In this document: positions 1 through 64,000 of the stretch, one piece after another
Numbering within the stretch: the stretch's first letter is position 1
Layout of the letters: each line of letters begins with the position of its first letter
Assembly: GCA_018302465.1 (NCBI GenBank)
Contig: JAGVZQ010000001.1
Coordinates: 2,235 to 66,234, forward strand
Origin: Candidatus Woesearchaeota archaeon
Lineage (GTDB): Archaea > Nanobdellota > Nanobdellia > SCGC-AAA011-G17 > GW2011-AR20
Direction of reading: 5' to 3'
Length of the DNA stretch: 64,000 nucleotides
Notes under the pieces: generated by a model
What the model saw: only the letters and a program-made list of their open reading frames with translations
What the model was told of the DNA's origin: nothing
The model's database searches: none
Program-made: the position numbers and the translations under genes

Positions 1-393
1 TTTTTTGTCAGAAATAATAAAAATATCCCAGTCAGAATCTTTTTTAGCTTTTCCGGAAACCCTGCTTCCAAATAAACCTATGCAAGAAAATGGGTCTATT
101 TTAACGGCTTCTTTTATGATTAAATTTAAGGCAGGATTTTCTACTTTTTTATTTTCCTCAACAAAACCCAGCAATTTAACTGCTTCTAAATTTTTAATGT
201 TAAATGAAATATTATTAGCCTGTCCTTTTTTCTCTTGTATTAAAACATCATTCTTAATTAATTCTTTAATTACCTTAAATGCGTGGGAATAATTAATTTT
301 TAATATTCTAGTTATTTCTCTAATAGAATAAGAACTAGCGTAGTCTTTGGTGTACAAACTTAGTACTTTGAAGTCTATTATATCTTTAAACAT
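1..393 (-). CDS. Nucleotidyltransferase (MNT / Pol-beta type) with N-terminal winged-HTH; partial, its 3' end runs off the window start
   Basis: Minus-strand frame is open from ATG (391-393) to nt 1. It is absent from the ORF track because the window edge truncates it. Translation is MFKDIIDFKVLSLYTKDYASSYSIREITRILKINYSHAFKVIKELIKNDVL...IGLFGSRVSGKAKKDSDWDIFII, containing the GS...DxD minimal nucleotidyltransferase motif. Confidence 0.55.
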   Translation of the reverse strand, partial: MFKDIIDFKVLSLYTKDYASSYSIREITRILKINYSHAFKVIKELIKNDVLIQEKKGQANNISFNIKNLEAVKLLGFVEENKKVENPALNLIIKEAVKIDPFSCIGLFGSRVSGKAKKDSDWDIFIISDKK

Positions 394-523
394 ATAATAC
401 TGTATGTTATAACATATATATAAATATTTCTATTGAGGATTAAATTGCCAATATTAAAGAGATATGAGAGGCAATGGTTTTAACTTCTAGTTTTAACTTC
501 TAATGAAAGAGCTTATGAATAAA

Positions 524-796
524 TTAAGAGTTCTCGATTTGGCTTATTCCTTCTAACCTTTTAGTATCCAAGCTACAATGTTGCTCTCCTGTTGATTTTT
601 TATTTTTGAGAATTCCTTTTTTAAATAAATCTGAAATTGCTTCACTAACTATTTTTTCTCCTCTTAAATGCTTGGGAACACAGTTTTTTAAGTGAATTGT
701 TTCAGTATGTGCTCCTCCGTATTTTTTCTTATTTTTTAACATTCTTATCATTTTTTTCTGTATATTCCTCATATCTTGGATATTTATTTCCGCCAT
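524..796 (-). CDS. Small basic hypothetical protein (90 aa), upstream of and co-directional with the nucleotidyltransferase
   Basis: ORF with lysine-rich composition typical of this genome. No recognisable motif; possible HTH. Confidence 0.3.
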   Translation of the reverse strand: MAEINIQDMRNIQKKMIRMLKNKKKYGGAHTETIHLKNCVPKHLRGEKIVSEAISDLFKKGILKNKKSTGEQHCSLDTKRLEGISQIENS

Positions 797-928
797 AACA
801 TTCCTAAAATAGAATTATTAATAACAGTATCTTACATTTTTGTAATATATATGATACAAAATAGAAATGCTTAAATAGTTTGGTTATACTATAAGATATG
901 GAAAGTAATTCTTTCCTATTAATTAAAA
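797..928. promoter_or_regulatory. Divergent intergenic region between the 524-796 (-) and 929-1243 (+) genes. AT-rich, with a short inverted repeat that may be an operator
   Basis: gtatc ttacatttttgtaatatatat gatac is an inverted pair flanking a TATA-like tract, upstream of the wHTH regulator gene. Confidence 0.2.
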
Positions 929-1243
929 ATGAAATTTCAAGACGAACCAACATTATTTAGAGAAATATTTGGAGATACCCCTAAAATTAGAGTTTTAGAG
1001 TATTTGATAGAAGGGAGAGAATTAGACCATTCTATAGGGGACATAGCTGAAGGGGCCGGAATAAATAGAGTTACGTTGTTTAGAATGTGGGGGAGTATAG
1101 AAAAGTCAAAGCTGATAATTCACACAAGAGATATAGGGAATGCTAAATTGTATAAATTGAATATGAGTAATCCATATGTTTTAGTTTTGATTGAAATGTT
1201 TGATAAGATAATAAATGCAGAGTTTCAGAAAGTTGTTGCTTAG
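929..1243 (+). CDS. Winged-helix DNA-binding transcriptional regulator
   Basis: PKIRVLEYLIEGRELDHSIGDIAEGAGINRVTLFRM is an ArsR/TrmB-like wHTH recognition-helix pattern. It is 104 aa and transcribed divergently from the 524-796 gene. Confidence 0.5.
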   Translation: MKFQDEPTLFREIFGDTPKIRVLEYLIEGRELDHSIGDIAEGAGINRVTLFRMWGSIEKSKLIIHTRDIGNAKLYKLNMSNPYVLVLIEMFDKIINAEFQKVVA

Positions 1244-1336
1244 TTATAGACTATGGACTAATATGAACCCCTAGTCTCAAGATAAAATTTTATCTGGATT
1301 GAGTAGTTTTATAATATTTTTGTTTGTATTAAATAT

Positions 1337-1654
1337 ATGACAACAATAGAACAAGTTCTTAGTTTGGGTGATGAGGAAATTGAAAGAAGAGTTGCTGAAG
1401 CAAAAAGAAGGATTCCCACTTTTCCTGGTAATGGCTATATTGAAGCAAGATTAAAAAGGTTTGATACTCCTGAATGGAGGGCATTGACACATTTTGCTTA
1501 TAACTGTTCAGATGGATTCAGGGAACTTATGTCAAGGTATAGAGCTTATGATGGCGCTGAGAATTCTGAAGCTATCTTAGAAGATTTAAGAGAATATTAT
1601 GTCCTTTGCATGATTTTAGAGCAAATGACTAAGGCTAAGACTGGAAGGGCTTAA
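1337..1654 (+). CDS. Hypothetical protein (105 aa), Arg-rich and compositionally atypical
   Basis: Clean ORF. It uses Arg/Ala/Glu rather than the Lys/Ile/Asn typical of the window. Confidence 0.35.
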   Translation: MTTIEQVLSLGDEEIERRVAEAKRRIPTFPGNGYIEARLKRFDTPEWRALTHFAYNCSDGFRELMSRYRAYDGAENSEAILEDLREYYVLCMILEQMTKAKTGRA

Positions 1655-1684
1655 TTATTTAAGCTTTTATTAATTATTTAATTT

Positions 1685-2167
1685 ATGAAAGATATTCTAG
1701 ATATAATAAAAGAATTCTCTAAGAAATTACCTAAATTTAAAGATGGAAGAATTGATTATTCTAAGTCGAATGAAGCTCCTGTTATAACTGTTTTTATTAA
1801 ATTTAAAGATAAGATATTATTATTAAAACGAAGTGATAAAGTCTTAACATATAAAGGAAAATGGAATACTATTGCAGGATATTTAGATGAAGTAAAGCCA
1901 ATAGAAGACAAAGTAAAAGAGGAATTAAGAGAGAAGATTAATGTTAAAGAATTTTTATCAATTAAAATTGGAAAATACTTTAAAATATTAGATAAAAAAA
2001 TAAATAAAAAATGGATTGTAACTCCTGTCCTAGTTGAATTAAAAGATAAACCAGAAATAAAACTAGACTGGGAGCATACTGAATTTGAATGGATTAAACC
2101 AGAAGAAATGAAAAATTATGATACTGTTGTTAGTTTAGATAAAAGTTTGGAAAAAGTTATTTCTTAA
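1685..2167 (+). CDS. NUDIX-fold hydrolase-like protein with a degenerate Nudix box
   Basis: PVITVFIKFKDKILLLKRSDK...GKWNTIAGYLDEVKPIEDKVKEELREKINV follows the Nudix pattern (vLLvkR...gkWxxPGGxxE...REukEE). The REx2EE part is imperfect. Confidence 0.45.
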   Translation: MKDILDIIKEFSKKLPKFKDGRIDYSKSNEAPVITVFIKFKDKILLLKRSDKVLTYKGKWNTIAGYLDEVKPIEDKVKEELREKINVKEFLSIKIGKYFKILDKKINKKWIVTPVLVELKDKPEIKLDWEHTEFEWIKPEEMKNYDTVVSLDKSLEKVIS

Positions 2168-3647
2168 ACCCATAAATTTTAGAGTATTTATAATTCAAAT
2201 AAGAAACATAAGTATCCACATCCAAGCCTTTTTTACATGCTTTCTTTATTAATTCTTCAGGAAGCAGAGTATTTCCATGCTGATGAATTTTTAATTTAAG
2301 CCATTTAGAAATTTCTGAAAAGTCTCCTTTATCTATTTGTTTTTCAATTCCTTTTTTTTCTTTTGTTAATTGCTCAAATAACTGAGAAGCATAGATTGAA
2401 CCGAGAGCATAGGTCGGGAAATAACCAATTGCTCCCTGAGACCAGTGCATATCTTGCAAAACGCCTTCAACATCGTTTTTTGGAATTATACCTAATAATT
2501 CCTCCATCTTTTTATTCCAAACTTTTGGCAAATCTTTTACTTTTATTGTGCCTTCTATTAAACCAAGCTCTATTTCAAATCTTAAAATAACATGCATGCA
2601 GTAGGTTACTTCATCTGATTCAATTCTTATCAAACTTGGTTTAACGAAGTTTATTCCATTGTATAACTGCTCTTCTGTTATGTCTAGTTTTGATATTTTC
2701 TTAAACTGAGAATAGTAGAAGTTCCAGAAAGGCCTGCTTTTACCAACCATATTCTCCCAGAATCTTGACTGGGATTCATGAATACCAAGAGAAACAGCAG
2801 ATCCTAGAATATTATATGCATCTTTCTCAGGAAGGTTTAATTCATAAAGAGCATGGCCAGATTCATGGATTGTAGATTCAAAAGAGAATAATGGGCTTTT
2901 TCTGAAATTTGTTGTTAGCCTTACATCATTTATTCCAGCTGTTTGAGTAAAAGGGTGGATTGATAAATCTAATCTTGATCTATCTTCTGTTAACCCTATT
3001 CTCTTCATTAAATCATGGCATAATTCTCTTTGCTGCTCTACTGGCACTTCTAATGAAAGAGGAGTTTGTTTTTTATAATGTTCTGTATCCTTTATTTTAT
3101 TAATTAAAATTTTTAAATCTTTTTTTAGTTTTTCAAATATTGGCTTTAATTTTTCTACAGTCATGCCTTCTTCATAAGAGTCCAGTAAAGAATTGTATGG
3201 ATGATCTGGCTCTTTGATGTAGTTACATTCCTTTCTTTTCAATTCAACTACTTTCTCTAAATGATGCTGGAATATTTTGAAATCATTTTTTTCTCTTGCT
3301 TTCTCCCAGGCCATATAAGACAAAGAAGTTACTTTTGACATTTCTTTTACAAACTCTTCAGGCAGTTTCCTTGATTTTTCTATGCCTTTCAATAGCTTCT
3401 TTACCATTAGAGCTTCTTTTTTAGAAAGAGATTTTGATTTTTTTAATCTTAACAGAGCGTGATAAAAATTATCATCTGTCACTTTTTGATGAATTAACTC
3501 TGAAAGCTGAGATACTTGCTCTGCTCTTGATTCTGCGCCTTTTTTAGGCATGTAAGTTAATTGGTCCCAGCCAAGCAGGCTAAGGACACTTCCAAAAATG
3601 GCAGTTTCTCTCTGGCGGTCTTCTATTAGCTTTAGGTCTTTATTCAT
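2157..3647 (-). CDS. M32 family metallocarboxypeptidase (carboxypeptidase Taq-like)
   Basis: HESGHALYE matches HEXXH. HESQSRFWEN, LIRIESDEVTY (IRxxAD) and GVLQDMHWSQGAIGYFPTYALG are M32 signature blocks. Length is 496 aa. Confidence 0.9.
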   Translation of the reverse strand: MNKDLKLIEDRQRETAIFGSVLSLLGWDQLTYMPKKGAESRAEQVSQLSELIHQKVTDDNFYHALLRLKKSKSLSKKEALMVKKLLKGIEKSRKLPEEFVKEMSKVTSLSYMAWEKAREKNDFKIFQHHLEKVVELKRKECNYIKEPDHPYNSLLDSYEEGMTVEKLKPIFEKLKKDLKILINKIKDTEHYKKQTPLSLEVPVEQQRELCHDLMKRIGLTEDRSRLDLSIHPFTQTAGINDVRLTTNFRKSPLFSFESTIHESGHALYELNLPEKDAYNILGSAVSLGIHESQSRFWENMVGKSRPFWNFYYSQFKKISKLDITEEQLYNGINFVKPSLIRIESDEVTYCMHVILRFEIELGLIEGTIKVKDLPKVWNKKMEELLGIIPKNDVEGVLQDMHWSQGAIGYFPTYALGSIYASQLFEQLTKEKKGIEKQIDKGDFSEISKWLKLKIHQHGNTLLPEELIKKACKKGLDVDTYVSYLNYKYSKIYGFKK

Positions 3648-3729
3648 TTCTTTAATAAAAAGGGAAGTAATATTTAATCTTTACTCTGTAAATAACAATA
3701 GTTATAATATTTTCTAATATGTAATTATT

Positions 3730-4083
3730 ATGACAGAAAGAAGCCCCCAGGAGTTAATAGATGCCCATAGAAGAATAAAAAGTGAGATTGAAGACTCATA
3801 TCCAAGAATTTTAGCTGATTTTAATAATTATGTAAGAACAGATGTAAATGGTAAGATGGGGGGGGTTACTCTTGCTGAAGCTACGGACATATGGTTTGAT
3901 CCTTCGGATGATGTATATATAATCTCCGTTGGTAGACTTTTCTACTCTGGAGACAAAACAATGGTTGAATGTATGACGGTAGGAATTTGGGCAAAGCAGT
4001 GGTGTGAGGAATATCAGGAAAGAAATCCCCATGCCAGGATAGATTTTAGGTGCACTGCTGAAAGAATGGGAACAGAAAATTAA
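3730..4083 (+). CDS. Hypothetical protein (117 aa), compositionally atypical
   Basis: Clean ORF, Arg/Asp-rich, no known motif recognised. Confidence 0.35.
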   Translation: MTERSPQELIDAHRRIKSEIEDSYPRILADFNNYVRTDVNGKMGGVTLAEATDIWFDPSDDVYIISVGRLFYSGDKTMVECMTVGIWAKQWCEEYQERNPHARIDFRCTAERMGTEN

Positions 4084-4973
4084 TTCTTGAACTTTCTATA
4101 TATCAACCATATTATTAACAAAGCAATAGCCCAAGGGATTAATACAAATATTAAGTTAATTAAGCTGTTTATGCTATCTACAAAGCTTGTTACTATCTGT
4201 GAGAATTTAATAAATGCTGCATTTGCGAAGTCTGATCTTTTCTCAGTTATTGTTAAATAAACTGTGGAATAGGAGACTTGATTATTTACATTTTCTAATG
4301 CTTCTTCGTAATATTTTATTGTTCTTTCTTCTTCAAATATTTTATCAGTTAATTCTATTTTTTCCTGTGTTGTCTGAGCAGTTTCTAATAACTGCTTGTA
4401 TCTTGCTAATCTTTCTCTTTCTGCTTCCAAAGAGGTCTGCAAATCTAATTTCTGTTCAGTTATATCATCTGAATTTTCATTAAAGTAAGTTATTTCTCCA
4501 ATTGTTTTTAATTGAGAAACTAGAGAATCATATTTTGAAGTTTCAACTTTCATTGTATAAGAAGAGGATAAGTAAGAAGTTTTACCTTCTCCATTTTTGT
4601 TTTGATTTTCATTTATTATTATAGCATTAAATCCTTTTGTTAAATCTTTAACTTTTGAATCTGTTTCCTGGAAAGTGTTTCTTTTAATTTCTGTTGATAA
4701 TGAAGATGTTTTTGTTATGAATCTTTGGGCTGCTTCTGGTGCAAAATTATCATAGTAAGGAACAAAACTCGATGATCTTGAGGCAGTTAGGTCAACTGAT
4801 TCATCCATTGCAATTTTGTTTGTAAAAGTTTGAGTGGGATTTAAACCAGAAAAAACAACTAATACTACAACAACTAAAGCCAGTAAAAGCCAGTTTTCCT
4901 TTAATTTTTGAAATTGATTTTTTAATGCCATGGAAATAGATAAAATGAGCTTAATTAAATACTTTCCTTTCAC
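4080..4973 (-). CDS. DUF4349-like membrane-anchored coiled-coil protein
   Basis: N-terminal TM (LLLALVVVVLVVFSGL), a long coiled-coil middle, and a C-terminal TM (LINLIFVLIPWAIALLIIWLIY). This is the DUF4349 architecture. True start is probably the internal Met (MALKNQ...). Confidence 0.4.
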   Translation of the reverse strand: MKGKYLIKLILSISMALKNQFQKLKENWLLLALVVVVLVVFSGLNPTQTFTNKIAMDESVDLTASRSSSFVPYYDNFAPEAAQRFITKTSSLSTEIKRNTFQETDSKVKDLTKGFNAIIINENQNKNGEGKTSYLSSSYTMKVETSKYDSLVSQLKTIGEITYFNENSDDITEQKLDLQTSLEAERERLARYKQLLETAQTTQEKIELTDKIFEEERTIKYYEEALENVNNQVSYSTVYLTITEKRSDFANAAFIKFSQIVTSFVDSINSLINLIFVLIPWAIALLIIWLIYRKFKN

Positions 4974-4990
4974 TTCAAGTTTGTTTGGAG

Positions 4991-6010
4991 TTATATCCTT
5001 AATTCTCTAAGATTAAACAAGTCTTCTACTCCAACTCTTCCCTTAAACAAAGGCCTTAAGTCTGGTATTTGTCTGACTAATTCCATTCCTTTCAGATAAA
5101 TATGGTCTTTTGTAAAGGAACCTGGTTTTGAGGTATCTGTTATTCCTCTTTTAGCTCTCATGGTTAACTGGTAAGCTTCGTCTTTTGGAAAATATCTGCA
5201 TAAAAAAATATAAACTCCCCTAAATGATTTCTGCAGAGTCATGTTTACAGCAAGCACTCTTCCAGCATATGATCTTAGAATAGATTCTTCAAGAATTCCC
5301 TCTTTTTCTTCCATTACTGCAGCAAGACCTTCTTCTGTTACTTCATATTCTGCAGTTCCAATGAAGAATATTTTATATTTTAATTTTTTAGCATTAAATG
5401 CCCTTGTTGAATGGACCCCAAGTTCATGTACTGTTAATCTCTTCAAATCTTTTTTAGTAAACATTTCACCTTTCTTAATATAGAGAGTTTCTTCTGCTGC
5501 AACATCATCTGCTTTTGCCCCTAAATTCTCTTTTACTTTAACACTCCAGTCTAATTTCATTCTATTTACTTCATTATTCAAATGCTCAGCCATTTCCTCT
5601 GCTGTTATTGTTGGTGGTTCTTCTTCCCTCTTGCTATTTTTCTTTAGTATTCTTAATGCATTTGAAATTAAATTTAAGTCGGGCCTTCCATAGTATTCAA
5701 CTGAATATTCTGTAAATTTCTCTGTTCCCCTGGATTTTAACAGATTTATCCAGATTATCTGCTTGTCTATTTTTTTACTTATTAACCCTGCAATGATAGA
5801 ACTATCTAATTCTTTTTTGTATGATTGTAATTGTTTAATGAACTTATCAGGGTTAAAGTCTAAAGGGATAAAATTAAACTTTGGATTGTAATAAGAAGAT
5901 TTCATGAATTTTTCTTTTTCTTCTTGCTGATTAATCGGATTAACATATTCTAATTTTTGAACTGTTTTCCAGATTTCAAATACTCCTTGGTCTATTTCCT
6001 CTAAGTCCAT
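4991..6010 (-). CDS. DUF1704 / QEGLA-motif family protein (putative metallopeptidase-like)
   Basis: VHELGVHSTRAF is HExxxH-like, and EEGLAAVMEE resembles the family-defining QEGLA motif. Length is 339 aa. Confidence 0.5.
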   Translation of the reverse strand: MDLEEIDQGVFEIWKTVQKLEYVNPINQQEEKEKFMKSSYYNPKFNFIPLDFNPDKFIKQLQSYKKELDSSIIAGLISKKIDKQIIWINLLKSRGTEKFTEYSVEYYGRPDLNLISNALRILKKNSKREEEPPTITAEEMAEHLNNEVNRMKLDWSVKVKENLGAKADDVAAEETLYIKKGEMFTKKDLKRLTVHELGVHSTRAFNAKKLKYKIFFIGTAEYEVTEEGLAAVMEEKEGILEESILRSYAGRVLAVNMTLQKSFRGVYIFLCRYFPKDEAYQLTMRAKRGITDTSKPGSFTKDHIYLKGMELVRQIPDLRPLFKGRVGVEDLFNLRELRI

Positions 6011-6041
6011 ATAACCTAAGAAATATAAAATTATAAAAGGG

Positions 6042-7589
6042 TTATGCTCTGTACCTTACTTTGTCATACCAGTTTTTGAAACCAACCGGCATTGATCTAT
6101 AAACTGGTTTTGCTACATTTTCCCTCATTGTATCCATTACAGAGACCACTTCACCAACCATATTTGTAGGAGATTTGAATTTAAGATTGAAATCCACCAT
6201 GCCTCTTGATATTAATCTGTCAACTACTACTGTTGGCAATAGACCGTATCTTGTTTTTGTGCATGGACCCCTCATTAAATTTAATACTAAATTTAGGTAA
6301 GCATTCTTCTTTTTTAATTTGATATGCTGCCATCTATCCCAGTAATTAAGCATTGAAGCTGTATCATTGTAAGTTTTAATTAAGCCATCTTCTCTTGCTT
6401 TTTTGTATAATGGAGTTCCTTCAAAGAAGATTAAATTATTTACGCTTAAGTAGAACGGGGGCGGTAATTTCCTGATTAATTTTATTGTCTCCAAAATATC
6501 TTCTTTTGTTTCATAAGGATTAGAAGAGATAATATCATACATTACTGCAAGTTTAGCATTATGTTTATTCAGGACTTTAGCGCATCTTAAAACCTGGTCT
6601 GCGCTGATAAATCTATTATAAACTTCTTTGTTTAATCTGTCGGAGCCTGACTGGATTCCTATAATAATATCTGTTAGGCCTGCATCAACTAATAAATCAA
6701 TTTTTTCAGAGCTTACGTTTTCAGCACTCATTGTTGCCGGCTCTGCTAAACATTTAAATCTTATTCCTACTTCTTTTTTATACCTTTTAGCAAATTCTTT
6801 TATCCATTTTATATCTCTTATTGTAAAAGTTTCATCTCTTAGGTCAAATGCACCAATTGAATGGAATTTTTCCTTTAATCTTTTTAATTCTTTGATTACA
6901 TAATCAACAGAATGTGTTCTTAGTAAATCTCCCTTCCCTTTGTATAATTCACGCATAATATTGTTGGTACAGTAAGAGCAAGCTTGAGGACAACCACGCT
7001 CTGTCTGGAAGAATATCATGCCTCCAAGATGTCTTTCTTCAAATGGAATTAATTTCCCTTTTTCCAAAATCAATTGATCTTCAATATCATAATCTGGGTG
7101 AGCAAGTTCATCTAAATTGTGAACTGGTGAACCAACTGGATTTATTATTTCTTTTCCATCCTGTCTTACCCATAAATTTTTTATTTCAGTGATATCTTTT
7201 CCTTCTTCTAAGTTTCTTGCTAATTCAATTATTGCGTTCTCTGCTTCTCCTACTGCAATTATATTACAGGATTCAAAGCATTTTTGTGGGAAGAAAGTTG
7301 GATGAGGCCCTCCCCAAACAACTGGAATGTTTTTAGTTTGAAATAAATAAATTAATTGAGTAGCTCTTCCTGTAGTTGATTCCATGGCGCTAATACCTAC
7401 TAAACCTGAACCTTCAGCTGCTTTTTCTACATGCATTAATTCAGATTTAGTATAGGTTCTAGAATAATCCTCTACAAGAGGCAAGAATATCATCTGCACT
7501 TCATGCTTTTCCCGTTCCAAGCAGGCAGATAAAGTTCTAAGGCCCTGATCTGCCGGGAATGTAGAAGTTGAAATTAGGGTAATTTTCAT
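6042..7589 (-). CDS. Cobalamin (B12)-binding domain radical SAM enzyme, class B (paralog 1 of 5)
   Basis: N-terminal Rossmann-like B12-binding region (MKITLISTS...GLVGISA...WGGPHPTF) followed by a radical SAM core with RGCPQACSYC (Cx3Cx2C). Length is 515 aa. Confidence 0.85.
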   Translation of the reverse strand: MKITLISTSTFPADQGLRTLSACLEREKHEVQMIFLPLVEDYSRTYTKSELMHVEKAAEGSGLVGISAMESTTGRATQLIYLFQTKNIPVVWGGPHPTFFPQKCFESCNIIAVGEAENAIIELARNLEEGKDITEIKNLWVRQDGKEIINPVGSPVHNLDELAHPDYDIEDQLILEKGKLIPFEERHLGGMIFFQTERGCPQACSYCTNNIMRELYKGKGDLLRTHSVDYVIKELKRLKEKFHSIGAFDLRDETFTIRDIKWIKEFAKRYKKEVGIRFKCLAEPATMSAENVSSEKIDLLVDAGLTDIIIGIQSGSDRLNKEVYNRFISADQVLRCAKVLNKHNAKLAVMYDIISSNPYETKEDILETIKLIRKLPPPFYLSVNNLIFFEGTPLYKKAREDGLIKTYNDTASMLNYWDRWQHIKLKKKNAYLNLVLNLMRGPCTKTRYGLLPTVVVDRLISRGMVDFNLKFKSPTNMVGEVVSVMDTMRENVAKPVYRSMPVGFKNWYDKVRYRA

Positions 7590-7650
7590 TCATAACACCT
7601 TTATTATATCTATGATTATAATTTATATAGCTTTTGGAAAAAATTTTAAT

Positions 7651-8904
7651 TCAGAGAACTAAAGAGGCCAATCCAAGGAATGTAAAAAACCCTAAAACAT
7701 CAGTTGCTGTTGTAATAAAAATTGTTGCTGAGGAAGCTGGGTCTTTTTTAAAGTGTTTCATGATTAAAGGAACAATGGCTCCGAAGAAACCTGCTATCAT
7801 TAGATTGAAAATAATAGCTGCTCCGGTGATTATTCCTAAAAGCAGGCTTTGATTGAAAATAAATGCTACTAGTGCAACTAAAACGCCGTTAATTACTCCA
7901 TTTATCCCTCCCGCTATTACCTCATTGAATATTACTTTTTTTGCTGTCCTTAATTCAATCTCTTTTAATGCTAGCCCCCTAACAACTACTGCTAAGGTTT
8001 GGGTACCTGCGTTTCCGCCCATTCCTGCCACTACAGGCATGTAAGCTGCCAATATCACAAATGATGAGATTGTATCTTTAAATAGACCGACTACTGAGGC
8101 TGCAAGAAATGCAGTTGCTAAGTTTAAGATTAACCATTTGTAACGGGATTTTACTTTTTTATATATTGGATCATGAACGCCTTCTTCTTCACTAACACCA
8201 GCTGATACATATAGCTCTCTTGTTGATTCTTTATTCATCAGCTTAACAACATCATCTGAATAGATTACACCTAAGATTTTTTTATTGTCATCTAGGACAA
8301 CTACTTTGTTTCCTGGATGTCTTTTGAACACCCTCAGAACTCTTGACTCATCTTTACTATGATTAATAGTTGGAACTTTTTCAATGAAATTATTTATTTT
8401 TTCTTTTTTCTTACGCAGAGCAAAAACATGGCCTGGAAGTTCTCCTATCAAGACATCTTGTTTGTCTACTACCAGAATTGTTGGGAACTTCCCTGTTCTT
8501 TTTTCATGCTCCCGGATAATATCAGATATCTGACTGAAGGTTATATCCTTCTTTACTTTAGTATAATCAAGACTCATAAGCCCTGCAGCAGTTCTTGGGT
8601 TGAATGTCAATAAGAATTCTACTTTTTTTCTTGTCTCTGAACTTAATTCAATAATAACACTCTTCCTTTTTTTCTGGTCTAAGATGTTCTGTATAATATC
8701 TGTACTTTCATCAGGGGCTAAATAATTTAAGATATTAACAATTTCTTCTGTATTTAACTGATTCAGAAGTTTTTGCTGCACTGCTTTTGATAATCTTAAT
8801 AAAACAAATCCTCTTTTTTCTATTGGTATTTCTTTAAGAATTGCTTTTTTAGGAGAAGAAATTAATCTATAAGAGATGTCATTTGTTGCTGCTTTTTTCT
8901 CCAT
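7651..8904 (-). CDS. mgtE: Magnesium transporter MgtE
   Basis: MgtE N-domain, tandem CBS region and C-terminal TM domain with the MPVVAGMGGNAGTQ signature. Confidence 0.85.
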   Translation of the reverse strand: MEKKAATNDISYRLISSPKKAILKEIPIEKRGFVLLRLSKAVQQKLLNQLNTEEIVNILNYLAPDESTDIIQNILDQKKRKSVIIELSSETRKKVEFLLTFNPRTAAGLMSLDYTKVKKDITFSQISDIIREHEKRTGKFPTILVVDKQDVLIGELPGHVFALRKKKEKINNFIEKVPTINHSKDESRVLRVFKRHPGNKVVVLDDNKKILGVIYSDDVVKLMNKESTRELYVSAGVSEEEGVHDPIYKKVKSRYKWLILNLATAFLAASVVGLFKDTISSFVILAAYMPVVAGMGGNAGTQTLAVVVRGLALKEIELRTAKKVIFNEVIAGGINGVINGVLVALVAFIFNQSLLLGIITGAAIIFNLMIAGFFGAIVPLIMKHFKKDPASSATIFITTATDVLGFFTFLGLASLVL

Positions 8905-8982
8905 CTTTAAAAAAATCGGCTCCTGTATTTATGAACTTTTTTTATAAATTAAGCACAAGCTTTCTTATCACACGGAACTCTC

Positions 8983-9939
8983 TTATATACTTTTATGTTT
9001 TGAGTGCCAATCCCAAGCACTTTTGATTATGTCTCTTATGTTATATTTAGCTTCCCAGTTTAATTCAGTTTTAGCTTTTAATGGAAAAGCTACTAATTCT
9101 GCAGGATCTCCTGGTCTTCTCTCTTCTTCTATTACTTTAATTTCTCTGCCTGTTATTTCCTTGCAGAGATCAATCACTTCTCTGACTGATGTCCCTTTTC
9201 CAGTACCCAAGTTATAGACCCCTGATTTTCCTTCTTCTAAAGATTTTAACGCAAGAATATGTGCAGATGCTAAATCCAAAACATGTATATAATCTCTGAT
9301 GCAGGTTCCATCTTTGGTTGGATAGTCTGTTCCAAATATTTTAATTGAGTCTCTTTTTCCTAAAGCTGCTTCCAAAACTATTGGGATTAAATGGGTTTCA
9401 GGATTATGGATTTCACCAATTCCAAAAGCTGCACCTGCTGCATTAAAATACCTTAAGGCAATAAAGTTAATCTTAGATGATTCTAAAACCTGCTCGAATA
9501 ATTTTTTAGACAGACCATAGTAATTAACAGGATTTGTCGGATGTGATTCTTCTAAAGGAAGTTTTTCCGGAATCCCGTAAGTTGCACATGTGCTTGAAAA
9601 AACAATTTTGTTTACATTAAATTTCTTCATTGTTTTAAGCAGATTAATTCCATTAGCCAAGTTATTGTGAAAATATTTGACTGGATTTTCCATTGACTCG
9701 CCAACAAGAGCATAACCTGCAAAGTGAATTACTGCATCTATTTTGTTAGAGCTAAAAACTTCCTCCAAATCTTTTTTATTTTCAAGATTTCCCTGGAATA
9801 ATTTAGCCGTTTTAGGAAGAAACTCTTTATAGCCATTTTCTAAACTGTCAAAGACTACAACATTAAACCCTTGATTAATCAGTTCATGGACTGTATGACT
9901 GCCAATATAACCAGCCCCGCCTGTTACTAGAACATTCAT
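8983..9939 (-). CDS. galE: UDP-glucose 4-epimerase (GalE family, extended SDR)
   Basis: MNVLVTGGAGYIGSH (GxxGxxG), YGLSKKLFE (YxxxK), 318 aa, GalE-like throughout. The ATGA start overlaps the upstream GT9 stop. Confidence 0.85.
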   Translation of the reverse strand: MNVLVTGGAGYIGSHTVHELINQGFNVVVFDSLENGYKEFLPKTAKLFQGNLENKKDLEEVFSSNKIDAVIHFAGYALVGESMENPVKYFHNNLANGINLLKTMKKFNVNKIVFSSTCATYGIPEKLPLEESHPTNPVNYYGLSKKLFEQVLESSKINFIALRYFNAAGAAFGIGEIHNPETHLIPIVLEAALGKRDSIKIFGTDYPTKDGTCIRDYIHVLDLASAHILALKSLEEGKSGVYNLGTGKGTSVREVIDLCKEITGREIKVIEEERRPGDPAELVAFPLKAKTELNWEAKYNIRDIIKSAWDWHSKHKSI

Positions 9940-11021
9940 TTTAAACTCCTCACAGCATTTAAAACATCATTTATTTCAATTGCTTTCATGCACTCCATAA
10001 ATCTTTCTCCTTTCAAATAACAATTGGATTTCATGCAAGAAGTATGAACATTATTCTTGAAAACGACTCTGTAATTATTAGAATAAGGGTGCCATATTTC
10101 TGGTGTTCCTGCTCCGAATAAAGCAACTACTGGAATATTAAACCCTGCTGCAACATGCATTGCTGATGTATCTATGCTTATTACAAATTCTGCATTTTTA
10201 ATTATTATAAAAAATTCTTTCATTGAAGTTCCTGAAAGATTATGTAGCTTACTTTTACATAATTTTACAATCTTTTCATTACTTTCATAATCTTCTTTCA
10301 TTCCAGTTATTACTGCTTCTGTTTTATATTCATTGTTCAAGATATCAACAGTTTCTGCAAATCTTTCAGGAAGCCATTCCCTGTTCTGAGCATGCCTTGA
10401 TGTGTTATGGATTACAAAATATTTTTTTGGTGATTTCATTTTAATTTTTTTATCTACATACAGTTCCAGGAATTTCGCTTTTGAATAAACTCCAATCGTT
10501 TTTACAACATCTAAGTTGTCATCTATTTTGTGTTTTATTTTATATGTAGGAAAGGTCTTTCTGTGCAGGAATAAACCTCTGTTTTCCGAGAAACCAACTT
10601 TAGTGCAGCCGATTCTAAATGGGATTTTAGCCTTCATTAACATCTTACTTATTTGGAATGTTCCATTATGAAGAATCACAGCTAAATTATATTTATTTTT
10701 TAGGTTATTAGTCCATTTTTTAAAATCATAATCAAATGGAAGTATCTCATTTATGTTTGGATTACCATAAAGAACATCTTTCATTGATTCGGGGACAAGA
10801 ATATCAATCTCAGCATCTGGAAATTTTTCCTTTAATGCTCTTATTGTAGGTGTTGCTGCTATTATATCTCCTATAAATTTTAACTCAACAATTAAAATTC
10901 TTTTTGGAGTTTTAAATCTTTTAAACTTGAATGGAAACATATAGGTGTAATCCAGAAAGTAATCTATAAACCAGAGGGAATTCCTTAAAACATCCTTGAA
11001 AGGGGTTATTCTGTTTACCAT
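9936..11021 (-). CDS. Glycosyltransferase family 9 (heptosyltransferase-like)
   Basis: RILIVELKFIGDIIAATPTIRALKEKFPDAEIDILV (GT9 N-terminal block) and IDTSAMHVAAGFNIPVVALFG (GT9 C-terminal DSGxMHxAAAxG-like block). Confidence 0.7.
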   Translation of the reverse strand: MVNRITPFKDVLRNSLWFIDYFLDYTYMFPFKFKRFKTPKRILIVELKFIGDIIAATPTIRALKEKFPDAEIDILVPESMKDVLYGNPNINEILPFDYDFKKWTNNLKNKYNLAVILHNGTFQISKMLMKAKIPFRIGCTKVGFSENRGLFLHRKTFPTYKIKHKIDDNLDVVKTIGVYSKAKFLELYVDKKIKMKSPKKYFVIHNTSRHAQNREWLPERFAETVDILNNEYKTEAVITGMKEDYESNEKIVKLCKSKLHNLSGTSMKEFFIIIKNAEFVISIDTSAMHVAAGFNIPVVALFGAGTPEIWHPYSNNYRVVFKNNVHTSCMKSNCYLKGERFMECMKAIEINDVLNAVRSLK

Positions 11022-11072
11022 ATAAGACTCCCTATAAATAGCTTTAAATAGCTTTTTAGGGGGTTTTAGGAC
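11022..11072. promoter_or_regulatory. Divergent promoter region with a TATA-like element and a perfect tandem 10-bp repeat
   Basis: 51-bp gap between divergent genes. tataaata lies at 11033-11040. aaatagcttt repeats exactly in tandem at 11036-11045 and 11046-11055. Confidence 0.3.
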
Positions 11073-12260
11073 ATGAGAATCCTTATAATAAATGATTCCT
11101 GCAGGGAAGTTGGGGGGGCAGAGACATACATATTTGGAATAATGAAGTTACTGAGAGAGCAGGGGGACGAGGTTTTTCTATTCAGCTATGATACTGAGAA
11201 AAGAGAAGAGGATTATTCTCTTATAATAAAACATAAAGAAAAGAAAGCAAGATTTCTTGTAAATAAGTTTGGGTTTAGTATGAGAGTTTATAATGAATTG
11301 AAAGACTATATTAAGAATGTTAATCCTGATGTTATTCATCTTCATAATAATTATATCTACTCAAATTCTGTTTTATTAGCTTTAAAAAAATCAAAGAAAC
11401 CAGTAATACACCATGTGCATGACTGGGGATTAATATGCCCTACTTCTTGGAGTGTCTATAAAAAATCATTAAAGGTCTGCAAATCTGTGGAGGGTATACA
11501 ATTCAAATGCCTGAGAAAAGGGTGTTTGCCGTTTCATCATTGGATTTCTACTTACTTAAGAAATAAGATAAGAATAAAATTAGAGAGGAATGTTGTTGAT
11601 TTATTTATCTCTCCAAGTATAAGACTAAGAGATTACTTAAAAGATCATAATATGAACCCAGTGATATGGCTACCCCAATTTATCGAATTTGAAGATGTTG
11701 AGGTTAGAATTCCAAATGGGAATATTCTTCTTTACGTTGGAGCTTTAAGTAAAAATAAAGGTGTGGAATATTTAATTAATGCATTTCCTAAGATAAAAGA
11801 AGAGATTAAGGATGCTAAATTACATATTGTTGGGGATGGACCGGAGAGAGAAGCATTAGAAGAGTTGAGTAAAGGAATGGATGTTAAATTTTTTGGGAGA
11901 GTTCCGCATGATGAAGTTTTAGAGCATTATAAACACGCGAAATTATTAGTAATGCCAAGTGTATGGATGGAAAATGGCCCCTTTGTTTTATATGAAGGTA
12001 TGAGCTCTGGAAAACCAGTGATAGCTACAAAAAGAGGGGGTATAGTTGATCTGGTAAGAGATGGGATAAACGGGTTTATTGTAAGGGCTGCTGATTCAGA
12101 AGCAATAGCAGAAAAAACCATTAAACTTTTAAAAGACAAGAACTTACTAAAAGAGTTCTCGAAAAGCTCACAGAAAATAATAAAGGAAGAATTCACAACA
12201 AAAAAGCATTTGAATTATCTTAATAACCTTTATAAAGATGTGATAGAGAAGAAGAGGTAA
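11073..12260 (+). CDS. Glycosyltransferase family 4 (GT-B)
   Basis: C-terminal GT4 signature LLVMPSVWMENGPFVLYEGMSSGKPVIATKRGG (E-x7-E region). Confidence 0.8.
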   Translation: MRILIINDSCREVGGAETYIFGIMKLLREQGDEVFLFSYDTEKREEDYSLIIKHKEKKARFLVNKFGFSMRVYNELKDYIKNVNPDVIHLHNNYIYSNSVLLALKKSKKPVIHHVHDWGLICPTSWSVYKKSLKVCKSVEGIQFKCLRKGCLPFHHWISTYLRNKIRIKLERNVVDLFISPSIRLRDYLKDHNMNPVIWLPQFIEFEDVEVRIPNGNILLYVGALSKNKGVEYLINAFPKIKEEIKDAKLHIVGDGPEREALEELSKGMDVKFFGRVPHDEVLEHYKHAKLLVMPSVWMENGPFVLYEGMSSGKPVIATKRGGIVDLVRDGINGFIVRAADSEAIAEKTIKLLKDKNLLKEFSKSSQKIIKEEFTTKKHLNYLNNLYKDVIEKKR

Positions 12261-12262
12261 AT

Positions 12263-13702
12263 ATGAAAGTCTTACTTATTAATCCACCTTTAACTGCTAA
12301 AGAGCAGGCTAGAGATTTTGAAGCTGCGGTTAATGTATTACCTCCTTTAGGTATTGCCTATATTGCATCTGTTTTAGAGCAGGATGGATTTGATGTAAGT
12401 ATTATTGATAGCCTTGTTATGGGAGCTACTCATTCTTGGATAAGGGAATTTATGGAAAGAGAGAAACCAGAGATGGTAGGAATTGCTGCTACTATTTTAC
12501 AAGTTGAAAGTGCAGATTTGGTTGCAAAAAATGCTAAAGAAATCTCTCCTAATTCAGTTGTAGTCATAGGAGGACCGCATGTTGCAACTATGCCTGAAAG
12601 AGTTGTTAGGGAAGGACGATATTATGATTTAGGTGTTACTGGTGAAGCAGAGTATACCTTTAGAGAGATTGCAAGGAAAATCAGAAGTAAAGATTTTAAT
12701 TTTGCGGGAGTTCAAGGTTGTTATGCTAAAAAGAAAGATGGAAGTATTTCTTTTGGAGGCGTAAGACCTTACATCGCTGATTTAAATGAACTGCCTTTTC
12801 CAGCAAGACATTTATTGCCCCCCTTAAGTGTTTATACTCCTAGTCCTATTACTTACAGAAAATTCCCAGTTGGGACAATGATGTCAAGCAGAGGATGCCC
12901 TGCACAATGTACTTTTTGTGATAGAAGTGTTTTTGGAAATTGGACAAGACAGAGAGACTACATGAATGTTGTTGATGAGATGCAGGAATTAGTTGAGGTA
13001 TATGGGGCTAAGGAAATTAAATTCTATGATGATACTTTTACAATAAATCAAAAGAGAGTAATTCAGATTTGCGATGAGATAAAAAGAAGGAAATTAGATG
13101 TTACATGGTCCTGTTTGACAAGAGTAGCTAATGTAAATAAAGAGATTTTGGAAGCAATGCATTCAGCCGGATGCTGGCACTTATTGTATGGTATTGAGAA
13201 TGGAAATCAACATATGCTAGACTATATTAAAAAAGGAACAAATTTAGATCAGATAAGAAAAGCTGTTAAATGGGGAAAGGAAGCTGGAATAAATATCAGA
13301 GGTTCTTTTATTTGCGGGTTACCGGGAGAGACAAAAGAAACTATTGAAACTACTGTTAAATTTGCTTTAAGTTTAGGTTTGGATGAGGCGAATTTCTATA
13401 CATTAGCTTTGTATCCTGGAAATGAATTATATCATATGATGAAAAAGGAGGGGAAGATAAGACATGAAAATTATGAAGATTATAATCCCTTAGCTTATGA
13501 TGACGGGGCGGTATTAGCTTATGTCCCAGATGGGATGGATGAAAAAGAACTAAAACAAATGATAAAAAGAGCGCATAGAAGATTTTATTTCAGACCTACT
13601 TATGTTGCAAGACAAGTAATGAATATTAGGTCTAAAGAAGACATTAATAGATACTGGCATGCTGCTAGGGCGTTATTTAAGCTAAATTATGCTTCTGGAT
13701 AA
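12263..13702 (+). CDS. Cobalamin-binding radical SAM enzyme, class B (paralog 2)
   Basis: MKVLLINPPL...GIAYIASVLEQDGFDVSIIDS...VIGGPHVATMP is a B12-binding domain. SSRGCPAQCTFC is the Cx3Cx2C motif. Length is 479 aa. Confidence 0.85.
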   Translation: MKVLLINPPLTAKEQARDFEAAVNVLPPLGIAYIASVLEQDGFDVSIIDSLVMGATHSWIREFMEREKPEMVGIAATILQVESADLVAKNAKEISPNSVVVIGGPHVATMPERVVREGRYYDLGVTGEAEYTFREIARKIRSKDFNFAGVQGCYAKKKDGSISFGGVRPYIADLNELPFPARHLLPPLSVYTPSPITYRKFPVGTMMSSRGCPAQCTFCDRSVFGNWTRQRDYMNVVDEMQELVEVYGAKEIKFYDDTFTINQKRVIQICDEIKRRKLDVTWSCLTRVANVNKEILEAMHSAGCWHLLYGIENGNQHMLDYIKKGTNLDQIRKAVKWGKEAGINIRGSFICGLPGETKETIETTVKFALSLGLDEANFYTLALYPGNELYHMMKKEGKIRHENYEDYNPLAYDDGAVLAYVPDGMDEKELKQMIKRAHRRFYFRPTYVARQVMNIRSKEDINRYWHAARALFKLNYASG

Positions 13703-13733
13703 GTGTTTTAAGCTTTTTTAATTAATTCTATAT

Positions 13734-14822
13734 ATGAAAATTGTGCATGTTACTGGATATTTTGATCCTAATGTTGGTTATGAGGAAACTTACCTATCCT
13801 TAAACCAGAAAGAATTAGGTCATGAGGTTTATGTCATAACTACTGACAGGAATCCAAAAATTCCCGGTGTTAAGATTACAGAATTAGAATCTGAATTTAA
13901 AGGCGTTAAAATAATCAGACTTCCTGTTATTTTTGGAATAAACGATTTTTTAGTTGTTAAAGGCATGAAGAAAATACTGAAAGAGATAAAGCCAGATGTT
14001 GTACATGTGCATGAACCAAGGCAGTTTATTTCTGCAATGCCTGCTTTTTACAAAGATGAACTAAAATATAAGTTAATAGCAGACCAGCATGACTATGATA
14101 TCTTCCCCACGTTAAAAGCGAGATTGACTACAAGGTTATTAAGAAAACCTTTATGTGTTTATACCTTCAATAAAGCAGATAAGATAATTTCTACAAATCC
14201 TGAAGCTAAAGATTTTCTGATAAGTGTTTATGGAATTAAAAAGGAGATAATAGAATCAAGCCTCGGAGCTGATACTGAGTATTTTAAGTTTAATGAGAAA
14301 AAGAGAAAAGAAATAAGGGATAGACTAGGAATTAAAGATGAAGTTTTAATTATTTCAGCAGGGCATGTTGGAAGGATAAAAAGATTAGAGATTTTGATTA
14401 ATGCTGTTTCTGAAATAAAAGCTAAACTTTTAATTCTTGGAGGGGGGGATGAAGAGTACATAGAAGAGTTGAAGAAATTATCTGGTGAGAATATATTTAT
14501 TGATAGGATTGCGCAAAAAGAATTGCCTTATTATTATTCCGCTGCAGATATTGGGGTCTGGCCTTCGAGAGCAACAATAACTATTGTAGAAGCTATGTCC
14601 TGCGGATTACCCGTAATAATTCCAAACAGAAAAGTTGTGAATCACTTCATAAAAAATGGAGGAGGCATTAATTTTGATAATGATTTAAGAGAAAAAATAA
14701 AATTCTTAGTTAATAATAAAAAAGAAAGAAGCAGGTTATCTAAAGAGGCAAGGAAAACTGTCGAGGAAAATTTTAACTACAGAAAAATAGCTGAAAGGTT
14801 GATTAACATTTATAATTCATAA
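13734..14822 (+). CDS. Glycosyltransferase family 4
   Basis: MKIVHVTGYFDP... N-terminal GT4 domain and C-terminal EAMSCGLPVIIPN block. Confidence 0.75.
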   Translation: MKIVHVTGYFDPNVGYEETYLSLNQKELGHEVYVITTDRNPKIPGVKITELESEFKGVKIIRLPVIFGINDFLVVKGMKKILKEIKPDVVHVHEPRQFISAMPAFYKDELKYKLIADQHDYDIFPTLKARLTTRLLRKPLCVYTFNKADKIISTNPEAKDFLISVYGIKKEIIESSLGADTEYFKFNEKKRKEIRDRLGIKDEVLIISAGHVGRIKRLEILINAVSEIKAKLLILGGGDEEYIEELKKLSGENIFIDRIAQKELPYYYSAADIGVWPSRATITIVEAMSCGLPVIIPNRKVVNHFIKNGGGINFDNDLREKIKFLVNNKKERSRLSKEARKTVEENFNYRKIAERLINIYNS

Positions 14823-16339
14823 ATCCGGTATTCTTCATTTTCATAAATTAAATTAAAATCTAAAGTTTTTGGCTTTCTAACAATTATATGAGTTATTTTA
14901 TATTGGTCTTTTGTTTTTTTCAGATCTTCTTCATTTATGTTTTCATACCCTTTAGTGCACTCTTCAACTAATTCCGTTCTTGATTCAAACTCAAAATCAT
15001 GTTTACATACGAAAGCAAACCTACTAAATGCTTCTGCAACATAACGGCTGCTATACACACCAACACCTGAAGTTTTCCAATTTATGAATTCGCTTCTTTC
15101 AGAAAAAAAAGTAAAGCCAAGACTGAATGGTGGAGTAATGAATAAAGAATCCTTAGAGGTTAGATCTTTTGAGTTCAGAGCAACATCCTCCCATGGACCT
15201 ATTGGTTTTTCCAGATTAACTTCATCAAATATTCCCCTATGACCTCCTACAAAGAAAGGAATAATAATCAATAACAGAAGAAAGACTGAAATTCCTAAAG
15301 ATATCTGTTTATGTATTCTTGAACTTGATTTTAATGACTGAATAATATAATTTATAACATAAATTATTGCTATAACCCTAAAGATTACAATTCCTCTCAA
15401 GAAGCTTGCCTGCACTATTTGTTTTACTGGCAATATTTCCGTAAAGAAAAATGATATTATGCATAGAATTAATGTCCCTATTGATAATAATATTACTTTG
15501 TTATGTTTCTCTTCTTTAGGTTTGTATTTGAAAGATATTAAAAATAAAAGAATCAATATTCCGAATAAAACGTAGCTTAAAATTGACCAGGTAGATGGGA
15601 AGAAATGCCCTGAAACTCTCAAACTCAAGAAGTATATCCATTTATCTATTGGCAAGTAATTTGTTGAAGCTGATGAGAAGGATTTAATCAATATATAAGA
15701 GGAGCCTAATAAAAATAGTACTAAGGATCCTATAACTGCCTTATTTATTTTTTTGTAGTTGACTAAGAAATAAAACCCGTATAGCAAAAGAATGAATATG
15801 GATGTTGTTGCATGTAGGTACATCGAGAATGTTAATAGAATTGATGAAATAATATATTTTTTTCTTAAAAAAAATGAAATTGAAAAAAGCAAAATTGGTA
15901 CTGCTATGAAGAATGAGAATGTTGCTATTTTGTTGAGTATTTCATAGCTTCCGAGAACCATTCCTATTTCTCCCCTTAACAGAAGAACTGAAATTACTGA
16001 GAAATAGGATACTAATTTATCTCCGAATAAAGTGTGAGCAAGGAAGAAAACTGACAGAACAAGCAGTGCTCTTGTCATTACATAAACAAATAAGAATAAA
16101 TATTTTTCATCAATAAAGCTAAATAAACCCAATATGCTGTAGAAAGGTAATGGAAGATTAGGCAATATTTCTGATATTATAAGATCTTTGGAGTAAAGTG
16201 AAGGGTCCTGTTGGTATTTTATTATAGATAAATAGGTGATTTCATCAGAATGCACTGGTTCATAACCAACATTAAAGACTGAGAAAGCTGTAACTGCTAT
16301 CACAAATACAAACAAAATCAAAATATCCTTTTTATTCAT
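14810..16339 (-). CDS. Polytopic membrane protein with C-terminal extracytoplasmic domain (possible GT-C glycosyltransferase or polymerase)
   Basis: About 12 predicted TM helices followed by a ~130-aa soluble C-terminal domain. It sits inside the glycan locus. Confidence 0.35.
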   Translation of the reverse strand: MNKKDILILFVFVIAVTAFSVFNVGYEPVHSDEITYLSIIKYQQDPSLYSKDLIISEILPNLPLPFYSILGLFSFIDEKYLFLFVYVMTRALLVLSVFFLAHTLFGDKLVSYFSVISVLLLRGEIGMVLGSYEILNKIATFSFFIAVPILLFSISFFLRKKYIISSILLTFSMYLHATTSIFILLLYGFYFLVNYKKINKAVIGSLVLFLLGSSYILIKSFSSASTNYLPIDKWIYFLSLRVSGHFFPSTWSILSYVLFGILILLFLISFKYKPKEEKHNKVILLSIGTLILCIISFFFTEILPVKQIVQASFLRGIVIFRVIAIIYVINYIIQSLKSSSRIHKQISLGISVFLLLLIIIPFFVGGHRGIFDEVNLEKPIGPWEDVALNSKDLTSKDSLFITPPFSLGFTFFSERSEFINWKTSGVGVYSSRYVAEAFSRFAFVCKHDFEFESRTELVEECTKGYENINEEDLKKTKDQYKITHIIVRKPKTLDFNLIYENEEYRIYEL

Positions 16340-16415
16340 AGAGACTATAACACCAAAAGGTTTAAAAAGTATTATTCGGTTTTTTAATTCTGTTATTTTA
16401 ACTTAATCTTGGGTA

Positions 16416-17915
16416 TTGGAAATGAAAGAATTAATTATGGTTTATCCCAAAATAGGGGTGTATGGAACTGTCATTATAGATTTGCCTTTGGCTTTAATCC
16501 ATGCTTCAAGAGTTGCTCATTCTAAGGGATATAAGATTACAATTATAGACTGCAGGATAGACAAAGAATGGAAAAATACATTATTAAATGCATTAAAAAG
16601 AGACCCTTCTGCTGTTATGGTTTCTTCTATGACTGGGAAACCGATACATTATGCTTTGGAAGTTTCACAATTTGTAAGGGATAATTCAAAAGTGCCTATT
16701 ATCTGGGGAGGAATACATCCTACTTTGTTACCCATGCAGACCTTAGAGCATCCATTGATTGATGCAGTTGTACAAGGAGATGGGGAGATTACTTTATATG
16801 AGACATTAGAAGCATTAGACAAAGGAAAATCTTTTCATGGAATTCCTGGATTACATTTTAAGGATAAAGATGGCAAGCTAATACAAAACCCAAAAAGATT
16901 ACCTACTGATTTGAATGCATTAGAAGATGAAATTCCTCCTTATGATTTAGTAGATATAAAGAAGTATAAGAGAGAAGGTTTTAATGAAACTTCTTTTTCA
17001 ATATTAACAAGCAGCGGATGCCCACATAAATGCACGTTCTGCCATGTCCCTGCAACAGACAGCAAATGGATTCCTGAAAATGTTGACAGAACTATAAGGC
17101 ATATAAAATATGTTATGGACAAATTTAATCCTGATTATTTATATATTAATGATAATGATTTTTTTGTGAATCTAAAAAGAGCAGAAGCATTATTTGAGGC
17201 AATGAAGAAAGAGAAAATAGATGTTGTTCTTGGGTTTAGGGGAACTAGGGTAGATGAACTGACAAGAGCGAGCCATAAACTATTCAGCTTAATGGAATCT
17301 GTTGGTGTTAGAGAGCTGCATATAGGTGCTGAGTCTGGATCGCAAAGAATTTTGGATTTTATCAAAAAAGGAATACAAGTTGAAGATACAATAGATGTTA
17401 ATAGGAAATTAGTGCAGCATCCTAAAATAAGACCTTCTTACAATTTTTTTACTGGTGTTCCTGGAGAGACTGAACATGATTTATTTTTAACAACTAACCT
17501 TGTTCTGAGGTTATTGAAAGAAAACCCTCATGCCCAGATAAGCAGCATGACTGAGTTTGCACCTTATCCTGGAACTGAACTATATGAAATTGCAGTGAAG
17601 CATGGCTATCAGCCTCCGAAAACATTGATGGAATGGGCTGATTTGGACCCTGGAACTGCAGCGAAGAAGTGCCCATGGGTAAATCCTGATAGAAAGAGAC
17701 TTATGGATATGCTGTATCTCACAGCCTTATTTGTCGATAGGAAAATAGAATGGCATTTCCTGTCTAATAAACCCCATTTCTTCTTATTTAGGAATATGTC
17801 TAAGGTTTATAGGCCTCTTGCAAGGATTAGGATGAAGTATCACATCTCAGGCATGCCTGTAGAGGTACATTTAAAAAATTTGTTCTATAAGTACTTAGAG
17901 AAGAATTATGTCTGA
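16416..17915 (+). CDS. Cobalamin-binding radical SAM enzyme, class B (paralog 3)
   Basis: B12-binding N-domain (IDCRIDKEW...IWGGIHPTLLP) and TSSGCPHKCTFC radical SAM motif. Length is 499 aa. Confidence 0.85.
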   Translation: MEMKELIMVYPKIGVYGTVIIDLPLALIHASRVAHSKGYKITIIDCRIDKEWKNTLLNALKRDPSAVMVSSMTGKPIHYALEVSQFVRDNSKVPIIWGGIHPTLLPMQTLEHPLIDAVVQGDGEITLYETLEALDKGKSFHGIPGLHFKDKDGKLIQNPKRLPTDLNALEDEIPPYDLVDIKKYKREGFNETSFSILTSSGCPHKCTFCHVPATDSKWIPENVDRTIRHIKYVMDKFNPDYLYINDNDFFVNLKRAEALFEAMKKEKIDVVLGFRGTRVDELTRASHKLFSLMESVGVRELHIGAESGSQRILDFIKKGIQVEDTIDVNRKLVQHPKIRPSYNFFTGVPGETEHDLFLTTNLVLRLLKENPHAQISSMTEFAPYPGTELYEIAVKHGYQPPKTLMEWADLDPGTAAKKCPWVNPDRKRLMDMLYLTALFVDRKIEWHFLSNKPHFFLFRNMSKVYRPLARIRMKYHISGMPVEVHLKNLFYKYLEKNYV

Positions 17916-18546
17916 TAATAAGTATTATGCTACGAGATTTTCCTTTGATAAGGGCAGGGAAAAAATCTGGAAGGAAATTGCTGCATACTTGCAAAGGTAT
18001 ATTCCAAGAGATTCTATAGTCCTGGATCTTGGAGCAGGTTATTGTTCTTTTATTAATAATATAAAAGCTAAGGAGAAATATGCCCTGGATTTGTATAGAG
18101 ATTTTACAAAATATGCTTCAAATGATGTAAAGGCTTTTGTTAGCAATTGTACTGATTTAAAGAAATTCAAAAATAATAACTTTGATGTGGTATTTTTAAG
18201 TAATTTATTAGAGCATCTTTCTATTGAAGAAGCAGAATCAACCTTAAATGAAATATACAGAGTTTTGAAACCTAAAGGGAAGGTTATACTAATACAACCA
18301 AATTTTAAATATTCGCATAAAACTTATTTTGATGATTATACACATAAAACAATTTATACTGATATTAGCTTAGCAGATTTATTGAAGAAACACAAATTTA
18401 ATATAATAAAACAAGATGGAAAGTTCTTACCCTTTTCATTGAAATCAAGATTGCCGAAATCAGGATTTTTGGTGAGAATTTATTTGAGAATGCCTTATAG
18501 GCCAATGGCAAAACAAATGCTTATAATAGGAGAGAAGGTGGATTAA
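17908..18546 (+). CDS. Class I SAM-dependent methyltransferase
   Basis: VLDLGAGYCSF (motif I) and DVVFLSNLLEHL (motif II/post I) of Methyltransf_11/23 type. Overlaps the upstream gene by 8 nt. Confidence 0.7.
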   Translation: MSDNKYYATRFSFDKGREKIWKEIAAYLQRYIPRDSIVLDLGAGYCSFINNIKAKEKYALDLYRDFTKYASNDVKAFVSNCTDLKKFKNNNFDVVFLSNLLEHLSIEEAESTLNEIYRVLKPKGKVILIQPNFKYSHKTYFDDYTHKTIYTDISLADLLKKHKFNIIKQDGKFLPFSLKSRLPKSGFLVRIYLRMPYRPMAKQMLIIGEKVD

Positions 18547-18547
18547 A

Positions 18548-19270
18548 ATGTGGGAAGGGAAAAAAGTTTCTGTGATATTTCCTACTTATAATGAAAAAGA
18601 TTCTATAAGGGGGGCAATAAATGATTTTTTTAAATCTGGCCTTGTAGATGAGATCCTTGTTGTTAATAACAATGCGGCTGAAGGGACTAAAGAAGAAGTT
18701 GAAAAAACCAAGGCAAGGCAAGTTTTTGAAACAAAACAAGGGTATGGATATGCGATAAGAAGAGGATTTAAAGAAGTTAAAGGTGACTTGATAATTATAG
18801 CCGAACCAGATGGAACATTTTTAGGAAAAGATGTAATAAAGCTCCTTGCGTATTCGGATGATGTTGATGTTGTTTTTGGTACAAGGACGCATACTGCTAT
18901 GATACAAAAAGGCGCAAACATGGGTATGTTCATTAAATGGGGAAACTGGTTTGTTGCAAAAATAATGCAATTTCTATTCAATACTGATAGATTTTCTGAT
19001 GCGGGATGCACAATGAGATTATTAAGCAGGAAAGCTTTAGAAAAAATAGAGCCTAAATTTGTAAATGGTGGGTCTAATTTCGGGCTTGAAATGATGCTAC
19101 ATATAATAAACATAAAAATAACATATCTGGAAGTTCCTTTAACTTATGAGAAAAGGGTTGGGGAGAGTTCTGTTACAGGGAGTAAGGTTAAAGCGTTCAT
19201 ACTAGGGTTAGATATGATATGGCTTGTTTTTTCTTATAGAATGAAAACATTATTTAAGAGATTTTTTTAA
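18548..19270 (+). CDS. GT2 glycosyltransferase (dolichyl-phosphate hexose synthase-like)
   Basis: KVSVIFPTYNEKDSI..., DEILVVNNNAAEGT, AEPDG (DxD-like). Length is 240 aa. Confidence 0.75.
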   Translation: MWEGKKVSVIFPTYNEKDSIRGAINDFFKSGLVDEILVVNNNAAEGTKEEVEKTKARQVFETKQGYGYAIRRGFKEVKGDLIIIAEPDGTFLGKDVIKLLAYSDDVDVVFGTRTHTAMIQKGANMGMFIKWGNWFVAKIMQFLFNTDRFSDAGCTMRLLSRKALEKIEPKFVNGGSNFGLEMMLHIINIKITYLEVPLTYEKRVGESSVTGSKVKAFILGLDMIWLVFSYRMKTLFKRFF

Positions 19271-20938
19271 CAGATAATTTCCGATAGCGAGATAGTCCAT
19301 TCCAGAAACCATGAATGTTCTTATTGCGTCTCTTGGAGTTAATACAATTGGCTCATTATTATCATTAAAAGAGGTGTTTAATAAAACAGGAGTTGAAGTT
19401 TGTTTTTCAAATTCTTTTATTAATTTATAATAACGTGGGTTTATTTCTTTCTTTACAGTCTGCACTCTTACTGTATTATCAACATGTGTTGCTTCTAAAA
19501 TCTCTTTTCTCTTTTCTTCTTTTACATTAAATGTTAATATCATAAAAGGGCTGTCATAAGGATCTTCAACATATTCTGGCATTGCTTCTGCCAACATTGA
19601 AGGTGCGAAAGGTCTCCAACGCTCCCTGTGTTTAACTTCTTTGTTAATTTTTTCTTTCATTCCTCTTTTTCCAGGATGACCTAAAATAGATCTTGCTCCT
19701 AACGCCCTTGGTCCAAATTCAATTCTCCCCTGATGCCATCCCACTATATATCCTTTTGCTAATTTTTCTGCTGTTATTCCTTCTATATCTTTGTAAAAAT
19801 CTGCTTTTAGTTTGCATTCATTTAATGCTTCCTTTATATCATCATTTGTATACTCTGGACCCAGGTAAGCATGCTCCATCTTAAAATAGGGCTTGTCTCC
19901 TAGTTTGGAGCTTACATACATTGCTGCTCCTAAAGCAGAGCCTGCATCATGTGCTGCGGGTTGTATGAATATATCATCTGCGAAATCCTTGAATAATATT
20001 TTAGAGTTCATATCGCAGTTTAATGAAACACCACCTGCTAAACAGAAACTTTTGTAGCCTGTTTTTTCATGCATTACAGTTGCCAAGTGCACTGCAACTT
20101 TTTCTAAAGTATGCTGTAAAGATGCTGCTAAATTTTCATGCTCTTTTGTTAACGGATCTCCTTTTTTTCTTAAGTTACTGCCGAATAATTTTGTGATTTC
20201 ATAATGCCAGTTTCTTGAGAACTCATAGCCCTCTTCTGTTAGCTTCACTATATTTTTTAAATCATAAGTTGGTTTGCCATAGCATGCAAGACCCATAACT
20301 TTTCCTTCATCACTATGGGGATTAAAGCCGAGACATTTTGTGAATGTTGAATAGAGGTTTCCCAGAGAATTATGAACTGAGAATTCTTTAAAATCATCAA
20401 TCTTTCCATTATTACCTATTGCTAATAAAGTTGAGCTGTCTTCCCCCCTTCCATCTAAGGATATTATATTTGATTTTTGGAAACCGGATGCAAAATATGT
20501 GCTTGCTGCATGAGCTGTGTGATGTGGAATGTAGACTACTTTCTTGAATATATCTTTATCATTGAAAAGATCTTTTAGCTTCATCATTTCTCTTTTATAG
20601 GTAAAATAAGCATCAACCCCTTCTAATGGGTCTCCGACATAATTATTCTTTTTTATAAATGGGTAGAATCTGAGATGTTTTAGATAAATGCCGTATCCTT
20701 TTCTCATAAAAGCTTCTGGAGTATCAAAACCTACTGCTATTTTGTCAACATCATTTAAGGTTATATTTCCTGCCTTTAAGCAGTATTTTATAGCATTTTT
20801 GGGAAGAACTCTTGGAGCGAATTTATGCCTTGTGAATCTTTCTTCTTCTACAGCTGCTACTAGCTTGCCATCTTTAATCAATGCTGCTGCATTATTCCAT
20901 GATATCGGTCCTGTTATTCCTAAGACATTCATAGGCAT
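19250..20938 (-). CDS. Carbamoyltransferase (NodU/CmcH family)
   Basis: 562 aa. N-terminal Kae1/ASKHA-like MNVLGITGPISWNNAAALIKDGKLVAAVEEERFTRHK and C-terminal carbamoyltransferase domain. The whole-length pattern is typical of O-carbamoyltransferases. Confidence 0.8.
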   Translation of the reverse strand: MPMNVLGITGPISWNNAAALIKDGKLVAAVEEERFTRHKFAPRVLPKNAIKYCLKAGNITLNDVDKIAVGFDTPEAFMRKGYGIYLKHLRFYPFIKKNNYVGDPLEGVDAYFTYKREMMKLKDLFNDKDIFKKVVYIPHHTAHAASTYFASGFQKSNIISLDGRGEDSSTLLAIGNNGKIDDFKEFSVHNSLGNLYSTFTKCLGFNPHSDEGKVMGLACYGKPTYDLKNIVKLTEEGYEFSRNWHYEITKLFGSNLRKKGDPLTKEHENLAASLQHTLEKVAVHLATVMHEKTGYKSFCLAGGVSLNCDMNSKILFKDFADDIFIQPAAHDAGSALGAAMYVSSKLGDKPYFKMEHAYLGPEYTNDDIKEALNECKLKADFYKDIEGITAEKLAKGYIVGWHQGRIEFGPRALGARSILGHPGKRGMKEKINKEVKHRERWRPFAPSMLAEAMPEYVEDPYDSPFMILTFNVKEEKRKEILEATHVDNTVRVQTVKKEINPRYYKLIKEFEKQTSTPVLLNTSFNDNNEPIVLTPRDAIRTFMVSGMDYLAIGNYLLKKSLK

Positions 20939-20964
20939 TAATCTTTAAGAAATAGTTATAAACC

Positions 20965-21597
20965 TTATGCCTTTTCTGCCTTTATTAATATACCACCAGA
21001 CAGGAATTCTACTAGAACTCTTTTATTTATGCCATATTTTTCTATTTTTGATGATTTTCCTGAACATAGGGCTATTATATCTCTATAAGTAAAATAATGC
21101 AAATGACCTCCATCATAATGCTCTTTGTCTCCCGAGGTATTTGGGAATCTTCCAGAAATGAGTTTTAAGATGTGTTTATAGTATCTTATGTTGGGGGTTG
21201 AGATGATTACATGCCCTTTTGGTTTTGTTACTCTGAAAAGCTCATTTACAAGGTTTAAAGGGTCAAATACGTGTTCTATTACATCTAAGCATACTGTATA
21301 ATCAAACATGTTATCATTAAAGGGCAACTTCTCAGTATTGATGTTAACTGTTTTTGTCTTTACTTTTTTATCTTTTAACAAAGATAAGGCTGTTTTTGAT
21401 ATGTCTGTTCCATAATATTCGTTAACTTTATCTTTTATTAAATGAAATAAAGCTCCATCTCCACATCCAACATCCAGGAGCTTATTACAATCTTTAATTA
21501 ATTTAGAAGCTTCATAAACTCTTGTTCCTTTTTTTGAATAGTCTACTTTCTGATCTTTTTTTCTATCCCAAATTTTATTGTAAACTTCTTTTTCCAT
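20965..21597 (-). CDS. Class I SAM-dependent methyltransferase
   Basis: LLDVGCGDGALF (motif I) and DYTVCLDVIEHV. Confidence 0.75.
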   Translation of the reverse strand: MEKEVYNKIWDRKKDQKVDYSKKGTRVYEASKLIKDCNKLLDVGCGDGALFHLIKDKVNEYYGTDISKTALSLLKDKKVKTKTVNINTEKLPFNDNMFDYTVCLDVIEHVFDPLNLVNELFRVTKPKGHVIISTPNIRYYKHILKLISGRFPNTSGDKEHYDGGHLHYFTYRDIIALCSGKSSKIEKYGINKRVLVEFLSGGILIKAEKA

Positions 21598-21631
21598 ACT
21601 AAAATTAATTTGAAAAGGTTTAATAAAGTTG

Positions 21632-23122
21632 TTAAGACCTTGACTTTAAGGATTTTAACATTTCCATGTCTTCTTCTTCAAATGATCTTAGAATGAACAG
21701 TATCGCTAGATAAATTAACAGAGAGATTATTGAAGATATTATTAACCCAAATAGCGAGTCTGTTAGAAGATATTTTTTTAACCATGAGATTGCAAAAAAT
21801 GCCAATATGGCTGATAAAATTATTTTTAGATAATTAATTTTGAAAGGAGTTACATGTATTATCTTCTTTGTATAAAGTAATAATGTTAATGCCATTGCAA
21901 TTAAAGAAATTCCTGTTGCCACTGCTGCACCCATCATCCCGTGTTTTGGGATTAAGATTAAATTAAGGAAGAAATTTGAAATAGCCCCTATTAATGTAAT
22001 ATAAAAAACAGATTTTGTTTTTTCTAAGGCTAATAAAATCCTATTTGATGTTAGAAATAAGTAAAATATGAAATAGCAGACCGATATTAAGACAAGAACA
22101 TTTGAACCTGCTACATATTCTTTTCCGAATAGAACGCTAAGTATTTCTTTTGGAAATGATAAAATTATTATTAAGAGCGATAAATTTATTCCAAAAATCC
22201 ATTTGGTCACTGTTTTGTATAATGAAGAAAACATGTGGGTTTTTTCCTGAGCATAAAGTTCACTTAATATTGGAAGGAATAGGACTACTAAAGCATTCGG
22301 AATTACGAGCATTAACTGGGCTGTTGGAAGCGCGGCATTGTATATTCCCACATCAGATGCATTTCTGAAATAACCAAGCATTATTGTGTCTGTCCATAGA
22401 ATCACTAAAAAGACGAAGGTGTTTAAAACTAATGGTATTGAATACATTACTAACTCTTTATTAGATTTTATTGATTTTACTTTTGTTCTAAATATTGGAA
22501 ATATTTTCTTTTCCACAATAATTAATGAGGCTATGAACGTGAAAAATACAGCTATGATATAGGCTATGCTTGCACCTATAACTCCAAAACCAAAATAAAC
22601 AAAAAGGAATGTCAGCAAGAATTTTATTGAACTTTCCCCTATATTTTTTGTATACACTTCATATTTTACTTTCTGGAATGCCCTTATAGTATTTAAGAAA
22701 ACATCTCCCAGAACAGTCAATGGAATTGATATAGACAAGATTTTTAATATTAAAGATAAATTTTCATTATGGAAAAATTTGACAGAAACAAAATCTGACA
22801 GTAGAAATAATAATAAACCAAATACTAAGCTTAACGGTAATAATATCTTTAAGGATGAAGTTATGACTCCTTTTATTCTTGGATTGTCTAACTTGCCTTT
22901 GTAATAAGAAACATATCTTTGGACTCCTACATTTAAACCTAGAGTTGAGATAACAATTAAACTTCCTGATATTGCCAAGCCTAATGATAGCAAACCATAC
23001 TGCTCTGTTCCTATTCTACCTACAATTACTCTGTAGCCATAGGACAATATTTTTGATAGAACTGTTCCTAGTAAAATAATTAACGCTCCAGAAAATATTT
23101 TCTTTAGGTGGTTTTCTTCCAT
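21632..23122 (-). CDS. Oligosaccharide flippase (Wzx-like, MOP/polysaccharide biosynthesis protein family)
   Basis: 496 aa with 12-14 predicted TM helices. N-terminal LGTVLSKILSYGYRVIVGRIGTEQYGLLSLGLA is typical of PST-family flippases. Confidence 0.75.
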   Translation of the reverse strand: MEENHLKKIFSGALIILLGTVLSKILSYGYRVIVGRIGTEQYGLLSLGLAISGSLIVISTLGLNVGVQRYVSYYKGKLDNPRIKGVITSSLKILLPLSLVFGLLLFLLSDFVSVKFFHNENLSLILKILSISIPLTVLGDVFLNTIRAFQKVKYEVYTKNIGESSIKFLLTFLFVYFGFGVIGASIAYIIAVFFTFIASLIIVEKKIFPIFRTKVKSIKSNKELVMYSIPLVLNTFVFLVILWTDTIMLGYFRNASDVGIYNAALPTAQLMLVIPNALVVLFLPILSELYAQEKTHMFSSLYKTVTKWIFGINLSLLIIILSFPKEILSVLFGKEYVAGSNVLVLISVCYFIFYLFLTSNRILLALEKTKSVFYITLIGAISNFFLNLILIPKHGMMGAAVATGISLIAMALTLLLYTKKIIHVTPFKINYLKIILSAILAFFAISWLKKYLLTDSLFGLIISSIISLLIYLAILFILRSFEEEDMEMLKSLKSRS

Positions 23123-23145
23123 CCATAAAATTATAGAAGTTTGTT

Positions 23146-23877
23146 TTAAATAACTTTGTTTCTAAGTTTTTTCTTTAATCTAATTAGATATGGGAAGATT
23201 TTATACTCTCTGCTGAAATGTAAGGCTGATTTTTCACCTTCTTTCCAGATAATAGGAATTTCTTTTATTTTGTAATTATGCCTTAATGCCCTAATTAGCA
23301 TTTCTGTATCCCATGCAACGCCTCTTTCTAGCTTTTCATCGAAGCCCATTTCATCTACAAGTTTTGTTATTACCTCTTTCTTAAAAGCTTTGAAACCACA
23401 TTCATGGTCTCTTATGTTTGTGCTGTAGTAAAACCTTACAAAAATATTGAACAAATGACTTGCTATCAATCTAGACAACTTTCTTTTTGTTTTCGAGCCC
23501 TTTACATATCTGCTCCCTGTTACAATATCATATCCTTCATTTATTGTATTTATCAGTGTTGTAAGATATTGGAGGTTGGTTGCTAAGTCCATGTCCATAA
23601 AAACTACAATATTTCCCTTAGCTTTCTTAAACGACTGAGCAAGATTTTCTCTTCTTGTAGGACCATTTTCATATCTTAGGTGTATTAAATTATGTCTCTT
23701 TTTTGAAAGCTTTTCCAGGATACTGCCAGAATTGTCTGTTGATGAATCGTCTACTACTACAAGTTCAAAATCAAATGGAAGTTTATCAATCTCTTTAAGG
23801 ATTTCTTCCACATTTCTTTTTATTATTTTTTCTTCGTTATATACTGGAATAAACAAAGAAATTTTCATTTTCTCCAT
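23146..23877 (-). CDS. GT2 glycosyltransferase (Dol-P-sugar synthase-like)
   Basis: KISLFIPVYNEEKII, VVVDDSSTDNS, VFMDMDL (DxD). Confidence 0.8.
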   Translation of the reverse strand: MEKMKISLFIPVYNEEKIIKRNVEEILKEIDKLPFDFELVVVDDSSTDNSGSILEKLSKKRHNLIHLRYENGPTRRENLAQSFKKAKGNIVVFMDMDLATNLQYLTTLINTINEGYDIVTGSRYVKGSKTKRKLSRLIASHLFNIFVRFYYSTNIRDHECGFKAFKKEVITKLVDEMGFDEKLERGVAWDTEMLIRALRHNYKIKEIPIIWKEGEKSALHFSREYKIFPYLIRLKKKLRNKVI

Positions 23878-25901
23878 TTTGATGCGATTAACAACATTAA
23901 GGTTAAAAGTATTCCTATAAGGCTTATTATTAAGTGGGAAACTCTTTTTGCGTTATAATTTAATTTTAAGATGTATTCTCCTTCAGGCAAATTCACTTTC
24001 ATTAAGCCAAATTCATCTTGTTTTATTTCTATATTTTCTTCGTTTATTGAAGCAGACCAGAATGGATGCTGGGAGAATTTTAATACTGCTTCATTTTTTG
24101 TTTTAGTATTTATGTAAAACTCCATTTTTTGGCTTTCTAAGACTAATAACTTGAATTCTGCAGGGCTTTCAAATTCAATCCATGAAGGTTCGTAATCTTT
24201 TAATTTGAAAACTGTGAAATGGCCAATTTCATATACCTGTTCGAACTCTTCGATAGTTTTTAACTTATTTTTTAGGCTATCTTCTGATGAAACTATATAC
24301 TTCCCATTTAATAATTCCATCTTCTCTACTAATTCTTCATTAGAAATGGTTGAGACTGTTTTTCCAAATAGTCTTTTTCCTTTGGTTGAGCCTATTGTTC
24401 CCTCTAGTGGATAAGGGAAGGCTCCAGACCAGCCCCCGATGTGGGAAACACCAGTATAATGGGAGGACATGGCGTATATTGAGCTTACTTCAATGTCTGC
24501 ATCCAAAACGTTATCCCATAAGTGTTGATAGATTATTCTTTCATTATTCCCGTTTACATTATTTTTTACCCAGTTCCATAATGGTAATATTTCTTCCTGA
24601 ATTATTGGAGTATTTTCAGATGTTCTTGTTAATGTTTCTTCAGGTAGGTAATAATTTATGTTTACAATAAAGAAGAGTAAAACAATTATTGTTATAATTT
24701 TTTTATAATTTTTTAAGAAATTCCAAGTTTCTAAGGTATTTTTTAATCCATAAACTGCAAAAACCAATAATGCTATTTCTAACTGGATAAAAAACCTATA
24801 GCTATGAACCCCTTTTAATATCGGAAGATTATGCAAGGAAGGAATTAAATGCCAAAATCCACTTGAAAGGATTAGTGTTATTATAATGAATATAAAAGAA
24901 GATGCTAAAACAAAGTCTTTTTTCTTTTGTTTAAAGAAATGGACAATTCCTATTACTGCAAAAAAGAAAATTATTAACTGGGGAAGGGAAGATAAAAAAA
25001 ATGTCCAGCCCATTTTCAGTATTGCAGGAAGATTAAATGAGAGTATTGCTGAAATAAAATCAGAAAACAAGTATTCTTTTGAAGCTGCAAAAAATAATGG
25101 CAGGATTGTTCTGTAAACTGTTTGAAAGACTGAGTCGCTTAAACCAAAACCATAACTTCTAGACCATGAGTCCATTAATAACAACTGGAAGGTAAAGATA
25201 ATAGTTGTTAAAAATGACAGCAAATAGATTATTGTATATGATGAGATTATTCTTTTCAGCTTTTGTTTTTTCATTAATATGTGAACTAATAGAAATACTA
25301 ATGATAAGACTACAGCGCCTATTGCTGCAAATGGGTGGGAAAATATTGTTAAGGATAGGATTAAAGATAAAACTGCAACGAGTTTCAATGAATCTGGATT
25401 TTCAAAGTATTTTATTAAGAAATAGTAGAATAATATAAAAAATCCTAACCCGAAGTAATATGTCCACATTCCTCCAAGAATTGTTAATACTACATCTCTG
25501 TATAAAACCATGTAAAGTAAAGTAAAAAACAATGCTCCAGTTTTGTGATATCTCTTTAATAATGTATAAAGAAATATGGTGGGCAATAAGTAAGCTAAAT
25601 AGACTAGTATCTTATATGATAAGATTAGGTCTATTTTGAAGATTAAGTTCATTATTGAAATTAACCAAAATCCTATTTGTGGATATAATGAAGCTAAAGG
25701 AAATCCTGCAAAATCGTGAGGAAACCATCCGTAAATCCATCCTGTGTTCTGTATAACCTCTGAGATATAAAATTTAAACTCTGAAAGATGGTAGGGATTA
25801 TCCAAATAAATTAAAAATCCTGGTCTGAATATCTTATAGAACATTAAGACAGAAAATAAAACTATCAAAATGTAAGGATAAACTTTAATTAATTTTTTCA
25901 T
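23865..25901 (-). CDS. Large polytopic membrane protein (678 aa) with extracytoplasmic C-terminal domain and final TM anchor; possible GT-C or YfhO-like glycosyltransferase
   Basis: About 13 TM helices, a ~250-aa soluble domain, then a C-terminal TM. Operonic with WecB and a GT2. Confidence 0.35.
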   Translation of the reverse strand: MKKLIKVYPYILIVLFSVLMFYKIFRPGFLIYLDNPYHLSEFKFYISEVIQNTGWIYGWFPHDFAGFPLASLYPQIGFWLISIMNLIFKIDLILSYKILVYLAYLLPTIFLYTLLKRYHKTGALFFTLLYMVLYRDVVLTILGGMWTYYFGLGFFILFYYFLIKYFENPDSLKLVAVLSLILSLTIFSHPFAAIGAVVLSLVFLLVHILMKKQKLKRIISSYTIIYLLSFLTTIIFTFQLLLMDSWSRSYGFGLSDSVFQTVYRTILPLFFAASKEYLFSDFISAILSFNLPAILKMGWTFFLSSLPQLIIFFFAVIGIVHFFKQKKKDFVLASSFIFIIITLILSSGFWHLIPSLHNLPILKGVHSYRFFIQLEIALLVFAVYGLKNTLETWNFLKNYKKIITIIVLLFFIVNINYYLPEETLTRTSENTPIIQEEILPLWNWVKNNVNGNNERIIYQHLWDNVLDADIEVSSIYAMSSHYTGVSHIGGWSGAFPYPLEGTIGSTKGKRLFGKTVSTISNEELVEKMELLNGKYIVSSEDSLKNKLKTIEEFEQVYEIGHFTVFKLKDYEPSWIEFESPAEFKLLVLESQKMEFYINTKTKNEAVLKFSQHPFWSASINEENIEIKQDEFGLMKVNLPEGEYILKLNYNAKRVSHLIISLIGILLTLMLLIASKWRK

Positions 25902-26967
25902 TTTTAATCACATTTACAATTCTTTCAGCTGCTTTTCCATCCCAGAGTTCTACCTTGTTGGATTTATCAAAATGACCATTGAGAACTGAATCCACTATCT
26001 TCCTTATTTTGTTTTTATCTAAACCTGTTAATGTGTTAGTTCCATTAGATATCGTTGTTGGCCTCTCTGTATTTTCCCTCATTGTAATGCAAGGAATATT
26101 TAATACTGTAGTCTCTTCTTGTATTCCACCTGAATCTGTTAAAACCATTTTTGAGTTCATCATAGCATTCATAAATTCAAGATAACTTAGAGGTTCTGAT
26201 AATATTATATTCTTCATTGTGTTTAACTTGCTATTTAAGCCGAATTTTTCCAGATTATTTCTAGTCCTTGGGTGGATTGGCCAGAATATTTTTATCCTTG
26301 ATTGAAGTTCATTCATTATTTCCAGGATTGTTTCAAGATTTTCTTTTTTATCTACATTTGATGGTCTATGCAATGTTAAAACAGCATAATTTTTTTCTTT
26401 TACAGTTTTTAATTTCGATGCTTTTTCTTTATGCATTAATAAAGTGTCGATCATTAAATTTCCTACAAAAAATATCTTATTCTTGTTTATTCCTTCATTT
26501 AATAGATTTTTCTCTGCATCTCTTTCTGTTATGAATAAATAATCTGATATCTGATCTGTTAAAACTCTGTTAATCTCTTCAGGCATTTCTCTGTCAAAGC
26601 TTCTTAATCCTGATTCAATATGGGCTACTTTTATTCCTAATTTAGATGCAGTAAGAGCACAAGCCAAAGTTGAATTAACATCCCCTACTACCATGACTAA
26701 ATCCGGATTTTCTTTTAGCAATACTTTTTCAAATTCCATCATTACTTTTCCAGTTTGTTCGGCATGGCTACCTGAGCCAATTCCAAGATTTATATTTGGT
26801 TCTGGGATCTCTAATTCTTTAAAAAAAGAACCAGACATCTTTTCATCATAATGCTGGCCTGTATGGACTAAAATATGGTTTATTTCTGTATGTTTAGAAA
26901 TCTCTTTAGCAAAAGATGCAATCTTAACGAAATTAGGCCTTGTGCCAACAACACTGATAATTTTCAT
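25885..26967 (-). CDS. wecB: UDP-N-acetylglucosamine 2-epimerase (non-hydrolysing)
   Basis: MKIISVVGTRPNFVKIA, HVHTGQHYD, HIESGLRSFDREMPEEINR, HRPSNVD are canonical WecB/MnaA blocks. Confidence 0.9.
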   Translation of the reverse strand: MKIISVVGTRPNFVKIASFAKEISKHTEINHILVHTGQHYDEKMSGSFFKELEIPEPNINLGIGSGSHAEQTGKVMMEFEKVLLKENPDLVMVVGDVNSTLACALTASKLGIKVAHIESGLRSFDREMPEEINRVLTDQISDYLFITERDAEKNLLNEGINKNKIFFVGNLMIDTLLMHKEKASKLKTVKEKNYAVLTLHRPSNVDKKENLETILEIMNELQSRIKIFWPIHPRTRNNLEKFGLNSKLNTMKNIILSEPLSYLEFMNAMMNSKMVLTDSGGIQEETTVLNIPCITMRENTERPTTISNGTNTLTGLDKNKIRKIVDSVLNGHFDKSNKVELWDGKAAERIVNVIKNEKIN

Positions 26968-26987
26968 AGTAAAAACTAATAAGAAAT

Positions 26988-27923
26988 CTATTTAACCTTT
27001 ATTGTGTCCTTGTAGATTTCCTTCATCCATTCTAAAGTTAGAGGAACTCCTTCTTTTAATGAAATTACAGGATTATGGCCTAGTAAAGCTTTGGCTTTTT
27101 CTATGCTTGGCTTTTTATTTATTACGTTGTGTTTATCCTCTGGAAGATATTCAACTAAGGAATCATCTATTCCAAGATAATTCAAAATTATATTGCTCAT
27201 CTCTTCTACGCTCTTATACTCTGTTCCCCCAATGTTGATTACTTCACCTGCTTTGAATTTATCAGCTGCATTTGCTAGAGTAGGGATAAAATCATCGATG
27301 TACATGAAAACTCTGTTATAACCCTTGTAGACTTGATATGGCAGCTTATGTAAGGCTCTATAACAGAATAAACATACAACACTCCTATAATTGTGATATA
27401 ATTCTCCAGGGCCATAAGCATTGAAAAATCTTAATCTCATTGTTTCTAAATTATGCTTCTTTACAGAGTTCATAATCTGCATTTCATTGACCCATTTGGT
27501 TATTGCATAATCGTTATGCTGAACAACAGGATATTTTTCCATGATATCTTCTGTCATTATAGGAAATCTCTGCTGTTCTCCGTAGACTTCAGAAGAACTT
27601 GAAAAGATTAACTTGAAATTATTTTCTCTTTGCAGTTCAATGATATTCCTCATGCCTACTGCATTTGTTTTCCATAAAGTATCATAGTATTCCTCTCCGT
27701 TGATTCTTCCGAATTCTGCTGCAAGATGATAGACATAATCAAATTTATGATGCTTAAAGGGTCTGCTTAACTGCCTAAAATTAACTACATCAGCCCTAAA
27801 ATAGTTTTGATGACGAGCATGCTGCAAATCAACACCCCATACCTCATGACCTCTTTTTAGCAATTCCCTCCTTAAAGGGACGCCTAAAGTACCTTCACAC
27901 CCTGTAATCAGGATTTTTGCCAT
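26988..27923 (-). CDS. NAD-dependent epimerase/dehydratase (extended SDR)
   Basis: MAKILITGCEGTLG (glycine-rich NAD motif), SSSSEVYG, YAITKWVNE (YxxxK). Confidence 0.75.
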   Translation of the reverse strand: MAKILITGCEGTLGVPLRRELLKRGHEVWGVDLQHARHQNYFRADVVNFRQLSRPFKHHKFDYVYHLAAEFGRINGEEYYDTLWKTNAVGMRNIIELQRENNFKLIFSSSSEVYGEQQRFPIMTEDIMEKYPVVQHNDYAITKWVNEMQIMNSVKKHNLETMRLRFFNAYGPGELYHNYRSVVCLFCYRALHKLPYQVYKGYNRVFMYIDDFIPTLANAADKFKAGEVINIGGTEYKSVEEMSNIILNYLGIDDSLVEYLPEDKHNVINKKPSIEKAKALLGHNPVISLKEGVPLTLEWMKEIYKDTIKVK

Positions 27924-28019
27924 CTTAGCTGTATAGATAGAGAAAAACTTTTTAACCTTATTGTTAAAAGAAGGCTAAAAAGCAAGTATTTTTATTATTT
28001 TCCCTGAGTTACAATAATT

Positions 28020-29189
28020 ATGAAGATTTTGATTATTACTAATACGGATTCAGACCATGTTAGGCTGGTTTATTTGATAAAAGAGCTGCTTAGCAGGGGG
28101 GAGGAAGTGCATTTAATGTGTTCTGGAAGCTCTGAGGAAGCTTTAAGAGCGATTCATAGAGAGAATATCAAACTTTATGCTTTCCCTGTTGATACAAAGA
28201 GATTTTCTAATTTTAAAATGTTTAGATATGGGATGTTCTTTTTGACTGCAAAGGGCAAAATAGAAGAGACAATTGATGAAATTAAACCTGATGTAGTCTA
28301 TGCTTATAATCTACTTTCAGGATATCCTACAATGAAAGCCTTGAAGGATAAAAATATTAAGTTCTTTTTTGATATGACTGATTTTTTCCATGACATTTTC
28401 AGAATGAAGATGAATCTGAACAAGGATAGTTTTATTATTAAAAGATTGAGAAAAATGGAAGTTGCAGTTATTAATAATGCTGATAAAGTATTTACTGTTA
28501 GTAATTCTTTTAGGAATGCAATTATGGGAATGTCTGACAAGAAAAAAGAGGATATAATTGTTGTGCATGAAGGAGCTAATCCTGAAGTGTTTAAACCTAT
28601 GGAGAAAGATGCTGAGCTTGTTTCTAAGTATGGTTTAAAAGATAAAATAGTTATTACTTTTATTGGTGGGATTGAGAAGCATGATAATTTAGATATGGTT
28701 GTTGAAGCTGGAAAAAAACTTTGCAATGAAAATAGGAAAGTAAAATTCTTAATTGTTGGAGACGGGGGGTATTTGCCAGCTGTAAAAGAGAAAGTTAAAG
28801 AAGAAGGCCTGGATGAAGAATTTGCGTTTACAGGATGGGTTCCATTCAAAATAATTAATACTTATTTATCATTAGCAGATATAGCAATACTTGTTTATTC
28901 TAATACTTTGATAACAAGATATGTTGGTACTACTAAACTTTATGAGTATTTAGCATCTGGAATTCCTGTTGTAGTTCATGATCTTCCCGGAACAAGAGAA
29001 GTATTGGAAGATGGATATGGATTATTATTCCCATGTGATAATACTGAGGAATTTACAAATCAATTAAGAAAGCTGATAGAAAATGAAAGTTTAAGAGAGG
29101 AGTTAAGCAAGAAAGGAAGAAAATTGATAATAGATAAATTTAATGTTCTAAACCAGTCTAAGAAGATGGTTGATGCAATGAAAGTTTAG
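28020..29189 (+). CDS. Glycosyltransferase family 4
   Basis: KLYEYLASGIPVVVHDLPGTREVLEDGYGLLF is the GT4 C-terminal signature. Confidence 0.8.
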   Translation: MKILIITNTDSDHVRLVYLIKELLSRGEEVHLMCSGSSEEALRAIHRENIKLYAFPVDTKRFSNFKMFRYGMFFLTAKGKIEETIDEIKPDVVYAYNLLSGYPTMKALKDKNIKFFFDMTDFFHDIFRMKMNLNKDSFIIKRLRKMEVAVINNADKVFTVSNSFRNAIMGMSDKKKEDIIVVHEGANPEVFKPMEKDAELVSKYGLKDKIVITFIGGIEKHDNLDMVVEAGKKLCNENRKVKFLIVGDGGYLPAVKEKVKEEGLDEEFAFTGWVPFKIINTYLSLADIAILVYSNTLITRYVGTTKLYEYLASGIPVVVHDLPGTREVLEDGYGLLFPCDNTEEFTNQLRKLIENESLREELSKKGRKLIIDKFNVLNQSKKMVDAMKV

Positions 29190-29240
29190 TAGTGAATTAA
29201 AAAGCGAAATAAATATATACTAAATTACTTCTTAATTTTC

Positions 29241-29876
29241 ATGCGAAAAATGAAATTGGTGATTTTTTCTTTGATTATTGTTTCTATTTTATTCATTGCT
29301 GGCTGCCAGGAAACTGTCGGTAAACCCACGCCTTCTCAGCAAAAATATTTACAGACTAATGTAAGATGTAGTGATCCTGATGCAAAATTCAATTATACTC
29401 TTGACCCCAACAGTAAGTACTACAAAAAAACAACCGTTTCTTATACTCTGAGAGGAGAAGTTATCAGTAATGTTGATGTGTGCGTTATTGCTGATAATTA
29501 CTACAACCCGGGAATAGAAGTCCAAGATTGTGCTGGAGGGACTCAGGATTGTATCGATATAGGTGTTGACTATTTTGTTAAAGAGTATTATTGTGACGGG
29601 GTGTATGATATAAAGAGTGAGTTCTTCCCATGCGAGTATGGATGTAGTAACGGGGAATGTCTAAAACGTAAAGGATGCACCGAATATACTAACCCCCCTA
29701 CCTGTACAAGGGATCCTCTATGTGCATGGCAATATAAAAAAGGTCAAATTACTGGGTTAACTAATGAGTATGAGTGCATATATCAGTGTACTGAATATAA
29801 TGGCATCAAAGATGCTTGTATCCGAGATCCTGACTGTAATTGGTATGAAGCGACTCAGCAATGTGCCAAGAAGTAA
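29241..29876 (+). CDS. Secreted Cys-rich lipoprotein (archaeal lipobox-like IAGC); paralog of 50844-51305
   Basis: Signal peptide MRKMKLVIFSLIIVSILFIAGCQETVG, and 20 Cys in the mature part. Confidence 0.5.
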   Translation: MRKMKLVIFSLIIVSILFIAGCQETVGKPTPSQQKYLQTNVRCSDPDAKFNYTLDPNSKYYKKTTVSYTLRGEVISNVDVCVIADNYYNPGIEVQDCAGGTQDCIDIGVDYFVKEYYCDGVYDIKSEFFPCEYGCSNGECLKRKGCTEYTNPPTCTRDPLCAWQYKKGQITGLTNEYECIYQCTEYNGIKDACIRDPDCNWYEATQQCAKK

Positions 29877-29934
29877 GGGGTATCTTTATTTTCTTTTTAG
29901 CATCCTTTAAAAGCTTTTTTTAATTGATTTTATT

Positions 29935-31080
29935 ATGAAAATTGCCCACATCAACATGTTTTATTCTCCCACATTTGGTGGTGTAGAGCAGGTAATGCAG
30001 GAATTAGCAGAAAGGCAAGTAAGAGATGGGCATGAGGTTCATGTTTTTTGTTGCGATTCTGATAAATATAATCAAATTAAAATAAAAGAAGAAGTGATTA
30101 ATGGAGTTAAGGTTCATAGATGTCCTTATTGGTTTAGACTTTCTTTATCTACGCATATATGGCCTTCATTATTATGGAAATTGCCTAAGTATGATTTTGA
30201 TATTTTACACAGCCATGTGTCTGGTCATTTGTATGTTTTGATTACTGGTTTAGTTTCTAAATTTAAGAAATCTAAGCATGTACATACAACACATTGTCCT
30301 TGGACAGATGCTTTCAGACCTAAGATATTGAAACCTTTTCTATTTGTAAATGATTTAGTTTTAAATAAATGGGCTTTTAGCATGATTGATAAAGTTGTTT
30401 CTATAACGCCATGGGAAGTTGAGACATTTTTATCTAAATATGTTGATAAGGATAAAATAGAGATAATACCTAATGGAATGGATCCAATACTGTATAAGAG
30501 AGTTATTCCAAATAATTTTAAAAAAAATTTAAAGATTAATGGAAAATTGGTTTTGTTTTTTGGAAGATTGAATCCTACAAAAGGACCTGAGGTATTAGCA
30601 AAAACTGCTTTAGAAATTTTGAAAGAGAGAAAAGATATTTATTTTTTATTTATCGGACCTGATGAGGGAAAGAAAGATGAAGTTATTGAGATAGTTAAGA
30701 ATGAAAAAAATATCCAAGTTTTAGACCCTATAAGAGATAAAAGAAAAATAGCAGAAATGTATCAGGCAGCAGATGTTTATGTTTTACCAAGTTATAGGGA
30801 AGGACTGCCTTTGACTTTATTTGAAGCTTATGCTTCTGGATTGCCTGTTGTTGCTTCCCCAGTAAATGGAATATCTTATGAATTGAAAGAAGGAGAGAAT
30901 GGTTTTTTAGTTAATTATGGTGATGTTAATAATTTAAAGAGAAAAATATTAGAAGTTTTGGATAATGAAAAATTAGCTAAGAAGTTTTCTGAGAATAATA
31001 AGAAGAAAGCTAAGAATTATTCGTGGGATATTATTGAGAAGAGATATATGGTGGTATATATAAAATCGAAAACTTTTTAA
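29935..31080 (+). CDS. Glycosyltransferase family 4
   Basis: VYVLPSYREGLPLTLFEAYASGLPVVASPVNG. Confidence 0.8.
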   Translation: MKIAHINMFYSPTFGGVEQVMQELAERQVRDGHEVHVFCCDSDKYNQIKIKEEVINGVKVHRCPYWFRLSLSTHIWPSLLWKLPKYDFDILHSHVSGHLYVLITGLVSKFKKSKHVHTTHCPWTDAFRPKILKPFLFVNDLVLNKWAFSMIDKVVSITPWEVETFLSKYVDKDKIEIIPNGMDPILYKRVIPNNFKKNLKINGKLVLFFGRLNPTKGPEVLAKTALEILKERKDIYFLFIGPDEGKKDEVIEIVKNEKNIQVLDPIRDKRKIAEMYQAADVYVLPSYREGLPLTLFEAYASGLPVVASPVNGISYELKEGENGFLVNYGDVNNLKRKILEVLDNEKLAKKFSENNKKKAKNYSWDIIEKRYMVVYIKSKTF

Positions 31081-31102
31081 TCATTTCTTAACTATTGGTA
31101 TT

Positions 31103-31414
31103 ATGAATTCAGCTGAAGAAATAGAGGGGGTATATTCTGCGAAGGTGAGAAGGATTGATAGAACAACCTTAGCCCTCTTAGTGGGCGGATTTTTCATAAG
31201 TGTAGCTTCAGTTGTAGCTGGAGCGAGCCTTAAGTCTGAACAAGACAAAAGATTGAATAGCTATTGTGAACTTGCATTCTTGATTGGGACAGGTATGATG
31301 GTCTCAAGCACGGTTTTTTATGCGATTTATCGTACAGAAGCCCATGCTGATAGACTGGAAAGCTTAGCTGAGGTTAGAACCTACCCAAAAATCGTAGGAT
31401 CTCCTGACCAATAA
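31103..31414 (+). CDS. Small two-TM membrane protein (hypothetical)
   Basis: Two hydrophobic helices. Converges on and overlaps the 3' end of queC by 34 nt. Composition is atypical. Confidence 0.3.
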   Translation: MNSAEEIEGVYSAKVRRIDRTTLALLVGGFFISVASVVAGASLKSEQDKRLNSYCELAFLIGTGMMVSSTVFYAIYRTEAHADRLESLAEVRTYPKIVGSPDQ

Positions 31415-32064
31415 AACGCTTTTTTTCTTAGCATGCAATTTAAGCATTTCCCGCAAGGGCCATTTTCTATATAACAAGAATAAGTTAATTCAAATGGAAC
31501 GTTTAATTCTTTTCCTAAACTTGTTATTTCTGCTTTGTCTTTGTCTATTAATGGTGCTATAATTTTAAAATCACCTTTGTCTGTTGCATGCTTTTGCAGA
31601 TTATTGGTTGATTCTATGAACTCTTTAGTTGTATCTTTCATGTGCACTCTGCCTTCATTAATTAATCCAATAAAAATATCGTATTTTTCTTTTGTTTTAA
31701 TGAATTCAGATTCTGCATATGCTAAAGCGTTAATTAAAAAAACAGAATTTCTACAAGGAACCCACCAAGGAGATAAATCTTTTTTTTCATCTTCCAAATC
31801 TTTTTCTGTTGTTTCTGGTATATTTTTATTTTTATTTAATACTGCTGTACTTATTTCTCCAAGCCATTCTAAGTTTATTTTTTTAAATTCTGCATTTAAT
31901 TCTTTGGCTATTTTTTTTACTGCTGTTTCTTCTTCTTTTACTGCTCTTTGATTGTAATCAAAAAATAGGAATTTTAATTTGTTATAGTTTAGTCTGTTTT
32001 TTACATAATATGCTGTTACTGTGCTGTCTAGACCTCCACTTATGACAATTAGAGCGTTTTTCAT
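31381..32064 (-). CDS. queC: 7-cyano-7-deazaguanine synthase QueC (PP-loop ATPase)
   Basis: ALIVISGGLDSTV (PP-loop SGGxDS) and C-terminal Zn ligands CGKCLNC. Length is 227 aa. Confidence 0.85.
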   Translation of the reverse strand: MKNALIVISGGLDSTVTAYYVKNRLNYNKLKFLFFDYNQRAVKEEETAVKKIAKELNAEFKKINLEWLGEISTAVLNKNKNIPETTEKDLEDEKKDLSPWWVPCRNSVFLINALAYAESEFIKTKEKYDIFIGLINEGRVHMKDTTKEFIESTNNLQKHATDKGDFKIIAPLIDKDKAEITSLGKELNVPFELTYSCYIENGPCGKCLNCMLRKKAFYWSGDPTIFG

Positions 32065-32114
32065 ATATCTTTTTTGATAAAAATCTTTATAAAACCAGTT
32101 TATAGAATAGTATT

Positions 32115-32306
32115 ATGACATTGGCCAAGGATTTGAAGAAAGGAGATAAAATTAGGTTTGATAATCAAAATCTTATTGTTGAAAAAGTTGAGGTTTCTAA
32201 GATAGCCAAGCATGGGAAGGCTAAGTGTAGGATAGAGGCCTTAGATGAGAATAATGAGAAAAAGGTCTTTATTGTGCTTTCTGAAGATGAAATTTCTTCA
32301 GCATAG
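32115..32306 (+). CDS. eIF5A N-terminal-domain-like miniprotein (63 aa, KOW/SH3-like)
   Basis: LKKGDKIRFDNQNLIVEKVEVSKIAKHGKAKCRIEALDE parallels the eIF5A N-domain, including a KHGxAK loop. The C-terminal OB domain is absent. Confidence 0.35.
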   Translation: MTLAKDLKKGDKIRFDNQNLIVEKVEVSKIAKHGKAKCRIEALDENNEKKVFIVLSEDEISSA

Positions 32307-32338
32307 GCTTAATAAAATTTTCTTTTTTAATAGACTGT

Positions 32339-33268
32339 ATGATCCATATTATAATTGCTGCTTGTGGGGAGGTTAATTCTACTGAGAGAGCTATAAATGC
32401 ATTTTTGAAGCAGAATATCAAGGAAGAGTTTGAAATAATAGTTTCAGACCCATTTACAGAGACAAAATGGATGATTGAAGAGAAATTCCCGGATAATAAA
32501 AGAATAAGGTATTTTGAAGATCCTGGAAAGGGAAAGAGTAATGCTTTGAATTTAATTTTTAAAGAGATATGGTCTAATGATAAAGATAATATAATAATTT
32601 CAACTGATGCTGATGTTTATGTTTCTGAGAACTCTGTAAATGCTATTTTAAGTGAATTCAAAAAAGCACATATTGGTTGTGTTTCTGGAAGGCCTGTTTC
32701 TACAAATTACAGGAATAATATGTATGGATATTGGAGCCATTTTTTGTGTGATGTTGGGGCCCATGAGATTTCAAGGAAAAGGAGATATCATAAAGGACAG
32801 TTTTTAGAAACATCTGGTTACTTGTTTGCTTTTAGAAATGGAATAATTAAAGAGATTCCAACAGATGTTGCAGAGGATACAATAATTCCTTATAGGATAT
32901 ATAACCAAGGGTATATGATTGGCTATGCAGAAGATGCTAAAGTTTATGTTAAATGGCCCACTAATATGAAAGACTGGATGAAGCAGAAGAAGAGAGCTGC
33001 TGATGCACATACAAAATTAACAAAGTATGTTAAAGATTTTCCAAAAGTTAAATCCTTTATTGGAGAAATACTTGGAGGGTTAATAGGATTTGGAAGAATA
33101 TTTTCTTATCCTAAAAATTTTAAAGAGTTTTTATGGACTTTAAATTTGTTTCCTACAAGATTAATTATGTGGCTGTCTTTGTATTATGATTTACATTTTA
33201 AGAAAAGGGAATATAGTGATGGATGGAGAGAAAATTTAGAAGTTGAGTCTACTAGGACTTTGGATTAA
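32339..33268 (+). CDS. GT2 glycosyltransferase
   Basis: IIIAACGEVNSTERAINAF..., IISTDADVYV (DxD), GT-A fold pattern. Confidence 0.7.
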   Translation: MIHIIIAACGEVNSTERAINAFLKQNIKEEFEIIVSDPFTETKWMIEEKFPDNKRIRYFEDPGKGKSNALNLIFKEIWSNDKDNIIISTDADVYVSENSVNAILSEFKKAHIGCVSGRPVSTNYRNNMYGYWSHFLCDVGAHEISRKRRYHKGQFLETSGYLFAFRNGIIKEIPTDVAEDTIIPYRIYNQGYMIGYAEDAKVYVKWPTNMKDWMKQKKRAADAHTKLTKYVKDFPKVKSFIGEILGGLIGFGRIFSYPKNFKEFLWTLNLFPTRLIMWLSLYYDLHFKKREYSDGWRENLEVESTRTLD

Positions 33269-33675
33269 AATTCCCCATTTTTCAATTCTTTTTTTAGCTC
33301 TTTTAAGTTTTCAATTAATTTAACAGAAGGGTTAAAACACATGACGCAGATTCTGAATTTTTTAGTTAAAGTTTCTTTGTCTTCTACTATCCCAATTACT
33401 TTTTTATTTCTGGCATGAGCATAGCCTAGCTCCCAGGCAGTTCCAGAGCTTATTCCCTGCCAGTCTAATAAAGCAACCATGATATCACACCAATCAACCA
33501 TATCCCTGTCTTTTTTGAAGATTGGTAAAGGATCAATGCCTTCTTCATAAATACCAGCATCTCTATGTGGAAGGAAAGTTTCATGACCTAAATCTCTACA
33601 GAGTTTATCTATTTTTTCTACTTTCTTTCTGTCTTCCTTATCCCATAATTTGCCAGCTACATAGACTTTTGCCAT
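33265..33675 (-). CDS. Nucleoside 2-deoxyribosyltransferase-like family protein
   Basis: KVYVAG ... GTAWELGYAHA matches the PF05014 Rossmann-like signature. Confidence 0.6.
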   Translation of the reverse strand: MAKVYVAGKLWDKEDRKKVEKIDKLCRDLGHETFLPHRDAGIYEEGIDPLPIFKKDRDMVDWCDIMVALLDWQGISSGTAWELGYAHARNKKVIGIVEDKETLTKKFRICVMCFNPSVKLIENLKELKKELKNGEF

Positions 33676-33726
33676 GGTTTAAAGAGAATAACTAATTTTA
33701 AAAGTATTATTGTTTAAGGTAAAAGT

Positions 33727-34827
33727 ATGAAACATCAGTGGAACAGGGATTGTAAGGAGTTTAATGGAATATACTCATGTGAGGTAATGACTGCTGAAGA
33801 CTACAAGGATTGCTCTGAATGCAGCTTTTACGAGAAAATTGGAAAGAAAATATTGATTTTAAAGCTTGGAGCTATGGGTGATGTAGTCAGGACTACTTCA
33901 TTATTAACTGTCCTAAAGAAGAAATATGGAAGAGATTCACATATAACCTGGGTTGTTGAAGAAAACAGCAAGGAAATTTTATATAACAATTCAGATGTTG
34001 ATAGAATTCTTGGTTATAATCCTGAGACTGCTTTGCTGTTAAATCAAGAAAAATTTGATGTTTTATTAAGTTTGGAAATTTCCCCACCAATTACTTTAGT
34101 TGCTAATATGATAAAAGCTGAGGAAAAATATGGTTATTATTTCAATGAAGATGGGCATCCTTCTGCATTTAATGATTCTGCTGTTGAATATTTAGAAACT
34201 GCATTTTCAAATAAGCTGAATAAGGAATGCAGGAAAACATACCAAAAGATGATGTTTGATATTTCTAAATTAGAGTATAATAAAGAAGATTATATATTAA
34301 ACTTAGAAGGCTGGGAAAACGGCTATGGAAAGAAAATTGTTACTAATAGAACTAAGAAAGTTATCGGGATAAATGTTGGAAGCGCTGGAAGATGGCCTTC
34401 AAAGGCATGGCACCCTTCTAAAATAATTGAGTTGATCAAGAAATTAAATAATTACAATGTTATTCTACTTGGCGGGAAGAGAGAAACTGAACTGATAAAA
34501 GAAATAGAGGAAGGATTAGGAAACGTAAAAGTAATGAAGAACGATGTTAATAATTCTGTAAGAGAGTTTATTGGTGTTTTGAATAATTGTGATGTGGTTA
34601 TTACCGGAGATAGTTTAGCTTTGCATTTAGCCCTTGGACTAAAGAAGAATACTATTGGATTATTTTTTTGTACTCCCCCATGGCAGGTTGAAGATTACAA
34701 GTATTTAAAGAAGATAAATTCTCCTTTATTAGAAAATTATTTTATGGATGACAGATATATTGAAGAATTAGTTAAATCTATAGACTCAGAATGTGTGTTA
34801 GAAGCTGTAAAACAGCTTTCTGGTTAA
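33727..34827 (+). CDS. Glycosyltransferase family 9 (heptosyltransferase-like) with N-terminal Cys-cluster extension
   Basis: KKILILKLGAMGDVVRTTSLLTVLKKKYGRDSHITWVV and ITGDSLALHLALGLKKNTIGLFF (GT9 blocks). An N-terminal C-x10-C ... CSEC prefix precedes them. Confidence 0.7.
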   Translation: MKHQWNRDCKEFNGIYSCEVMTAEDYKDCSECSFYEKIGKKILILKLGAMGDVVRTTSLLTVLKKKYGRDSHITWVVEENSKEILYNNSDVDRILGYNPETALLLNQEKFDVLLSLEISPPITLVANMIKAEEKYGYYFNEDGHPSAFNDSAVEYLETAFSNKLNKECRKTYQKMMFDISKLEYNKEDYILNLEGWENGYGKKIVTNRTKKVIGINVGSAGRWPSKAWHPSKIIELIKKLNNYNVILLGGKRETELIKEIEEGLGNVKVMKNDVNNSVREFIGVLNNCDVVITGDSLALHLALGLKKNTIGLFFCTPPWQVEDYKYLKKINSPLLENYFMDDRYIEELVKSIDSECVLEAVKQLSG

Positions 34828-34858
34828 TTTTAAATAGATTTCCTATAGAGATATCTTT

Positions 34859-36178
34859 ATGAACTTCTCAGAGGTGTTGGAAGGGTTTACGGGAAAGAAG
34901 ATTTTGGTAGTTGGAGACTTAATGTTAGATAAGCATATTCATGGAAATGTTTCCAGAATATCTCCAGAAGCTCCTGTTCCTGTTTTAAAAGCTGAAAAAG
35001 AGACTTTTAATCCTGGCGGGGCTGCTAATGTAGCAAGCAATTTAGTGACATTGGGAGCTAAAGTGTACTTGTCTGGAGTAGTTGGAGATGATGATGCCCA
35101 GAAAATTTTGTTTAATGAATTTAGAAAACTAAACATTGACACCAGCTGTATAATAAAAACTTCAAAACCAACCATACAAAAAGTTAGGGGGATATCAAAA
35201 CAGCATATATTCAGGATTGACTATGAAGATTCTTCTAAAATTAATGAAAATGAAGAAAATCAGTTAATTAACTTAATAAAAGAAAAGATTTCAGATGTTG
35301 ATGCTGTGATATTAAGTGATTATGCTAAAGGTACATTGACTGAGAATCTTGTAAAAAACATAATTTCTTTGGCTAAAGAAAATAATAAATTAGTAACTGC
35401 AGACTGCAAACCGATAAATATTGAATTCTATAAAAATGTTAGTTTATTGAAACCAAATAAAAAAGAAGCAATAGAGATGACATTAAAAGATAATGTTGAG
35501 GAGGCAGGAAGGAAATTACTTGAAATGACTCAATCGAATATATTGATAACTAGAGGTGGTGAGGGAATGAGTTTGTTTTTTGACAATGAAATAGTTAATA
35601 TCCCTTCTAAAGCAAAGCAAGTATATGATGTTTCTGGCGCTGGGGATACGGTATTGGCTACATTAACTTTGGCGTTGGTAGCTGGTGCAAGCTTAAAAGA
35701 TGCGTCTGAATTAGCAAATAAAGCAGCTGCAATAGTAATTGAAAAACCAGGTGTTGTTCCAATTCATTTAGAGGATTTAAAGAAAGAGCATTCAAGCAAT
35801 ATTAAGGTTGTTGAAAAGGCATGGGGGGAAGAGGAATGGCTGGTTAATACTGAGAAATACTGTGGAAAAAGAATGCTTATAAGAAAAAATTATTATTGCT
35901 CTTATCATAAACATAAAATTAAAGAAGAAACATTTTATGTACTTAATGGAGAATTAGAAATTATAAAAGGAAAAGTTTACTATGTTGTTAAGAGTGGAGA
36001 AACTTTCCATGTTAAACCAGAGGAATATCACAGTTTTAGAGCTTTAGAAGATACTACATTCTTTGAGTTTTCAACGCATCATTCAGATGAAGATAATTAT
36101 AGGTTAACTCAAAGCGGAAATGGGGAGCATGAGCAATGGAAAAAGGAAATTGAGGGGGCTATTATAAAAAATGGATAA
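34859..36178 (+). CDS. Sugar kinase (RfaE/HldE domain-I-like, pfkB family) fused to a C-terminal cupin domain
   Basis: N-terminal [32 protein letters not shown] is the HldE kinase-domain start, and [10 protein letters not shown] is the pfkB anion-hole/ATP motif. The C-terminal ~110 aa has cupin motifs ([18 protein letters not shown]; [14 protein letters not shown]). Confidence 0.75.
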
Positions 36179-36185
36179 GAAACAA

Positions 36186-36344
36186 ATGAATAGGGTAGTG
36201 TTTCTTGATAGAGATGGCACAATAAATGTTGATGTCGAATATGTTCATAAGATAGAAGATTTAAGATTTGAAGAAGGAGCACTTGAAGGATTAAGACTAT
36301 TACAAAATCTTCATGGATATAAACTCATTATAATACGAGCATAG
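36186..36344 (+). pseudogene. N-terminal fragment of a GmhB-type D,D-heptose-1,7-bisphosphate phosphatase (HAD-IIIA), truncated after ~52 codons
   Basis: [52 protein letters not shown] matches the GmhB N-terminus (FLDRDGTIN...YVH). It stops where the TNQSG motif should follow, and no remainder lies downstream. Confidence 0.5.
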
Positions 36345-36520
36345 AATCATGCAGATATGCTTCTAAAATATTCTGGAGGCTGAGAAAAAAAGGCATAACA
36401 ATAAGCCGTTTTGATTGCCTTATCGCAGCAGTTTTCATTACGAATGGTGTTACTAGAATCCTTACAAGAAACAAAAAACATTTTGAAAACATAAAAGAAT
36501 TAAGCGTTATAAGCTATTAA
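36323..36520 (+). pseudogene. C-terminal fragment of a PIN-domain (VapC-like) protein, with no start codon
   Basis: Frame +2 reads ...FWRLRKKGITISRFDCLIAAVFITNGVTRILTRNKKHFENIKELSVISY*, which matches the VapC C-terminal consensus D-x-LIAA-x-A...G..L.T.N.K.F. An upstream in-frame stop lies at 36320-36322. Confidence 0.45.
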
Positions 36521-36559
36521 ATACCAAAGACTTTTAAAAATATAACATATAATGTTTCT

Positions 36560-38116
36560 ATGTCTTTTTTAGAAAAAATAGAAAAGTGGCTGGATAATAG
36601 GTATAATTTACTCTTAGTTATTATTTTATTATTTGCTTTGTTTTTAAGATTAAAATATTTTGATATTAACACTTGGTCTTTATGGTGGGATGAAGCTACT
36701 TACTTAGCAACAGGAAGATACTGGGCTTTTGGAGATACTTTATGGGCTGTTGAAGCTGCAAGACCTCCTTTATTCATGTTATTAATTGCATTATTTTATA
36801 AATTCGGGTTTAATGAATTATGGATTAGATTTTTTACTGTAGTTGTGCCTTCATTATTTATTGTATTTTTAACTTATTTACTTGGAAAAGAGTTGTATAA
36901 TGAAAAAGTTGGGCTAATTGCAGCATTATTAGCAAGTGTTTCATGGATGTTTTTATTTAATATAGCAAGAGTTCATTCTGATTTATTGGCTGTAGCTTTA
37001 GGTTTGGCTGCAATTTATTTCTTCTGGAAAGGTTATGTTATACCGGAAAAGAAAAATACTTTTTACCTGATCTTAACTGGAGCATTTCTAAGCTTGGGTT
37101 ATCTAACAAGGTTGTCTAACCTTCTAGTTATTGGAATTATTGGTTTTTATTTAATAATAACTGAGCAGCATAAATTTTTGAAAAGAAAAGAATTATGGTA
37201 TGCGGTTTTATTTTTGGTTTTAGTTTCAATTCCTTATATGATCTGGGGGCATTTTCATTATGGCAGTTATATTCCTTGGTTAGGACAGTATGGGGCTGGA
37301 GCTGAAGATGCTGCTGCACAACCATTGGCTTGGGATGTATTTTCTGTGGTTAAAATATATTTAGTTCCTTCAATGTGGTCATGGTTAGGGAAGTTAGCGT
37401 CTATAAAGCAGGATTTTATATTATATATATTGTTCTTTGTTGGATTATTAATTACTTTAAAATTTGTTTTAGGTATAGACTTAGTTTTCAAAAATAAAAA
37501 TAAAGAAATGAATGCTGATTTAATGACCTTTCTTATGATTCTTATTACCATTATGTTTTTTGTGGTTGTGCAAAGACAGATAGGAGATCCAAGATGGCAG
37601 ATGTTTGCTGCACCTGCTTTGTTCATTGTAATTGGAAGAGGCATTATGTGGGGGTATGATTATTTCAAGAAGTATTCAAAGAATGGAGCTATTGCAGTAA
37701 TAACTGTTCTTTTATTAATTGGAATATTTTCACAAATTACTCAGGCAGATTCTTTATTAAATCAGAGAAAGAATGATCAAGCAGGGATTAAGAGCGCTGC
37801 AGAATTTATTAAGCAGAATAGTGAAGTAGGGGAATGGGTACTGAGTAATAATATTCATGCTGAGATGACTTATTGGGCGGATAGACCAACGAGAGGATTT
37901 GGAAAAGATGAAGAAGATACATTAAAAGTAATAGAAGAGTTAAAACCTAAGTTTTTAGTCATTACCAGTTATTTTAATTCTCTGGACTGGACTTATGAAC
38001 TTCCATCAAGACATATGGATTTGTTTACACCGGTTGCTGCATTTGATATTTATGGAAAACCGTTAGTTAGCACTGAACAAAATCCTACAATTGTTGTGTA
38101 TAAGGTTAATATTTAA
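36560..38116 (+). CDS. GT-C fold glycosyltransferase (PMT_2 / ArnT-like, GT39/GT83-like), paralog A
   Basis: 12-13 TM helices. The first loop WWDEATYLATGRYWAFGD carries the family DE motif. A C-terminal soluble domain follows. Confidence 0.7.
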   Translation: MSFLEKIEKWLDNRYNLLLVIILLFALFLRLKYFDINTWSLWWDEATYLATGRYWAFGDTLWAVEAARPPLFMLLIALFYKFGFNELWIRFFTVVVPSLFIVFLTYLLGKELYNEKVGLIAALLASVSWMFLFNIARVHSDLLAVALGLAAIYFFWKGYVIPEKKNTFYLILTGAFLSLGYLTRLSNLLVIGIIGFYLIITEQHKFLKRKELWYAVLFLVLVSIPYMIWGHFHYGSYIPWLGQYGAGAEDAAAQPLAWDVFSVVKIYLVPSMWSWLGKLASIKQDFILYILFFVGLLITLKFVLGIDLVFKNKNKEMNADLMTFLMILITIMFFVVVQRQIGDPRWQMFAAPALFIVIGRGIMWGYDYFKKYSKNGAIAVITVLLLIGIFSQITQADSLLNQRKNDQAGIKSAAEFIKQNSEVGEWVLSNNIHAEMTYWADRPTRGFGKDEEDTLKVIEELKPKFLVITSYFNSLDWTYELPSRHMDLFTPVAAFDIYGKPLVSTEQNPTIVVYKVNI

Positions 38117-38140
38117 GTATTTATTGCATTTATTTGAATT

Positions 38141-39616
38141 ATGGAACAAGAATCAGAAAAAGAGCAAAATTTTCTTTATGAAAACTCCAATTTCATACTT
38201 GCTTTTATCTTGATATTTGCACTTGTCTTAAGATTGAAATATCTTACTATAAACTCTGCGCTATGGTTTGATGAAGCTGAGTATCTTGCTATGGCTAAAA
38301 ATTGGGCGTTTGGCATACCATTTAATATTCCTGAGGTTAGACCTGTTTTACTTCCATTTTTTGCTTTTATTTTCTACAAGATAGGAGTTAGCCCAGAAAT
38401 GCCATTAAGAATCATAGAGTTAATATTTTCTATAGGGGGCGTATATTTTGCCTATTTGTTGGGAAAAGAGATGTATGAGAAAAGAGTTGGTCTCCTTTTT
38501 GCATTTTTTATGTCTATATTTTATTTAAACCTCCTTTTTACTACCAGAATTTTAACTGATATGCCCACTACGGCGTTATGGACATTGGCAGCTTATTTAT
38601 TCTGGAAATGGAGCAAGAATAAATCCTCCATCTATCTCAATTTAACGGGATTAATTATTGGCTTGGGGATATTAATGAGGTTTCCTTTTGGACTGATACT
38701 AATTGCCTTTCTGATTTATTTGTTGACGGTGTATGGGCTCAAGTTTTTGAAAATTAAAGAAATCTGGACTTTCCTTCTAGTGATATTACTTACTTTAGTT
38801 CCTTACTTTTTATGGTTTTATCTGGCTTTTAATAAATTAGCTATACTCTCTACAGGAGGGTATTATAAATATACTTTTTTATTGTGGGAGTACATTAAGG
38901 TCTATTATACCTATTTCTACAGCCCTGCTTATGTTTTGTTTTTATTGTTTTTAGCAGGCCTCGGGATCTTTCTGTTTAAATTGGTTGTAGGATTTGATTT
39001 AATTAGAAAAAATACAAGTTTGCAAAAAAACTTATTCCTTCTTTTGCTTCTTGTCGTGCCTTTCCTTTATTTTGGAATGGTTAATGAATTAGATCCGAGA
39101 TACTTGTTTTATACTTTTCCGTCTGCTTTTTTGATTATTTCTGTATTGGTGTTATTCCTATACGATTATATAAAAAAACATAACAAAAATATAGCTGTGG
39201 TTGCCATATTACTCCTTTTGTTATTCTCTGCAATATACCAGATTAGGTTCGCTGAGCAAGGAATAAGCACTAAGAAAGATACTTATATCCAGTACAAAAT
39301 TGCAGGCCTTTGGATAAAGGAGAATTCAATTGAGAATGATAAAATTATGTCAGACGGTGCACCTATGCTAACTTATTATTCTGAAAGAGAGGTTATTGGT
39401 TGGGGGGAAGAAGATAATTTTGAAGAAACATTATCTGAGAAGAATCCTAAATATATTATTTTGAGTGTTTTAGAGAAATCTCCTGTATGGGCTTATGACC
39501 TTCCTGTAAATGATTCTATAAGATTTAAATCTGCGGTTGGATTTGATACAAATGGGGAAGAAGTAGAAGGAAAAGACCAAATTCCTGTAATTATTATTTA
39601 TGAAGTTAAATATTAA
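38141..39616 (+). CDS. GT-C fold glycosyltransferase (PMT_2 / ArnT-like), paralog B, tandem to the previous gene
   Basis: LWFDEAEYLAMAKNWAFG (DE motif) and the same architecture. It is clearly homologous to 36560-38116. Confidence 0.7.
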   Translation: MEQESEKEQNFLYENSNFILAFILIFALVLRLKYLTINSALWFDEAEYLAMAKNWAFGIPFNIPEVRPVLLPFFAFIFYKIGVSPEMPLRIIELIFSIGGVYFAYLLGKEMYEKRVGLLFAFFMSIFYLNLLFTTRILTDMPTTALWTLAAYLFWKWSKNKSSIYLNLTGLIIGLGILMRFPFGLILIAFLIYLLTVYGLKFLKIKEIWTFLLVILLTLVPYFLWFYLAFNKLAILSTGGYYKYTFLLWEYIKVYYTYFYSPAYVLFLLFLAGLGIFLFKLVVGFDLIRKNTSLQKNLFLLLLLVVPFLYFGMVNELDPRYLFYTFPSAFLIISVLVLFLYDYIKKHNKNIAVVAILLLLLFSAIYQIRFAEQGISTKKDTYIQYKIAGLWIKENSIENDKIMSDGAPMLTYYSEREVIGWGEEDNFEETLSEKNPKYIILSVLEKSPVWAYDLPVNDSIRFKSAVGFDTNGEEVEGKDQIPVIIIYEVKY

Positions 39617-39643
39617 AAAAGAAAAAATATGAGATTTAACCCA

Positions 39644-41167
39644 TTAAGCTAAATCATCCTCATCTTTAATAAATACAGAGCTAACTTTTTGATTTACAAG
39701 GTTTTTAACAATTTTAGCACTATACATGATTTCTTCAAATGATTTATTCTTAGGAAGAACTGTTTTTATTATAAATCTGGGACTGGTTAATGATTTCATT
39801 TTATGCTTCATAAACTCTGCATAAGCCTGTTGTTGCAATCCTTGCAATTCGTCTCCTGAAAAATAATGAGTTCTGTATTGAGAGGCAGCTAAACTGCTTG
39901 ATTCTTTTATTCCTTCATCTAACAACCCCTCTTCCTGGAATTTTTTATACAAAGGAGTTCCTGCATAAGGCTGTGCAATATAAAATTGCGCAAAATCTAA
40001 ACCAGAATCTTTAGCAAATTCTATTGTATCCCTGATATGCTTCATTGATTCATGCGGAAAGCCAAGTAAAAATGTTGAGCATGTCCAGATTCCAAGTCTA
40101 TGGCAGATTCCAATTATTTTTCTTGCATATTTCAGATTTATTGGCTTATCAATATATTTCAAAGTTTCTTCATTTCCAGATTCAATTCCAAAAATAGCTA
40201 GATAATAACCAGCTTTCTTCATTAAAGTAAGAATTTCTTCATTTAAAGTCCAGATAGCAATCCCATTTGGAGTATACCATTTAATGTCTAATTTTCTTTT
40301 TATAATTTCTTTACAAATTTCTTTAATTCTTTGACCTGAAACTGCTAAGTTATCATCCTGGATCCTGAATTGCCTTACATTATAAGTTTTAACTACATGC
40401 TCTATTTCATCAACAACATTTGTTGGTGATCTAGAACGCCAAACTCTTCCCCATACTGTGAAAATTGAGCAGAAAGAACAATGTTGCGGACAGCCTCTGC
40501 TTGTTATTATATCTGTTGATCTCCCGCGCATAGCCCATAAAGCACTGTCTGGATGGGTGATATAACGCTCCATTGGCAATAGATGGCGAGCGGGAAATGG
40601 TAATGAATCTAAGTCTTTGATGAAAGGTCTAGGTTTATTTTTAATTGGAGAAGTGTTTCCTCTTTCAATTGTGCCATCTATTCCTGTTAATTTTTCTTTA
40701 TTCTCATATTTAGAAATGATTTCATTAAATGTTTCCTCTCCTTCTCCGAAAGCTATTAAATCAACATTTTTATTTTTAAAAACTGAATTAGGCTCTGCTG
40801 AAGAATGTGCGCCACCAAATACAATTAAAGAGTTAGGATTTATTTTTTTTGCTAAATTTGCTATTTCAAAAGCATCCTGTTCGTAAGCAGTATAGCCACA
40901 GTTAATGCCAATGACATCTGCGTTTATTTCCCTCATTCTTTTTTCAATTTCATCATAGCTTAGACCAACATGATATTTATTTGGACCTAATTTTTTGACT
41001 TTTTCATAATAAGCTAAAGAATCTATAATCCTGACAAAGAAACCATTTTTTTCTAAATAAGCTGCAATATAAGCAGGACCTAGAGGGAATTTTACATTTC
41101 TTATACCTGCCCTTAAATCTCCTCTTAGAGGGGGAATAACGAACAGCACTCTTGTCTTTTTATCCAT
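39644..41167 (-). CDS. Cobalamin-binding radical SAM enzyme, class B (paralog 4)
   Basis: TRVLFVIPPL...GPAYIAAYLEKNGFFVRIIDS...VFGGAHSSAEP is a B12-binding domain. TSRGCPQHCSFC is the radical SAM motif. Length is 507 aa. Confidence 0.85.
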   Translation of the reverse strand: MDKKTRVLFVIPPLRGDLRAGIRNVKFPLGPAYIAAYLEKNGFFVRIIDSLAYYEKVKKLGPNKYHVGLSYDEIEKRMREINADVIGINCGYTAYEQDAFEIANLAKKINPNSLIVFGGAHSSAEPNSVFKNKNVDLIAFGEGEETFNEIISKYENKEKLTGIDGTIERGNTSPIKNKPRPFIKDLDSLPFPARHLLPMERYITHPDSALWAMRGRSTDIITSRGCPQHCSFCSIFTVWGRVWRSRSPTNVVDEIEHVVKTYNVRQFRIQDDNLAVSGQRIKEICKEIIKRKLDIKWYTPNGIAIWTLNEEILTLMKKAGYYLAIFGIESGNEETLKYIDKPINLKYARKIIGICHRLGIWTCSTFLLGFPHESMKHIRDTIEFAKDSGLDFAQFYIAQPYAGTPLYKKFQEEGLLDEGIKESSSLAASQYRTHYFSGDELQGLQQQAYAEFMKHKMKSLTSPRFIIKTVLPKNKSFEEIMYSAKIVKNLVNQKVSSVFIKDEDDLA

Positions 41168-41188
41168 TTTATTGTACTAAACTAATTC

Positions 41189-42160
41189 CTATATAAGTTT
41201 TCTGAATCTGTTTAAAACCCATACTTTTCCGTAAATTAAAGTTATTAGGAAAACAGCTGGAGCATGCAGTATCCAGGCTTTTTCTTTTGTTTTAAAATAA
41301 TTTTTAATTGAGACAATTAAGTTAGGAAGAATTGTTAATGAGCTTATTAAGAATGAAATAAATATAATGTATTCATTAAATGTTCTTGGCTCCCAGAAGT
41401 ATTTTCTGTTTTCTATATTTTCAGTTCTTTGATGGGTTGCCCAGTAGTTTCTTTTTTTTAAGAAGTTAAAGAAAGAATCAATTGCTAAATGGTGAGTATA
41501 CGCATTTTTAGGTATAGCTAATTTAAGATTTTTTTCTGCAAAGGAATAAATCATTTCTACATCCTGGGTATAGCCATTAATTTCATCTAAATATTTTTTC
41601 TTTACTATAAAACAATTACCGCCGGTGCATAAGCAGTTTTCAGTTTGCAAAATATAAGTAAAATAATCTCCTTCATCTATTAACTTAATTTTATTTAATG
41701 CCATTCTACCCTCTATTGAACGGTAAATAGCAAAAGGATCTGTTCCAACTAAACTAAGATACCTATTCGTTATATTGTCTTCTTTTTTTACTAATAATTT
41801 ACAGGCACAACCAATAACTTCTTTGGCGCTTAATGGCTTAATCATCTCTTTTAACCATTTCTTGCCTTGTAATTCATTATCCTGGTCTACAAAAGCTATT
41901 AATTCATTTTTGGCTTTCTGAACTGCCTGATCCTTTCCCATGCCTTTTCCTTCAGGGAATCTTTTTTTATTATTTAGTAATTTAACAGGATATTTTTTTA
42001 ATAATTCTAATGTTCCATCTGTAGATCCACCATCTATTGTTATGACTTCAATCTTATCTTTTGGATAATCCTGAGAAAAAATACTATCTAGACAGCGTTT
42101 TACTAATTCTTTGTTATTGTAAGTCGGTATTACAAAGCTTACTGATGGTAAATTTTTCAT
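41189..42160 (-). CDS. GT2 glycosyltransferase with C-terminal TM region
   Basis: VSFVIPTYNNKELVKRCLDSIFSQDYPKDKIEVITIDGGSTDGT, VDQDN (DxD-like). Confidence 0.8.
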   Translation of the reverse strand: MKNLPSVSFVIPTYNNKELVKRCLDSIFSQDYPKDKIEVITIDGGSTDGTLELLKKYPVKLLNNKKRFPEGKGMGKDQAVQKAKNELIAFVDQDNELQGKKWLKEMIKPLSAKEVIGCACKLLVKKEDNITNRYLSLVGTDPFAIYRSIEGRMALNKIKLIDEGDYFTYILQTENCLCTGGNCFIVKKKYLDEINGYTQDVEMIYSFAEKNLKLAIPKNAYTHHLAIDSFFNFLKKRNYWATHQRTENIENRKYFWEPRTFNEYIIFISFLISSLTILPNLIVSIKNYFKTKEKAWILHAPAVFLITLIYGKVWVLNRFRKLI

Positions 42161-42354
42161 GATTTTATAAAGAAAAGAAGGGTTTTAAAATTAGCGTTGC
42201 AGAGGTTTTAGCTTTTGTGCAGTCCTCTCCCTTAAAACAATTCTAATTGAATGGCATAACATCCATACTCTTTTATGTTAAGACTAAGTTCTCTTTTAAT
42301 ACTATCTCATTGTAAATGTTGTTGTATGATTTCATAGCAGGAGTCCTGACCTTC

Positions 42355-42443
42355 TGGGCTATTCGACCATTCTCGTTAGAGTTGTCCAAGTTGTTCCTGT
42401 TGGAGTTGAGGCCAAGATTCCTGTTAAGGTAAACCCCCGAGAT
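42355..42443 (-). repeat. Decayed, out-of-frame duplicate of the 3'-terminal coding segment of gene 42550-43299
   Basis: The minus-strand translation ISGVYLNRNLGLNSNRNNLDNSNENGRI aligns with the parent C-terminus ISGVYLDWDLGLYSYGYDLGNSLEDGRV. About 75% nt identity to 42553-42650. No start codon; in-frame TGA upstream. Confidence 0.45.
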
Positions 42444-42549
42444 TTGTAGCCTGTTAATTAAAAGTAAATCACCACTGCTTCATTTTTCATTTCTTACTAA
42501 ATGTTGCAGTTGAATTTTATGGCTTTATTTTTAAAGCACTATCAAGTGG

Positions 42550-43299
42550 CTACGCCACAACAACTACCCGACCATCCTCGAGAGAGTTGCCCAAGTCGTA
42601 CCCGTAGGAGTAGAGGCCAAGATCCCAGTCAAGGTAAACCCCCGAGATTCCTAAGTTATCTAAAGATGGTTCTTGTTGTCTTGTTGTGCATAACCTTCTT
42701 GATCCTTCTTCTGATTTACAGGGCAATCCGTCTTCTAATGAAACATTTTCATTTGAGAAATTTCCATCTTGTCCTGCTAGGATTGATGCATGCCTTACTG
42801 TTGTATCTTCAGTTACTTCAAAATTAAGTTTGTATTGCCCTTCATCAAAATTTTTAAGCCCATATCCTACAAGCATGCATGGAACTCTGTCTAAAGTTCT
42901 TTCATCTGAAGGAAGCTGATTAAATAAGTCTACAGCCATTTCGTGGTTTTTTCCAGAGAAATCGAGGGCTATTCCTAAGTCAACATAGAATCTATCTCTT
43001 ATTCCTAATATGTCCCCATCATTTAAAGTTCTTTGAATTTCCTCAGGTCTTATTATTCTTTTTTCAGGTGCTACTAAAGACTGAGCAACTGGCAAAATTA
43101 GGGGGCTTGAGCCTGTAACTGTTGGAATATCATTTATAACTCTTAATTCAAGCCTTTTTAGACATTTATTTCCGTTATATCGATCATCAATTACTTGATT
43201 AAAATCTCTTAAAAATTGTTGTGCACCCTGCCCATGAAGCAAGTAAAGAATAATAGGTGGTTGTTTTATTCCAGGTTTAAATGCATATTCTGGTGCCAT
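42550..43299 (-). CDS. Hypothetical protein (249 aa), compositionally atypical, possible alpha/beta-hydrolase-like N-terminus
   Basis: PPIILYLLHGQGAQQF resembles the esterase LHGxG motif. The C-terminal Tyr/Asp/Gly-rich tail is YLDWDLGLYSYGYDLGNS. GC content is markedly above the window average. Confidence 0.4.
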   Translation of the reverse strand: MAPEYAFKPGIKQPPIILYLLHGQGAQQFLRDFNQVIDDRYNGNKCLKRLELRVINDIPTVTGSSPLILPVAQSLVAPEKRIIRPEEIQRTLNDGDILGIRDRFYVDLGIALDFSGKNHEMAVDLFNQLPSDERTLDRVPCMLVGYGLKNFDEGQYKLNFEVTEDTTVRHASILAGQDGNFSNENVSLEDGLPCKSEEGSRRLCTTRQQEPSLDNLGISGVYLDWDLGLYSYGYDLGNSLEDGRVVVVA

Positions 43300-43382
43300 T
43301 TTTATCTATTTAAAGGGATTATAACATTAGTTTATAAATCTTTCTGTTTGTTATTATTTTTTAGGGGTAAAATTAAAGAATT

Positions 43383-44513
43383 TCAATTCTTTCTATGGGT
43401 TATTCTCTGGACTACTGGGATTTTATTGACGAATTTGTACTTGTCAAATATCTCAGATTCATTAACTCCACAGGATGAACATATGCCTACTCTTTTCTTG
43501 ATTAATTGCCTTCTGAAAGCTCTTGCTTTTTCATTATTCCATATTTTCATGAACGGCTCTTCAAATACATTGCCAAAAACTATCTCATTTTCAGCATAAA
43601 AATCACAAGGACAGACATTGCCATCCCATGTGATGTAGGGAGTATACCATGGCAGAAAACAAGGAGCTGTTTTGTTATGGCCTTTATTTACACTTTCTCC
43701 CTCTATTTTATCAAATTTATATAAGAAATTGATTAAGTTTGCAATTCGCACGTCTGTTTTCACATTCCTTAGAACTTCTTTTAATTCTTCTCTTACTTTT
43801 ATTATATCTTCTGCTTTGCTTTTATTTAAACCTAAGTCTGTATTTTCATTCATTCCTAATCTAATAACGAAAGTACCGTTTATTGAATCAACTCCAATTT
43901 TATCTGCCCATTTTATGTATTCTGGCAATTGCATTAAGTTTTCCTGCTGGACAACCATGAAAGTATGAATGTTTGTTACAGTATTCCCAACTTCTTTTTT
44001 TAATTTAACAAAGTTTTCTGTGTTTTCTATTACTTTTTCAAAATTAGCACCAACTCTTATTTTTTCATAGGTGTCTTTTTTCATGCCGTCAATTGAAATT
44101 GATAAAATATTTGGAGAAGATTCAAGCATTTTAAGGCCATTATTTCTATTTAGTAATGTAGCATTAGTATCTAACTTTACAAATGTATTTTTTGATCTTG
44201 CATGCGCAATTATTTTATAAATATCTTTATTCAAGAAAGGCTCTCCAATTCCTGTTAGATTTAAGTAACAAGGATAGATCTGGTCAAAAATATGCCTGTA
44301 ATTTTCATAAGAGATTGAACCAATAGGCCTTTTCAAACCAACACCATGGGGGCACATGTTGCATTTTAAGTTGCAAACAGTTGTATTTTCCAGTTTTAAC
44401 TTGAAAGGTGTTGGGGCTTTTGGAGTAGAGCGCATAGCATACCATGCATTTTCCAATACTTTCCTTGGATACCTCCAAGAGATACTATGTCTTAGAATGT
44501 GTGTGTATAACAT
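43383..44513 (-). CDS. Radical SAM enzyme with C-terminal SPASM domain
   Basis: CNLKCNMC (Cx3Cx2C) near the N-terminus. C-terminal Cys-rich auxiliary-cluster region (CFLPWYTPYITWDGNVCPCDF ... GICSSCGV). Length is 376 aa. Confidence 0.8.
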   Translation of the reverse strand: MLYTHILRHSISWRYPRKVLENAWYAMRSTPKAPTPFKLKLENTTVCNLKCNMCPHGVGLKRPIGSISYENYRHIFDQIYPCYLNLTGIGEPFLNKDIYKIIAHARSKNTFVKLDTNATLLNRNNGLKMLESSPNILSISIDGMKKDTYEKIRVGANFEKVIENTENFVKLKKEVGNTVTNIHTFMVVQQENLMQLPEYIKWADKIGVDSINGTFVIRLGMNENTDLGLNKSKAEDIIKVREELKEVLRNVKTDVRIANLINFLYKFDKIEGESVNKGHNKTAPCFLPWYTPYITWDGNVCPCDFYAENEIVFGNVFEEPFMKIWNNEKARAFRRQLIKKRVGICSSCGVNESEIFDKYKFVNKIPVVQRITHRKN

Positions 44514-45367
44514 TATTTATTTAATCCCTCTTTAAAGCTTATAGGACTATAATTTAAATCTCTTTCTGCGGAAGCTATAGTTCCTTTGTACTTTGATTCT
44601 AAGCTCAATACAAATGATTTCTTCAAAGGAAAACTTGGCCCTAGAATACTTCCTACTGAACTTATTACTAGACAAATTGGAATAGGTATATGAATTTTTC
44701 TCTTTTGGATATTATATTTTTCACTTATAACATTTATGAATTCATTAAATGATATTTCATTTCTCCCTAGGATATCATAAGTTTTTTTTATTGATTTTCT
44801 TGAATTAATACATGAAATAATGGCTTTTACAACATCATCCACATGAACAGGATTTAGAGTATATTCACCGTTTCCAACAATTGGGATGAACTTAAAGGAG
44901 TTAATGAAACTGATCATCTTTTTCATGCTGTTGCTGTTTTTTCCATAAATAAAAGAAGGCCTTAATATTGTGTAATCTAAACCTGAGTTTTTTATTAAAT
45001 CCTCAGCTTCTTTTTTGCTTTTTCCGTAATCATCTAGATAATCTTTTGTAGAAGCCATTGAACTGACAAAGATTATTCTTTTTACTTTATTTTTTTTACA
45101 TGAATCAATTAAATTTTTGGTTCCCTGCACATTTACTTTGTAATAATCTTTTTTGTTTTTTGAGTCTATGACTGCTGCTAAATGTATGAGAACTTTTGTT
45201 TTCTTTAAGAGTTTATTTACTGAAACTGTATCATTAATATCTCCAACAACCGGATCTATTTTACTATTGTCTATATATTTCCTGACTAAACACTTAACCT
45301 TTTTATCTTTCAATTTAGGTATTAAATTACTCCCAAGAAATCCTGTTGCTCCTGTTATTGCAATCAT
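44513..45367 (-). CDS. NAD(P)-dependent epimerase/dehydratase family (SDR) protein
   Basis: MIAITGATGFLGSNL (GxxGxxG), YGKSKKEAE (YxxxK). Length is 284 aa. Confidence 0.75.
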   Translation of the reverse strand: MIAITGATGFLGSNLIPKLKDKKVKCLVRKYIDNSKIDPVVGDINDTVSVNKLLKKTKVLIHLAAVIDSKNKKDYYKVNVQGTKNLIDSCKKNKVKRIIFVSSMASTKDYLDDYGKSKKEAEDLIKNSGLDYTILRPSFIYGKNSNSMKKMISFINSFKFIPIVGNGEYTLNPVHVDDVVKAIISCINSRKSIKKTYDILGRNEISFNEFINVISEKYNIQKRKIHIPIPICLVISSVGSILGPSFPLKKSFVLSLESKYKGTIASAERDLNYSPISFKEGLNK

Positions 45368-46779
45368 TTTGCAGATACTGTCAGCATTTCCTTTATCTTA
45401 AATGTGAATTTATTATTTTTAAATAAGTCAAAGAACTGATGATACATCTGCTTCCTTAAGAAAAACTTCTGCTGGTTTATGAAATATTTTGTCTGCTCAT
45501 AAGCATTTGATTTATAGAATTCCCTCCATAACAAAGCAGATGAAACTTTAGAAATATTTGCATGGTGGCCAAGAACTCCAAAAGTCACATAATCTTTTAA
45601 TGATGAAGGCAACTTGGTTTTACTCTTACTTACTGATAAATTAAAATAGGGCGTTCCAGGAAAAGGTCTGTAGATTTGCAACAAGTTTTGATCAGACGGA
45701 ACTTCTTTCATGAACTTCTTTGTCATTTGGATTTCCTGCGAGGTTTCATCTGGATGACCCATCATATAAGTGATAGTCACCATTATTCCATTTTCCCTTA
45801 ATCTCTTGGTTATTTTTTTTGCTTTTTCCAATTCTATTTTCTTTCCAAGCATTTTCTGGATTCTTGGACTGCCAGATTCACATCCCAGCATTATTCCTTC
45901 ACAACCTGCTCCTGCAATTAAGTCTGCCATTCTCTCTGTCATGCAGTCAAATCTGCTTACAGTATGCCATCCTATGTTCCTTCCAGACTCTTTCATCTCT
46001 TTAACAAATTGTTCAGTAAAGGCTTCATTAGTTAGATGCATATCTCCCCCTATATCCATTCTTGAGACATGTTTTTTTGTTAAGCTTTTTACATAATCAA
46101 ATTGTTCTATTAACCTCTTTGCGCTCATGTTCCTAAATTTTCCACCATACTGCTTTACATCATTATTTGCGTGATGACAAAAACCACATCTGTATGGGCA
46201 ACCACGATTTGCTTCCATCAGAACAAAATTATGCTTTGAATATGGAAAATATTTGTCTATGTCTTTTATTAATTCCCAGGCAGGCATTGGCTTTGTTTCA
46301 ATATCTACAAACTTATCTTGGGGCGGTGTTATTTTTATTTCACTTTTAATTTTTATCCCCATTCCTTTTGGCTCTTTCTTGCTGCCATTTAAGTAAGCTA
46401 AATATTCTTCCAGAGAATATTCGCCTTCTCCCATTATTACTGCATCAATGGTTGGATGGTTTAAAGTTAAATGCGGTAAAATTGTTGCGTGAGGTCCTCC
46501 CCAAACAACATTCTTCCCCATAGATTTAGCAATATCACTTATCATCATTGCTCTTGTTAAACCTGGGCCGGTTAGAACTCCTAAAGCAACCATGTCTGGA
46601 TTGTGTAAAGAAATGTCTTTTTTTATCTGCTCTTTTGAAACTTTTAATCCAGAATAGTCAATTACTCCTACTTCGTATCCTTTTTCCCTTAAATAAGCTG
46701 CAACGCTTAGGATTCCTAGAGGAGGATAAGCTCCAAATTCTGTTGCAGGCGCTATAAATAGAACTTTTTTGTAAACCAT
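45364..46779 (-). CDS. Cobalamin-binding radical SAM enzyme, class B (paralog 5)
   Basis: KKVLFIAPATEF...GILSVAAYLREKGYEVGVIDY...VWGGPHATILP is a B12-binding domain. ANRGCPYRCGFC is the radical SAM motif. Length is 471 aa. Confidence 0.85.
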   Translation of the reverse strand: MVYKKVLFIAPATEFGAYPPLGILSVAAYLREKGYEVGVIDYSGLKVSKEQIKKDISLHNPDMVALGVLTGPGLTRAMMISDIAKSMGKNVVWGGPHATILPHLTLNHPTIDAVIMGEGEYSLEEYLAYLNGSKKEPKGMGIKIKSEIKITPPQDKFVDIETKPMPAWELIKDIDKYFPYSKHNFVLMEANRGCPYRCGFCHHANNDVKQYGGKFRNMSAKRLIEQFDYVKSLTKKHVSRMDIGGDMHLTNEAFTEQFVKEMKESGRNIGWHTVSRFDCMTERMADLIAGAGCEGIMLGCESGSPRIQKMLGKKIELEKAKKITKRLRENGIMVTITYMMGHPDETSQEIQMTKKFMKEVPSDQNLLQIYRPFPGTPYFNLSVSKSKTKLPSSLKDYVTFGVLGHHANISKVSSALLWREFYKSNAYEQTKYFINQQKFFLRKQMYHQFFDLFKNNKFTFKIKEMLTVSAK

Positions 46780-46813
46780 ATTTGCTTAAATGGTATAATC
46801 TTTAAAAATTGTT

Positions 46814-47713
46814 CTATTTGCCTTTTATTTGAGAGTAGAGCATACCTAATCCATAAGCCATATGGATTGATAAAAACAAAAATGGTAATAATGACAAGTA
46901 GAGTAAGTTTTTTTGAATAGATAAAAAAACAGAGTAGACTATCACTATTGCCGTATAAATTAAAAAAGGAATTAATAATGGGTTATATACAAAATAAAGC
47001 GGGATTAATAGTATAACATATAATGAGAATAAAGATGGCATGAAAAAAACAAGTCCAGCCTGTTTTTTATTTATTTTTTCTTTAAATATTCTTACTTTTC
47101 CATATAAAAAGAATTGTTTGCAAAAAGACCAGTAATTCGGTCTTCTTCTATGATATACAATTAAGTCTGGATTATACGCCATTCTTATTCCGTTATCTTT
47201 CATTCTGGCAAACAATTCTGGGTCTTCTCCTGGAAATAAAAGCGGATTAAATCCTGCTATTTTATCAAAAACTTTTTTTCTTACAAAGCAAACCGCACTT
47301 GTCATACTTGATTCATCTGCGTTGAGATTTAACTTTCCTCTTTTGTAACGATTACTCATTACATAAGTTCCGAGAAAAGAAGATAAAACAACTCCGGAAG
47401 CTTTTGCAAAGAATGGATCATTTTTTGGGGTTAATTGCGGGCCACCAACGACATCTATCTCTGGATGAGTATTAAGAAATTTATCTGCATTTTTTAATAA
47501 ATCTTCATGGACTGAAACATCATCATCAATAAATGCCAGTATTTCCCCTTTTGCTTTTTCTATGCCTTTGTTTCTATTTTCAGACGGGTTTAAACCAAAT
47601 TCTACTATCACTTCATATTTCTTGGGGTCAAAATTTGATTTTTTTAATGAATCCAAAACTTCGATTTTTCTTTCTGGCGCAAGTGCTATGATTATTGAAA
47701 ACCTATATTGCAT
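46814..47713 (-). CDS. GT2 glycosyltransferase with C-terminal TM helices
   Basis: FSIIIALAPERKIEVLDSL..., ILAFIDDDVSV (DxD), C-terminal hydrophobic region. Confidence 0.75.
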   Translation of the reverse strand: MQYRFSIIIALAPERKIEVLDSLKKSNFDPKKYEVIVEFGLNPSENRNKGIEKAKGEILAFIDDDVSVHEDLLKNADKFLNTHPEIDVVGGPQLTPKNDPFFAKASGVVLSSFLGTYVMSNRYKRGKLNLNADESSMTSAVCFVRKKVFDKIAGFNPLLFPGEDPELFARMKDNGIRMAYNPDLIVYHRRRPNYWSFCKQFFLYGKVRIFKEKINKKQAGLVFFMPSLFSLYVILLIPLYFVYNPLLIPFLIYTAIVIVYSVFLSIQKNLLYLSLLPFLFLSIHMAYGLGMLYSQIKGK

Positions 47714-48452
47714 TTTTAATCCCGTTATATATTGAAACTATAAATTTAAAAGGAGAATAGATTAACCTTAGCCTTACTATAGACAAGAACATTTCTATTA
47801 CTGTTTTTATTTTTACGTGAGAACCCCCCGGTTCACTCCATTCTGTTGGGATTTCTTTTGTTTTGTAGTTTTTTCTTTTTAGCAAGTATAAAACATCAAC
47901 ATCAAATGCCCATCTTGTTTTTCCAATATCTGCTAATATATCTTTTAAAGCTGTTTTCTTAAATAATTTTGCCCCACATTGAGTATCTTTTAGTTTCAGA
48001 TTAAATAATAAATTTACTAGAATGTTAAAACTCCTGCCTGCGATTATTCTTGTTAGGGGCTGAGATTTATTGATTTTAGAATTTTTCATCCAACGAGAAG
48101 CTATTACTGCATCGTAATTTTCTATATTTTTAACTAAATCATAAAAAGCATTTGGTGGTGTTGCTAAATCTGCGTCGACAAAACCGATTAATTCAGAATC
48201 AGCTAATTTAAATCCTTCAGTAACTGCAATACCCTTGCTTGCTACCTTTCCTATGTCTACATACTTTATTTCTTTATTCTTCTGCGCTATCTTCTTAACT
48301 ACTTCAAGAGTATTGTCTGTGCAGCCGTTTATTATTACAAGAATTTCAAAATTTATTTTGCCTTTAAGATAATCTAGATAAGAGTTTAATGTTTTTGGTA
48401 TTCTTTCTTCTTCATTGTATGCAGGGATTATTATTGATAGGTTAGGTGTCAT
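47703..48452 (-). CDS. GT2 glycosyltransferase (dolichyl-phosphate hexose synthase-like)
   Basis: LSIIIPAYNEEERIPKTL, LVIINGCTDNT, FVDADL (DxD). Length is 249 aa. Confidence 0.8.
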   Translation of the reverse strand: MTPNLSIIIPAYNEEERIPKTLNSYLDYLKGKINFEILVIINGCTDNTLEVVKKIAQKNKEIKYVDIGKVASKGIAVTEGFKLADSELIGFVDADLATPPNAFYDLVKNIENYDAVIASRWMKNSKINKSQPLTRIIAGRSFNILVNLLFNLKLKDTQCGAKLFKKTALKDILADIGKTRWAFDVDVLYLLKRKNYKTKEIPTEWSEPGGSHVKIKTVIEMFLSIVRLRLIYSPFKFIVSIYNGIKNAI

Positions 48453-49707
48453 TCTTTCTCATCAGCACTATTGAAAACATTGTAACAAACATTATCACCC
48501 CTAATAATGCTAAAATATTTGTTATCTGAAGCAGGCTTTCGTGGTATATCCATATCAATGCTGCTTCTGCTACCGCAAACAGGAATAATAGGTAAAGAGA
48601 TTTAAGCTTGCCTATTGAAAGGTTGTACATTGTTATAGTATAGGTTAAGGAAAAGAACAGGATAAATAGTGAAAACCTCCATAAGATATTTGCTACATCA
48701 ATATAGCCGCTTCCGAAAAAGATGTTTATTGCTAATTCTGGAAGCAGGAAATAAACAATGGCCATTGGAATGCCTACTGCTGAGACCAATAAAAGAGATT
48801 TGTTGAGCATTTTTTTTGTGTGTTTTTTTTGCTTATGGAGCTCTGAGACTTTAGGGAACATTACAAAGCTTATTGCTATTGTTGCAAAAAATATGGTTTT
48901 TCCTATAAGAGATACTGCTGCATACTTCCCTGCAATCTCTGAATCAAAAAAATGTTTTATTATTATTATATCCATACTATAAAATGAAGTCAAGATTAGC
49001 AAAGAAATAAACATAGGAATGAAATATCTGTACATTGGTTTTAAAGAGTATTCTTCTGATTTATACTTGAATACCTTTTTCAATGGAAAGTAAGTTATAA
49101 TAAAAGAGAATAAGAAAGCTAAAAACACGGCCAAAGCTGCTCCATTCACTCCTAATCCAAGGAGAACAAAGATTACTCCAAATACAACTTTTGCTATACC
49201 CTCAAACCCCATGTTTAATCCAAGGGTCTTGAACCTTTGCAGACCTTGAATTATCCCTCTTGAAACAGGCAATAAGATTGCAAATGCAAAGAAACCTCCA
49301 AAGATTAACACAGGAGTTATTGGGATATGAAGAAATTCTGCTATGAACTTACTGGCTATAAGGTAGATTATTAGGCCTATTACTGCAAATACTGAGAATG
49401 CTTTTAATGTATGTGATGTCAAATATTTTATCTTGCCATATTCTTTTTCAGCTTTTAATTCTGAAGAGAATTTTGATAATGTATTTTGGATTGTTACTGT
49501 TGGTACAATTAAAAGATATAATAATGACCATAAAGCTCCTAGTGTTCCGTAGCTACTTGGCCCTAATACCCTTCCCATAAAGAAATGAAAAATGAAACCA
49601 GTGATGTTTAAGATCATTGTAGCAGAAAATAATATTACACTATCCCTAATAAGACTGTCATCTTTTTTATATCCCTTTAAAAGAAAACTTTTTATTTTTT
49701 TTATCAA
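48442..49707 (-). CDS. Oligosaccharide flippase (Wzx-like MOP/PST family)
   Basis: 421 aa, ~12 TM helices, PST-family N-terminal pattern (VILFSATMILNITGFIFHFFMGRVLGPSSYG). Confidence 0.75.
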   Translation of the reverse strand: MIKKIKSFLLKGYKKDDSLIRDSVILFSATMILNITGFIFHFFMGRVLGPSSYGTLGALWSLLYLLIVPTVTIQNTLSKFSSELKAEKEYGKIKYLTSHTLKAFSVFAVIGLIIYLIASKFIAEFLHIPITPVLIFGGFFAFAILLPVSRGIIQGLQRFKTLGLNMGFEGIAKVVFGVIFVLLGLGVNGAALAVFLAFLFSFIITYFPLKKVFKYKSEEYSLKPMYRYFIPMFISLLILTSFYSMDIIIIKHFFDSEIAGKYAAVSLIGKTIFFATIAISFVMFPKVSELHKQKKHTKKMLNKSLLLVSAVGIPMAIVYFLLPELAINIFFGSGYIDVANILWRFSLFILFFSLTYTITMYNLSIGKLKSLYLLFLFAVAEAALIWIYHESLLQITNILALLGVIMFVTMFSIVLMRKNDT

Positions 49708-50691
49708 TTATACCACCCACACCAGCCCTGCAAATACTAGTTCAATCAGCATTGTTAGATAGACTACCTGGCCTTCAGTAAATTTTCCAGTTATTGTAAA
49801 AAAATGAGGGATTGAATAAATCTTATTATAAAGTGATTTTACTTTCCCGTTTGAATAAGTTCCATAGCTCTGGTTTTTGAATCTTCCCCTTGCTTTTAAT
49901 ATAAATTCTATAAAAAATGGAATAGACATTATTAATGCTGCTTTTTCTATGTTACCTATTATAGCTATTACTGCTAATGTACCGCCAAGAAGGTATGTTA
50001 ATGAGTCTCCTGGAAATATTTTAGCTGGAAATTTGTTATAATAAAAAAATCCAAGCATGCATGCAAAGGCAACCGCTGCAATTAATGCTGCATCCATTCT
50101 GTCGTTTACATATGCAAATAGACCAAGGTTACCTAGATAAATTAAACCTAAGCCTGTTTCTAATCCATTAAACCCTGCAAGCATATTCACCATGTTTGAA
50201 GCTCCAACGAAGATTATTGGAACGAAAAGTAATGGGTAGATAAGACCGAATTTAACTTCTCCAAAAAATGGGATCCACATAGTTGATGTCCCTGCATTTA
50301 CAACCATCAGAGGTATTGCTCCTATTACTGTCAATAATGGTTTCTGCCATTGCTTAAGCCCCGTTGTTGCTTCCCTGTCCTTTCCTATTAACAAATCATC
50401 CATAAAACCAATTAAAGTTACGAGAAGTAAAGATATTGTTGAAGCAAATATTATCAATAAGTTTGATGTATCTTTGTAGAAGAATGTCTGAATAAAAACG
50501 TAACTCATTAACCCTGCAATAAGACCTCCAACAACAACTAAGCCTCCTGAAACTGGGATTAATGGCTTGTTTTCTTTGTTCTGGTCTTTTACAACCAATC
50601 CCATCTTTTTTAGGAATCTTATAATCCAGGGTGTCAAACATATCACTATAAGAAATCCTATAAGCGCCCCTATCACAGGAATTATTCTCAT
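49708..50691 (-). CDS. Polyprenyl-phosphate HexNAc-1-phosphate transferase (MraY/WecA/AglH family)
   Basis: GFMDDLLIGKD (DDxxD), NMVNMLAGFNGLETG (NxxNxxDGxDGL) and ~10 TM helices. It is the first gene of a 7-gene minus-strand operon. Confidence 0.8.
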   Translation of the reverse strand: MRIIPVIGALIGFLIVICLTPWIIRFLKKMGLVVKDQNKENKPLIPVSGGLVVVGGLIAGLMSYVFIQTFFYKDTSNLLIIFASTISLLLVTLIGFMDDLLIGKDREATTGLKQWQKPLLTVIGAIPLMVVNAGTSTMWIPFFGEVKFGLIYPLLFVPIIFVGASNMVNMLAGFNGLETGLGLIYLGNLGLFAYVNDRMDAALIAAVAFACMLGFFYYNKFPAKIFPGDSLTYLLGGTLAVIAIIGNIEKAALIMSIPFFIEFILKARGRFKNQSYGTYSNGKVKSLYNKIYSIPHFFTITGKFTEGQVVYLTMLIELVFAGLVWVV

Positions 50692-50843
50692 ATGTGAAAA
50701 TGCTGTAAGAGGTTATAAAAACGTTTCGAAATCAGTCTAAGAAGTCCTGTTTTTTCTGAATTTGCTCGTGAGAATCCATAATAGAGTATATGGGTAAGGC
50801 TATTTAATTTATAAGAAATGAGCATAGATTTTAGCTCCTTAAA

Positions 50844-51305
50844 TCATTTTGACCATGGAGCCTTAATAACGCCAGGTATAAGTATTAACCCGCTCCCTAA
50901 TGCTTCTTCGTTTGTCAGTTTCGGAACACTACCTTTGCTAGATTGAGCACAAGGAATTTCTATTCCTGTTGGTACATATATAATAATTTTATCGTAAATC
51001 GCAATTGGTTTTGGGAAAGACGTACTTGTAGTTGTTAAATCTAAGTTGATACATCCTTTTACCTCGTGACATTCATACCCTGTCACTTCACTTCCTATAT
51101 ACGCATAATTGAATGGAATGCCCTGACAACTAGATAGACCAACAGTTATATCTAAGTTATTATATGATGTTGAGTAAGTACTGTCTGTTGCCGAATAGGT
51201 TGCCCTTCTATTCACACTAGTGCCTCCAACTGTTTGTTGACAACCGGCAATAAGTAAAATAGAAACAACAAGTAAAGAAAAAATTACTAGGTTCCTCTTT
51301 TGCAT
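50844..51305 (-). CDS. Secreted lipoprotein (archaeal lipobox-like IAGC); paralog of 29241-29876
   Basis: Signal peptide MQKRNLVIFSLLVVSILLIAGCQQTVG is nearly identical to that of 29241-29876, with ~80% nt identity over the first ~90 nt. Confidence 0.5.
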   Translation of the reverse strand: MQKRNLVIFSLLVVSILLIAGCQQTVGGTSVNRRATYSATDSTYSTSYNNLDITVGLSSCQGIPFNYAYIGSEVTGYECHEVKGCINLDLTTTSTSFPKPIAIYDKIIIYVPTGIEIPCAQSSKGSVPKLTNEEALGSGLILIPGVIKAPWSK

Positions 51306-51385
51306 GAAAATTGAAATGTAATAGGATATATATATATTTCTGTTTTTAGTGCGGATACATTCCTGTAAACTTTAAATAGAACAGG

Positions 51386-52483
51386 CTACTCTAAAAATTC
51401 CTTATTCTTTATCTTCTCTGGTAAATATTTTTCTGATATAAAACTTACCCCTTTAGTTGCCAAAGCCTGAATTTCTACTTTTCCATTAAACTCTTTCATC
51501 ATTTTGAATTGTTTTTGCCATTCTTTGTTGTCCTTGAACCATTCATATTGCGAGACTTGTTTTATCCTTGCTAAATCTTTTTCATCCAATTTAATTAACT
51601 GTTTTTTTAGATCGTACTTAACTATATCGTCCATGGTAATACCAATGTATTTAACTGAAGGTATTGTCAACCTTTCAGATGCATGTGCCAGGGCTATAGA
51701 ACCATATTTTACCACAGAATATATATATATACCATAAACATCCCCATCACAGAGAACATAAATCGGCAAATTTCCTTCTTCTGCGAGCCTTTGCAATAAT
51801 CTCCTGATTCCCCTTGTAGTTTGACCCTGGCTTGTTATTAAGATGCAACCATTTTTCTGCCAAAACTTGTCTTCATTCAATCTTTCGAATATTGCTGCTT
51901 TCTCCATATATAACACAAATTTAGCATTTATCTTTTTAAACTGCAATTCATCTGTGATAGAAGGAATAGAATAACCCCCCCTGCCAAGCTTAGAGCAGTC
52001 TATGGTGTCTCCGCTGTCTATTAAACTGACATTTCCAACCATGCTGCCCATCTTATTTGCTGATACATGCAATTGTTCTCTTGATAAACCAGTTATAACT
52101 TCAAGGTCTTCAATTACTTTGTCAGATTCAACTTGCTCATCTACTATATTGATATTAGTTCCAGGTATTGTTCTTTTCGTTATGTAGAAGACTCCTCTAA
52201 GATGCTCATGCTTCCCAGTATCTAATAATTCTTTTTTTAGGATGCTTGCTACTTCAACTGTCTGCAGGAATTTTTTTGCATGACCAAGATTGAAGAAACT
52301 CCTTTTCCCCTCTTTGCTTCCAAGTTGCAATGTTCCAGTTTTTTTATTGTATTCTATGTTTGATAGGGCTCTAATCGGCAGGGTAATCTCTGGATTTTTC
52401 ATTGATTTTACCTGCTGCACAAGATTTTTGCCCAGCTGCTCAAGTGTAATTTTTGAATTACTCTTTGTCTGTGTCTTTTTCAT
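51386..52483 (-). CDS. top6A: DNA topoisomerase VI subunit A (Spo11 homologue)
   Basis: Toprim DxD in YVLCDGDVYG. Full-length (365 aa) similarity to Top6A. Its start overlaps the top6B 3' end by 26 nt. Confidence 0.9.
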   Translation of the reverse strand: MKKTQTKSNSKITLEQLGKNLVQQVKSMKNPEITLPIRALSNIEYNKKTGTLQLGSKEGKRSFFNLGHAKKFLQTVEVASILKKELLDTGKHEHLRGVFYITKRTIPGTNINIVDEQVESDKVIEDLEVITGLSREQLHVSANKMGSMVGNVSLIDSGDTIDCSKLGRGGYSIPSITDELQFKKINAKFVLYMEKAAIFERLNEDKFWQKNGCILITSQGQTTRGIRRLLQRLAEEGNLPIYVLCDGDVYGIYIYSVVKYGSIALAHASERLTIPSVKYIGITMDDIVKYDLKKQLIKLDEKDLARIKQVSQYEWFKDNKEWQKQFKMMKEFNGKVEIQALATKGVSFISEKYLPEKIKNKEFLE

Positions 52484-55400
52484 TTTTTGCTTGTTTAACC
52501 TCTCCTAGCAATAAGGGAAGCTCCTTCTTTAATTTCTTTTCCAGATTCTCTTTAATAACCTCTTTCTTTTCGCCAGATAGTATACTTAATGAAGATGCTA
52601 ACTCAGGAATGTATTTTTCAAATAAATTTGCCCTTTCTCTCTGTTCTTTTGCTCTTACATTTTTTCTTATGTGTGTTGCTAATTTTCTTCCAACTTCCTG
52701 CAAGGCTAATTTCAATTCTTTTAAGATTTCTGGGTAATGGGCTATTGCTTCCTTGCTTTCTGAAGTGAAAGGAACCCATACTGAAGCTACATGGATTAAA
52801 ATAACTACAGGACCTGCAGGCAATGCTCCTTTGCTCTGAGACAAACCATAATTTCTCCATGTTGTTGAGACAACTGCTTTTGTTGTTGCACAGGCACTTA
52901 ATTGGTATAGTAAAGGGACTCTGTTTGCAAATCTATAGATCTTTACCAATTCATCTGATGGTAAATTACCTCTATAAGCGAGACCTACCTCAATAATAAA
53001 AGGATTTCCTCGATAAACACTTGGAGGTCTTGATACTGCAGTGTAAAATTCCGCACCCACCTCCTTTTTTAATCCTTTAATTATTAATTCTTCCCCTATT
53101 GGTGTAACGCAGTCTGTTGGAGGAGACATTATTTTTGTAGCATTTAAAGATTTATATAGAATTTCAGCTTCCTGCATTGCAATTCTTTCAGGTCTTGCGC
53201 CGCAGTCTAGACTTGATTTTTCACATACATCTTTAGCAACTTTTGCACTAATTCTACAGAAATCATTCTGCAAAAAACTCTGTAAGGTTTTTGCTTGTGT
53301 ATCATGAAGCATCTTTATTAAAATGCCAAGCTCAATACCATGAGGATGAGGCTTTATTTCTTTGGATTCTTTAGGCAATTGATTTGTTGCTCTTGGAAAT
53401 TCTGATTTTTCTCCCTCTGGATTAATGTAAGTTAGAGATAGATGAGGATTGACAATTGCCGTCTGCTTTAGATATTGGTCTACACTTTGATTTCCTTTCT
53501 GATATTTTGCTGTTAATTCTATTTCAACTTTTGTTCCTGTTTTTTTCTCAGGCCAATCAAGATCATGCTCTTGCACTATCTTTGGCTCGTTTGTTTTTGT
53601 ATCAATTATTAATTCGAAATAATGAGCTAATTTTTTTGGATTTGTTTTAGAAGTTATTTTTGCTGGCTTTCCTGTGGTTAATTGGCCGTACATGCATGAA
53701 GCTGAGTTATGGACGATTATTCCATTTGCAACAAAGTTATTACCTTGCGCCATAGTTAAATCATATACATAGTTATGTCTTTTTTCCACTCTTTTTTTAG
53801 ATGTTACTTTTGTCCATGTTACATTTGAATTAAGAAGACAGTAAAGTTCCTGTAGTTCTATAGGCGGCTTTTTTAGATCCGTTTTGGAAATAAAGAAATT
53901 TACAATTCCTTGCAGTGTAGTCATATCTACAGATTTGTTTTTATGGCATATTACTTGTGGGGTTGGAAACTCTTTATAAGGTATTTTTAATTTGTTCTTT
54001 AGGCTGAAAATCTTTTTCCTTATGAAGGGGATTAATTCTGTTTCTCTACTTCCATTGTTATATCCTTCTACTATCTCTTTTAGGATATTTTTCTTTTTTG
54101 GATGAGAAAACCCAATCTCTTTATTGAAATTACAAATATTTTCTATTCCGCTAATAACTATTCTCTTATCTTCTCCTGCTTTATTTATCCTGCCCACAAC
54201 TCCAAATTGCAGCAAAAACATATTTATGTATGAAATCATTGCATCATTCCTTATCATAAAACTAACAGTTTTTCTATCTTTAGAAACATGCGCTTCGCAA
54301 TCAAAAAGAGCTTGCAAATAAGGTCTGAGTAAATCTTTTCTGTGTAATAAAGGAATTAATCTAAATGTATTGTGTTTTTTTCCTGATGGTACCCCGCATT
54401 TATTTATTATCCTTGATACAAGAGAAGAAGAAAACTGAGCCATTTGCCCTCTTCCTTTAGAATGAATTATTGTTCTTGCTTTCAAACCAAATAGATTTTT
54501 AGCTATTTTTCTAAATTCTCTTATTAGGTGTGCATTATTATTCCAAAAAGATATGTTTCTCCCCCACCTATTAGCTGATTCTTTTTGAGAATGACCATCG
54601 CCAGAAATAAATCCTAAGAATCTCATGAAACTATCATCTATATAATTTGGTAGAGTTATGTATGTGCCTAATTTTCCCACCCTTGTACAATTTTTTATTA
54701 GCTCCTCTTTTGAGATTCCTAAATCATCTGCAAACAATTCTAAAATTTTCTTATTAGGTCTTCTTCTTATATACGTCTTTTTCCAGCCTTTTATTTGATC
54801 TTTTTTTATATTAAATCTCTTTGCTACGCTATTCCAATTTTTGTATTTCTTTTTTAGATTTTCCAAAATCGTTCCTATGAACTCACTGTTATCTATTCTA
54901 ACCTCTTCATCTAAAAAGTCAAAAAGAGGAATTTTGCAGTCTTTTACGTGTGTACCTAGTTTTTTTGCCACTGCTATGTGCTCTCCTTCGCTTATGTCAT
55001 CTGCATCCTTCCACTTATACCCTCCTTCATCTATTACTAATACTGGATTTTCTGGTGTTAACTGTATACTCCTCCCTCTTAAAACATCTAGCTTTACCAT
55101 ATATGGTGGTGAGGGAATTTTCCAAAACCTGTCGATTTTTCCTAGACCAAACTTAAAAGTTGGTGTTAAAACAAATAAATCTGCATTTGGTTTTTCTTCC
55201 ACAATATTTTCTATAGACAAAACCTTGCCGTCTCCCAGAGTGATTAGAGTGTCAGGAGTCATACATATCCCAATTCCTTGCTGACCACGACTACAGCGCA
55301 ATCTATGAAATTTTGAACCGTACAATAATTTAGCAAATATCCTTGGAATCTGCTCTTTTACAATGCCTGGACCATTGTCTTCAACTATTACAATAAATCT

Positions 55401-57194
55401 ATCTTCAGAAACAGGCTTTATTTCTACTTTTATTTCTGGAACAATTCTTGCTTCCTCAGCAGCGTCTAATGAATTATGACAAAGGATTGCTCCCACTCCC
55501 GCAACAAAATTCTCGCAATTTGGAACAGATACATCATATACCCATTCGCGGTCGTATTGAATTTCTTCTATACTTCTAATTCTTAAAACACCAAGATCGC
55601 TTTCTAAAAGTGTTTTAACATTCCTGTATACACTTATGTTTTGGGCGGATAAACCTGTTTTTAAAACTTTAAATGAGAGATTAATCTGGTTATCTCGGTT
55701 TATAGAATATCTAAGTTTTGAATCTGTTGTGCCGATTATTGTATCTTTAATCGGGAGGAGGTTTAAATGGCTGTCCTTGCCACTTGTGTATACGTAAATT
55801 TGGTAACTTTTTCCATACTTTGTTTTAATATTATTAATAATCCGTTCTGATTCATTTGTCATGCCAGTGCTGTAACTTAAACCTAAAGAAGATAGCAAAT
55901 ATTGTAAACCTATAAAAAGTTCTGAACTTGCTGTGGCACAAGTTATTTTTTCTATACTTAGTTCAGGCAATATCCCCTTATGCCTTAGCAGTTTGAACAG
56001 CTCTTTGCTCGGATAGCCATCACCTGAAAGATACGCCAGTAAAAATGTATATTTTAAATTATAGCTAAAACTGTGCACAATCTCTGGTATCTTTTTTGAA
56101 TTTGCATAATCCCCAACCTTAAAAATATGCTTAAATACAAAACAAATTATGCTTGAATTAGAGATGACATTATATGCCGTATTGTGGGCTTTTTTGATTT
56201 TAGGATGGACTTTAAAAATCTTTTCAAACAAATCAGCTAGATAATTCACCATTTCTTTCTCATGATCACCAAAAGAGAAATGAATTCTGTTTAATGAGCG
56301 TAGCATAGAGCCCTCAGATGCGTAGAATCCAAGTAATTCTGCCAACTTATTATCCGCATTTATAATCACGGGTATTTTATGGGGGCTGTATAAATATCCT
56401 AAACGGGAATCTGAAAGTCTGTTGATATCGATCTTGAGCTTCCTAAGAATGTTAAATGGCAAATAATTGAATCTCTTGAAATCATTAATTCTGTATTTTC
56501 TAGATTCTGGAAAAATTCCCTTTAGCTGATTAATAACATCATCTGTAAGGATATTATTAATTCCGTGGATGTATATTTTTTTAGTAAGTTCTGGGTCAAG
56601 CATTAAAAGCTCTTCAATAAGGTTTATCTCACTCATTGTGTAATCGCTATTCCAGCTTGATCTAGGGACAATAAGGGGTGTTCCAACCTTAAGAGCGGTT
56701 GTAGGAACTGAGATTACTTCTCCTTTGTCTATGGTAAAAACCGAATGATAAGCTGTGAGGTCTACATATCTTCCTGAGGTGAGCTTTACCCTATAAATCT
56801 TACTATTTACTTTATGCCTAAATAATGTTGAAACCGGATGGAATGATAATTTTAATGTTTTTTTGTCAAAGGCGAGAGCCTCTATGCTTTCTTGCGCGGT
56901 AATTTTTTCTAGACCGCCATCTCTCGAAATGCAAATTTTTGTTTTGTTCTTTTTTAACTCGGTATCAATTAACTCTCCTATCTTAGTTAAAGAGATTTTT
57001 CCTTTTTTTCTTACAAGAATAGGCATATCGTAAGTCAAGCTATTATCACATGCTTCTTTTATGGTTGTTAATAATGCTTTTCTTGGATTATCAAAACCCA
57101 GAAGATGTTTATTTTTTACGAAGAACTCTGATATTGAAATTTCTCTTTGTCCTTTTGCTAAATCCTCTGCTGTTACTTGCTTTTCTGCTGGCAT
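52458..57194 (-). CDS. top6B: DNA topoisomerase VI subunit B interrupted by two inteins (1578 aa precursor, ~535 aa mature)
   Basis: N-terminus ISEFFVKNKHLLGFDNPRKALLTTIKEACDN | SLDAAEEARIVPEIKV reconstitutes the Bergerat N-box ENSLDA. GQQGIGI | SASCMYGQLTTGKP reconstitutes the G2 box. The C-terminal transducer domain is present. Confidence 0.9.
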   Translation of the reverse strand: MPAEKQVTAEDLAKGQREISISEFFVKNKHLLGFDNPRKALLTTIKEACDNSLTYDMPILVRKKGKISLTKIGELIDTELKKNKTKICISRDGGLEKITAQESIEALAFDKKTLKLSFHPVSTLFRHKVNSKIYRVKLTSGRYVDLTAYHSVFTIDKGEVISVPTTALKVGTPLIVPRSSWNSDYTMSEINLIEELLMLDPELTKKIYIHGINNILTDDVINQLKGIFPESRKYRINDFKRFNYLPFNILRKLKIDINRLSDSRLGYLYSPHKIPVIINADNKLAELLGFYASEGSMLRSLNRIHFSFGDHEKEMVNYLADLFEKIFKVHPKIKKAHNTAYNVISNSSIICFVFKHIFKVGDYANSKKIPEIVHSFSYNLKYTFLLAYLSGDGYPSKELFKLLRHKGILPELSIEKITCATASSELFIGLQYLLSSLGLSYSTGMTNESERIINNIKTKYGKSYQIYVYTSGKDSHLNLLPIKDTIIGTTDSKLRYSINRDNQINLSFKVLKTGLSAQNISVYRNVKTLLESDLGVLRIRSIEEIQYDREWVYDVSVPNCENFVAGVGAILCHNSLDAAEEARIVPEIKVEIKPVSEDRFIVIVEDNGPGIVKEQIPRIFAKLLYGSKFHRLRCSRGQQGIGICMTPDTLITLGDGKVLSIENIVEEKPNADLFVLTPTFKFGLGKIDRFWKIPSPPYMVKLDVLRGRSIQLTPENPVLVIDEGGYKWKDADDISEGEHIAVAKKLGTHVKDCKIPLFDFLDEEVRIDNSEFIGTILENLKKKYKNWNSVAKRFNIKKDQIKGWKKTYIRRRPNKKILELFADDLGISKEELIKNCTRVGKLGTYITLPNYIDDSFMRFLGFISGDGHSQKESANRWGRNISFWNNNAHLIREFRKIAKNLFGLKARTIIHSKGRGQMAQFSSSLVSRIINKCGVPSGKKHNTFRLIPLLHRKDLLRPYLQALFDCEAHVSKDRKTVSFMIRNDAMISYINMFLLQFGVVGRINKAGEDKRIVISGIENICNFNKEIGFSHPKKKNILKEIVEGYNNGSRETELIPFIRKKIFSLKNKLKIPYKEFPTPQVICHKNKSVDMTTLQGIVNFFISKTDLKKPPIELQELYCLLNSNVTWTKVTSKKRVEKRHNYVYDLTMAQGNNFVANGIIVHNSASCMYGQLTTGKPAKITSKTNPKKLAHYFELIIDTKTNEPKIVQEHDLDWPEKKTGTKVEIELTAKYQKGNQSVDQYLKQTAIVNPHLSLTYINPEGEKSEFPRATNQLPKESKEIKPHPHGIELGILIKMLHDTQAKTLQSFLQNDFCRISAKVAKDVCEKSSLDCGARPERIAMQEAEILYKSLNATKIMSPPTDCVTPIGEELIIKGLKKEVGAEFYTAVSRPPSVYRGNPFIIEVGLAYRGNLPSDELVKIYRFANRVPLLYQLSACATTKAVVSTTWRNYGLSQSKGALPAGPVVILIHVASVWVPFTSESKEAIAHYPEILKELKLALQEVGRKLATHIRKNVRAKEQRERANLFEKYIPELASSLSILSGEKKEVIKENLEKKLKKELPLLLGEVKQAKNEKDTDKE
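53706..55265 (-). mobile_element. Intein 2 in Top6B (520 aa, residues C644-N1163) with LAGLIDADG homing-endonuclease domain
   Basis: Starts CMTPDTLITLGDG (block A). Blocks FLGFISGDGHS and LQALFDCEAHVS. Ends NGIIVHN with +1 Ser. The junction restores GQQGIGI-SA. Confidence 0.85.
55473..57041 (-). mobile_element. Intein 1 in Top6B (523 aa, residues S52-N574) with LAGLIDADG homing-endonuclease domain
   Basis: Block A SLTYDMPIL (Ser1 nucleophile). LAGLIDADG-like blocks LLGFYASEGSM and LLAYLSGDGYP. Block G ...GAILCHN followed by +1 Ser. The excised junction restores CDN-SLDA. Confidence 0.8.
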
Positions 57195-57231
57195 AAAATT
57201 TGGATATTTAAACTTCTTTATAAATCTTTAT

Positions 57232-57741
57232 CTATTTTTTGCTTCTTTCAATAAATCCATAGACATTTCCATGCTTTGAGCCCTGCAATAAATTAATTAT
57301 TGCTTTTTTCGCAAGATGAGAGTTTTCCTGAGTTCCTATTATTGAAGCTGTTTTTCCGTAGACGCTAATGTCTGTATGGGTTAATATTTCAATATTTTTT
57401 CTTGCTTTCCCCTGGGAGCCTATCAATCTTGATTTTAATCTCATTAATTTTTTCTTTGATTTAAAAGAAAAATCTGTTATGTCTACTATTTCAAGAACAT
57501 TTTCTTCATCTAATAAGTTAAATGCTATCTTTGGGTTAAAACCGCGACCAATTGCCTGGACTATTGGTTTTGTGTTGAATATGTTTATGCTTTCTTCTGA
57601 GGATATTACTACATCTCCTTCATCTGAGTCTATTGTTAAATAAGTAGAAGTTTGTTTTTCTAATTCTCTCTTTATTTTTCCTTTCTCTCCAATTAGAACT
57701 GCAATTCTTCTTTTTGGTATTTTCATTGATTCCTGAAACAT
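57232..57741 (-). CDS. Tandem KH-domain RNA-binding protein (Dim2/Pno1-like)
   Basis: Two KH GxxG loops, IGEKGKIKRELE and IGSQGKARKNIE. 169 aa. Adjacent to aIF1A, as in many archaea. Confidence 0.7.
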   Translation of the reverse strand: MFQESMKIPKRRIAVLIGEKGKIKRELEKQTSTYLTIDSDEGDVVISSEESINIFNTKPIVQAIGRGFNPKIAFNLLDEENVLEIVDITDFSFKSKKKLMRLKSRLIGSQGKARKNIEILTHTDISVYGKTASIIGTQENSHLAKKAIINLLQGSKHGNVYGFIERSKK

Positions 57742-57742
57742 C

Positions 57743-58111
57743 TTAGAATTCTTCTATATTCTCCAAACCTTTAAGGAAACCTTTCTTTTTTAACCACTCA
57801 ATTTGTGTAGGTCTGTATTTTAACAGAATATCTCCTTTTGTTTCTTGCTCAAATTCCCATGGCTCAACTAAAACTACATCATTTTCTCTTATCCAGAGTT
57901 TTCTTTTTAATCTTCCTGGAATTCTGCAATTTCTTGATTTGCCGTCTAAACAGCGAACAATCATTCTAGAACCCCCTACTCTTTGATCAACTAAACCTAA
58001 AACCTGCCTGCCTCTGGGTGTTGGCACTCTTACTTCTTCCTGAGGCTGCTCTTGACTTTGTTTCATATAAAGAAAAGTAGAAAACTGGGTTTTAAAGGCT
58101 TTTGGATTCAT
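57743..58111 (-). CDS. eif1a: Translation initiation factor 1A (aIF1A / eIF1A)
   Basis: MIVRCLDGKSRNCRIPGRLKRKLWIRENDVVLVEPWEFEQETKGDILLKY is the eIF1A OB-fold signature. The true start is probably the internal Met at codon 16 (MKQSQEQ...). Confidence 0.85.
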   Translation of the reverse strand: MNPKAFKTQFSTFLYMKQSQEQPQEEVRVPTPRGRQVLGLVDQRVGGSRMIVRCLDGKSRNCRIPGRLKRKLWIRENDVVLVEPWEFEQETKGDILLKYRPTQIEWLKKKGFLKGLENIEEF

Positions 58112-58115
58112 CTTT

Positions 58116-58715
58116 TTAATTACAATACATAATATAACTGTATATGGGATTTAATGTTAATGTCCAATCTAGGTAATCACACGTACCTCCGGTGGGAGGG
58201 CTATCATTTACTACACATCTATCTCTACATACTCTTCCTGCTATAGACATTGGCTGCCAAGTATCCATAGCAGGGCATTCAAAGGAGGGGTCACATTTTA
58301 TGGCACATGAAGAAGTGGGAAAATTCCCCCGGCCTGCTAAACGCCCTTGTAGGGGGATGTAACCTCCTGGAGGATTAATATCTTCAAATAGAATTGGAGT
58401 AGCTGTCCCAGATGAGGGTAAAACTATACAATCTGAACCTCCTCCACCAGAAGGCCAAGAAGTTCTTTTAACTCCGCCTAAAGATATTGCACCTTTTGCA
58501 ATTAAATCTGCTTCTACATTCACTTCCCTTAAGGCTGTTGATGATTTTGATGTTATAATATCTGTATATAAAATTCCATGACTTTGCTTTTCTGGAGTCC
58601 ATGCAGGACTTGTGAAAGAAGCCTGAGCAATTACATATGCTGAACTAAATAATAATACTAAAATTCCAAATATAATGTAAAGATGTTTTTTTTCAAAATT
58701 AACTTTCATTAACAC
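58116..58715 (-). CDS. Secreted Cys/Gly-rich protein (hypothetical)
   Basis: N-terminal signal/TM (LYIIFGILVLLFSSAYVIAQA) and 9 Cys in the mature region. Confidence 0.4.
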   Translation of the reverse strand: MLMKVNFEKKHLYIIFGILVLLFSSAYVIAQASFTSPAWTPEKQSHGILYTDIITSKSSTALREVNVEADLIAKGAISLGGVKRTSWPSGGGGSDCIVLPSSGTATPILFEDINPPGGYIPLQGRLAGRGNFPTSSCAIKCDPSFECPAMDTWQPMSIAGRVCRDRCVVNDSPPTGGTCDYLDWTLTLNPIYSYIMYCN

Positions 58716-58746
58716 ACCTCTTTTATAAAAATAATATTTTGTTTCT

Positions 58747-59064
58747 TTAAATATCTTTCTTTTCTAATCTGAAAAGTACTGTTACCCTATAAACCTTTTT
58801 GGAAGTCATCCTATTGACTCCGTAAAGGCTTCTTGAAAGTATCATGATTCCGCCAAATTTTTTCTTAAGCCTTCTCCCAAGAATTTGGGTAAACTTTTGA
58901 GAAGTTAAGTAAAGGTCTATACCTGTTTTCAGCTTTTCTTCTTTAGCGATTAAACAATCATTTCTATTTTCTATTTGAGCATAAACAAAATCGAGAACTT
59001 CTTTATTATTTGGTCTGAGCTGCAGTTTAGCTTCAAAATATTGATCATTTGCGTATAAGGTCAT
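58747..59064 (-). CDS. Conserved hypothetical small protein (105 aa) in translation-factor operon
   Basis: Basic, mixed alpha/beta; operonic (4-nt overlap) with the DUF424 and aIF2-beta genes. No confident family assignment. Confidence 0.3.
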   Translation of the reverse strand: MTLYANDQYFEAKLQLRPNNKEVLDFVYAQIENRNDCLIAKEEKLKTGIDLYLTSQKFTQILGRRLKKKFGGIMILSRSLYGVNRMTSKKVYRVTVLFRLEKKDI

Positions 59065-59354
59065 AGTGCAACCACCATAGATATAGGAATTCCTTTTATT
59101 TTTATAACTGATTCTTTTTCTATAACTTTAGCTTCTAATGCTAATTTTATTGATTCTTTTCCTACTATATTAAGATTTGAGCAGGATTTTAACATTTTTA
59201 TCAGAATATCTTTCTGCATTTCTTTTCCTTTAAAGAAGTTTTCTGTGATTTCAATATGCAATTTCCCTTCATTAAACTCTTTTCCGATCAAATCAGAATC
59301 ACAAACAGCAATTACTTCTCTTCCTCTGTCTTCATGTATTTTTACAAGAATCAT
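59061..59354 (-). CDS. DUF424-like archaeal protein
   Basis: MILVKIHEDRGREVIAVCDSDLIGKEFNEGKLHIEITENFF resembles the archaeal DUF424 family, which commonly sits next to aIF2-beta. Length is 97 aa. Confidence 0.45.
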   Translation of the reverse strand: MILVKIHEDRGREVIAVCDSDLIGKEFNEGKLHIEITENFFKGKEMQKDILIKMLKSCSNLNIVGKESIKLALEAKVIEKESVIKIKGIPISMVVAL

Positions 59355-59758
59355 ATTTTTGCTCTTACAGGATGTTTAGCTCCACATGCAGAACATTTTA
59401 TTGTAGTTATTCTATCTTCTTTTTTTAATTGGGTATCAGGTTTCTTGCATTCAGGACATAATACAAACAGTTCTGTATATTGTTTTATTTTCTCATTTAT
59501 TAAAGAAGAAGGCAATTTTCTTCCAAGGATTAATCTTGGCCCATCTATAATTGCAGGGGTTGCTAATTCTCTTTGTAAATATTTTAATACATGCTGAGGA
59601 TCTCTTCTTAATGTTGAACACATAGCTAAAAAATTAGATATTATTGTCTTGCTTCCCTGAACATGGCCTGCAGCTTTTGGAATATCAAAACGCTCTCCTG
59701 TATTTTCTGACTTTGGAATGTCCTTATACGCCTTTTTTAATAATTCTTCATAACCCAT
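59351..59758 (-). CDS. eif2b: Translation initiation factor 2 beta subunit (aIF2-beta)
   Basis: C-terminal C4 zinc ribbon CPECKKPDT...CSACGA. The core FLAMCSTLRRDPQHVLKYLQRELAT matches the eIF2-beta/eIF5 domain. Confidence 0.85.
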   Translation of the reverse strand: MGYEELLKKAYKDIPKSENTGERFDIPKAAGHVQGSKTIISNFLAMCSTLRRDPQHVLKYLQRELATPAIIDGPRLILGRKLPSSLINEKIKQYTELFVLCPECKKPDTQLKKEDRITTIKCSACGAKHPVRAKI

Positions 59759-59789
59759 ACCAATAACATAAAAACAGCATTTTTAAGGC

Positions 59790-60473
59790 TTATGTTAATT
59801 TTATTTTAGTGGGAGAGATATTGAATACTTCTCCTTCTAATACTAAACTTTGAAGTATTTTTTCTGCATCTTCTTCCCTCATGCCAGATTTAGAAAGAAC
59901 ATCTGAGATTTCTGCTCCATCTCCTTTATCTAATTCTTCTATTTTGTTTATTATTTTCTGCCTTGTTTGTTCATTGCTGCCAGTCATTTTTTCTTCATGC
60001 ACTTCAATTTTCTGCTCATCATTTGCAGTTTTCTCAGGCATCATTTTTATTACCATTTTTTCTGGCCTGCCGTATTCTTTGACTAATTCTAAATTTCTTA
60101 AAACAAGCCATTTGGGGGAAATTTTCTTTACAACCTCAGGGACTATGTACATTTCCTGCTGATATTCTCTTAATTTTCCTATTACTAAAACGAGATCAGA
60201 AACAGTAATCTCCTTCATTATTCTTGTATCTTCTCCCCAGACTTTTGCCCTTATCTGAGCTGAGCCATCATCTAATGTTATTGAAGAAAATCTATTTTCC
60301 TCTGTTTCTGTTTTTTGAATTACTGTTGCAATTAAATTTATTCTTGATACTTTTTTTCCGTTTATGTCTACGTAATTCGGAGCAAACTCTCCTTCCTGTT
60401 TTACATATACCCCATTATTTATGCTTGATACCCATATTATATTTGCAGGCTGCCTTTCTATTTGTTGTTCCAT
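59790..60473 (-). CDS. OB-fold ssDNA-binding protein with C-terminal winged helix (RPA32-like)
   Basis: OB-fold pattern VSRINLIATVIQKTETEENRFSSITLDDGSAQIRAKVWGED and C-terminal wH (ISDVLSKSGMREEDAEKILQSLVLEGEVFNI). Sits immediately downstream of mcm. Confidence 0.45.
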   Translation of the reverse strand: MEQQIERQPANIIWVSSINNGVYVKQEGEFAPNYVDINGKKVSRINLIATVIQKTETEENRFSSITLDDGSAQIRAKVWGEDTRIMKEITVSDLVLVIGKLREYQQEMYIVPEVVKKISPKWLVLRNLELVKEYGRPEKMVIKMMPEKTANDEQKIEVHEEKMTGSNEQTRQKIINKIEELDKGDGAEISDVLSKSGMREEDAEKILQSLVLEGEVFNISPTKIKLT

Positions 60474-60474
60474 T

Positions 60475-63400
60475 TTACATCTTACTTATATGACCCGATT
60501 TAGGCTCAAAAATTTCTCCTTCTCTTTTTAATTTTTCTATAGCTTCTTGAACATGTACTTCATCTATTCCTTTTTCCGCAGCTTCAGCAATAATCTCTTC
60601 TATTGGAATATCCTTTCCTAGTTTTTTGTCTAAAGAGAATATTATTTCACGGAGAGCTACAATTCTTGACCTTTGTGATGAAGATATTCCGGTGCTGATT
60701 CTGTCTATGTCTATCTGGCCTGTTTCCGGATCAATACCAACCTGCATTAAGCAATGCTTTAGTAGCCTAATTGATCTTTTTGAATCTTCTCTTGTAACTT
60801 TTTTTGATAATCTTACTCTTGCAGAACCTTCTGCTAATCTAACTAATGCTTCTAATTGTCTTGCGGATATAGGTATTGGTCTTATACCTTCTTCTCCTGT
60901 AGTTCCTGAATTTCTTAATTCCACATAAAAAGTCATAATCTCATCAACTGCTGCATCTGTTAATACTGGATTTACTCTATTTTTTGTGTAAGAAATATAT
61001 TTTCTAAATAGTTTAGGCGGAACTTCTGATTTTAATTCAGATGGTTTTTGTTGAAGCTTTAATACATGTGAGGCAATTAATTTATCTTTTTCTTTGTTTG
61101 GAATATCTCTAACAGGAAATATTAAATCAAATCTGTTAATCAAAGCAGGAGGCAAATCAATTTGGGATGCTATTGGAGCATATGGATCAAACCTGCCTAA
61201 TTTTGGGTTTGCTGCTGCTAAAACTGTTGTCCTAGAATTTAAGGTTGCCTGGATATTAGCTTTTGAGATACTAATTCTCTGCTGCTCCATTGCTTCATGC
61301 ATAGCTGATGTATCTTCTACTGTCATCTTATCTAATTCATCAATGCAGTTGTGGACGATTATACCATCTGCAAAAAAGTTGTGCTTTTCCGGCACGTATA
61401 AATCATATACATACCCCTTGTATTTGTGCTTTTTAATTTTTATAATTTTATCTAAAAAGTAGTCTCTTTTTATGAGATTCAAAGCGCTGGAGATTGTTTC
61501 ATGGTCTATTTTATCTCTTGTCCTAGTAATTATTTTTAATAATTGTTTTCTAGATGGTTCCCTCTTCATATGCTTAAAATCGTAAATTGAGCTCCAAACC
61601 CCTTTATTGATTAAGTAAGATTTATTTAATTTTGATATTTTTGTACATAAACCTCCCGTGACCATTCTCGGAATCTTATCGCTAAAACAGGATATATCTA
61701 TACGCTTCTCTAAGAATTTTGTTTTTCTTATTTTTACAGAAAATCCTTTTAATTCTTTAATCATGCAGTCGATATCACTTCTTCCGCTTACAACCACTGC
61801 CTTTATTTTGCTTTTGAGATTTTCTTTTACATTTCCATAGCAATCCAATCTTCTTAATGCGATTAAGAAATTTAAATTATCACGAAGATTATTACTAAAC
61901 AAGAATTGTATGTTTTGAGTGTAATATTTTTTTCCATTTTTTGTGCAATGCTTTTTGCTGATGCACCCATCGGAATCCATTAGCCCTGCAATAAATCCTT
62001 TTAGTGATTCTGTTGGCAAGGATATCAGATTTTGCAAGGAATTTTTCGTATAAATGCTATATAACTCTCCTATCAAGTTACTTCCTATCCCAAGATTGTT
62101 ATACTGTACAGTTATCTTCTTATTATCTAATATAACCTCTCTTTTAAATTTGTACTCTGGGAGATTTTTTGAAGAGATTATACTCCAGCATCTCTTAAGT
62201 TCGTTAACATATTCTTTATGGGCTGCTGATTGTGTAATCAATATACTTGTTCTTCTTTTATTAATACAAACATGTCCGTCACCATGAATAAACCCTAAAA
62301 TATATGCTAGTTCGGGGGTAATTCTTGTTATCTTCAACCTTTCGCCATTAGACACCCTTCCATATTTCAGAGGCTTACGCTTCCAATAGTCCCCTATTTG
62401 GAAATAATTTATTACTTCTGTGAACTTTTGCTTTGTTAGTTGTAGACCCCCAGAGATAAAATTTTTATCTATACTAAATTTTCTGTTAAATTCACTTAGT
62501 GTTTTGAATCCTTTTTTGATTGTTTGTTTTAACTCTTCCTTTTCTTCTTTATTTAAAAATATCTTCCAATTATTTGGGATGATGTCAAAAATGAGAATCT
62601 CTTTATTATTGTCTGGTAATTTTAAAGGGGCTAGAATCTTATCACCTGTCTTGAATTTTCCTGCTGTTTTCCATTTCAGATTATTGCCGTTTATCAAAGG
62701 GTGATCCGGAGTTAATTTTATTCTGAAACCAGAAGTGAATCTTAACTCAATTAGTTCTCCTTCGTATCTTTTTCTTCTTATTAAGGGCGATTTTATTTTT
62801 TTAGTTTCTAATTCTCTTAAATCAAATCCAAAACTATCTATTTGGGCTTGACTAATTTCTACTAATTCGGTATTGCATTTTCCGAATATTTTCTTATTTT
62901 TATTAAACAATTTGGATATGGGCTGGAGCGTATTATTGTTTATTATTTGTGTTTGTGGGTGCAGGCAACAAATTCCATTATTGGCTAGGACTAATGCACC
63001 TGCTTCTAAGGCCCAACCCTTTAGGAATTCATCTTTTACTACAGAAGCTGAAATTCCTGCACCCGACGCTCCCTTCCCAGAAACAAATCTCGCTTTTGGA
63101 GCTAATTTTGCGACAAAAGTGAGGAGCTGAGATTTTCCACTGCCCGGATCACCACATAAAAGTATATGTATGTCTCCTCTTGTAGTAGTTCCATCTTCTT
63201 TTTGCTTTCTTACTCCCCCCATTAATTGGAGAAGAATTGCTTCTTTTATATCCTCATGACCGTAAATAGAAGGAGCTATTGATTGAATGAAATTTTCATA
63301 TAGTCTTTCACTTTTTGATAAATCTAAGATTTCTTTTTCTTCTTCAGGATTGATCTCTATATCCTGATAAGCTTCATCTATTGGTTCTATGAAGTTAGAG

Positions 63401-63966
63401 TCCATCATCAAATCATATCTTATGGATTGAGCTCCTGTCCTCAAGATTATTGGAACTTCTTTTACTATGCCATAGACTCTTACTTTGCTTCCTGGTGTTG
63501 TTTTTCTTTCCATCTTCGGCTCCACTAAATCTTCCTTAAGAAAAACTGAAAGCCTTTTTGGCTGCTCTCCTCCTTCTAAGGATTCTGGAGATTCTTCTAG
63601 GACTAAACGCTGTGCATCTACTAAGTCTTTTGATAATAATCTGAATTTTCCCCTTCTCCCACAGGTACATCTTGTAGGCTCTTTAAATCTTGTTTCTATT
63701 TGCAATATTGTGATGGTATTGCCGCAGGAAGGGCATTCAAACCTTGCTGATGTTACTTGAGGTCTTACATCTGAAGATTGACGAACAATCCCTTCTATGT
63801 ACATTAGTTTATCTAAATGGGGGCTTCTTATGTTTCTTATTGCTATGTACTGGGCTTGGGGCAGGTTAGTAAACCTGACCTTAAAATTCTTTGTCTCATA
63901 GCCTTCCATGGCTAATTCAAAGCCTCTTATTGTCTCTTCTGGGCTTTCTAATACCTCATCAGACAT
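60475..63966 (-). CDS. mcm: Replicative helicase MCM interrupted by one intein (precursor >=1163 aa). The frame stays open to the window end, so the N-terminus may lie beyond nt 64000
   Basis: Zn-finger CPSCG...CTCG, Walker A ILLCGDPGSGKSQLL, Walker B ALVLANNGIC | CIDELDKM (intein inserted), arginine finger and sensor regions. C-terminal wH. Confidence 0.9.
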   Translation of the reverse strand: MSDEVLESPEETIRGFELAMEGYETKNFKVRFTNLPQAQYIAIRNIRSPHLDKLMYIEGIVRQSSDVRPQVTSARFECPSCGNTITILQIETRFKEPTRCTCGRRGKFRLLSKDLVDAQRLVLEESPESLEGGEQPKRLSVFLKEDLVEPKMERKTTPGSKVRVYGIVKEVPIILRTGAQSIRYDLMMDSNFIEPIDEAYQDIEINPEEEKEILDLSKSERLYENFIQSIAPSIYGHEDIKEAILLQLMGGVRKQKEDGTTTRGDIHILLCGDPGSGKSQLLTFVAKLAPKARFVSGKGASGAGISASVVKDEFLKGWALEAGALVLANNGICCLHPQTQIINNNTLQPISKLFNKNKKIFGKCNTELVEISQAQIDSFGFDLRELETKKIKSPLIRRKRYEGELIELRFTSGFRIKLTPDHPLINGNNLKWKTAGKFKTGDKILAPLKLPDNNKEILIFDIIPNNWKIFLNKEEKEELKQTIKKGFKTLSEFNRKFSIDKNFISGGLQLTKQKFTEVINYFQIGDYWKRKPLKYGRVSNGERLKITRITPELAYILGFIHGDGHVCINKRRTSILITQSAAHKEYVNELKRCWSIISSKNLPEYKFKREVILDNKKITVQYNNLGIGSNLIGELYSIYTKNSLQNLISLPTESLKGFIAGLMDSDGCISKKHCTKNGKKYYTQNIQFLFSNNLRDNLNFLIALRRLDCYGNVKENLKSKIKAVVVSGRSDIDCMIKELKGFSVKIRKTKFLEKRIDISCFSDKIPRMVTGGLCTKISKLNKSYLINKGVWSSIYDFKHMKREPSRKQLLKIITRTRDKIDHETISSALNLIKRDYFLDKIIKIKKHKYKGYVYDLYVPEKHNFFADGIIVHNCIDELDKMTVEDTSAMHEAMEQQRISISKANIQATLNSRTTVLAAANPKLGRFDPYAPIASQIDLPPALINRFDLIFPVRDIPNKEKDKLIASHVLKLQQKPSELKSEVPPKLFRKYISYTKNRVNPVLTDAAVDEIMTFYVELRNSGTTGEEGIRPIPISARQLEALVRLAEGSARVRLSKKVTREDSKRSIRLLKHCLMQVGIDPETGQIDIDRISTGISSSQRSRIVALREIIFSLDKKLGKDIPIEEIIAEAAEKGIDEVHVQEAIEKLKREGEIFEPKSGHISKM
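61348..62967 (-). mobile_element. Intein in MCM (540 aa, residues C334-N873) with LAGLIDADG homing-endonuclease domain, inserted in Walker B
   Basis: Starts CLHPQTQII. LAGLIDADG blocks LAYILGFIHGDGHV and LKGFIAGLMDSDGCI. Ends DGIIVHN followed by +1 Cys. The junction restores NNGIC-CIDELDKM. Confidence 0.85.
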
Positions 63967-64000
63967 TTCCGGGTCATGTTTTATTAATTCTGCAAAATCT

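Follow-up and report, generated by a model that had tools for sequence, protein, structure and literature searches.

Five class-B radical SAM genes stand among glycan-assembly genes in a stretch of 64,000 nucleotides (the window) from Candidatus Woesearchaeota (DPANN), which raises the question of what substrate their products modify and by what chemistry. The host is a tiny, symbiotic-type archaeon, and the window is a mosaic of operons for lipid-linked surface or N-linked glycan assembly. A preliminary description had taken the five proteins for paralogs in one iterative multi-step pathway, with a surface glycan or its polyprenyl/dolichol carrier as the possible target.

Gene inventory of the window

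Open reading frames (ORFs) were confirmed for all six radical SAM proteins of the preliminary description, whose five CxxxCxxC motifs match the translations exactly.

6042-7589, minus strand: R1, class-B radical SAM, 515 aa, RGCPQACSYC
12263-13702, plus strand: R2, class-B radical SAM, 479 aa, RGCPAQCTFC
16416-17915, plus strand: R3, class-B radical SAM, 499 aa, TTG start, SGCPHKCTFC
39644-41167, minus strand: R4, class-B radical SAM, 507 aa, RGCPQHCSFC
43383-44513, minus strand: S6, twitch-like radical SAM, PF04055 and PF13186
45364-46779, minus strand: R5, class-B radical SAM, 471 aa, RGCPYRCGFC

The same 180-kb contig carries a further, sixth class-B gene 0.75-2.2 kb before the window begins. 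Pfam scans bear out the glycan-assembly surroundings claimed earlier, with six GT2, four GT4-type (PF00534/PF13439), two GT9 and two PMT_2 (GT-C) glycosyltransferases (GTs), two Wzx-type flippases, one PF00953 initiating transferase, and tailoring genes (three SDRs, two class I methyltransferases, a carbamoyltransferase and a UDP-GlcNAc 2-epimerase); the window holds neither a DegT nor an STT3 gene. Class-B genes make up 5 of the about 48 ORFs of ≥150 aa, and their gene order is kept in other DPANN lineages at 33-57% protein identity, so that their clustering is not due to chance. Tight operons with GTs, previously reported for two of the class-B genes, hold at least four of the five by ORF gaps (-11 to +34 bp).

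Two further stretches carry glycan genes.

19250-31080, no strand assigned: second glycan block (Pfam and TM prediction)
32339-39616, plus strand: GT2_c, GT9_b, heptose-7-phosphate kinase::cupin fusion, PMT_a and PMT_b (GT-C) (Pfam)

The former contains the carbamoyltransferase, a methyltransferase, Wzx_a, GT2_b and a 678-aa protein (about 10 TM segments, no family match), together with the UDP-GlcNAc 2-epimerase, SDR_b, GT4_c, a Cys-rich lipoprotein and GT4_d. In the latter, the cupin-fused kinase (HldE domain I) scores 350 bits against TIGR02198 (cutoff 345), and orthologs of GT2_c, GT9_b and PMT adjoin the R5 cassette (see below) in the Pacearchaeota locus L086.

Identity of the class-B proteins

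As proposed earlier, R1-R5 all combine a B12-binding domain (PF02310, 42.5-76 bits, cutoff 32.1) with a radical SAM domain (PF04055, 60-81 bits, cutoff 29.5), and all exceed the gathering thresholds, including R1 with 42.5 and 60.4 bits, respectively. The Gly-Gly and Gly-Glu cobalamin motifs, defined from the structures of OxsB, TsrM and TokK (PMC9204698), are present in all five proteins (as GGPH and GEAE in R1). In the R2 profile they align with those of TokK, TsrM, OxsB and QCMT, whereas cobalamin-free AprD4 aligns in its radical SAM core only and not in its N-terminal domain. DPANN genomes are small and usually lack cobalamin synthesis, and a PF02310 match is no proof that R1-R5 use cobalamin. 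Indeed, AprD4 and ArsL belong to the same similarity network as the B12 radical SAM enzymes and do not bind cobalamin (PMC12931638).

Pairwise identity among R1-R5 is 22-27%, except for R2/R4 at 36%, and thus they are not recent paralogs. None reaches an NCBIfam equivalog cutoff, in agreement with the earlier view that they fall in no characterised family, and none of the five subfamilies has a characterised member; since all scores are far below the cutoffs, the chemistry is not established. Phyletic ranges also differ, R5 being restricted to DPANN while R2 is pan-prokaryotic and DegT-linked. Given the low identity, the separate sub-operons and the different ranges, a paralog set serving one iterative pathway is rejected. 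The best explanation is that R1-R5 are five old, distinct subfamilies, each recruited to its own GT sub-operon for sugar tailoring.

The R1, R2 and R3 sub-operons

7651-8904: MgtE, interposed in this lineage between R1 and SDR_a-GT9_a
8983-9939, minus strand: SDR_a (Pfam), R1 operon partner, 4-bp overlap with GT9_a
9936-11021, minus strand: GT9_a (Pfam), R1 operon partner
11073-14822, plus strand: GT4_a, R2, GT4_b operon (Pfam), gaps of 2 and 31 bp
14810-16339, minus strand: EpsG/DUF6798-like membrane protein (Pfam), about 9 predicted TM
16416-19270, plus strand: R3, class I methyltransferase, GT2_a operon (Pfam), 8-bp overlap and 1-bp gap

The partnership of SDR_a and GT9_a with R1 is read from synteny in the related loci L007 and L009; in L007, MgtE is absent and the R1 ortholog directly adjoins the SDR-GT9 pair. 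R1 orthologs share 84-86% identity in L006, L007 and L009, and 56% in the Nanoarchaeota locus L044, where the gene adjoins a GT2. The best NCBIfam match of R1 is a lipid-biosynthesis B12/radical SAM family (TIGR04072, 96 bits, cutoff 360) and that of R2 is HpnJ (250 bits, cutoff 577.6), while by sequence the best solved relative of R2 is AprD4 (1.9e-36) and that of both R3 and R4 is QCMT (PDB 9ccb). The EpsG/DUF6798-like gene, a candidate polymerase or GT-C-like enzyme, occupies the same position in L006-L009. The R3 operon order is retained in L006, L007 and L009, and the best, below-cutoff matches of GT2_a are AglJ and dolichyl-phosphate hexose transferase.

R4, the R5-SDR-S6 triad and a conserved cassette

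41189-42160, minus strand: GT2_d, with two TM segments at its C-terminus; R4 follows after a 21-bp gap
44513-45367, minus strand: SDR_c (Pfam), between R5 and S6, overlaps of 4 and 1 bp
46814-47713, minus strand: GT2_e (Pfam), upstream part of the R5 operon
47703-48452, minus strand: GT2_f (Pfam), upstream part of the R5 operon
48442-49707, minus strand: Wzx_b (Pfam), upstream part of the R5 operon
49708-50691, minus strand: PF00953 initiating transferase (Pfam), upstream part of the R5 operon

The genes of 46814-50691 follow one another without a gap, with overlaps of 0 to 11 bp, and the cassette reads PF00953 transferase, Wzx, GT2, GT2, R5, SDR, S6, GT2, with PMT_2, R4 and GT9 nearby. Its conservation extends over Pace-, Nano- and Woesearchaeota: a 12-gene cassette in L086 is orthologous at 32-49% identity and recurs in L087, L088 and L089. 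L086 and L089 have the PF00953-Wzx-GT2-GT2 orthologs in this same order, and in both of them STT3/AglB with its WWDYG motif lies directly upstream of the cassette. The R4 ortholog of L086 (47%) adjoins PMT_2 and GT9. The other four full contexts (L086-L089) all retain the R5-SDR-S6 triad, with an inserted methyltransferase in L087. GT2_d and GT2_e, immediately upstream of R4 and R5, respectively, received no assignment to the polyprenyl-phosphate sugar synthase class. Nor is the arrangement singular: clusters of two to five class-B genes with GTs occur in Woese-, Pace- and Nanoarchaeota, Omnitrophota, Planctomycetota and others.

R4 best matches the Sden_1168 P-methyltransferase (214 bits, cutoff 575) and R5 the RiPP enzyme ApyD (136 bits), the best solved relative of R5 by sequence being AprD4 (1.7e-19). 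AF2 models for the R5/SDR_c/S6 group have pLDDT values of 90.6 (R5) and 88.9 (second model). Fold matches of the R5 model include MgmA/QCMT, TsrM, OxsB, AprD4, TokK and CysS, with the highest TM-score for AprD4 (0.71-0.74). SDR_c best matches the hopanoid-associated HpnA (85 bits, far below cutoff) and resembles the lipid-substrate SDRs OleD and 3-beta-HSD. S6, previously labelled a SPASM radical SAM protein, does match PF04055 and the PF13186 SPASM model (65 bits, cutoff 21.5), but only four auxiliary Cys are conserved, as in BtrN, which makes it twitch-like. BtrN is also the best solved relative of the S6 auxiliary-cluster domain, and the S6 fold matches include DesII, BlsE and BtrN, with the peptide maturases SuiB and CteB among the top ones.

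A DGR-type module, reverse-transcriptase-less, is inserted in the R5 operon (42359-43299, minus strand).

42359-42444, minus strand: template repeat, 86 nt
42441-42595, minus strand: RT-16 RNA (Rfam RF03019, 74.4 bits, gathering score 50)
42564-42649, minus strand: variable repeat, 86 nt
42550-43299, minus strand: variable protein, 249 aa

The repeats differ by 14 mismatches, all at template adenines, and in L086 the orthologs of S6 and GT2_d have no such module between them.

The R2 family across genomes

The R2 family, with >5000 matches and 369 stretches in species-representative genomes, is common in Omnitrophota, Planctomycetota, DPANN and others. Three members (P0050, P0059 and P0074) are fused to a GT2, their N-terminal halves being nearest to the short GT2_b, GT2_f and GT2_a of the window. 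The GT2 half of P0050, the one fusion scanned, best matches ArnC, with PgfS, dolichyl-phosphate hexose transferase and PpgS next among the top hits, while HpnJ is the best NCBIfam match of the fused GT2::rSAM protein (232 bits, cutoff 577.6). Gene-context counts are approximate because the HMMs behind them were home-made from proteins of the window itself. By these counts, a DegT aminotransferase lies within 10 kb at 52/80 R2-family loci versus 5/83 loci of other class-B relatives. At least one GT accompanies 57 of the 80, at least two class-B genes occur in 35 and a SPASM-type gene in 23, but direct GT2-R2 adjacency (≤150 bp) is seen in only eight.

Proposed radical tailoring of glycan sugars

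With moderate confidence, we interpret R1-R5 as cobalamin-dependent radical enzymes that tailor glycan sugars, most likely by C-methylation and probably while the sugars are lipid-linked. Within the target proposed earlier, the GT2 fusion, the DegT linkage, the AglB adjacency and the similarity to AprD4, BtrN and DesII favour the sugar over the polyprenyl tail. The earlier proposal of iterative C-methylation or C-C bond formation would survive in its first term, as the most likely of several chemistries, C-methyltransferases forming the largest group of B12 radical SAM enzymes (PMC12931638), but not as one iterative pathway.

In such a scheme, a GT working at the cytoplasmic face would load a sugar on dolichyl-phosphate or on a lipid-linked oligosaccharide under assembly. 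The radical SAM enzyme, via a 5'-deoxyadenosyl radical, would then abstract hydrogen from a sugar carbon that is not activated, and in the most likely case methylcobalamin would donate a methyl group to give a C-methyl-branched sugar. In the triad, the BtrN-like twitch protein S6 and the short, lipid-type SDR may perform redox chemistry around the radical step, either from alcohol to ketone and back or as a reduction after dehydration. To reach the surface, the tailored sugars would be moved by Wzx flippases and by GT-C enzymes: PMT_2 and, encoded elsewhere in the genome, AglB.

Several known systems share parts of this logic. Agl N-glycosylation has the PF00953 transferase, the Wzx-type flippase and GT2s of the AglJ or dolichyl-phosphate hexose transferase type, and AglB/STT3 is immediately upstream in orthologous cassettes, although it lies outside the Woesearchaeota window. 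To our knowledge, no radical SAM enzyme belongs to any characterised Agl pathway, and a literature search found no paper relevantly pairing 'AglB' and 'radical SAM'. In the ArnB-ArnC-ArnD-ArnT logic (also GtrA/B/C and PpgS), an amino sugar produced by an aminotransferase is loaded on polyprenyl phosphate by a GT2, edited while lipid-linked and passed by a GT-C to the outside of the membrane. The ArnC-like fused half and the PMT_2 and DegT genes accompanying radical SAM genes recall this order, but the editor would be a radical SAM enzyme and not a deformylase, and all NCBIfam scores are below cutoff. In gentamicin synthesis, the cobalamin radical SAM enzymes GenD1 and GenK C-methylate an unactivated carbon of a glycosidically attached sugar; GenD2, GenS2, GenN and GenD1 are an oxidoreductase, a transaminase, an N-methyltransferase and the C-methylase acting on the sugar already attached (PMC4340712). 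Such an oxidoreductase, DegT-type transaminase and class I methyltransferase set also surrounds R2-family genes. However, the likeness is by description only, the product is an actinomycete secondary-metabolite aminoglycoside rather than a lipid- or protein-linked surface glycan, and the Gen transaminase is of the DegT type absent from the window.

Alternative chemistries and substrates

A possible but less probable reading keeps the sugar and replaces methylation by rearrangement or ring contraction to carbocyclic/cyclitol units (HpnJ-, Cds- or OxsB-like), AprD4/AprD3-like deoxygenation by 1,2-diol dehydration and SDR reduction, or anaerobic oxidation or epimerisation; the subfamilies may differ in reaction. 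HpnI, HpnK and HpnJ act on lipid-linked glucosamine: a GT2 adds a hexosamine to the lipid and the B12-domain radical SAM HpnJ remodels the lipid-linked sugar (PMC13459092), an order that parallels the GT2::rSAM fusion. HpnJ is the top match of R2 and of the fusion, and the distant best match of SDR_c is the hopanoid-associated HpnA. Yet the window has no hopanoid gene or HpnK-type deacetylase, the carrier of an archaeal host is presumably dolichyl phosphate, and ring contraction by HpnJ and Cds (calditol synthase) is itself only proposed. AprD4 (with AprD3), BtrN and DesII, which are among the nearest solved relatives, all act on carbohydrates; AprD4, a paromamine diol dehydratase, is closest to R2 and R5 and works with a reductase, and R5 is always followed by an SDR. 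TM-scores are nevertheless only about 0.6, apart from AprD4 versus R5, S6 exceeds BtrN in length by about 100 residues, and AprD4 does not bind cobalamin, whereas R1-R5 all keep GG/GE. The HpnJ and AprD4 scores are also less than half of the family cutoffs, and methylases are the largest group of characterised class-B enzymes.

It is improbable that the dolichol/polyprenyl carrier or membrane isoprenoids are methylated or cyclised in HpnP/HpnR-, Gmm- or GrsA/GrsB-like fashion. Several class-B or B12-domain radical SAM enzymes do act on isoprenoid lipids (PMC13459092), and the TIGR04072 match of R1 and the OleD and 3-beta-HSD kinship of SDR_c fit, but genes for isoprenoid or ether-lipid synthesis are missing from both the window and related cassettes, the genes that consistently accompany the enzymes encode GTs, DegT sugar aminotransferases, sugar SDRs and AglB, the R2-family fusion partner is a GT, and the R2 family is common in bacteria whose lipids differ greatly. 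Least probable of all is C-methylation of S-layer, pilin or secreted proteins or peptides (QCMT/Mmp10/RiPP-like) or phosphonate/P-methyl decoration (PhpK/Sden_1168-like), to which the ApyD, Sden_1168 and QCMT similarities and the SuiB and CteB folds would point, since the NCBIfam scores fall far short of the cutoffs, the window gave no Pfam match to a precursor peptide, a RiPP recognition element or a PEP mutase/phosphonate gene, and the conserved context is glycan assembly.

Biological meaning

Radical tailoring of glycan sugars remains the preferred reading. The literature search found no paper describing such a radical SAM glycan pathway, in line with the earlier statement that no described pathway with this arrangement was known. 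The recurrence of these cassettes in many uncultured archaea and bacteria points to an undescribed surface-sugar chemistry.

Class-B radical SAM proteins of the window

The six radical SAM genes that a preliminary description had read from the sequence are present at exactly the coordinates it gave (ORF list), and the five cluster motifs that it cited are correct letter for letter. They encode five class-B proteins with a B12-binding domain (R1-R5) and one SPASM/twitch-type protein (S6).

Radical SAM genes of the window (ORF list and Pfam)
6042-7589, minus strand, R1, class-B radical SAM protein
12263-13702, plus strand, R2, class-B radical SAM protein
16416-17915, plus strand, R3, class-B radical SAM protein (TTG start)
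39644-41167, minus strand, R4, class-B radical SAM protein
43383-44513, minus strand, S6, Radical_SAM and SPASM domains
45364-46779, minus strand, R5, class-B radical SAM protein

Profile searches support the class-B call for all five proteins, in which the B12-binding domain PF02310 (42.5-76 bits, cutoff 32.1) lies N-terminal to the Radical_SAM domain PF04055 (60-81 bits, cutoff 29.5), with one CxxxCxxC cluster motif per protein. The term ‘five paralogs’ did not hold, since pairwise identities of 22-27% (36% for R2/R4, the exception) indicate distinct subfamilies rather than recent paralogs. R2 is found at 90-91% identity in its closest contigs, which are Candidatus Woesearchaeota MAGs.

Top NCBIfam match of each class-B protein (score and family cutoff in bits)
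R1, TIGR04072, 96 (cutoff 360)
R2, HpnJ, 250 (cutoff 578)
R3, BchE, 125 (cutoff 481)
R4, Sden_1168 P-methyltransferase, 214 (cutoff 575)
R5, ApyD, 136 (cutoff 750)

The ratio of score to cutoff is highest for R2 with HpnJ, then R4 with Sden_1168, all remaining ones being lower. The cutoffs of the named class-B equivalogs (HpnJ, BchE, PhpK/Sden_1168, QCMT, HpnR, KedN5, TsrM, BzaD, AprD4 and ApyD) are not reached by R1-R5, which are thus superfamily members in no characterised family. Assignment to a named family was dropped for all six radical SAM proteins, S6 included, as the NCBIfam scans gave sub-cutoff matches only.

Predicted cobalamin binding

In the structures of OxsB, TsrM and TokK, the cobalamin tail is held by a Gly-Gly motif (β4) and a Gly-Glu motif (α5) (PMC9204698). 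Both are found at aligned positions in R1-R5 (GG[PAI]H and G[ED][AG]E, 5/5) and are invariant throughout the R2 and R5 families; the R2 profile superposes them on the corresponding residues of TokK, TsrM, OxsB and QCMT, and AprD4 aligns to this profile over the radical SAM core only. AprD4 and ArsL have similar domains that do not bind cobalamin (PMC12931638). The AlphaFold (AF2) model of R5 (pLDDT 90.6) matches MgmA/QCMT, TsrM, OxsB, TokK and CysS over both domains, and also AprD4 (Foldseek). Because the top TM-score went to AprD4, a non-cobalamin enzyme, Foldseek cannot separate cobalamin-dependent from cobalamin-free relatives; it was dropped as a test of cobalamin dependence and motif analysis was used instead. 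With the two motifs intact, conserved and aligned, and given the fold matches of R5, cobalamin binding by R1-R5 is predicted to be likely.

S6, a twitch-like radical SAM protein

The label ‘SPASM-type’ first given to S6 stands in so far as the protein matches PF13186 (65.2 bits, cutoff 21.5), but the conserved cysteines outside the radical SAM triad are only C285, C303, C345 and C348 among 34 members of its family (S6 itself has five C-terminal cysteines), and the seven-Cys motif for two auxiliary [4Fe-4S] clusters was not found in S6. Four conserved cysteines suffice to ligate one auxiliary cluster, whereas a complete SPASM domain has two, and from its sequence S6 is better described as twitch-like. 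The Cys spacing resembles that of the single-cluster twitch domain of BtrN, the auxiliary domain of which is also the closest PDB sequence match. The S6 model (pLDDT 88.9) matches the folds of SuiB, DesII, CteB, BlsE, anSME and BtrN, three of these matches being carbohydrate enzymes.

Glycan-assembly genes and operons

Pfam scans of the remaining ORFs recovered the glycan surroundings reported earlier, with glycosyltransferases (GTs), flippases and an initiating transferase. The GT complement comprises six GT2, four GT4-type, two GT9 and two PMT_2 (GT-C) enzymes, accompanied by two Wzx-type flippases and one PF00953 initiating transferase (GT_init, 49708-50691). Sugar and modifying genes are three extended SDRs, two class I methyltransferases, a carbamoyltransferase and a UDP-GlcNAc 2-epimerase.

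The class-B genes are integrated into GT operons. GT_init, the flippase Wzx_b, GT2_f, GT2_e, R5, SDR_c and S6 abut or overlap on the minus strand (-11 to +34 bp), followed by GT2_d and R4, which are 21 bp apart. On the plus strand, R2 lies between GT4_a and GT4_b with intergenic gaps of 2 and 31 bp, and R3, a methyltransferase and GT2_a form a unit with an 8-bp overlap and then a 1-bp gap. R1 comes after GT9_a, SDR_a and an MgtE magnesium transporter gene (7651-8904, minus strand). The latter is also found in L009 and is missing in the related Woesearchaeote L007, where R1 abuts the SDR directly; MgtE seems to have been inserted into a GT9-SDR-R1 operon in a lineage-specific manner, and R1 is likewise part of a GT operon. 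To the left of the window, at 0.75-2.2 kb from its position 1, the 180-kb contig (ERZ27254759:k141_2759204) carries another class-B gene, the sixth (locus L170, 6133-7566). Its product (477 aa) has the motifs RGCPYRCTFC and GGSH and 32% identity to R2, and a GT2 and a class I methyltransferase gene are found further upstream.

GT2_a, GT2_b and GT2_f have their best NCBIfam matches among AglJ, dolichyl-phosphate hexose transferase, ArnC and PgfS, all sub-cutoff. GT2_d and GT2_e were dropped as dolichyl-phosphate sugar synthases, the NCBIfam and PDB searches being uninformative or pointing to TarS/PcManGT-like enzymes, so that the dolichyl-phosphate-type claim is limited to GT2_a, GT2_b, GT2_f and the fusion partner described below. 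A homolog of the oligosaccharyltransferase STT3/AglB was not found in the 64-kb window by tblastn. A 678-aa membrane protein encoded between GT2_b and the UDP-GlcNAc 2-epimerase gene (23865-25901, minus strand) was discarded as an AglB candidate, as it has no STT3 similarity and no WWD motif. It has ~10 predicted TM segments, a big soluble C-terminal domain and no Pfam, NCBIfam or PADLOC match, and its architecture is predicted to be GT-C- or polymerase-like. PADLOC scans of the five ORFs without Pfam matches were also empty.

Other genes of the window (GC ~32%) encode topoisomerase VI A/B, MCM and a KH protein (Pfam), which identify the genome as archaeal. Inteins with LAGLIDADG homing-endonuclease domains are present in Top6B (1578 aa; 52458-57194, minus strand) and MCM (1163 aa; 60475-63966, minus strand). 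A heptose-7-phosphate kinase (HldE domain I) that carries a fused cupin at its C-terminus (33727-36178, plus strand; 350 bits, NCBIfam cutoff 345) is encoded next to a GT9 heptosyltransferase-family gene, a second GT9 gene being located elsewhere in the island (9936-11021, minus strand), which suggests a heptose-containing glycan in an archaeon. Two small Cys-rich predicted lipoproteins without family match (29241-29876, plus strand; 50844-51305, minus strand) have almost the same lipoprotein-like signal peptide (LLIAGCQ[EQ]TVG) and may be secreted glycoprotein substrates.

The R5 cassette in related genomes

Orthologs of R5 with at least 42% identity form ~48 clusters, the next relatives having at most 34%, and every source-named cluster among them is from DPANN (Woese-, Pace- and Nanoarchaeota). 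The gene order GT2-GT2-R5-(methyltransferase)-SDR-S6 is retained in Pacearchaeota L086, Nanoarchaeia L087, L088 and L089, with GT_init and Wzx genes upstream wherever the retrieved flank extends far enough. Between the window and L086, twelve genes are orthologous (32-49% identity), including GT2_d, PMT_2, R4, GT9_b and GT2_c. Directly upstream of the cassette in L086 and L089 is an STT3/AglB gene with the WWDYG motif, which ties the cassette to N-glycosylation. The arrangement had been presented as one without a described counterpart; no description of a matching cassette was indeed found in the open-access literature, but it is not unique, as it recurs in L086-L089 and in R2 loci. A metagenome scan with the R5 alignment added two orthologs only (L089 and L090), the rest being distant class-B proteins and hence not a clean background set.

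A retroelement-type module in the R5 operon

Between S6 and GT2_d, the operon contains a module of the type found in diversity-generating retroelements.

Features of the module
42550-43299, minus strand, variable ORF of 249 aa between S6 and GT2_d
42564-42649, minus strand, variable repeat of 86 nt in the last 30 codons of this ORF
42441-42595, minus strand, full-length RT-16 RNA spanning the interval between the repeats (Rfam 74.4 bits, gathering score 50)
42359-42444, minus strand, template repeat, 205 nt downstream of the variable repeat

All 14 mismatches between the variable and template repeats fall at template adenines, which make up 28 of the 86 template bases; such confinement is the signature of diversity-generating retroelements. 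The adjacent reverse transcriptase of these elements was not seen in the window among ORFs of 150 aa or more (Pfam), the RT-associated RT-16 RNA being the only such component. The 249-aa ORF has no Pfam, NCBIfam or PADLOC match, and the whole module is absent from the Pacearchaeota L086 cassette, where S6 and GT2_d adjoin.

The R2 family: spread, fusions and link to DegT

R2 has >5000 relatives, and the family accounts for 369 confirmed stretches in species-representative genomes. Its hosts are archaeal (Woese-, Nano-, Iain- and Hydrothermarchaeota, Bathyarchaeia) and bacterial (Omnitrophota, Planctomycetota, Deltaproteobacteria, Saccharibacteria, Anaerolineae, Elusimicrobia). The context of the best 80 loci (±10 kb) was scanned with HMMs built from the proteins of the window; since the ORFs were called mechanically and the HMMs derive from the window itself, the counts are indicative rather than exact. 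At least one GT is found in 57/80 loci, two to five class-B genes in 35 and a SPASM-type gene in 23. For instance, L002 has the order GT2, class-B, PMT, GT2::class-B fusion, SPASM and SDR, with a carbamoyltransferase beyond, and L004 combines three class-B genes and two SPASM genes with Wzx, GT2 and DegT.

An N-terminal GT2 fusion occurs in three R2-family proteins (P0050, P0059 and P0074), the N-terminal halves of which are closest to GT2_b, GT2_f and GT2_a of the window. The GT2 half of P0050, the one scanned against NCBIfam, has as top matches ArnC, PgfS, dolichyl-phosphate hexose transferase and PpgS, all polyprenyl-phosphate sugar synthases and all sub-cutoff. Another member, P0004 (835 aa), an R2 ortholog of a related Woesearchaeote, contains an intein (PF14528) just before the cluster motif and reads ...GTMMS|C... 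where R2 of the window has SRGCP.

The idea of a GT2 gene immediately upstream of most R2 orthologs was rejected by gap measurement (≤150 bp in only 8/80 loci). In many bacterial loci, the gene between GT2 (or SPASM) and R2 encodes a DegT/DnrJ/EryC1 sugar aminotransferase (9/9 tested, 208-429 bits). DegT lies within 10 kb in 52/80 R2 loci, at ≤250 bp in 22 of these, and in only 5/83 loci retrieved via R5 and its relatives, mostly distant class-B proteins. Operons of the type GT2 (or SPASM radical SAM)-DegT-R2 recur in the PVC group, Omnitrophota, Planctomycetota and Iainarchaeum.

Loci with the order GT2/SPASM-DegT-R2 (bacterial and archaeal)
L054, L057, L063, L069, L046, L024, L072, L074, L084

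No DegT was found in the window or its closest relatives, where R2 is flanked by two GT4 genes.

Probable substrate, stage and chemistry

The constant partners of class-B genes are GTs, sugar aminotransferases, sugar-type SDRs, class I methyltransferases, flippases, GT-C enzymes and AglB, and no lipid-synthesis, RiPP-precursor or phosphonate genes were seen in the context scans, so the substrate is most likely a sugar of a glycan. Action at the lipid-linked stage is the inference we favour, because of the ArnC-like GT2 fusion, the presence of PMT_2 genes nearby, the resemblance of SDR_c to lipid-type SDRs (HpnA, OleD and 3-beta-HSD) and two precedents, HpnI/HpnK/HpnJ (PMC13459092) and GenD1, which methylates a sugar already attached (PMC4340712).

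Resemblance to known systems is partial. The hopanoid system HpnI/HpnJ/HpnK differs in that the HpnJ score of R2 is sub-cutoff (250 vs 578 bits), that neither an HpnK-type deacetylase nor a squalene-hopene cyclase (shc) was found in the window (Pfam) and that the host is archaeal. With AglB-dependent N-glycosylation loci, the window shares the initiating transferase, two Wzx and dolichyl-phosphate-type GT2s (sub-cutoff scores); unlike them, its 64 kb lack an AglB/STT3 with WWDYG, which is present upstream in L086/L089. The gentamicin set GenD2-GenS2-GenN-GenD1 is mirrored, as a gene set, by the recurrent combination of oxidoreductase, DegT, methyltransferase and class-B genes.

Among the reactions of class-B enzymes, C-methylation counts as the default (PMC12931638). 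Together with the intact cobalamin motifs and the Gen-like gene set, this makes it probable that the class-B proteins tailor glycan sugars by cobalamin-dependent radical chemistry, C-methylation being the likeliest reaction. A serious, if rather unlikely, alternative is non-methylating sugar chemistry (rearrangement, deoxygenation or redox), consistent with the similarity of the class-B proteins to HpnJ and AprD4 and with the SDR and the BtrN-like protein that invariably accompany R5. Lipid-tail, protein or phosphonate targets share the small remainder, given the lack of the corresponding genes in the scanned contexts; P-methylation, raised by the Sden_1168 match of R4, was dropped as the window has no PEP mutase (Pfam).

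On the reading as glycan-sugar tailoring, class-B enzymes would act on polyprenyl- or dolichyl-phosphate-linked sugars, in some lineages physically joined to an ArnC-like synthase, and would install C-methyl branches or rearranged/carbocyclic sugars; GT-C enzymes and AglB would thereafter present these at the cell surface of DPANN archaea, Omnitrophota, Planctomycetota and CPR bacteria. We tentatively propose that glycan tailoring of this kind across these lineages is the work of a large class of cobalamin-dependent radical SAM enzymes that has so far gone unrecognised.

Significance

To our knowledge, the only established cases in which sugars are tailored by cobalamin-dependent radical chemistry are a handful of antibiotic pathways (gentamicin, fortimicin); for the head groups of hopanoids and calditol, such tailoring has been proposed. 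Neither the enzyme class nor the concept of radical sugar tailoring is new; what appears new is the setting, namely primary surface/N-glycan assembly, conserved DPANN cassettes and a pan-prokaryotic DegT/GT2-linked family with GT2 fusions. Searches of the open-access full-text literature yielded no account of archaeal Agl, DPANN or polysaccharide clusters that contain radical SAM enzymes, and a 2026 review of B12 radical SAM enzymes makes no mention of glycans or polysaccharides (PMC12931638).

The findings place the same enzyme class in conserved cassettes for the primary assembly of cell-surface glycans, adjoining in relatives the oligosaccharyltransferase of N-glycosylation. The host lineages represent much of uncultured microbial diversity. 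If the proposal is true, it would imply new sugar structures and new enzymology, with C-C bond formation on lipid-linked glycans, and would for the first time put several large clusters labelled ‘unknown’ in the B12 radical SAM superfamily into a biological context, with the R5-SDR-S6 triad, the GT2::R2 fusion and the GT2-DegT-R2 operon as defined targets for heterologous reconstruction. It would also mean that genome-reduced symbionts spend five or six B12- and SAM-consuming enzymes on unusual surface sugars, and would give DPANN cells with their reduced genomes a concrete reason to scavenge cobalamin. Such sugars could aid host recognition or virus evasion, consistent with a gene diversified by a DGR-type module in the same operon.

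What the first reader, a model, noticed from the sequence alone, without database searches (positions are those of the whole stretch)
33727..36344. Heptose-pathway-like module in an archaeon: HldE-type sugar kinase fused to a cupin, flanked by a GT9 heptosyltransferase-like gene and a broken GmhB fragment
Gene 34859-36178 begins like the kinase domain of bacterial HldE/RfaE ([29 protein letters not shown]) and carries the pfkB ATP motif [10 protein letters not shown]. In HldE the next domain is the ADP-transferase; here it is a ~110-aa cupin with His-rich metal motifs ([30 protein letters not shown]). Cupin-type phosphosugar isomerases exist in archaea, for example the Pyrococcus cupin-type phosphoglucose isomerase. 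The fusion may therefore unite a GmhA-like isomerase with the kinase step, replacing the usual SIS isomerase with a non-orthologous fold. Just upstream is a GT9 gene (33727-34827), and a second GT9 lies at 9936-11021. Just downstream is the N-terminal 52 codons of a GmhB phosphatase ([11 protein letters not shown]...YVH), cut off by a stop. Heptose incorporation into archaeal glycans is rarely documented.
Basis: partly seen in the sequence, partly recalled or inferred. Interest (0 to 1): 0.65.

Follow-up and report, generated by a model that had tools for sequence, protein, structure and literature searches.

The report
Heptose kinase fused to cupin isomerase
In this small DPANN archaeon the kinase that makes activated heptose sugar is fused to a metal-binding cupin domain that, judging from many related genomes, stands in for the usual first enzyme of the pathway (GmhA), although in this particular genome the next enzyme (GmhB) is a wrecked pseudogene.

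Summary
33727-34827 is a GT9 glycosyltransferase. 34859-36178 is a 439-aa HldA/HldE-I-type heptose-7-phosphate kinase (TIGR02198, 350 bits, cutoff 345) joined to a 110-aa cupin. 36171-36344 is the 5' stump of gmhB. The window is archaeal (Topo VI, MCM, aIF genes); relatives are Woesearchaeota/Nanoarchaeota.

The cupin belongs to a large family, mostly stand-alone 110-130-aa proteins. It keeps a His-x-His-x4-Glu...His metal site. It resembles PMI and D-lyxose isomerase cupins weakly.

In other genomes it is fused, in at least eight arrangements, to the kinase, GmhB, HldC and GT9. In operons it sits where SIS-type GmhA sits in sister genomes: L100 has cupin-HldD-kinase-GmhB-HldC, L101 has GmhA-GSU2086-kinase-GmhB-HldC. 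Cupin and GmhA never co-occur in the 181 loci examined.

Best reading (about 0.65): a cupin-type sedoheptulose-7-phosphate isomerase, a non-orthologous replacement of GmhA. No enzyme has been assayed, and I could not test whether GmhA is absent genome-wide.

In this genome the interior of gmhB was replaced by a PIN/VapC remnant, and no HldC or HldD lies within the 64 kb. The local pathway is therefore incomplete or partly decayed.

I found no report of this in the searchable literature. I rate it a new variant of a known pathway.

The parts
33727..34827 (+). GT9 (heptosyltransferase-family) glycosyltransferase, 366 aa, with a Cys-rich ~40-aa N-terminal extension
   Evidence: PF01075 scores 52.1 bits against a cutoff of 22. 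The best NCBIfam hits are LPS heptosyltransferases I/II/III, all below their equivalog cutoffs. A GT9 directly upstream of the fusion is conserved in relatives L001, L004, L008 and L102. dN/dS against L008 is 0.066.
34859..35788 (+). Kinase half of the fusion gene (residues 1-310): HldA/HldE-I-type D-glycero-beta-D-manno-heptose-7-phosphate kinase
   Evidence: TIGR02198 scores 350 bits against a cutoff of 345 over residues 8-310; PfkB E 6e-43. The GAGD and N-x-x-E motifs are invariant in alignment A2. dN/dS is 0.057. AF2 pLDDT is about 90 or above.
35789..36178 (+). Linker, cupin half (residues about 314-420) and C-terminal helix (424-438) of the fusion gene; predicted metal-dependent sugar-phosphate isomerase
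36171..36344 (+). 5' remnant of gmhB (57-codon ORF; GmhB homology at 36186-36335)
   Evidence: TIGR00213 profile positions 1-48 of 176 are matched. The stump is 68% identical to residues 1-49 of the L008 GmhB. DNA homology to L008/L102 ends at about 36332.
36353..36520 (+). 3' remnant of a PIN/VapC toxin gene (55 codons plus stop) that replaces the interior of gmhB
   Evidence: tblastn gives 53% identity to residues 76-128 of the L008 PIN protein and 42% to the L004 PIN. The remnant is in a different frame from the gmhB stump.
36520..36537 (+). Last codons and stop of the original gmhB, followed by the conserved spacer before the PMT_2 gene
   Evidence: DNA alignment with L008 and L102 resumes here.
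36560..39616 (+). Two PMT_2 (GT-C, dolichyl-phosphate-sugar-type) glycosyltransferase genes, syntenic with the closest relatives
   Evidence: PF13231 hits at E 1.6e-16 and 7e-17. The same gene order is seen in L008-L010.
9936..11021 (-). Second GT9 glycosyltransferase, next to a GalE gene (8983-9939)
   Evidence: NCBIfam heptosyltransferase III/II at E 1e-34, below cutoff. GalE: TIGR01179, 421 bits against a cutoff of 262.

Best explanation
Gene 34859-36178 encodes a bifunctional enzyme for the first two steps of nucleotide-activated heptose synthesis.

Proposed mechanism:
- The C-terminal cupin binds a divalent metal through His350, His352, Glu357 and His391.
- It isomerises sedoheptulose 7-phosphate to D-glycero-D-manno-heptose 7-phosphate. 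This is the same aldose-ketose chemistry as fructose-6-P to mannose-6-P.
- The N-terminal HldA-type kinase then phosphorylates C1.
- The cupin is thus a non-orthologous, different-fold replacement of the SIS-fold isomerase GmhA.

In intact relatives, GmhB, HldC and an HldD-like epimerase (sometimes an HldC-GmhB fusion) complete the route. The adjacent GT9 transfers the heptose to a glycan, probably a protein- or lipid-linked one.

What is shown: the domain identities, the conserved metal site, the fusions and the operon replacement. What is inferred: the substrate and the reaction of the cupin.

In this genome gmhB has been destroyed by a PIN-gene remnant, and no HldC or HldD lies in the 64 kb. 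The local pathway is therefore incomplete, unless those genes lie elsewhere or another phosphatase substitutes.
For: 1. The kinase is HldE-I type at the equivalog cutoff.

2. In-situ displacement in two Woesearchaeota contigs:
- L100: NTP_transferase(-) | cupin-HldD-like SDR-kinase-GmhB-HldC.
- L101: NTP_transferase(-) | GmhA-GSU2086 protein-kinase-GmhB-HldC.
- Flanking genes are 54-72% identical.
- The L101 and L071 SIS proteins best match GmhA (TIGR00441): L071 222 bits, above the 209 cutoff; L101 184 bits, below it.
- L056 has cupin-kinase-GmhB-HldC-GT9; L071 has GT9-GmhA-kinase.

3. Fusions among the best 149 family representatives (also L106):
- 13 PfkB-cupin and 10 cupin-PfkB.
- Single cases of cupin-PfkB-HldC, PfkB-HldC-cupin, GmhB-cupin-HldC, HldC-cupin, cupin-GmhB and GT9-cupin-PfkB.
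- None is fused to SIS.

4. Cupin and SIS co-occur in 0 of 181 loci. SIS lies next to the kinase in 8 cupin-less loci.

5. Of 19 metagenomic cupin loci with at least 3 kb on both sides, 10 have a PfkB kinase and 10 an HldC-like transferase within 5 kb.

6. The metal-ligand spacing H-x-H-x4-E...H equals that of TK0503, a cupin annotated as PMI. The cupin has weak hits to the PMI C-terminal, GMP_PMI and D-lyxose isomerase families. Its highest structural-neighbour identities are to D-lyxose isomerases at 26-28%.

7. The cupin is strongly conserved: 27 invariant positions between fused and free forms.
Against: - No member of this cupin family has been assayed.
- About half of the well-flanked family members show no heptose genes nearby, so the family may have more than one substrate.
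- In operons the free cupin most often sits directly next to the SDR epimerase. That is also what an epimerase/reductase pair would look like.
- Genome-wide absence of GmhA in cupin-bearing genomes could not be tested.
- In bacteria gmhA is usually unlinked: it was adjacent in only 6 of 75 loci. Absence from a neighbourhood is therefore only moderate evidence.
- In this window the downstream steps are missing or broken.
Confidence: 0.65

Rival explanations
1. The cupin is a metal-dependent epimerase acting on an NDP-(keto)heptose together with the neighbouring SDR. This would resemble the cupin domain of CapF or WbuC, or the cupin epimerases of Campylobacter heptose modification. The true isomerase (GmhA) would then be encoded elsewhere in these genomes.
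For: - There is a weak WbuC-family hit (23.9 bits, cutoff 42).
- The free cupin is immediately followed by the HldD-like SDR in L013, L019, L100, L110, L117 and L147.
- Two cupin-SDR fusions exist, for example P0302.
Against: - Fusions to the kinase (23 clusters) far outnumber fusions to an SDR (2).
- The cupin occurs without an HldD-like SDR in the window, L008/L102, L056 and L017. It occurs with a GSU2086-family protein instead of the SDR in L106.
- It never co-occurs with GmhA, and it occupies GmhA's operon slot.
- No RmlC-type family hit was found.
- The SDR best matches HldD, which needs no partner.
Confidence: 0.15
2. The cupin is a phosphomannose (hexose-phosphate) isomerase. The module would then make an activated hexose, for example through mannose-1,6-bisphosphate, rather than a heptose. 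Alternatively the cupin simply supplies mannose-6-P for other glycan steps.
For: - Family-level hits are to PMI-type cupins: PF01050 and TIGR01479.
- The ligand spacing is that of TK0503, annotated as PMI.
- One family member is fused to an NTP_transferase, as in ManC (P0294).
- Many family members lie in polysaccharide clusters without heptose genes.
Against: - The kinase, phosphatase, transferase and epimerase partners all best match the heptose-specific models TIGR02198, PRK08942/TIGR00213, TIGR02199 and TIGR02197.
- GT9 genes are linked to the module.
- The gene that the cupin replaces is GmhA, not a PMI.
Confidence: 0.1
3. The cupin is a non-catalytic sugar- or nucleotide-binding regulatory domain of the kinase. 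A further possibility is that the whole module in this genome is a decaying relic with no current function.
For: - Cupins serve as ligand sensors in AraC-type regulators.
- gmhB next door is a pseudogene, and HldC and HldD are absent from the 64 kb.
Against: - All four metal ligands and some 20 further residues are invariant across fused and free forms.
- The fusion gene and the GT9 are intact, with dN/dS of about 0.06.
- Free-standing copies sit in operons as separate genes.
Confidence: 0.05

Closest known systems
GmhA (SIS-fold D-sedoheptulose-7-phosphate isomerase, TIGR00441)
   Same: It holds the same predicted step, the first of NDP-heptose synthesis, and the same operon position directly upstream of the heptose kinase genes (L101 and L071 versus L100 and L056). 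It is also found fused to kinase/transferase enzymes in some organisms, according to the commentary on Tang et al. 2024.
   Different: The fold is unrelated: SIS Rossmann-like versus cupin beta-barrel. The cupin has a His/His/Glu/His metal site. There is no sequence similarity. This is functional analogy, not family membership.
HldE / HldA (bifunctional heptose-7-P kinase / heptose-1-P adenylyltransferase, and the stand-alone kinase)
   Same: The N-terminal 310 residues meet the rfaE_dom_I equivalog cutoff, and the pfkB motifs are conserved.
   Different: The C-terminal partner is a cupin rather than the cytidylyltransferase-like domain II. In relatives, domain II is a separate gene or is fused to GmhB. 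It is absent from this window.
Small archaeal cupin annotated as phosphomannose isomerase (TK0503, PDB 7ZVY) and the type II PMI C-terminal cupin (PF01050)
   Different: Only 22% identity. The window's domain scores below the PF01050 cutoff. The predicted substrate is a C7 rather than a C6 ketose phosphate. The family has its own invariant residues: W322, C335, E403-x-S-T, H408, D412, Y414 and R415.
D-lyxose/D-mannose isomerase (PF07385; PDB 7NZO, 3KMH)
   Same: It has the highest sequence identity among structural neighbours (26-28%) and shares the H-x-H-x-x-K-x-E motif. Several homologues carry weak PF07385 hits.
   Different: D-lyxose isomerases are 180-230 aa and act on unphosphorylated sugars. 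The window's domain gives no PF07385 hit at E 0.01.
CapF C-terminal cupin / WbuC family (sugar-nucleotide keto-epimerase cupins)
   Different: 18% identity, and the WbuC model scores below its cutoff. Those cupins partner an SDR, whereas here the dominant fusion partner is the kinase.

Membership tests
HldA / HldE domain I (heptose-7-phosphate kinase) | Score at or above the curated equivalog cutoff of TIGR02198, with full-length coverage | tested here: met
   350 bits against a cutoff of 345; residues 8-310 match profile positions 3-313 of 315. Ribokinase scores 85 bits.
HldA / HldE domain I (heptose-7-phosphate kinase) | pfkB catalytic motifs: GAGD anion hole and base, and the N-x-x-E Mg site | tested here: met
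   G260-A-G-D263 and N200/E203 are invariant in alignments A2 and A6.
HldA / HldE domain I (heptose-7-phosphate kinase) | ATP-dependent C1 phosphorylation of D-glycero-beta-D-manno-heptose 7-phosphate | not testable with these tools
   This needs an enzyme assay.
HldE (bifunctional) | C-terminal cytidylyltransferase-like domain II (TIGR02199 / PF01467) | tested here: not met
   The fusion protein gives no PF01467 hit. tblastn of the window with an HldC found nothing significant.
Cupin superfamily (Cupin_2) | The two cupin motifs with His/His/Glu/His ligands, and a double-stranded beta-helix fold | tested here: met
Type II PMI C-terminal cupin (PF01050) | Score at or above the Pfam gathering cutoff | tested here: not met
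   The window domain scores 21.2 bits against a cutoff of 23.6. Some family members pass: P0251 30.9, P0275 28.6, P0248 27.6.
Cupin-type phosphoglucose isomerase (PF06560) | Any match to the family model | tested here: not met
D-lyxose isomerase (PF07385) | Match to the family model and a length of about 180-230 aa | tested here: not met
   The window domain gives no hit at E 0.01. Homologues give only weak or faint hits. The domain is about 110 aa.
GmhA (SIS-type sedoheptulose-7-P isomerase) | SIS fold and a TIGR00441 match | tested here: not met
   The cupin fold is unrelated. There is no SIS gene in the window. The claim is functional analogy only.
GmhA-equivalent function (S7P isomerase activity) | Interconversion of sedoheptulose-7-P and D-glycero-D-manno-heptose-7-P; absence of any other isomerase in the genome | not testable with these tools
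   Only neighbourhoods of up to 20 kb could be read. Supporting evidence: operon-slot replacement and no co-occurrence with SIS in 181 loci.
GT9 heptosyltransferase | PF01075 at or above cutoff | tested here: met
   52.1 bits against a cutoff of 22.
GT9 heptosyltransferase | Equivalog-level match to LPS heptosyltransferase I, II or III (defined acceptor) | tested here: not met
   72.5, 44.9 and 49.4 bits against cutoffs of 185, 135 and 170. The acceptor is unknown, and archaea have no lipid A.
GmhB (heptose-1,7-bisphosphate 7-phosphatase) | Full-length HAD-IIIA domain with all four HAD motifs | tested here: not met
   Only profile positions 1-48 of 176 remain, carrying the DxD motif. The interior was replaced by a PIN remnant.
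RmlC-like sugar-nucleotide 3,5-epimerase cupins | Match to a dTDP-sugar epimerase family, with no metal site | tested here: not met
   No such Pfam or NCBIfam hit was found. A complete metal site is conserved.

The most novel reading that the evidence does not exclude
This cupin family would be a previously unrecognised, widespread class of sedoheptulose-7-phosphate isomerase that has displaced GmhA in many DPANN archaea and in some marine and freshwater microbes. In the library of cluster representatives at 50% identity, 196 match at E<=1e-30 and 2847 at E<=1e-10. If so, surveys that look for GmhA undercount organisms able to make NDP-heptose, which is also an innate-immune agonist. DPANN archaea would then build the four-step pathway from two bifunctional proteins, kinase-cupin and HldC-GmhB, to heptosylate their surface glycans.
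Probability: 0.6. Interest if true: 0.7.

Novelty: new variant of a known kind. Interest (0 to 1): 0.6.

Why it matters
NDP-heptose synthesis is a well-studied pathway. It builds LPS cores, S-layer and adhesin glycans and some antibiotics, and it produces ADP-, CDP- and UDP-heptose, which ALPK1 senses. Its first step has been ascribed to a single enzyme family, GmhA.

A cupin that does the same job would be a clean case of non-orthologous displacement. It would extend the list of heptose producers in archaea and uncultured aquatic microbes. It would also explain apparent GmhA gaps.

The test is simple: S7P plus ATP giving heptose-1,7-bisphosphate with one purified protein, or complementation of an E. 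coli gmhA mutant. The result would also point to heptose-containing glycans in DPANN archaea, whose surface chemistry is essentially unknown.

Tried and rejected
- tRNA and Rfam scans of the window gave nothing relevant. There are no tRNAs and only an RT-16 RNA.
- The PDB sequence search ranked Bacillus quercetinase YxaG first, but the match covers only the 46-residue motif core. I did not take it as a functional lead.
- I looked in the window for HldC, GmhA, HldD or a second GmhB by tblastn and found none. It did detect SIS genes in other loci.
- The three SDR genes of the window are GalE or generic SDRs, not HldD.
- Literature searches for a cupin-type sedoheptulose-7-P isomerase, or for heptose in Woesearchaeota, found nothing pertinent.
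- The primary paper of Tang et al. 2024 is not held in the library; only a commentary could be read.
- The genome scan seeded with the kinase returned mostly bacteria, 75 of 80 loci, so the archaeal sample is small.
I repeated it without them.
- dS between the window and its closest relative is saturated, so the dN/dS values are rough. The cupin half gave no estimate.
- Coordinates of the AF2 models were not available to scripts, so I could not measure active-site geometry or the domain interface. The full-length model gave only pLDDT 90.6 and pTM 0.71.
Full report
**1. What is in the sequence**

The region holds three co-directional ORFs.
- 33727-34827 (366 aa) is a GT9 glycosyltransferase: PF01075, 52 bits against a cutoff of 22. 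Its best NCBIfam hits are LPS heptosyltransferases, all below their equivalog cutoffs.
- 34859-36178 (439 aa) has a PfkB kinase domain at residues 14-300 (E 6e-43) and a Cupin_2 domain at 347-399 (33 bits, cutoff 27.2). There is also a sub-threshold hit to the C-terminal cupin of type II phosphomannose isomerase.
- The kinase half reaches the curated equivalog cutoff for HldE domain I (TIGR02198, 350 against 345 bits). Ribokinase and phosphofructokinase models score 85-94 bits.
- 36171-36344 overlaps the stop of the fusion gene by 8 nt. It matches only positions 1-48 of 176 of the GmhB profile.

The window is archaeal. It encodes Topo VI A, an intein-containing Topo VI B, an intein-containing MCM with an archaeal winged helix, aIF1A, aIF2beta and NMD3. 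The closest homologues come from Woesearchaeota and Nanoarchaeota MAGs, many of them from groundwater.

Positions 6-51 kb form one large glycan-synthesis island. It contains:
- glycosyltransferases: five GT4, at least seven GT2, two GT9 and two PMT_2;
- six B12-binding radical-SAM genes and one SPASM radical-SAM gene;
- two flippases and an EpsG-like protein;
- a carbamoyltransferase and several methyltransferases;
- UDP-GlcNAc 2-epimerase, GalE and a WecA/AglH-like initiating transferase.

**2. The fusion is a conserved family, and its neighbours are the rest of the heptose pathway**

About 40 full-length kinase-cupin proteins at 42-84% identity exist in DPANN metagenomes. In relatives the gene order is conserved: GT4, QueC, a small IF5A-like gene, GT2, a nucleoside-deoxyribosyltransferase-like gene, GT9, then the fusion. 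What follows the fusion varies.
- In L001-L006 it is a 349-aa HldC-GmhB fusion (TIGR02199 166 bits; PRK08942 178.7 bits against a cutoff of 178). Next comes a convergent SDR whose best match is ADP-heptose 6-epimerase (TIGR02197, 238 bits, cutoff 275).
- In L105 it is separate GmhB, HldC and HldD genes.
- In the closest relatives (L008-L010 and L102, 84-85% identity) it is an intact 187-aa GmhB followed by the same two PMT_2 genes as in the window.

Kinase, phosphatase, nucleotidyltransferase, epimerase and GT9 are all present in these clusters. The one step without a recognisable gene is the isomerase. No SIS or GmhA gene occurs in any of these neighbourhoods.

**3. The cupin**

The cupin part (alignments A1, A3, A4) belongs to a large family. 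In a library of 1.84 billion cluster representatives at 50% identity, 7362 match at E<=1e-3, 2847 at E<=1e-10 and 196 at E<=1e-30. Most members are free-standing proteins of 110-130 aa, 40-50% identical to the window's domain.

Twenty-seven positions are invariant between fused and free forms.
- They include the canonical ligands H43, H45, E50 and H84 in domain numbering (H350, H352, E357, H391 in the protein).
- They also include K48 within an H-x-H-x-x-K-x-E motif.
- A C-terminal block E96-F-S-T-x-H-x3-D-x-Y-R is invariant as well.

The ligand spacing is the same as in TK0503, the small Thermococcus cupin annotated as phosphomannose isomerase: His44, His46, Glu51, His85 (PMC9369236).

- The highest identities are to D-lyxose/mannose isomerases (28% and 26%), L-ribose isomerase (24%) and the TK0503 structure (22%).

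Profile-to-PDB sequence search gives a similar picture. A short core match to quercetinase ranks first. KdgF, D-lyxose isomerases, TK0503-type proteins and L-ribose isomerase follow. Weak family hits are to PF01050, TIGR01479 (GMP_PMI), PF07385 and WbuC.

On its own this says only [quoted passage not shown].

**4. Comparative evidence that it stands in for GmhA**

(a) Operon-slot replacement. The gene orders are:
- L100 (Woesearchaeota, 322-kb contig): NTP_transferase(-) | cupin-HldD-like SDR-kinase-GmhB-HldC.
- L101 (Woesearchaeota, 228-kb contig): NTP_transferase(-) | SIS-GSU2086-family protein-kinase-GmhB-HldC.
- The shared genes are orthologous: NTP_transferase 72%, kinase 61%, GmhB 54% and HldC 55% identity.
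- The SIS protein best matches GmhA (TIGR00441): 184 bits in L101, below the 209 cutoff, and 222 bits in L071, above it.
- L056 (Nanoarchaeota) has cupin-kinase-GmhB-HldC-GT9 with no SDR. L071 (Woesearchaeota) has GT9-GmhA-kinase.

(b) Fusions. Domain mapping of the best 149 representatives gave the following (with Pfam confirmation):
- 96 free cupins;
- 13 PfkB-cupin and 10 cupin-PfkB proteins, that is, fusion in both orders;
- single cases of cupin-PfkB-HldC (606 aa), PfkB-HldC-cupin (587 aa), GmhB-cupin-HldC (472 aa, also seen in L106), HldC-cupin, cupin-GmhB and GT9-cupin-PfkB (809 aa);
- a few fusions to an SDR, NUDIX or NTP_transferase;
- no fusion to SIS.

The cupin-PfkB-HldC protein is the cupin counterpart of the isomerase/kinase/transferase proteins mentioned for the GmhA world.

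(c) Exclusivity. Across 181 fetched loci, none contains both this cupin and a SIS or GmhA gene. Eight cupin-less loci have GmhA next to the kinase: two archaeal and six of 75 bacterial.

(d) Linkage. Among 19 metagenomic cupin loci with at least 3 kb on both sides, 10 have a PfkB kinase and 10 an HldC-like transferase within 5 kb, and 9 have both. A recurrent marine and freshwater cluster has the order CTP_transf_like, PfkB, small ORF, cupin, SDR. Its kinase and transferase best match rfaE domains I and II.

(e) Independence from the SDR. The cupin occurs with HldD (L100), with a GSU2086-family protein (L106) and with neither (L056, L008, the window). It is therefore not tied to the SDR.

**5. 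Most likely mechanism**

The cupin is a metal-dependent sedoheptulose-7-phosphate isomerase. The chemistry is equivalent to that of PMI, carried out on a C7 ketose phosphate. Its product is handed to the fused HldA-type kinase, and GmhB, HldC and HldD complete ADP- or NDP-heptose. The linked GT9 then transfers the heptose. In L013 and L101 the cluster lies beside AglB/STT3, which hints at N-glycan use.

What is shown:
- the domain identities;
- the conserved metal site;
- the fusions;
- the slot replacement and the exclusivity with GmhA.

What is inferred: the substrate and the reaction. I put this reading at about 0.65.

A hexose-phosphate PMI role (about 0.1) is disfavoured because all partner enzymes best match heptose-specific models and because the displaced gene is GmhA. 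A regulatory or relic role (about 0.05) is disfavoured by the invariant catalytic-type residues and by dN/dS of about 0.06 for the kinase half and the GT9.

**6. The state of the module in this genome**

DNA alignment with L008 and L102 shows that homology to gmhB runs to about 36332. It is then lost, and it resumes for the last codons and stop of gmhB (about 36520-36537) and for the spacer before the PMT_2 gene.

The missing interior, about 390 nt, is replaced by 168 nt that encode the C-terminal 55 residues and stop of a PIN/VapC protein. This remnant is 53% identical to the L008 PIN and lies in another frame.

gmhB is therefore a true pseudogene. It was probably made by insertion of a vapBC cassette followed by a deletion. 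A separately deposited ENA contig (L007) carries the same 57-codon stump, although I could not establish whether it comes from a different assembly from the window.

No HldC, HldD, GmhA or second GmhB lies in the 64 kb. Whether the organism still makes activated heptose depends on genes outside the window. From my own knowledge, E. coli gmhB mutants are leaky, so another phosphatase might substitute. This was not tested here.

**7. Comparison with what is known, and novelty**

Functional NDP-heptose enzymes in archaea have already been reported (Tang et al., Science 2024, as summarised in PMC11461863). Archaeal heptose synthesis as such is therefore not new.

As that commentary describes the survey, the isomerase was identified by homology search, which I take to mean GmhA homologues; the commentary does not name the enzyme, and the primary paper was not available. 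I found no paper linking a cupin to sedoheptulose-7-P isomerisation. Databases label these proteins only as "cupin domain-containing protein" or as the kinase.

The finding is best classed as a new variant of a known pathway: a predicted non-orthologous isomerase in a new set of domain fusions. It is not a member of the GmhA, PMI type II, D-lyxose isomerase or cupin-PGI families by their own thresholds.

**8. Verdict**

Interest is 0.6. The prediction is specific, cheap to test and relevant to a well-studied pathway. The score is tempered by the lack of enzymatic proof and by the partly decayed state of the module in this genome.

Noticed in passing
window 36353-36520 (+): A 55-codon C-terminal remnant of a PIN/VapC toxin gene sits inside the former gmhB gene, with gmhB remnants on both sides. 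No VapB and no 5' part of VapC remain. Relatives carry intact vapBC pairs at other positions of the same island (L004 17028-17668; L008 656-1304).
   Followed up: partly
window 42441-42595 (-), overlapping ORF 42550-43299 (-): A full-length match to the Rfam family RT-16 RNA (74.4 bits, gathering score 50) lies in the glycan island. It partly overlaps the 5' end of a 249-aa ORF that has no Pfam hit. Whether that ORF is a divergent reverse transcriptase was not examined.
   Followed up: no
window 52458-57194 (-) and 60475-63966 (-): Topoisomerase VI subunit B (1578 aa) and MCM (1163 aa) each carry an intein with a LAGLIDADG homing-endonuclease domain.
   Followed up: no
window 6042-7589, 12263-13702, 16416-17915, 39644-41167, 45364-46779, and 43383-44513: Six B12-binding radical-SAM genes and one SPASM radical-SAM gene are interspersed with glycosyltransferases in one 45-kb glycan island. 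This is an unusually high density and suggests extensive C-methylation or other radical tailoring of the glycan.
   Followed up: no
L101 7100-7996; L106 2971-3942; L163 2801-3607: A GSU2086-family protein (NF052581, 420 bits) has a Rossmann-type domain that gives only faint Pfam similarity (to deoxyhypusine synthase in L101 and to the ArgZ C-terminal domain in the L106 homologue). It occupies the operon position that the HldD-like SDR epimerase holds in sister heptose operons. It could be a second non-orthologous replacement in the same pathway.
   Followed up: partly
L001 8046-8480 and 9549-9959; proteins P0296 and P0302: NUDIX hydrolase genes sit inside the heptose cluster of some relatives. 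NUDIX domains are also fused to this cupin (NUDIX-cupin, and cupin-RmlD-like SDR-NUDIX). This hints at turnover or proofreading of NDP-heptose.
   Followed up: no
window 33265-33675 (-): A nucleoside 2-deoxyribosyltransferase-like gene (PF05014) lies divergently upstream of the GT9 and fusion genes in every close relative examined (L001, L004, L008). Its role in a glycan cluster is unexplained.
   Followed up: no
window 33727-33850 (+): The GT9 next to the fusion has an N-terminal extension of about 40 residues with four cysteines (C9, C18, C29-x-x-C32). The second GT9 at 9936-11021 lacks this extension. It may be a zinc-binding module.
   Followed up: partly
L158 5316-11154 (similar in L149 and about 20 other marine and freshwater loci): A recurrent cluster has the order carbamoyltransferase, tryptophan-halogenase-like flavoprotein, HldC-like transferase (135 aa), short PfkB kinase (261 aa), 110-aa ORF, cupin, SDR. 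The same cupin family thus travels with heptose-type kinase and transferase genes outside DPANN.
   Followed up: partly
window 23865-25901 (-): A 678-aa ORF in the middle of the glycan island has no Pfam match at E 1e-4.
   Followed up: no

Follow-up and report, generated by a model that had tools for sequence, protein, structure and literature searches.

The window, by which we mean the whole 64-kb stretch of DNA that was analysed, carries on its minus strand the gene of the topoisomerase VI B subunit (top6B) in the same operon as its partner top6A, the two frames overlapping by 26 nt. In the ORF reading of the window, the 1578-aa frame of top6B is open throughout its 4.7 kb, and it is organised as follows:

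52458..57194, minus strand: top6B precursor ORF, 1578 aa plus stop, Top6B split by two inteins
57042..57194, minus strand: extein E1, aa 1-51, ending in the N-box ...KEACDN, whose last Asn is the Mg2+-binding Asn (S. shibatae N42)
55473..57041, minus strand: intein 1, site a, aa 52-574, 523 aa; Ser1 (SLTYDMP...), block F VYDVSV, C-terminus ILCHN, Ser at +1
56745..56756, minus strand: block B of intein 1, T-A-Y-H (canonical TxxH)
56307..56336, minus strand: LAGLIDADG motif 1 of intein 1, LLGFYASEGS, acidic residue intein Glu243
56013..56042, minus strand: LAGLIDADG motif 2 of intein 1, LLAYLSGDGY, acidic residue intein Asp341
55266..55472, minus strand: extein E2, aa 575-643, 69 aa, from SLDAAEE through DNGPGI (G1 box) to SRGQQGIGI (G2 box)
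53706..55265, minus strand: intein 2, site c, aa 644-1163, 520 aa; Cys1 (CMTPDTL...), block F VYDLTM, C-terminus IIVHN, Ser at +1
55047..55058, minus strand: block B of intein 2, T-P-E-N, with Asn replacing the near-universal block B His (B10)
54591..54620, minus strand: LAGLIDADG motif 1 of intein 2, FLGFISGDGH, intein Asp223 at the C-terminal end of predicted helix 211-223
54288..54317, minus strand: LAGLIDADG motif 2 of intein 2, LQALFDCEAH, intein Glu324 at the C-terminal end of predicted helix 310-324
52458..53705, minus strand: extein E3, aa 1164-1578 plus stop, remaining GHKL domain, H2TH region and transducer domain
51386..52483, minus strand: top6A, 365 aa, partner subunit

An earlier examination of the same DNA (the sequence-only reading) had proposed S52-N574 and C644-N1163 as inteins, and these borders proved exact: intein 1 runs from 57041 (S52) to 55473 (N574), and intein 2 from 55265 (C644) to 53706 (N1163). 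The inserts, of 523 and 520 aa, occupy 66.1% of the top6B coding length, in agreement with the two-thirds given there, and taking both out leaves a product of 535 aa with the junctions KEACDN/SLDAAEEA and GQQGIGI/SASCMYGQ. That this restores a Top6B, as had been claimed, is confirmed by the NCBIfam equivalog model NF003218, which matches the spliced extein in one stretch (residues 9-530, 716 bits, cutoff 274) and the unspliced precursor in three, and by the alignment to M. mazei Top6B (2q2e_B; E 9e-170), which is gapless at both junctions. The match to TIGR01052 reaches 559 bits (cutoff 381), that to Pfam Topo-VIb_trans has an E of about 1e-60 to 2e-61, and alignment to 2q2e_B and 2zbk_B showed that the GHKL motifs are kept in the extein (N-box E..N, G1 DNGxG, G2 GxxGxG). 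The placement of both inteins inside ATP-binding motifs also held: intein 1 is inserted immediately behind the N-box Asn that coordinates Mg2+ (N42/S43 in S. shibatae) and intein 2 immediately behind the G2 box, GxxGxG (V112/K113 in S. shibatae). The description of the first site as an 'ATP-lid N-box', on the other hand, was right for the N-box but not for the ATP lid, two motifs having been conflated.

Searched alone against Pfam, intein 1 and intein 2 give matches beyond chance to Intein_splicing (E 1.1e-19 and 6.7e-25, respectively) and, above cutoff, LAGLIDADG_3 (E 5e-07 and 1.9e-16), and the NCBIfam models intein_Nterm and intein_Cterm each find two stretches in the precursor. Both inteins show the features of class 1, for which Cys and Ser are the standard nucleophiles (PMC7664689): a nucleophile at position 1, Asp at F4, a penultimate His, a terminal Asn and Ser at +1, the HN end followed by Ser having been recognised in both already from the letters (ILCHN/S and IIVHN/S). 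Classes 2 and 3 are ruled out for both by the nucleophile at position 1 and the Asp at F4 (VYD). The two LAGLIDADG-like blocks previously suspected in each insert were all located, and the two acidic residues of each endonuclease are kept (E243 and D341 in intein 1, D223 and E324 in intein 2). The Gly that follows the catalytic acidic residue is present in three of these four motifs; in motif 2 of intein 2 an Ala stands after the catalytic Glu (FDCEAH), against Gly in 7/7 orthologs (FD[CA]EG[SY]), a substitution by which the endonuclease of intein 2 may be weakened. In some site-a orthologs, a Lys is found in place of the acidic residue of motif 1 (FLGLFVAKGS).

The Ser at position 1 of intein 1, singled out in the sequence-only reading, is indeed present but is no oddity, being fixed in every complete site-a and site-b insert of an unconstrained alignment (45 and 62 extracted, respectively). 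Ser is also the first residue of PI-PkoII (Thermococcus kodakarensis PolB intein 2, 2cw7), which together with the Mja TFIIB intein (5o9i) is the best solved sequence relative of intein 1 (E 2.8e-29 and 5.5e-27). The match to PI-PkoII spans the N-terminal and C-terminal parts of Hint as well as the LAGLIDADG region; both relatives, however, sit in other host proteins and at other sites, and share only ~16-30% identity. For intein 2, the sequence matches in the PDB are the Pho CDC21-1 and Ssp DnaB inteins. An AF2 model of intein 2 (pLDDT 87.2, pTM 0.87) finds its best structural matches in the PDB in PI-PkoII (E 1e-23), the TliVMA intein (E 2e-22) and PI-PfuI (E 7e-18), and superposes on the splicing domains 6rpq, 1mi8 and 2in9 at an rmsd of 1.4-2.5 Å. 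With Foldseek the model also matches I-DmoI and I-Tsp061I.

Public databases contain well over 100 clusters of intein-containing Top6B, from Woese-, Nano-, Iain- and Micrarchaeota and other archaea, with four insertion sites (a-d). Among the best 120 homologs, single inteins occupy site a in 37, b in 57, c in 5 and d in 8, whereas combinations are a+c in 3, a+b in 3, a+d, b+d and a+b+d in 1 each. In this set 45 orthologs of intein 1 occupy site a; orthologs of intein 2 at site c come from 8 protein-cluster and 13 GTDB loci. A search with intein 2 alone by a word-based method returned only 2 matches, probably because Lys-rich words swamped the index, and an exhaustive profile search was used instead. 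The a+c pair of this gene was found in two other clusters, and one protein is a triple-intein Top6B. Thus, a two-intein Top6B such as the one described here is ordinary, and the type is common among small uncultured archaea.

The two sites that are filled here are empty in close relatives. In a homolog with 92% extein identity (P0002) site c is empty and reads unbroken as CSRGQQGLGI/SASSMYGQ, and in another with 89% extein identity (P0037) sites a and c are both empty while b is filled. The empty-site DNA reads TGCAGTCGTGGTCAGCAAGGATTGGGGATA/TCGGCATCTTCC... at site c (L076) and ...GCAGTAGATAAT/AGTTTAGACGCT... at site a (L077). Site occupancy is mosaic among exteins that are 85-92% identical.

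In the comparison of the window with P0002, dN/dS was 0.12 for intein 1, 0.114 for its endonuclease part and 0.08 for the extein. Intein 1, its endonuclease included, is thus under purifying selection. In the same comparison dS was lower in intein 1 than in the extein (0.33 and 0.57, respectively), and this fits a more recent sharing of the intein than of the extein. The nearest ortholog of intein 2 is only 56% identical, and the dN/dS figures cover intein 1 and the extein only. In GC content the inteins (0.337 and 0.319) do not differ from the extein (0.350) or from the window (0.322), and neither of them shows a compositional trace of recent foreign origin. The order eIF-1A, KH protein, top6B, top6A is syntenic in 3/3 contigs compared. 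A six-frame scan of the window with two intein profiles brought up, as further intein, only that of MCM.

It is highly probable, in our view, that this is the top6B gene of a Woesearchaeota-like (DPANN) archaeon and that it has been invaded by two full-length class 1 inteins, independent of each other and each with a nested double-motif LAGLIDADG homing endonuclease. We infer that both inteins are competent for splicing and that both endonucleases are active. Splicing would start with an acyl shift, N-O at Ser1 in intein 1 or N-S at Cys1 in intein 2, followed by transesterification onto Ser+1; the terminal Asn would then cyclise with the assistance of the penultimate His, and an O-N shift would leave E1, E2 and E3 ligated into the 535-aa Top6B. 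The ATP-binding motifs of the N-box and the G2 box would become contiguous only in this way, so that Top6B should stay inactive until both inteins are gone. As for the homing, the endonucleases would cleave alleles without an intein at these same conserved positions, and gene conversion would spread the inteins, from which the mosaic occupancy of the four sites among close relatives would follow.

The point of the locus that deserves more attention is block B. According to the sequence-only reading the splicing blocks were to be recognised by a TxxH block B and a terminal HN; this is what intein 1 shows (TAYH) and the HN ends are present in both, but block B of intein 2 is TPEN, with no TxxH. 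Alignment confirms that B10 of intein 2 is Asn, where Pho CDC21-1 has TPTH and Ssp DnaB TANH. According to reviews, no other intein residue is as conserved as the block B His, which is indispensable to many inteins (PMC4031507, PMC6333167), and apart from the Tko CDC21-1 orthologs and one pseudogene, reviews up to 2020 name no intein that lacks it. TPEN, however, is invariant in 21/21 site-c orthologs from at least five archaeal phyla, and the only invariant His of this family is the penultimate one. The nearest non-Top6B relatives of intein 2 are MCM inteins that likewise lack the block B His (TxxT or TxxN), and the Top6B inteins at site d have a block B T-x-N-N. Intein 2 thus falls in a large His-less clade in which MCM inteins are found as well, and this clade has its own signature, with Trp at profile position 85 in 96/98 members and, at position 50, an aliphatic residue in place of His/Arg. 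Judged by this conservation, TPEN is a family trait rather than a product of decay, and thus the assignment of intein 2 as an intein stands. Since functional inteins devoid of this His are documented (PMC4031507), its loss makes intein 2 less canonical without affecting its membership.

In intein 2 the N-terminal junction would have to be activated in the absence of a block B His, and the precedent would be the compensatory mechanism of the Tko CDC21-1 (MCM) intein, which, as later papers relate, is the published functional intein without this residue (Tori et al. 2012 via PMC4031507, PMC6333167, PMC7765530), the compensating ortholog-specific basic residue being Lys58. The two inteins are alike in lacking the His and differ in that the host of intein 2 is Top6B and its B10 is Asn; the CDC21-1 inteins of Pho and Pab with solved structures (6rpq, 6rpp), unlike intein 2, keep the His (TPTHP). 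The conservation of TPEN suggests that activating the N-terminal splice junction without His is far more widespread than the single published case. It may even be, and here we see the chances as evenly balanced, that intein 2 represents a large natural clade of class 1 inteins, for the most part undescribed, which comprises Top6B sites c and d and many MCM inteins and in which the first acyl shift occurs without the block B His. If so, a whole lineage could dispense with the 'most conserved intein residue', and intein 2 would offer a second, tractable model of how the N-terminal junction is activated independently of His. K49 and K58 of intein 2 are invariant in the site-c family; they were not taken as evidence of a compensating base, given that K/R is equally frequent at these positions in His-containing relatives. 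A bulky residue at -1 (Friedel et al. 2018) as a general compensation was weakened as a candidate by the Ala found at -1 in the Iain- and Micrarchaeota orthologs.

Other explanations of the locus can be considered. The inteins might be kept by vertical inheritance alone, one or both endonucleases being inactive relics and the inteins post-translational passengers that are no longer mobile. The Ala in motif 2 of intein 2 would agree with this, as would the Lys in motif 1 of some site-a orthologs, by which endonuclease decay does occur in the family, and in a published survey a large fraction of archaeal inteins have no detectable endonuclease (PMC10643990). We consider it unlikely all the same, though it is the most serious of the alternatives, because both acidic residues are kept in both inteins, the endonuclease part of intein 1 shows a dN/dS of 0.114, the dS of the intein is below that of the extein, and active homing predicts the mosaic occupancy seen among closely related exteins. 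Clearly less probable is that intein 2 is impaired or conditional in splicing through the missing His, so that maturation of Top6B would be slow or gated by the environment and the intein would serve as a regulatory 'panic button' and not be a neutral parasite. [quoted passage not shown]

That top6B is a non-functional or decaying copy, in which inserts are tolerated because the gene is dispensable, is very improbable. Two-thirds of the ORF are insert, and a second top6B could lie elsewhere in the genome, of which the 64-kb window is the part in view. Against this stand the intact 4.7-kb frame, the dN/dS of 0.08 of the extein, the retention of all GHKL and transducer motifs with a score of 716 bits over a cutoff of 274, the conserved operon with top6A and the recurrence of the same architecture in many lineages.

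Inteins of Top6B have been met before. Fifteen archaeal ones are catalogued by Novikova et al. 2016 (PMC4760082), a halobacterial 'top6B' intein allele was reported by Soucy et al. 2014 (PMC4071816), and in earlier work inteins were stripped from Top6B alignments (PMC9348778). The catalogued inteins (PMC4760082, PMC4071816) share with the present ones the host protein, class 1 and a location in conserved motifs, but the hosts here are DPANN-type archaea. A survey of 2023 (PMC10643990) included just 2 DPANN genomes, with no multi-intein genes in those. In placing the halobacterial allele, the long (~1300-aa) site-b proteins were compared with the haloarchaeal Top6B model, and their scores stayed below its cutoff.

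What is mildly novel in this locus is the His-less block B alone, and the conserved T-P-E-N of intein 2 is also its one point of mechanistic value. In practical terms, the 1578-aa ORF should be annotated as a Top6B of 535 aa together with two mobile elements, and up to three inteins have to be stripped before Top6B from DPANN archaea is used in phylogenies or structure predictions. The gene is a further case of inteins aimed at the nucleotide-binding motifs of enzymes of replication and DNA topology. The system most similar in arrangement is haloarchaeal MCM with its sites a-d (PMC10643990), where several close sites likewise lie in the ATPase core of one essential gene, occupancy is mosaic among relatives and some alleles have double or triple occupancy; MCM, however, is an AAA+ protein, whereas Top6B is a GHKL ATPase whose two inteins here are 69 codons apart. 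Homing interference between neighbouring inteins has been shown for MCM only, and Top6B, with four sites of mosaic occupancy in the lineage, could be a natural system for the study of competition between neighbouring inteins.

The two inteins that a sequence-only reading had placed in top6B, the gene for the topoisomerase VI ATPase subunit (Top6B), and the neighbouring features are located in the window as follows.

52458..57194, minus strand: top6B precursor, open frame of 1578 codons
55473..57041: intein 1, residues 52-574 of the precursor (523 aa)
53706..55265: intein 2, residues 644-1163 of the precursor (520 aa)
51386..52483: top6A, with a 26-nt overlap with the top6B end
61348..62967, minus strand: 540-aa LAGLIDADG intein in the MCM gene (60478..>64000, cut by the window end)

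The residue numbers of that reading mapped exactly onto these coordinates, and the junction strings that it quoted, KEACDN/S...CHN/SLDAAEEA for intein 1 and GQQGIGI/C...VHN/SASCMYGQ for intein 2 (slashes mark splice junctions), were found as stated, both inserts ending in HN followed by Ser. Removal of the inteins, which account for 66.1% of the coding length (the claim was two-thirds), joins extein pieces of 51 (E1), 69 (E2) and 415 aa (E3) into a protein of 535 aa, the length that the reading had given for mature Top6B. Against the Top6B equivalog model NF003218 (cutoff 274), this spliced extein scored 716 bits as one continuous match covering residues 9-530; the unspliced precursor was matched in three pieces. 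The extein was also alignable to S. shibatae Top6B and to the intein-free M. mazei Top6B structure (2q2e_B, E 9e-170), the latter, a check named beforehand, with no gap at either junction. The two-intein Top6B finding is correct and cleanly verifiable.

Counting along the structure alignments, intein 1 lies between the N-box Asn and the next Ser (N42 and S43 in S. shibatae, N48 and S49 in M. mazei); N42 is the Mg2+-coordinating Asn. The description of this target as an "ATP-lid N-box" holds for the N-box, not for the ATP lid, since the phrase fuses two distinct motifs. Intein 2 directly follows the GxxGxG motif, the G2 box of GHKL ATPases (G106-G111 in S. shibatae), between V112 and K113 in S. 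shibatae and between I117 and S118 in M. mazei.

When the inserts of the best 120 homologs were mapped onto the extein, four sites were obtained, and sites a (intein 1) and c (intein 2) recurred among them; a comparison of insertion sites was one of the checks that the reading had proposed.

Intein insertion sites in Top6B (first and +1 residues; homologs among the best 120 with that site alone occupied)
Site a: DN/SLDA; position 1 Ser; +1 Ser; 37
Site b: KQ/SRGQQG; position 1 Ser; +1 Ser; 57
Site c: GIGI/SA; position 1 Cys; +1 Ser; 5
Site d: PFQIE/CG; position 1 Cys; +1 Cys; 8

Several sites were occupied in the combinations a+c (3, the window's included), a+b (3), a+d, b+d and a+b+d (1 each), the last in P0005, of 2063 aa. 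DPANN alleles with combinations other than a+c are P0005, P0007, P0008, P0044, P0048 and P0061. Identity is 27-29% (E about 1e-49) between the inteins of sites a and b, which also have an SLTxDxP start and a G.G.I.CHN end in common, and about 26% (E 1e-37) between those of sites c and d, suggesting two intein lineages, each at two sites of the same gene, and ectopic movement of one of them between sites a and b, 60 residues apart. An NCBI protein 88% identical to the precursor is annotated as Top6B of Candidatus Woesearchaeota archaeon. The literature counts 15 archaeal inteins that have Top6B as their host (PMC4760082), a top6B intein allele has been tracked in Halobacteria (PMC4071816), and in a topoisomerase phylogeny the Top6B inteins were taken out by hand (PMC9348778). 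Top6B alleles of this sort are thus frequent and have been catalogued before; some novelty attaches only to the conserved block B without His of intein 2 and to its clade.

Both inserts, scanned singly, matched Pfam Intein_splicing (E 1.1e-19 for intein 1, 6.7e-25 for intein 2) and LAGLIDADG_3 (E 5e-07 and 1.9e-16), and NCBIfam intein_Nterm and intein_Cterm each gave two stretches. Intein 1 starts with Ser1 (SLTYDMP), as had been noticed, a residue common to every site-a and site-b intein in an unconstrained alignment; it carries block F VYDVSV and ends in ILCHN/S. Intein 2 starts with Cys1 (CMTPDTL), with block F VYDLTM and the end IIVHN/S. The two LAGLIDADG blocks claimed per insert were located, LLGFYASEGS and LLAYLSGDGY in intein 1, FLGFISGDGH and LQALFDCEAH in intein 2. 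Among solved structures, the best sequence relatives of intein 1 include the Mja TFIIB intein and, at the top, PI-PkoII (E 2.8e-29), whose match spans both Hint parts, N- and C-terminal, and the endonuclease. From an alignment of seven sequences (the window's intein and six orthologs), AlphaFold2 gave a confident model of intein 2 (pLDDT 87.2, pTM 0.87); its best PDB matches were full-length intein endonucleases (PI-PkoII, E 1e-23; TliVMA intein, 2e-22; PI-PfuI, 7e-18), its splicing domain superposed on mini-inteins at 1.4-2.5 A, and each of the two predicted LAGLIDADG helices had one of the acidic residues, D223 and E324, at its C-terminal end.

In nearly all inteins, block B position 10 (B10) is His. 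The splicing blocks expected by the sequence-only reading, block B TxxH and terminal HN, are complete in intein 1 (TAYH); intein 2 has the terminal HN, but its block B reads G-R-S-I-Q-L-T-P-E-N-P-V (T-P-E-N at window 55047..55058), where Asn73 aligns with the block B His of the Pho CDC21-1 (TPTHP) and Ssp DnaB (TANH) inteins; the sequence-only reading had overlooked this departure. Since [TS]PEN is constant in 8/8 site-c orthologs among protein clusters and in 13 further site-c loci among GTDB species representatives (Woesearchaeota, Nanoarchaeota, Iainarchaeia/Diapherotrites, Micrarchaeota and Hadarchaeota), this is not decay of a single copy. The penultimate His is the sole invariant His of the site-c family. 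An exhaustive profile search returned 4023 representatives at E <= 1e-10; in the best 150 of them, 98 of 231 aligned Hint N-terminal domains lacked the block B His, with Thr in its place in 73, Asn in 23 and Gln in 2. The hosts of such inteins are MCM and Top6B in DPANN archaea, Hadarchaeota and Desulfurococcales; the related proteins scanned were all MCM helicases (6/6), with inteins in the ATPase domain. TPEN also occurs in Desulfurococcales MCM inteins at ...AAGL/C...HN/TAAV, and T-x-N-N in Top6B site-d inteins. Relatives of intein 2 with TxxT, TxxN or TxxQ are found in proteins P0123-P0271 and loci L002-L014 and L025-L030.

Trp at profile position 85, 12 residues past B10, was present in 96/98 His-less domains versus 21/133 His-containing ones, and position 50 is aliphatic in the His-less group in place of His/Arg; these residues could be either a compensation or a mere clade marker. 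Compensation by a bulky residue at -1, a published proposal (PMC6333167), cannot be the general solution here, because Iain- and Micrarchaeota site-c orthologs carry Ala at -1. According to reviews, functional inteins without the block B His amount to one case only, the Tko CDC21-1 intein.

The best-supported account is that both inteins would follow standard class 1 splicing, as established intein chemistry describes it (PMC6333167, PMC7765530), ligating E1-E2-E3 and reconstituting N-box and G2 box, with intein 2 performing its first step without the block B His. With the two motifs interrupted and the inteins only 69 residues apart, a functional GHKL domain would probably form only once both splicing events are complete. 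That intein 2 splices slowly or conditionally is improbable, its unusual block B being shared by its orthologs. A decaying top6B is hardly credible, given the intact frame, the conserved operon and an extein dN/dS of 0.08 (dS 0.57) between the window and P0002.

In the locus of P0002, L076 (extein 92% identical), the site-a intein is present, also 92% identical, and site c is uninterrupted; in L077, that of P0037 (extein 89%), sites a and c are empty and site b is filled. Both loci are syntenic with the window. Intein 1 (window 55473..57041 against L076 3154..4722) gave dN/dS 0.12 (dS 0.33), and its endonuclease part 0.114 (dS 0.315), so intein 1, endonuclease included, is under purifying selection. 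With a dS below that of the extein, it appears to have been exchanged after the host genes had diverged, in keeping with homing. That the endonucleases are relics is unlikely, and would concern mainly intein 2, whose endonuclease may be weakened because its motif 2 (window 54288..54317) has Ala where orthologs have Gly (FDCEAH versus FD[CA]EG[SY] in all 7); its nearest ortholog, 56% identical, is too distant for dN/dS. This Gly-to-Ala change, beside the catalytic Glu, is specific to the window's copy.

The MCM intein lies in the Walker B region (LANNGIC/CLHPQ...GIIVHN/CIDELDKM) and has a canonical block B, TPDH; with it, two replication/topology genes less than 10 kb apart hold three inteins. 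Compared with the near-identical ENA metagenome contig L001 (ERZ27254845), the window differed at 5 of 13365 aligned bases (54177, 56442, 56449, 56451 and 62316), and every one of these differences falls within an intein: Top6B intein 1 holds three of them, Top6B intein 2 and the MCM intein one each, although inteins occupy about 35% of the aligned stretch. The differences cause a single amino-acid change in Top6B, I249T, the one substitution separating the ENA protein P0001 from the window's precursor.
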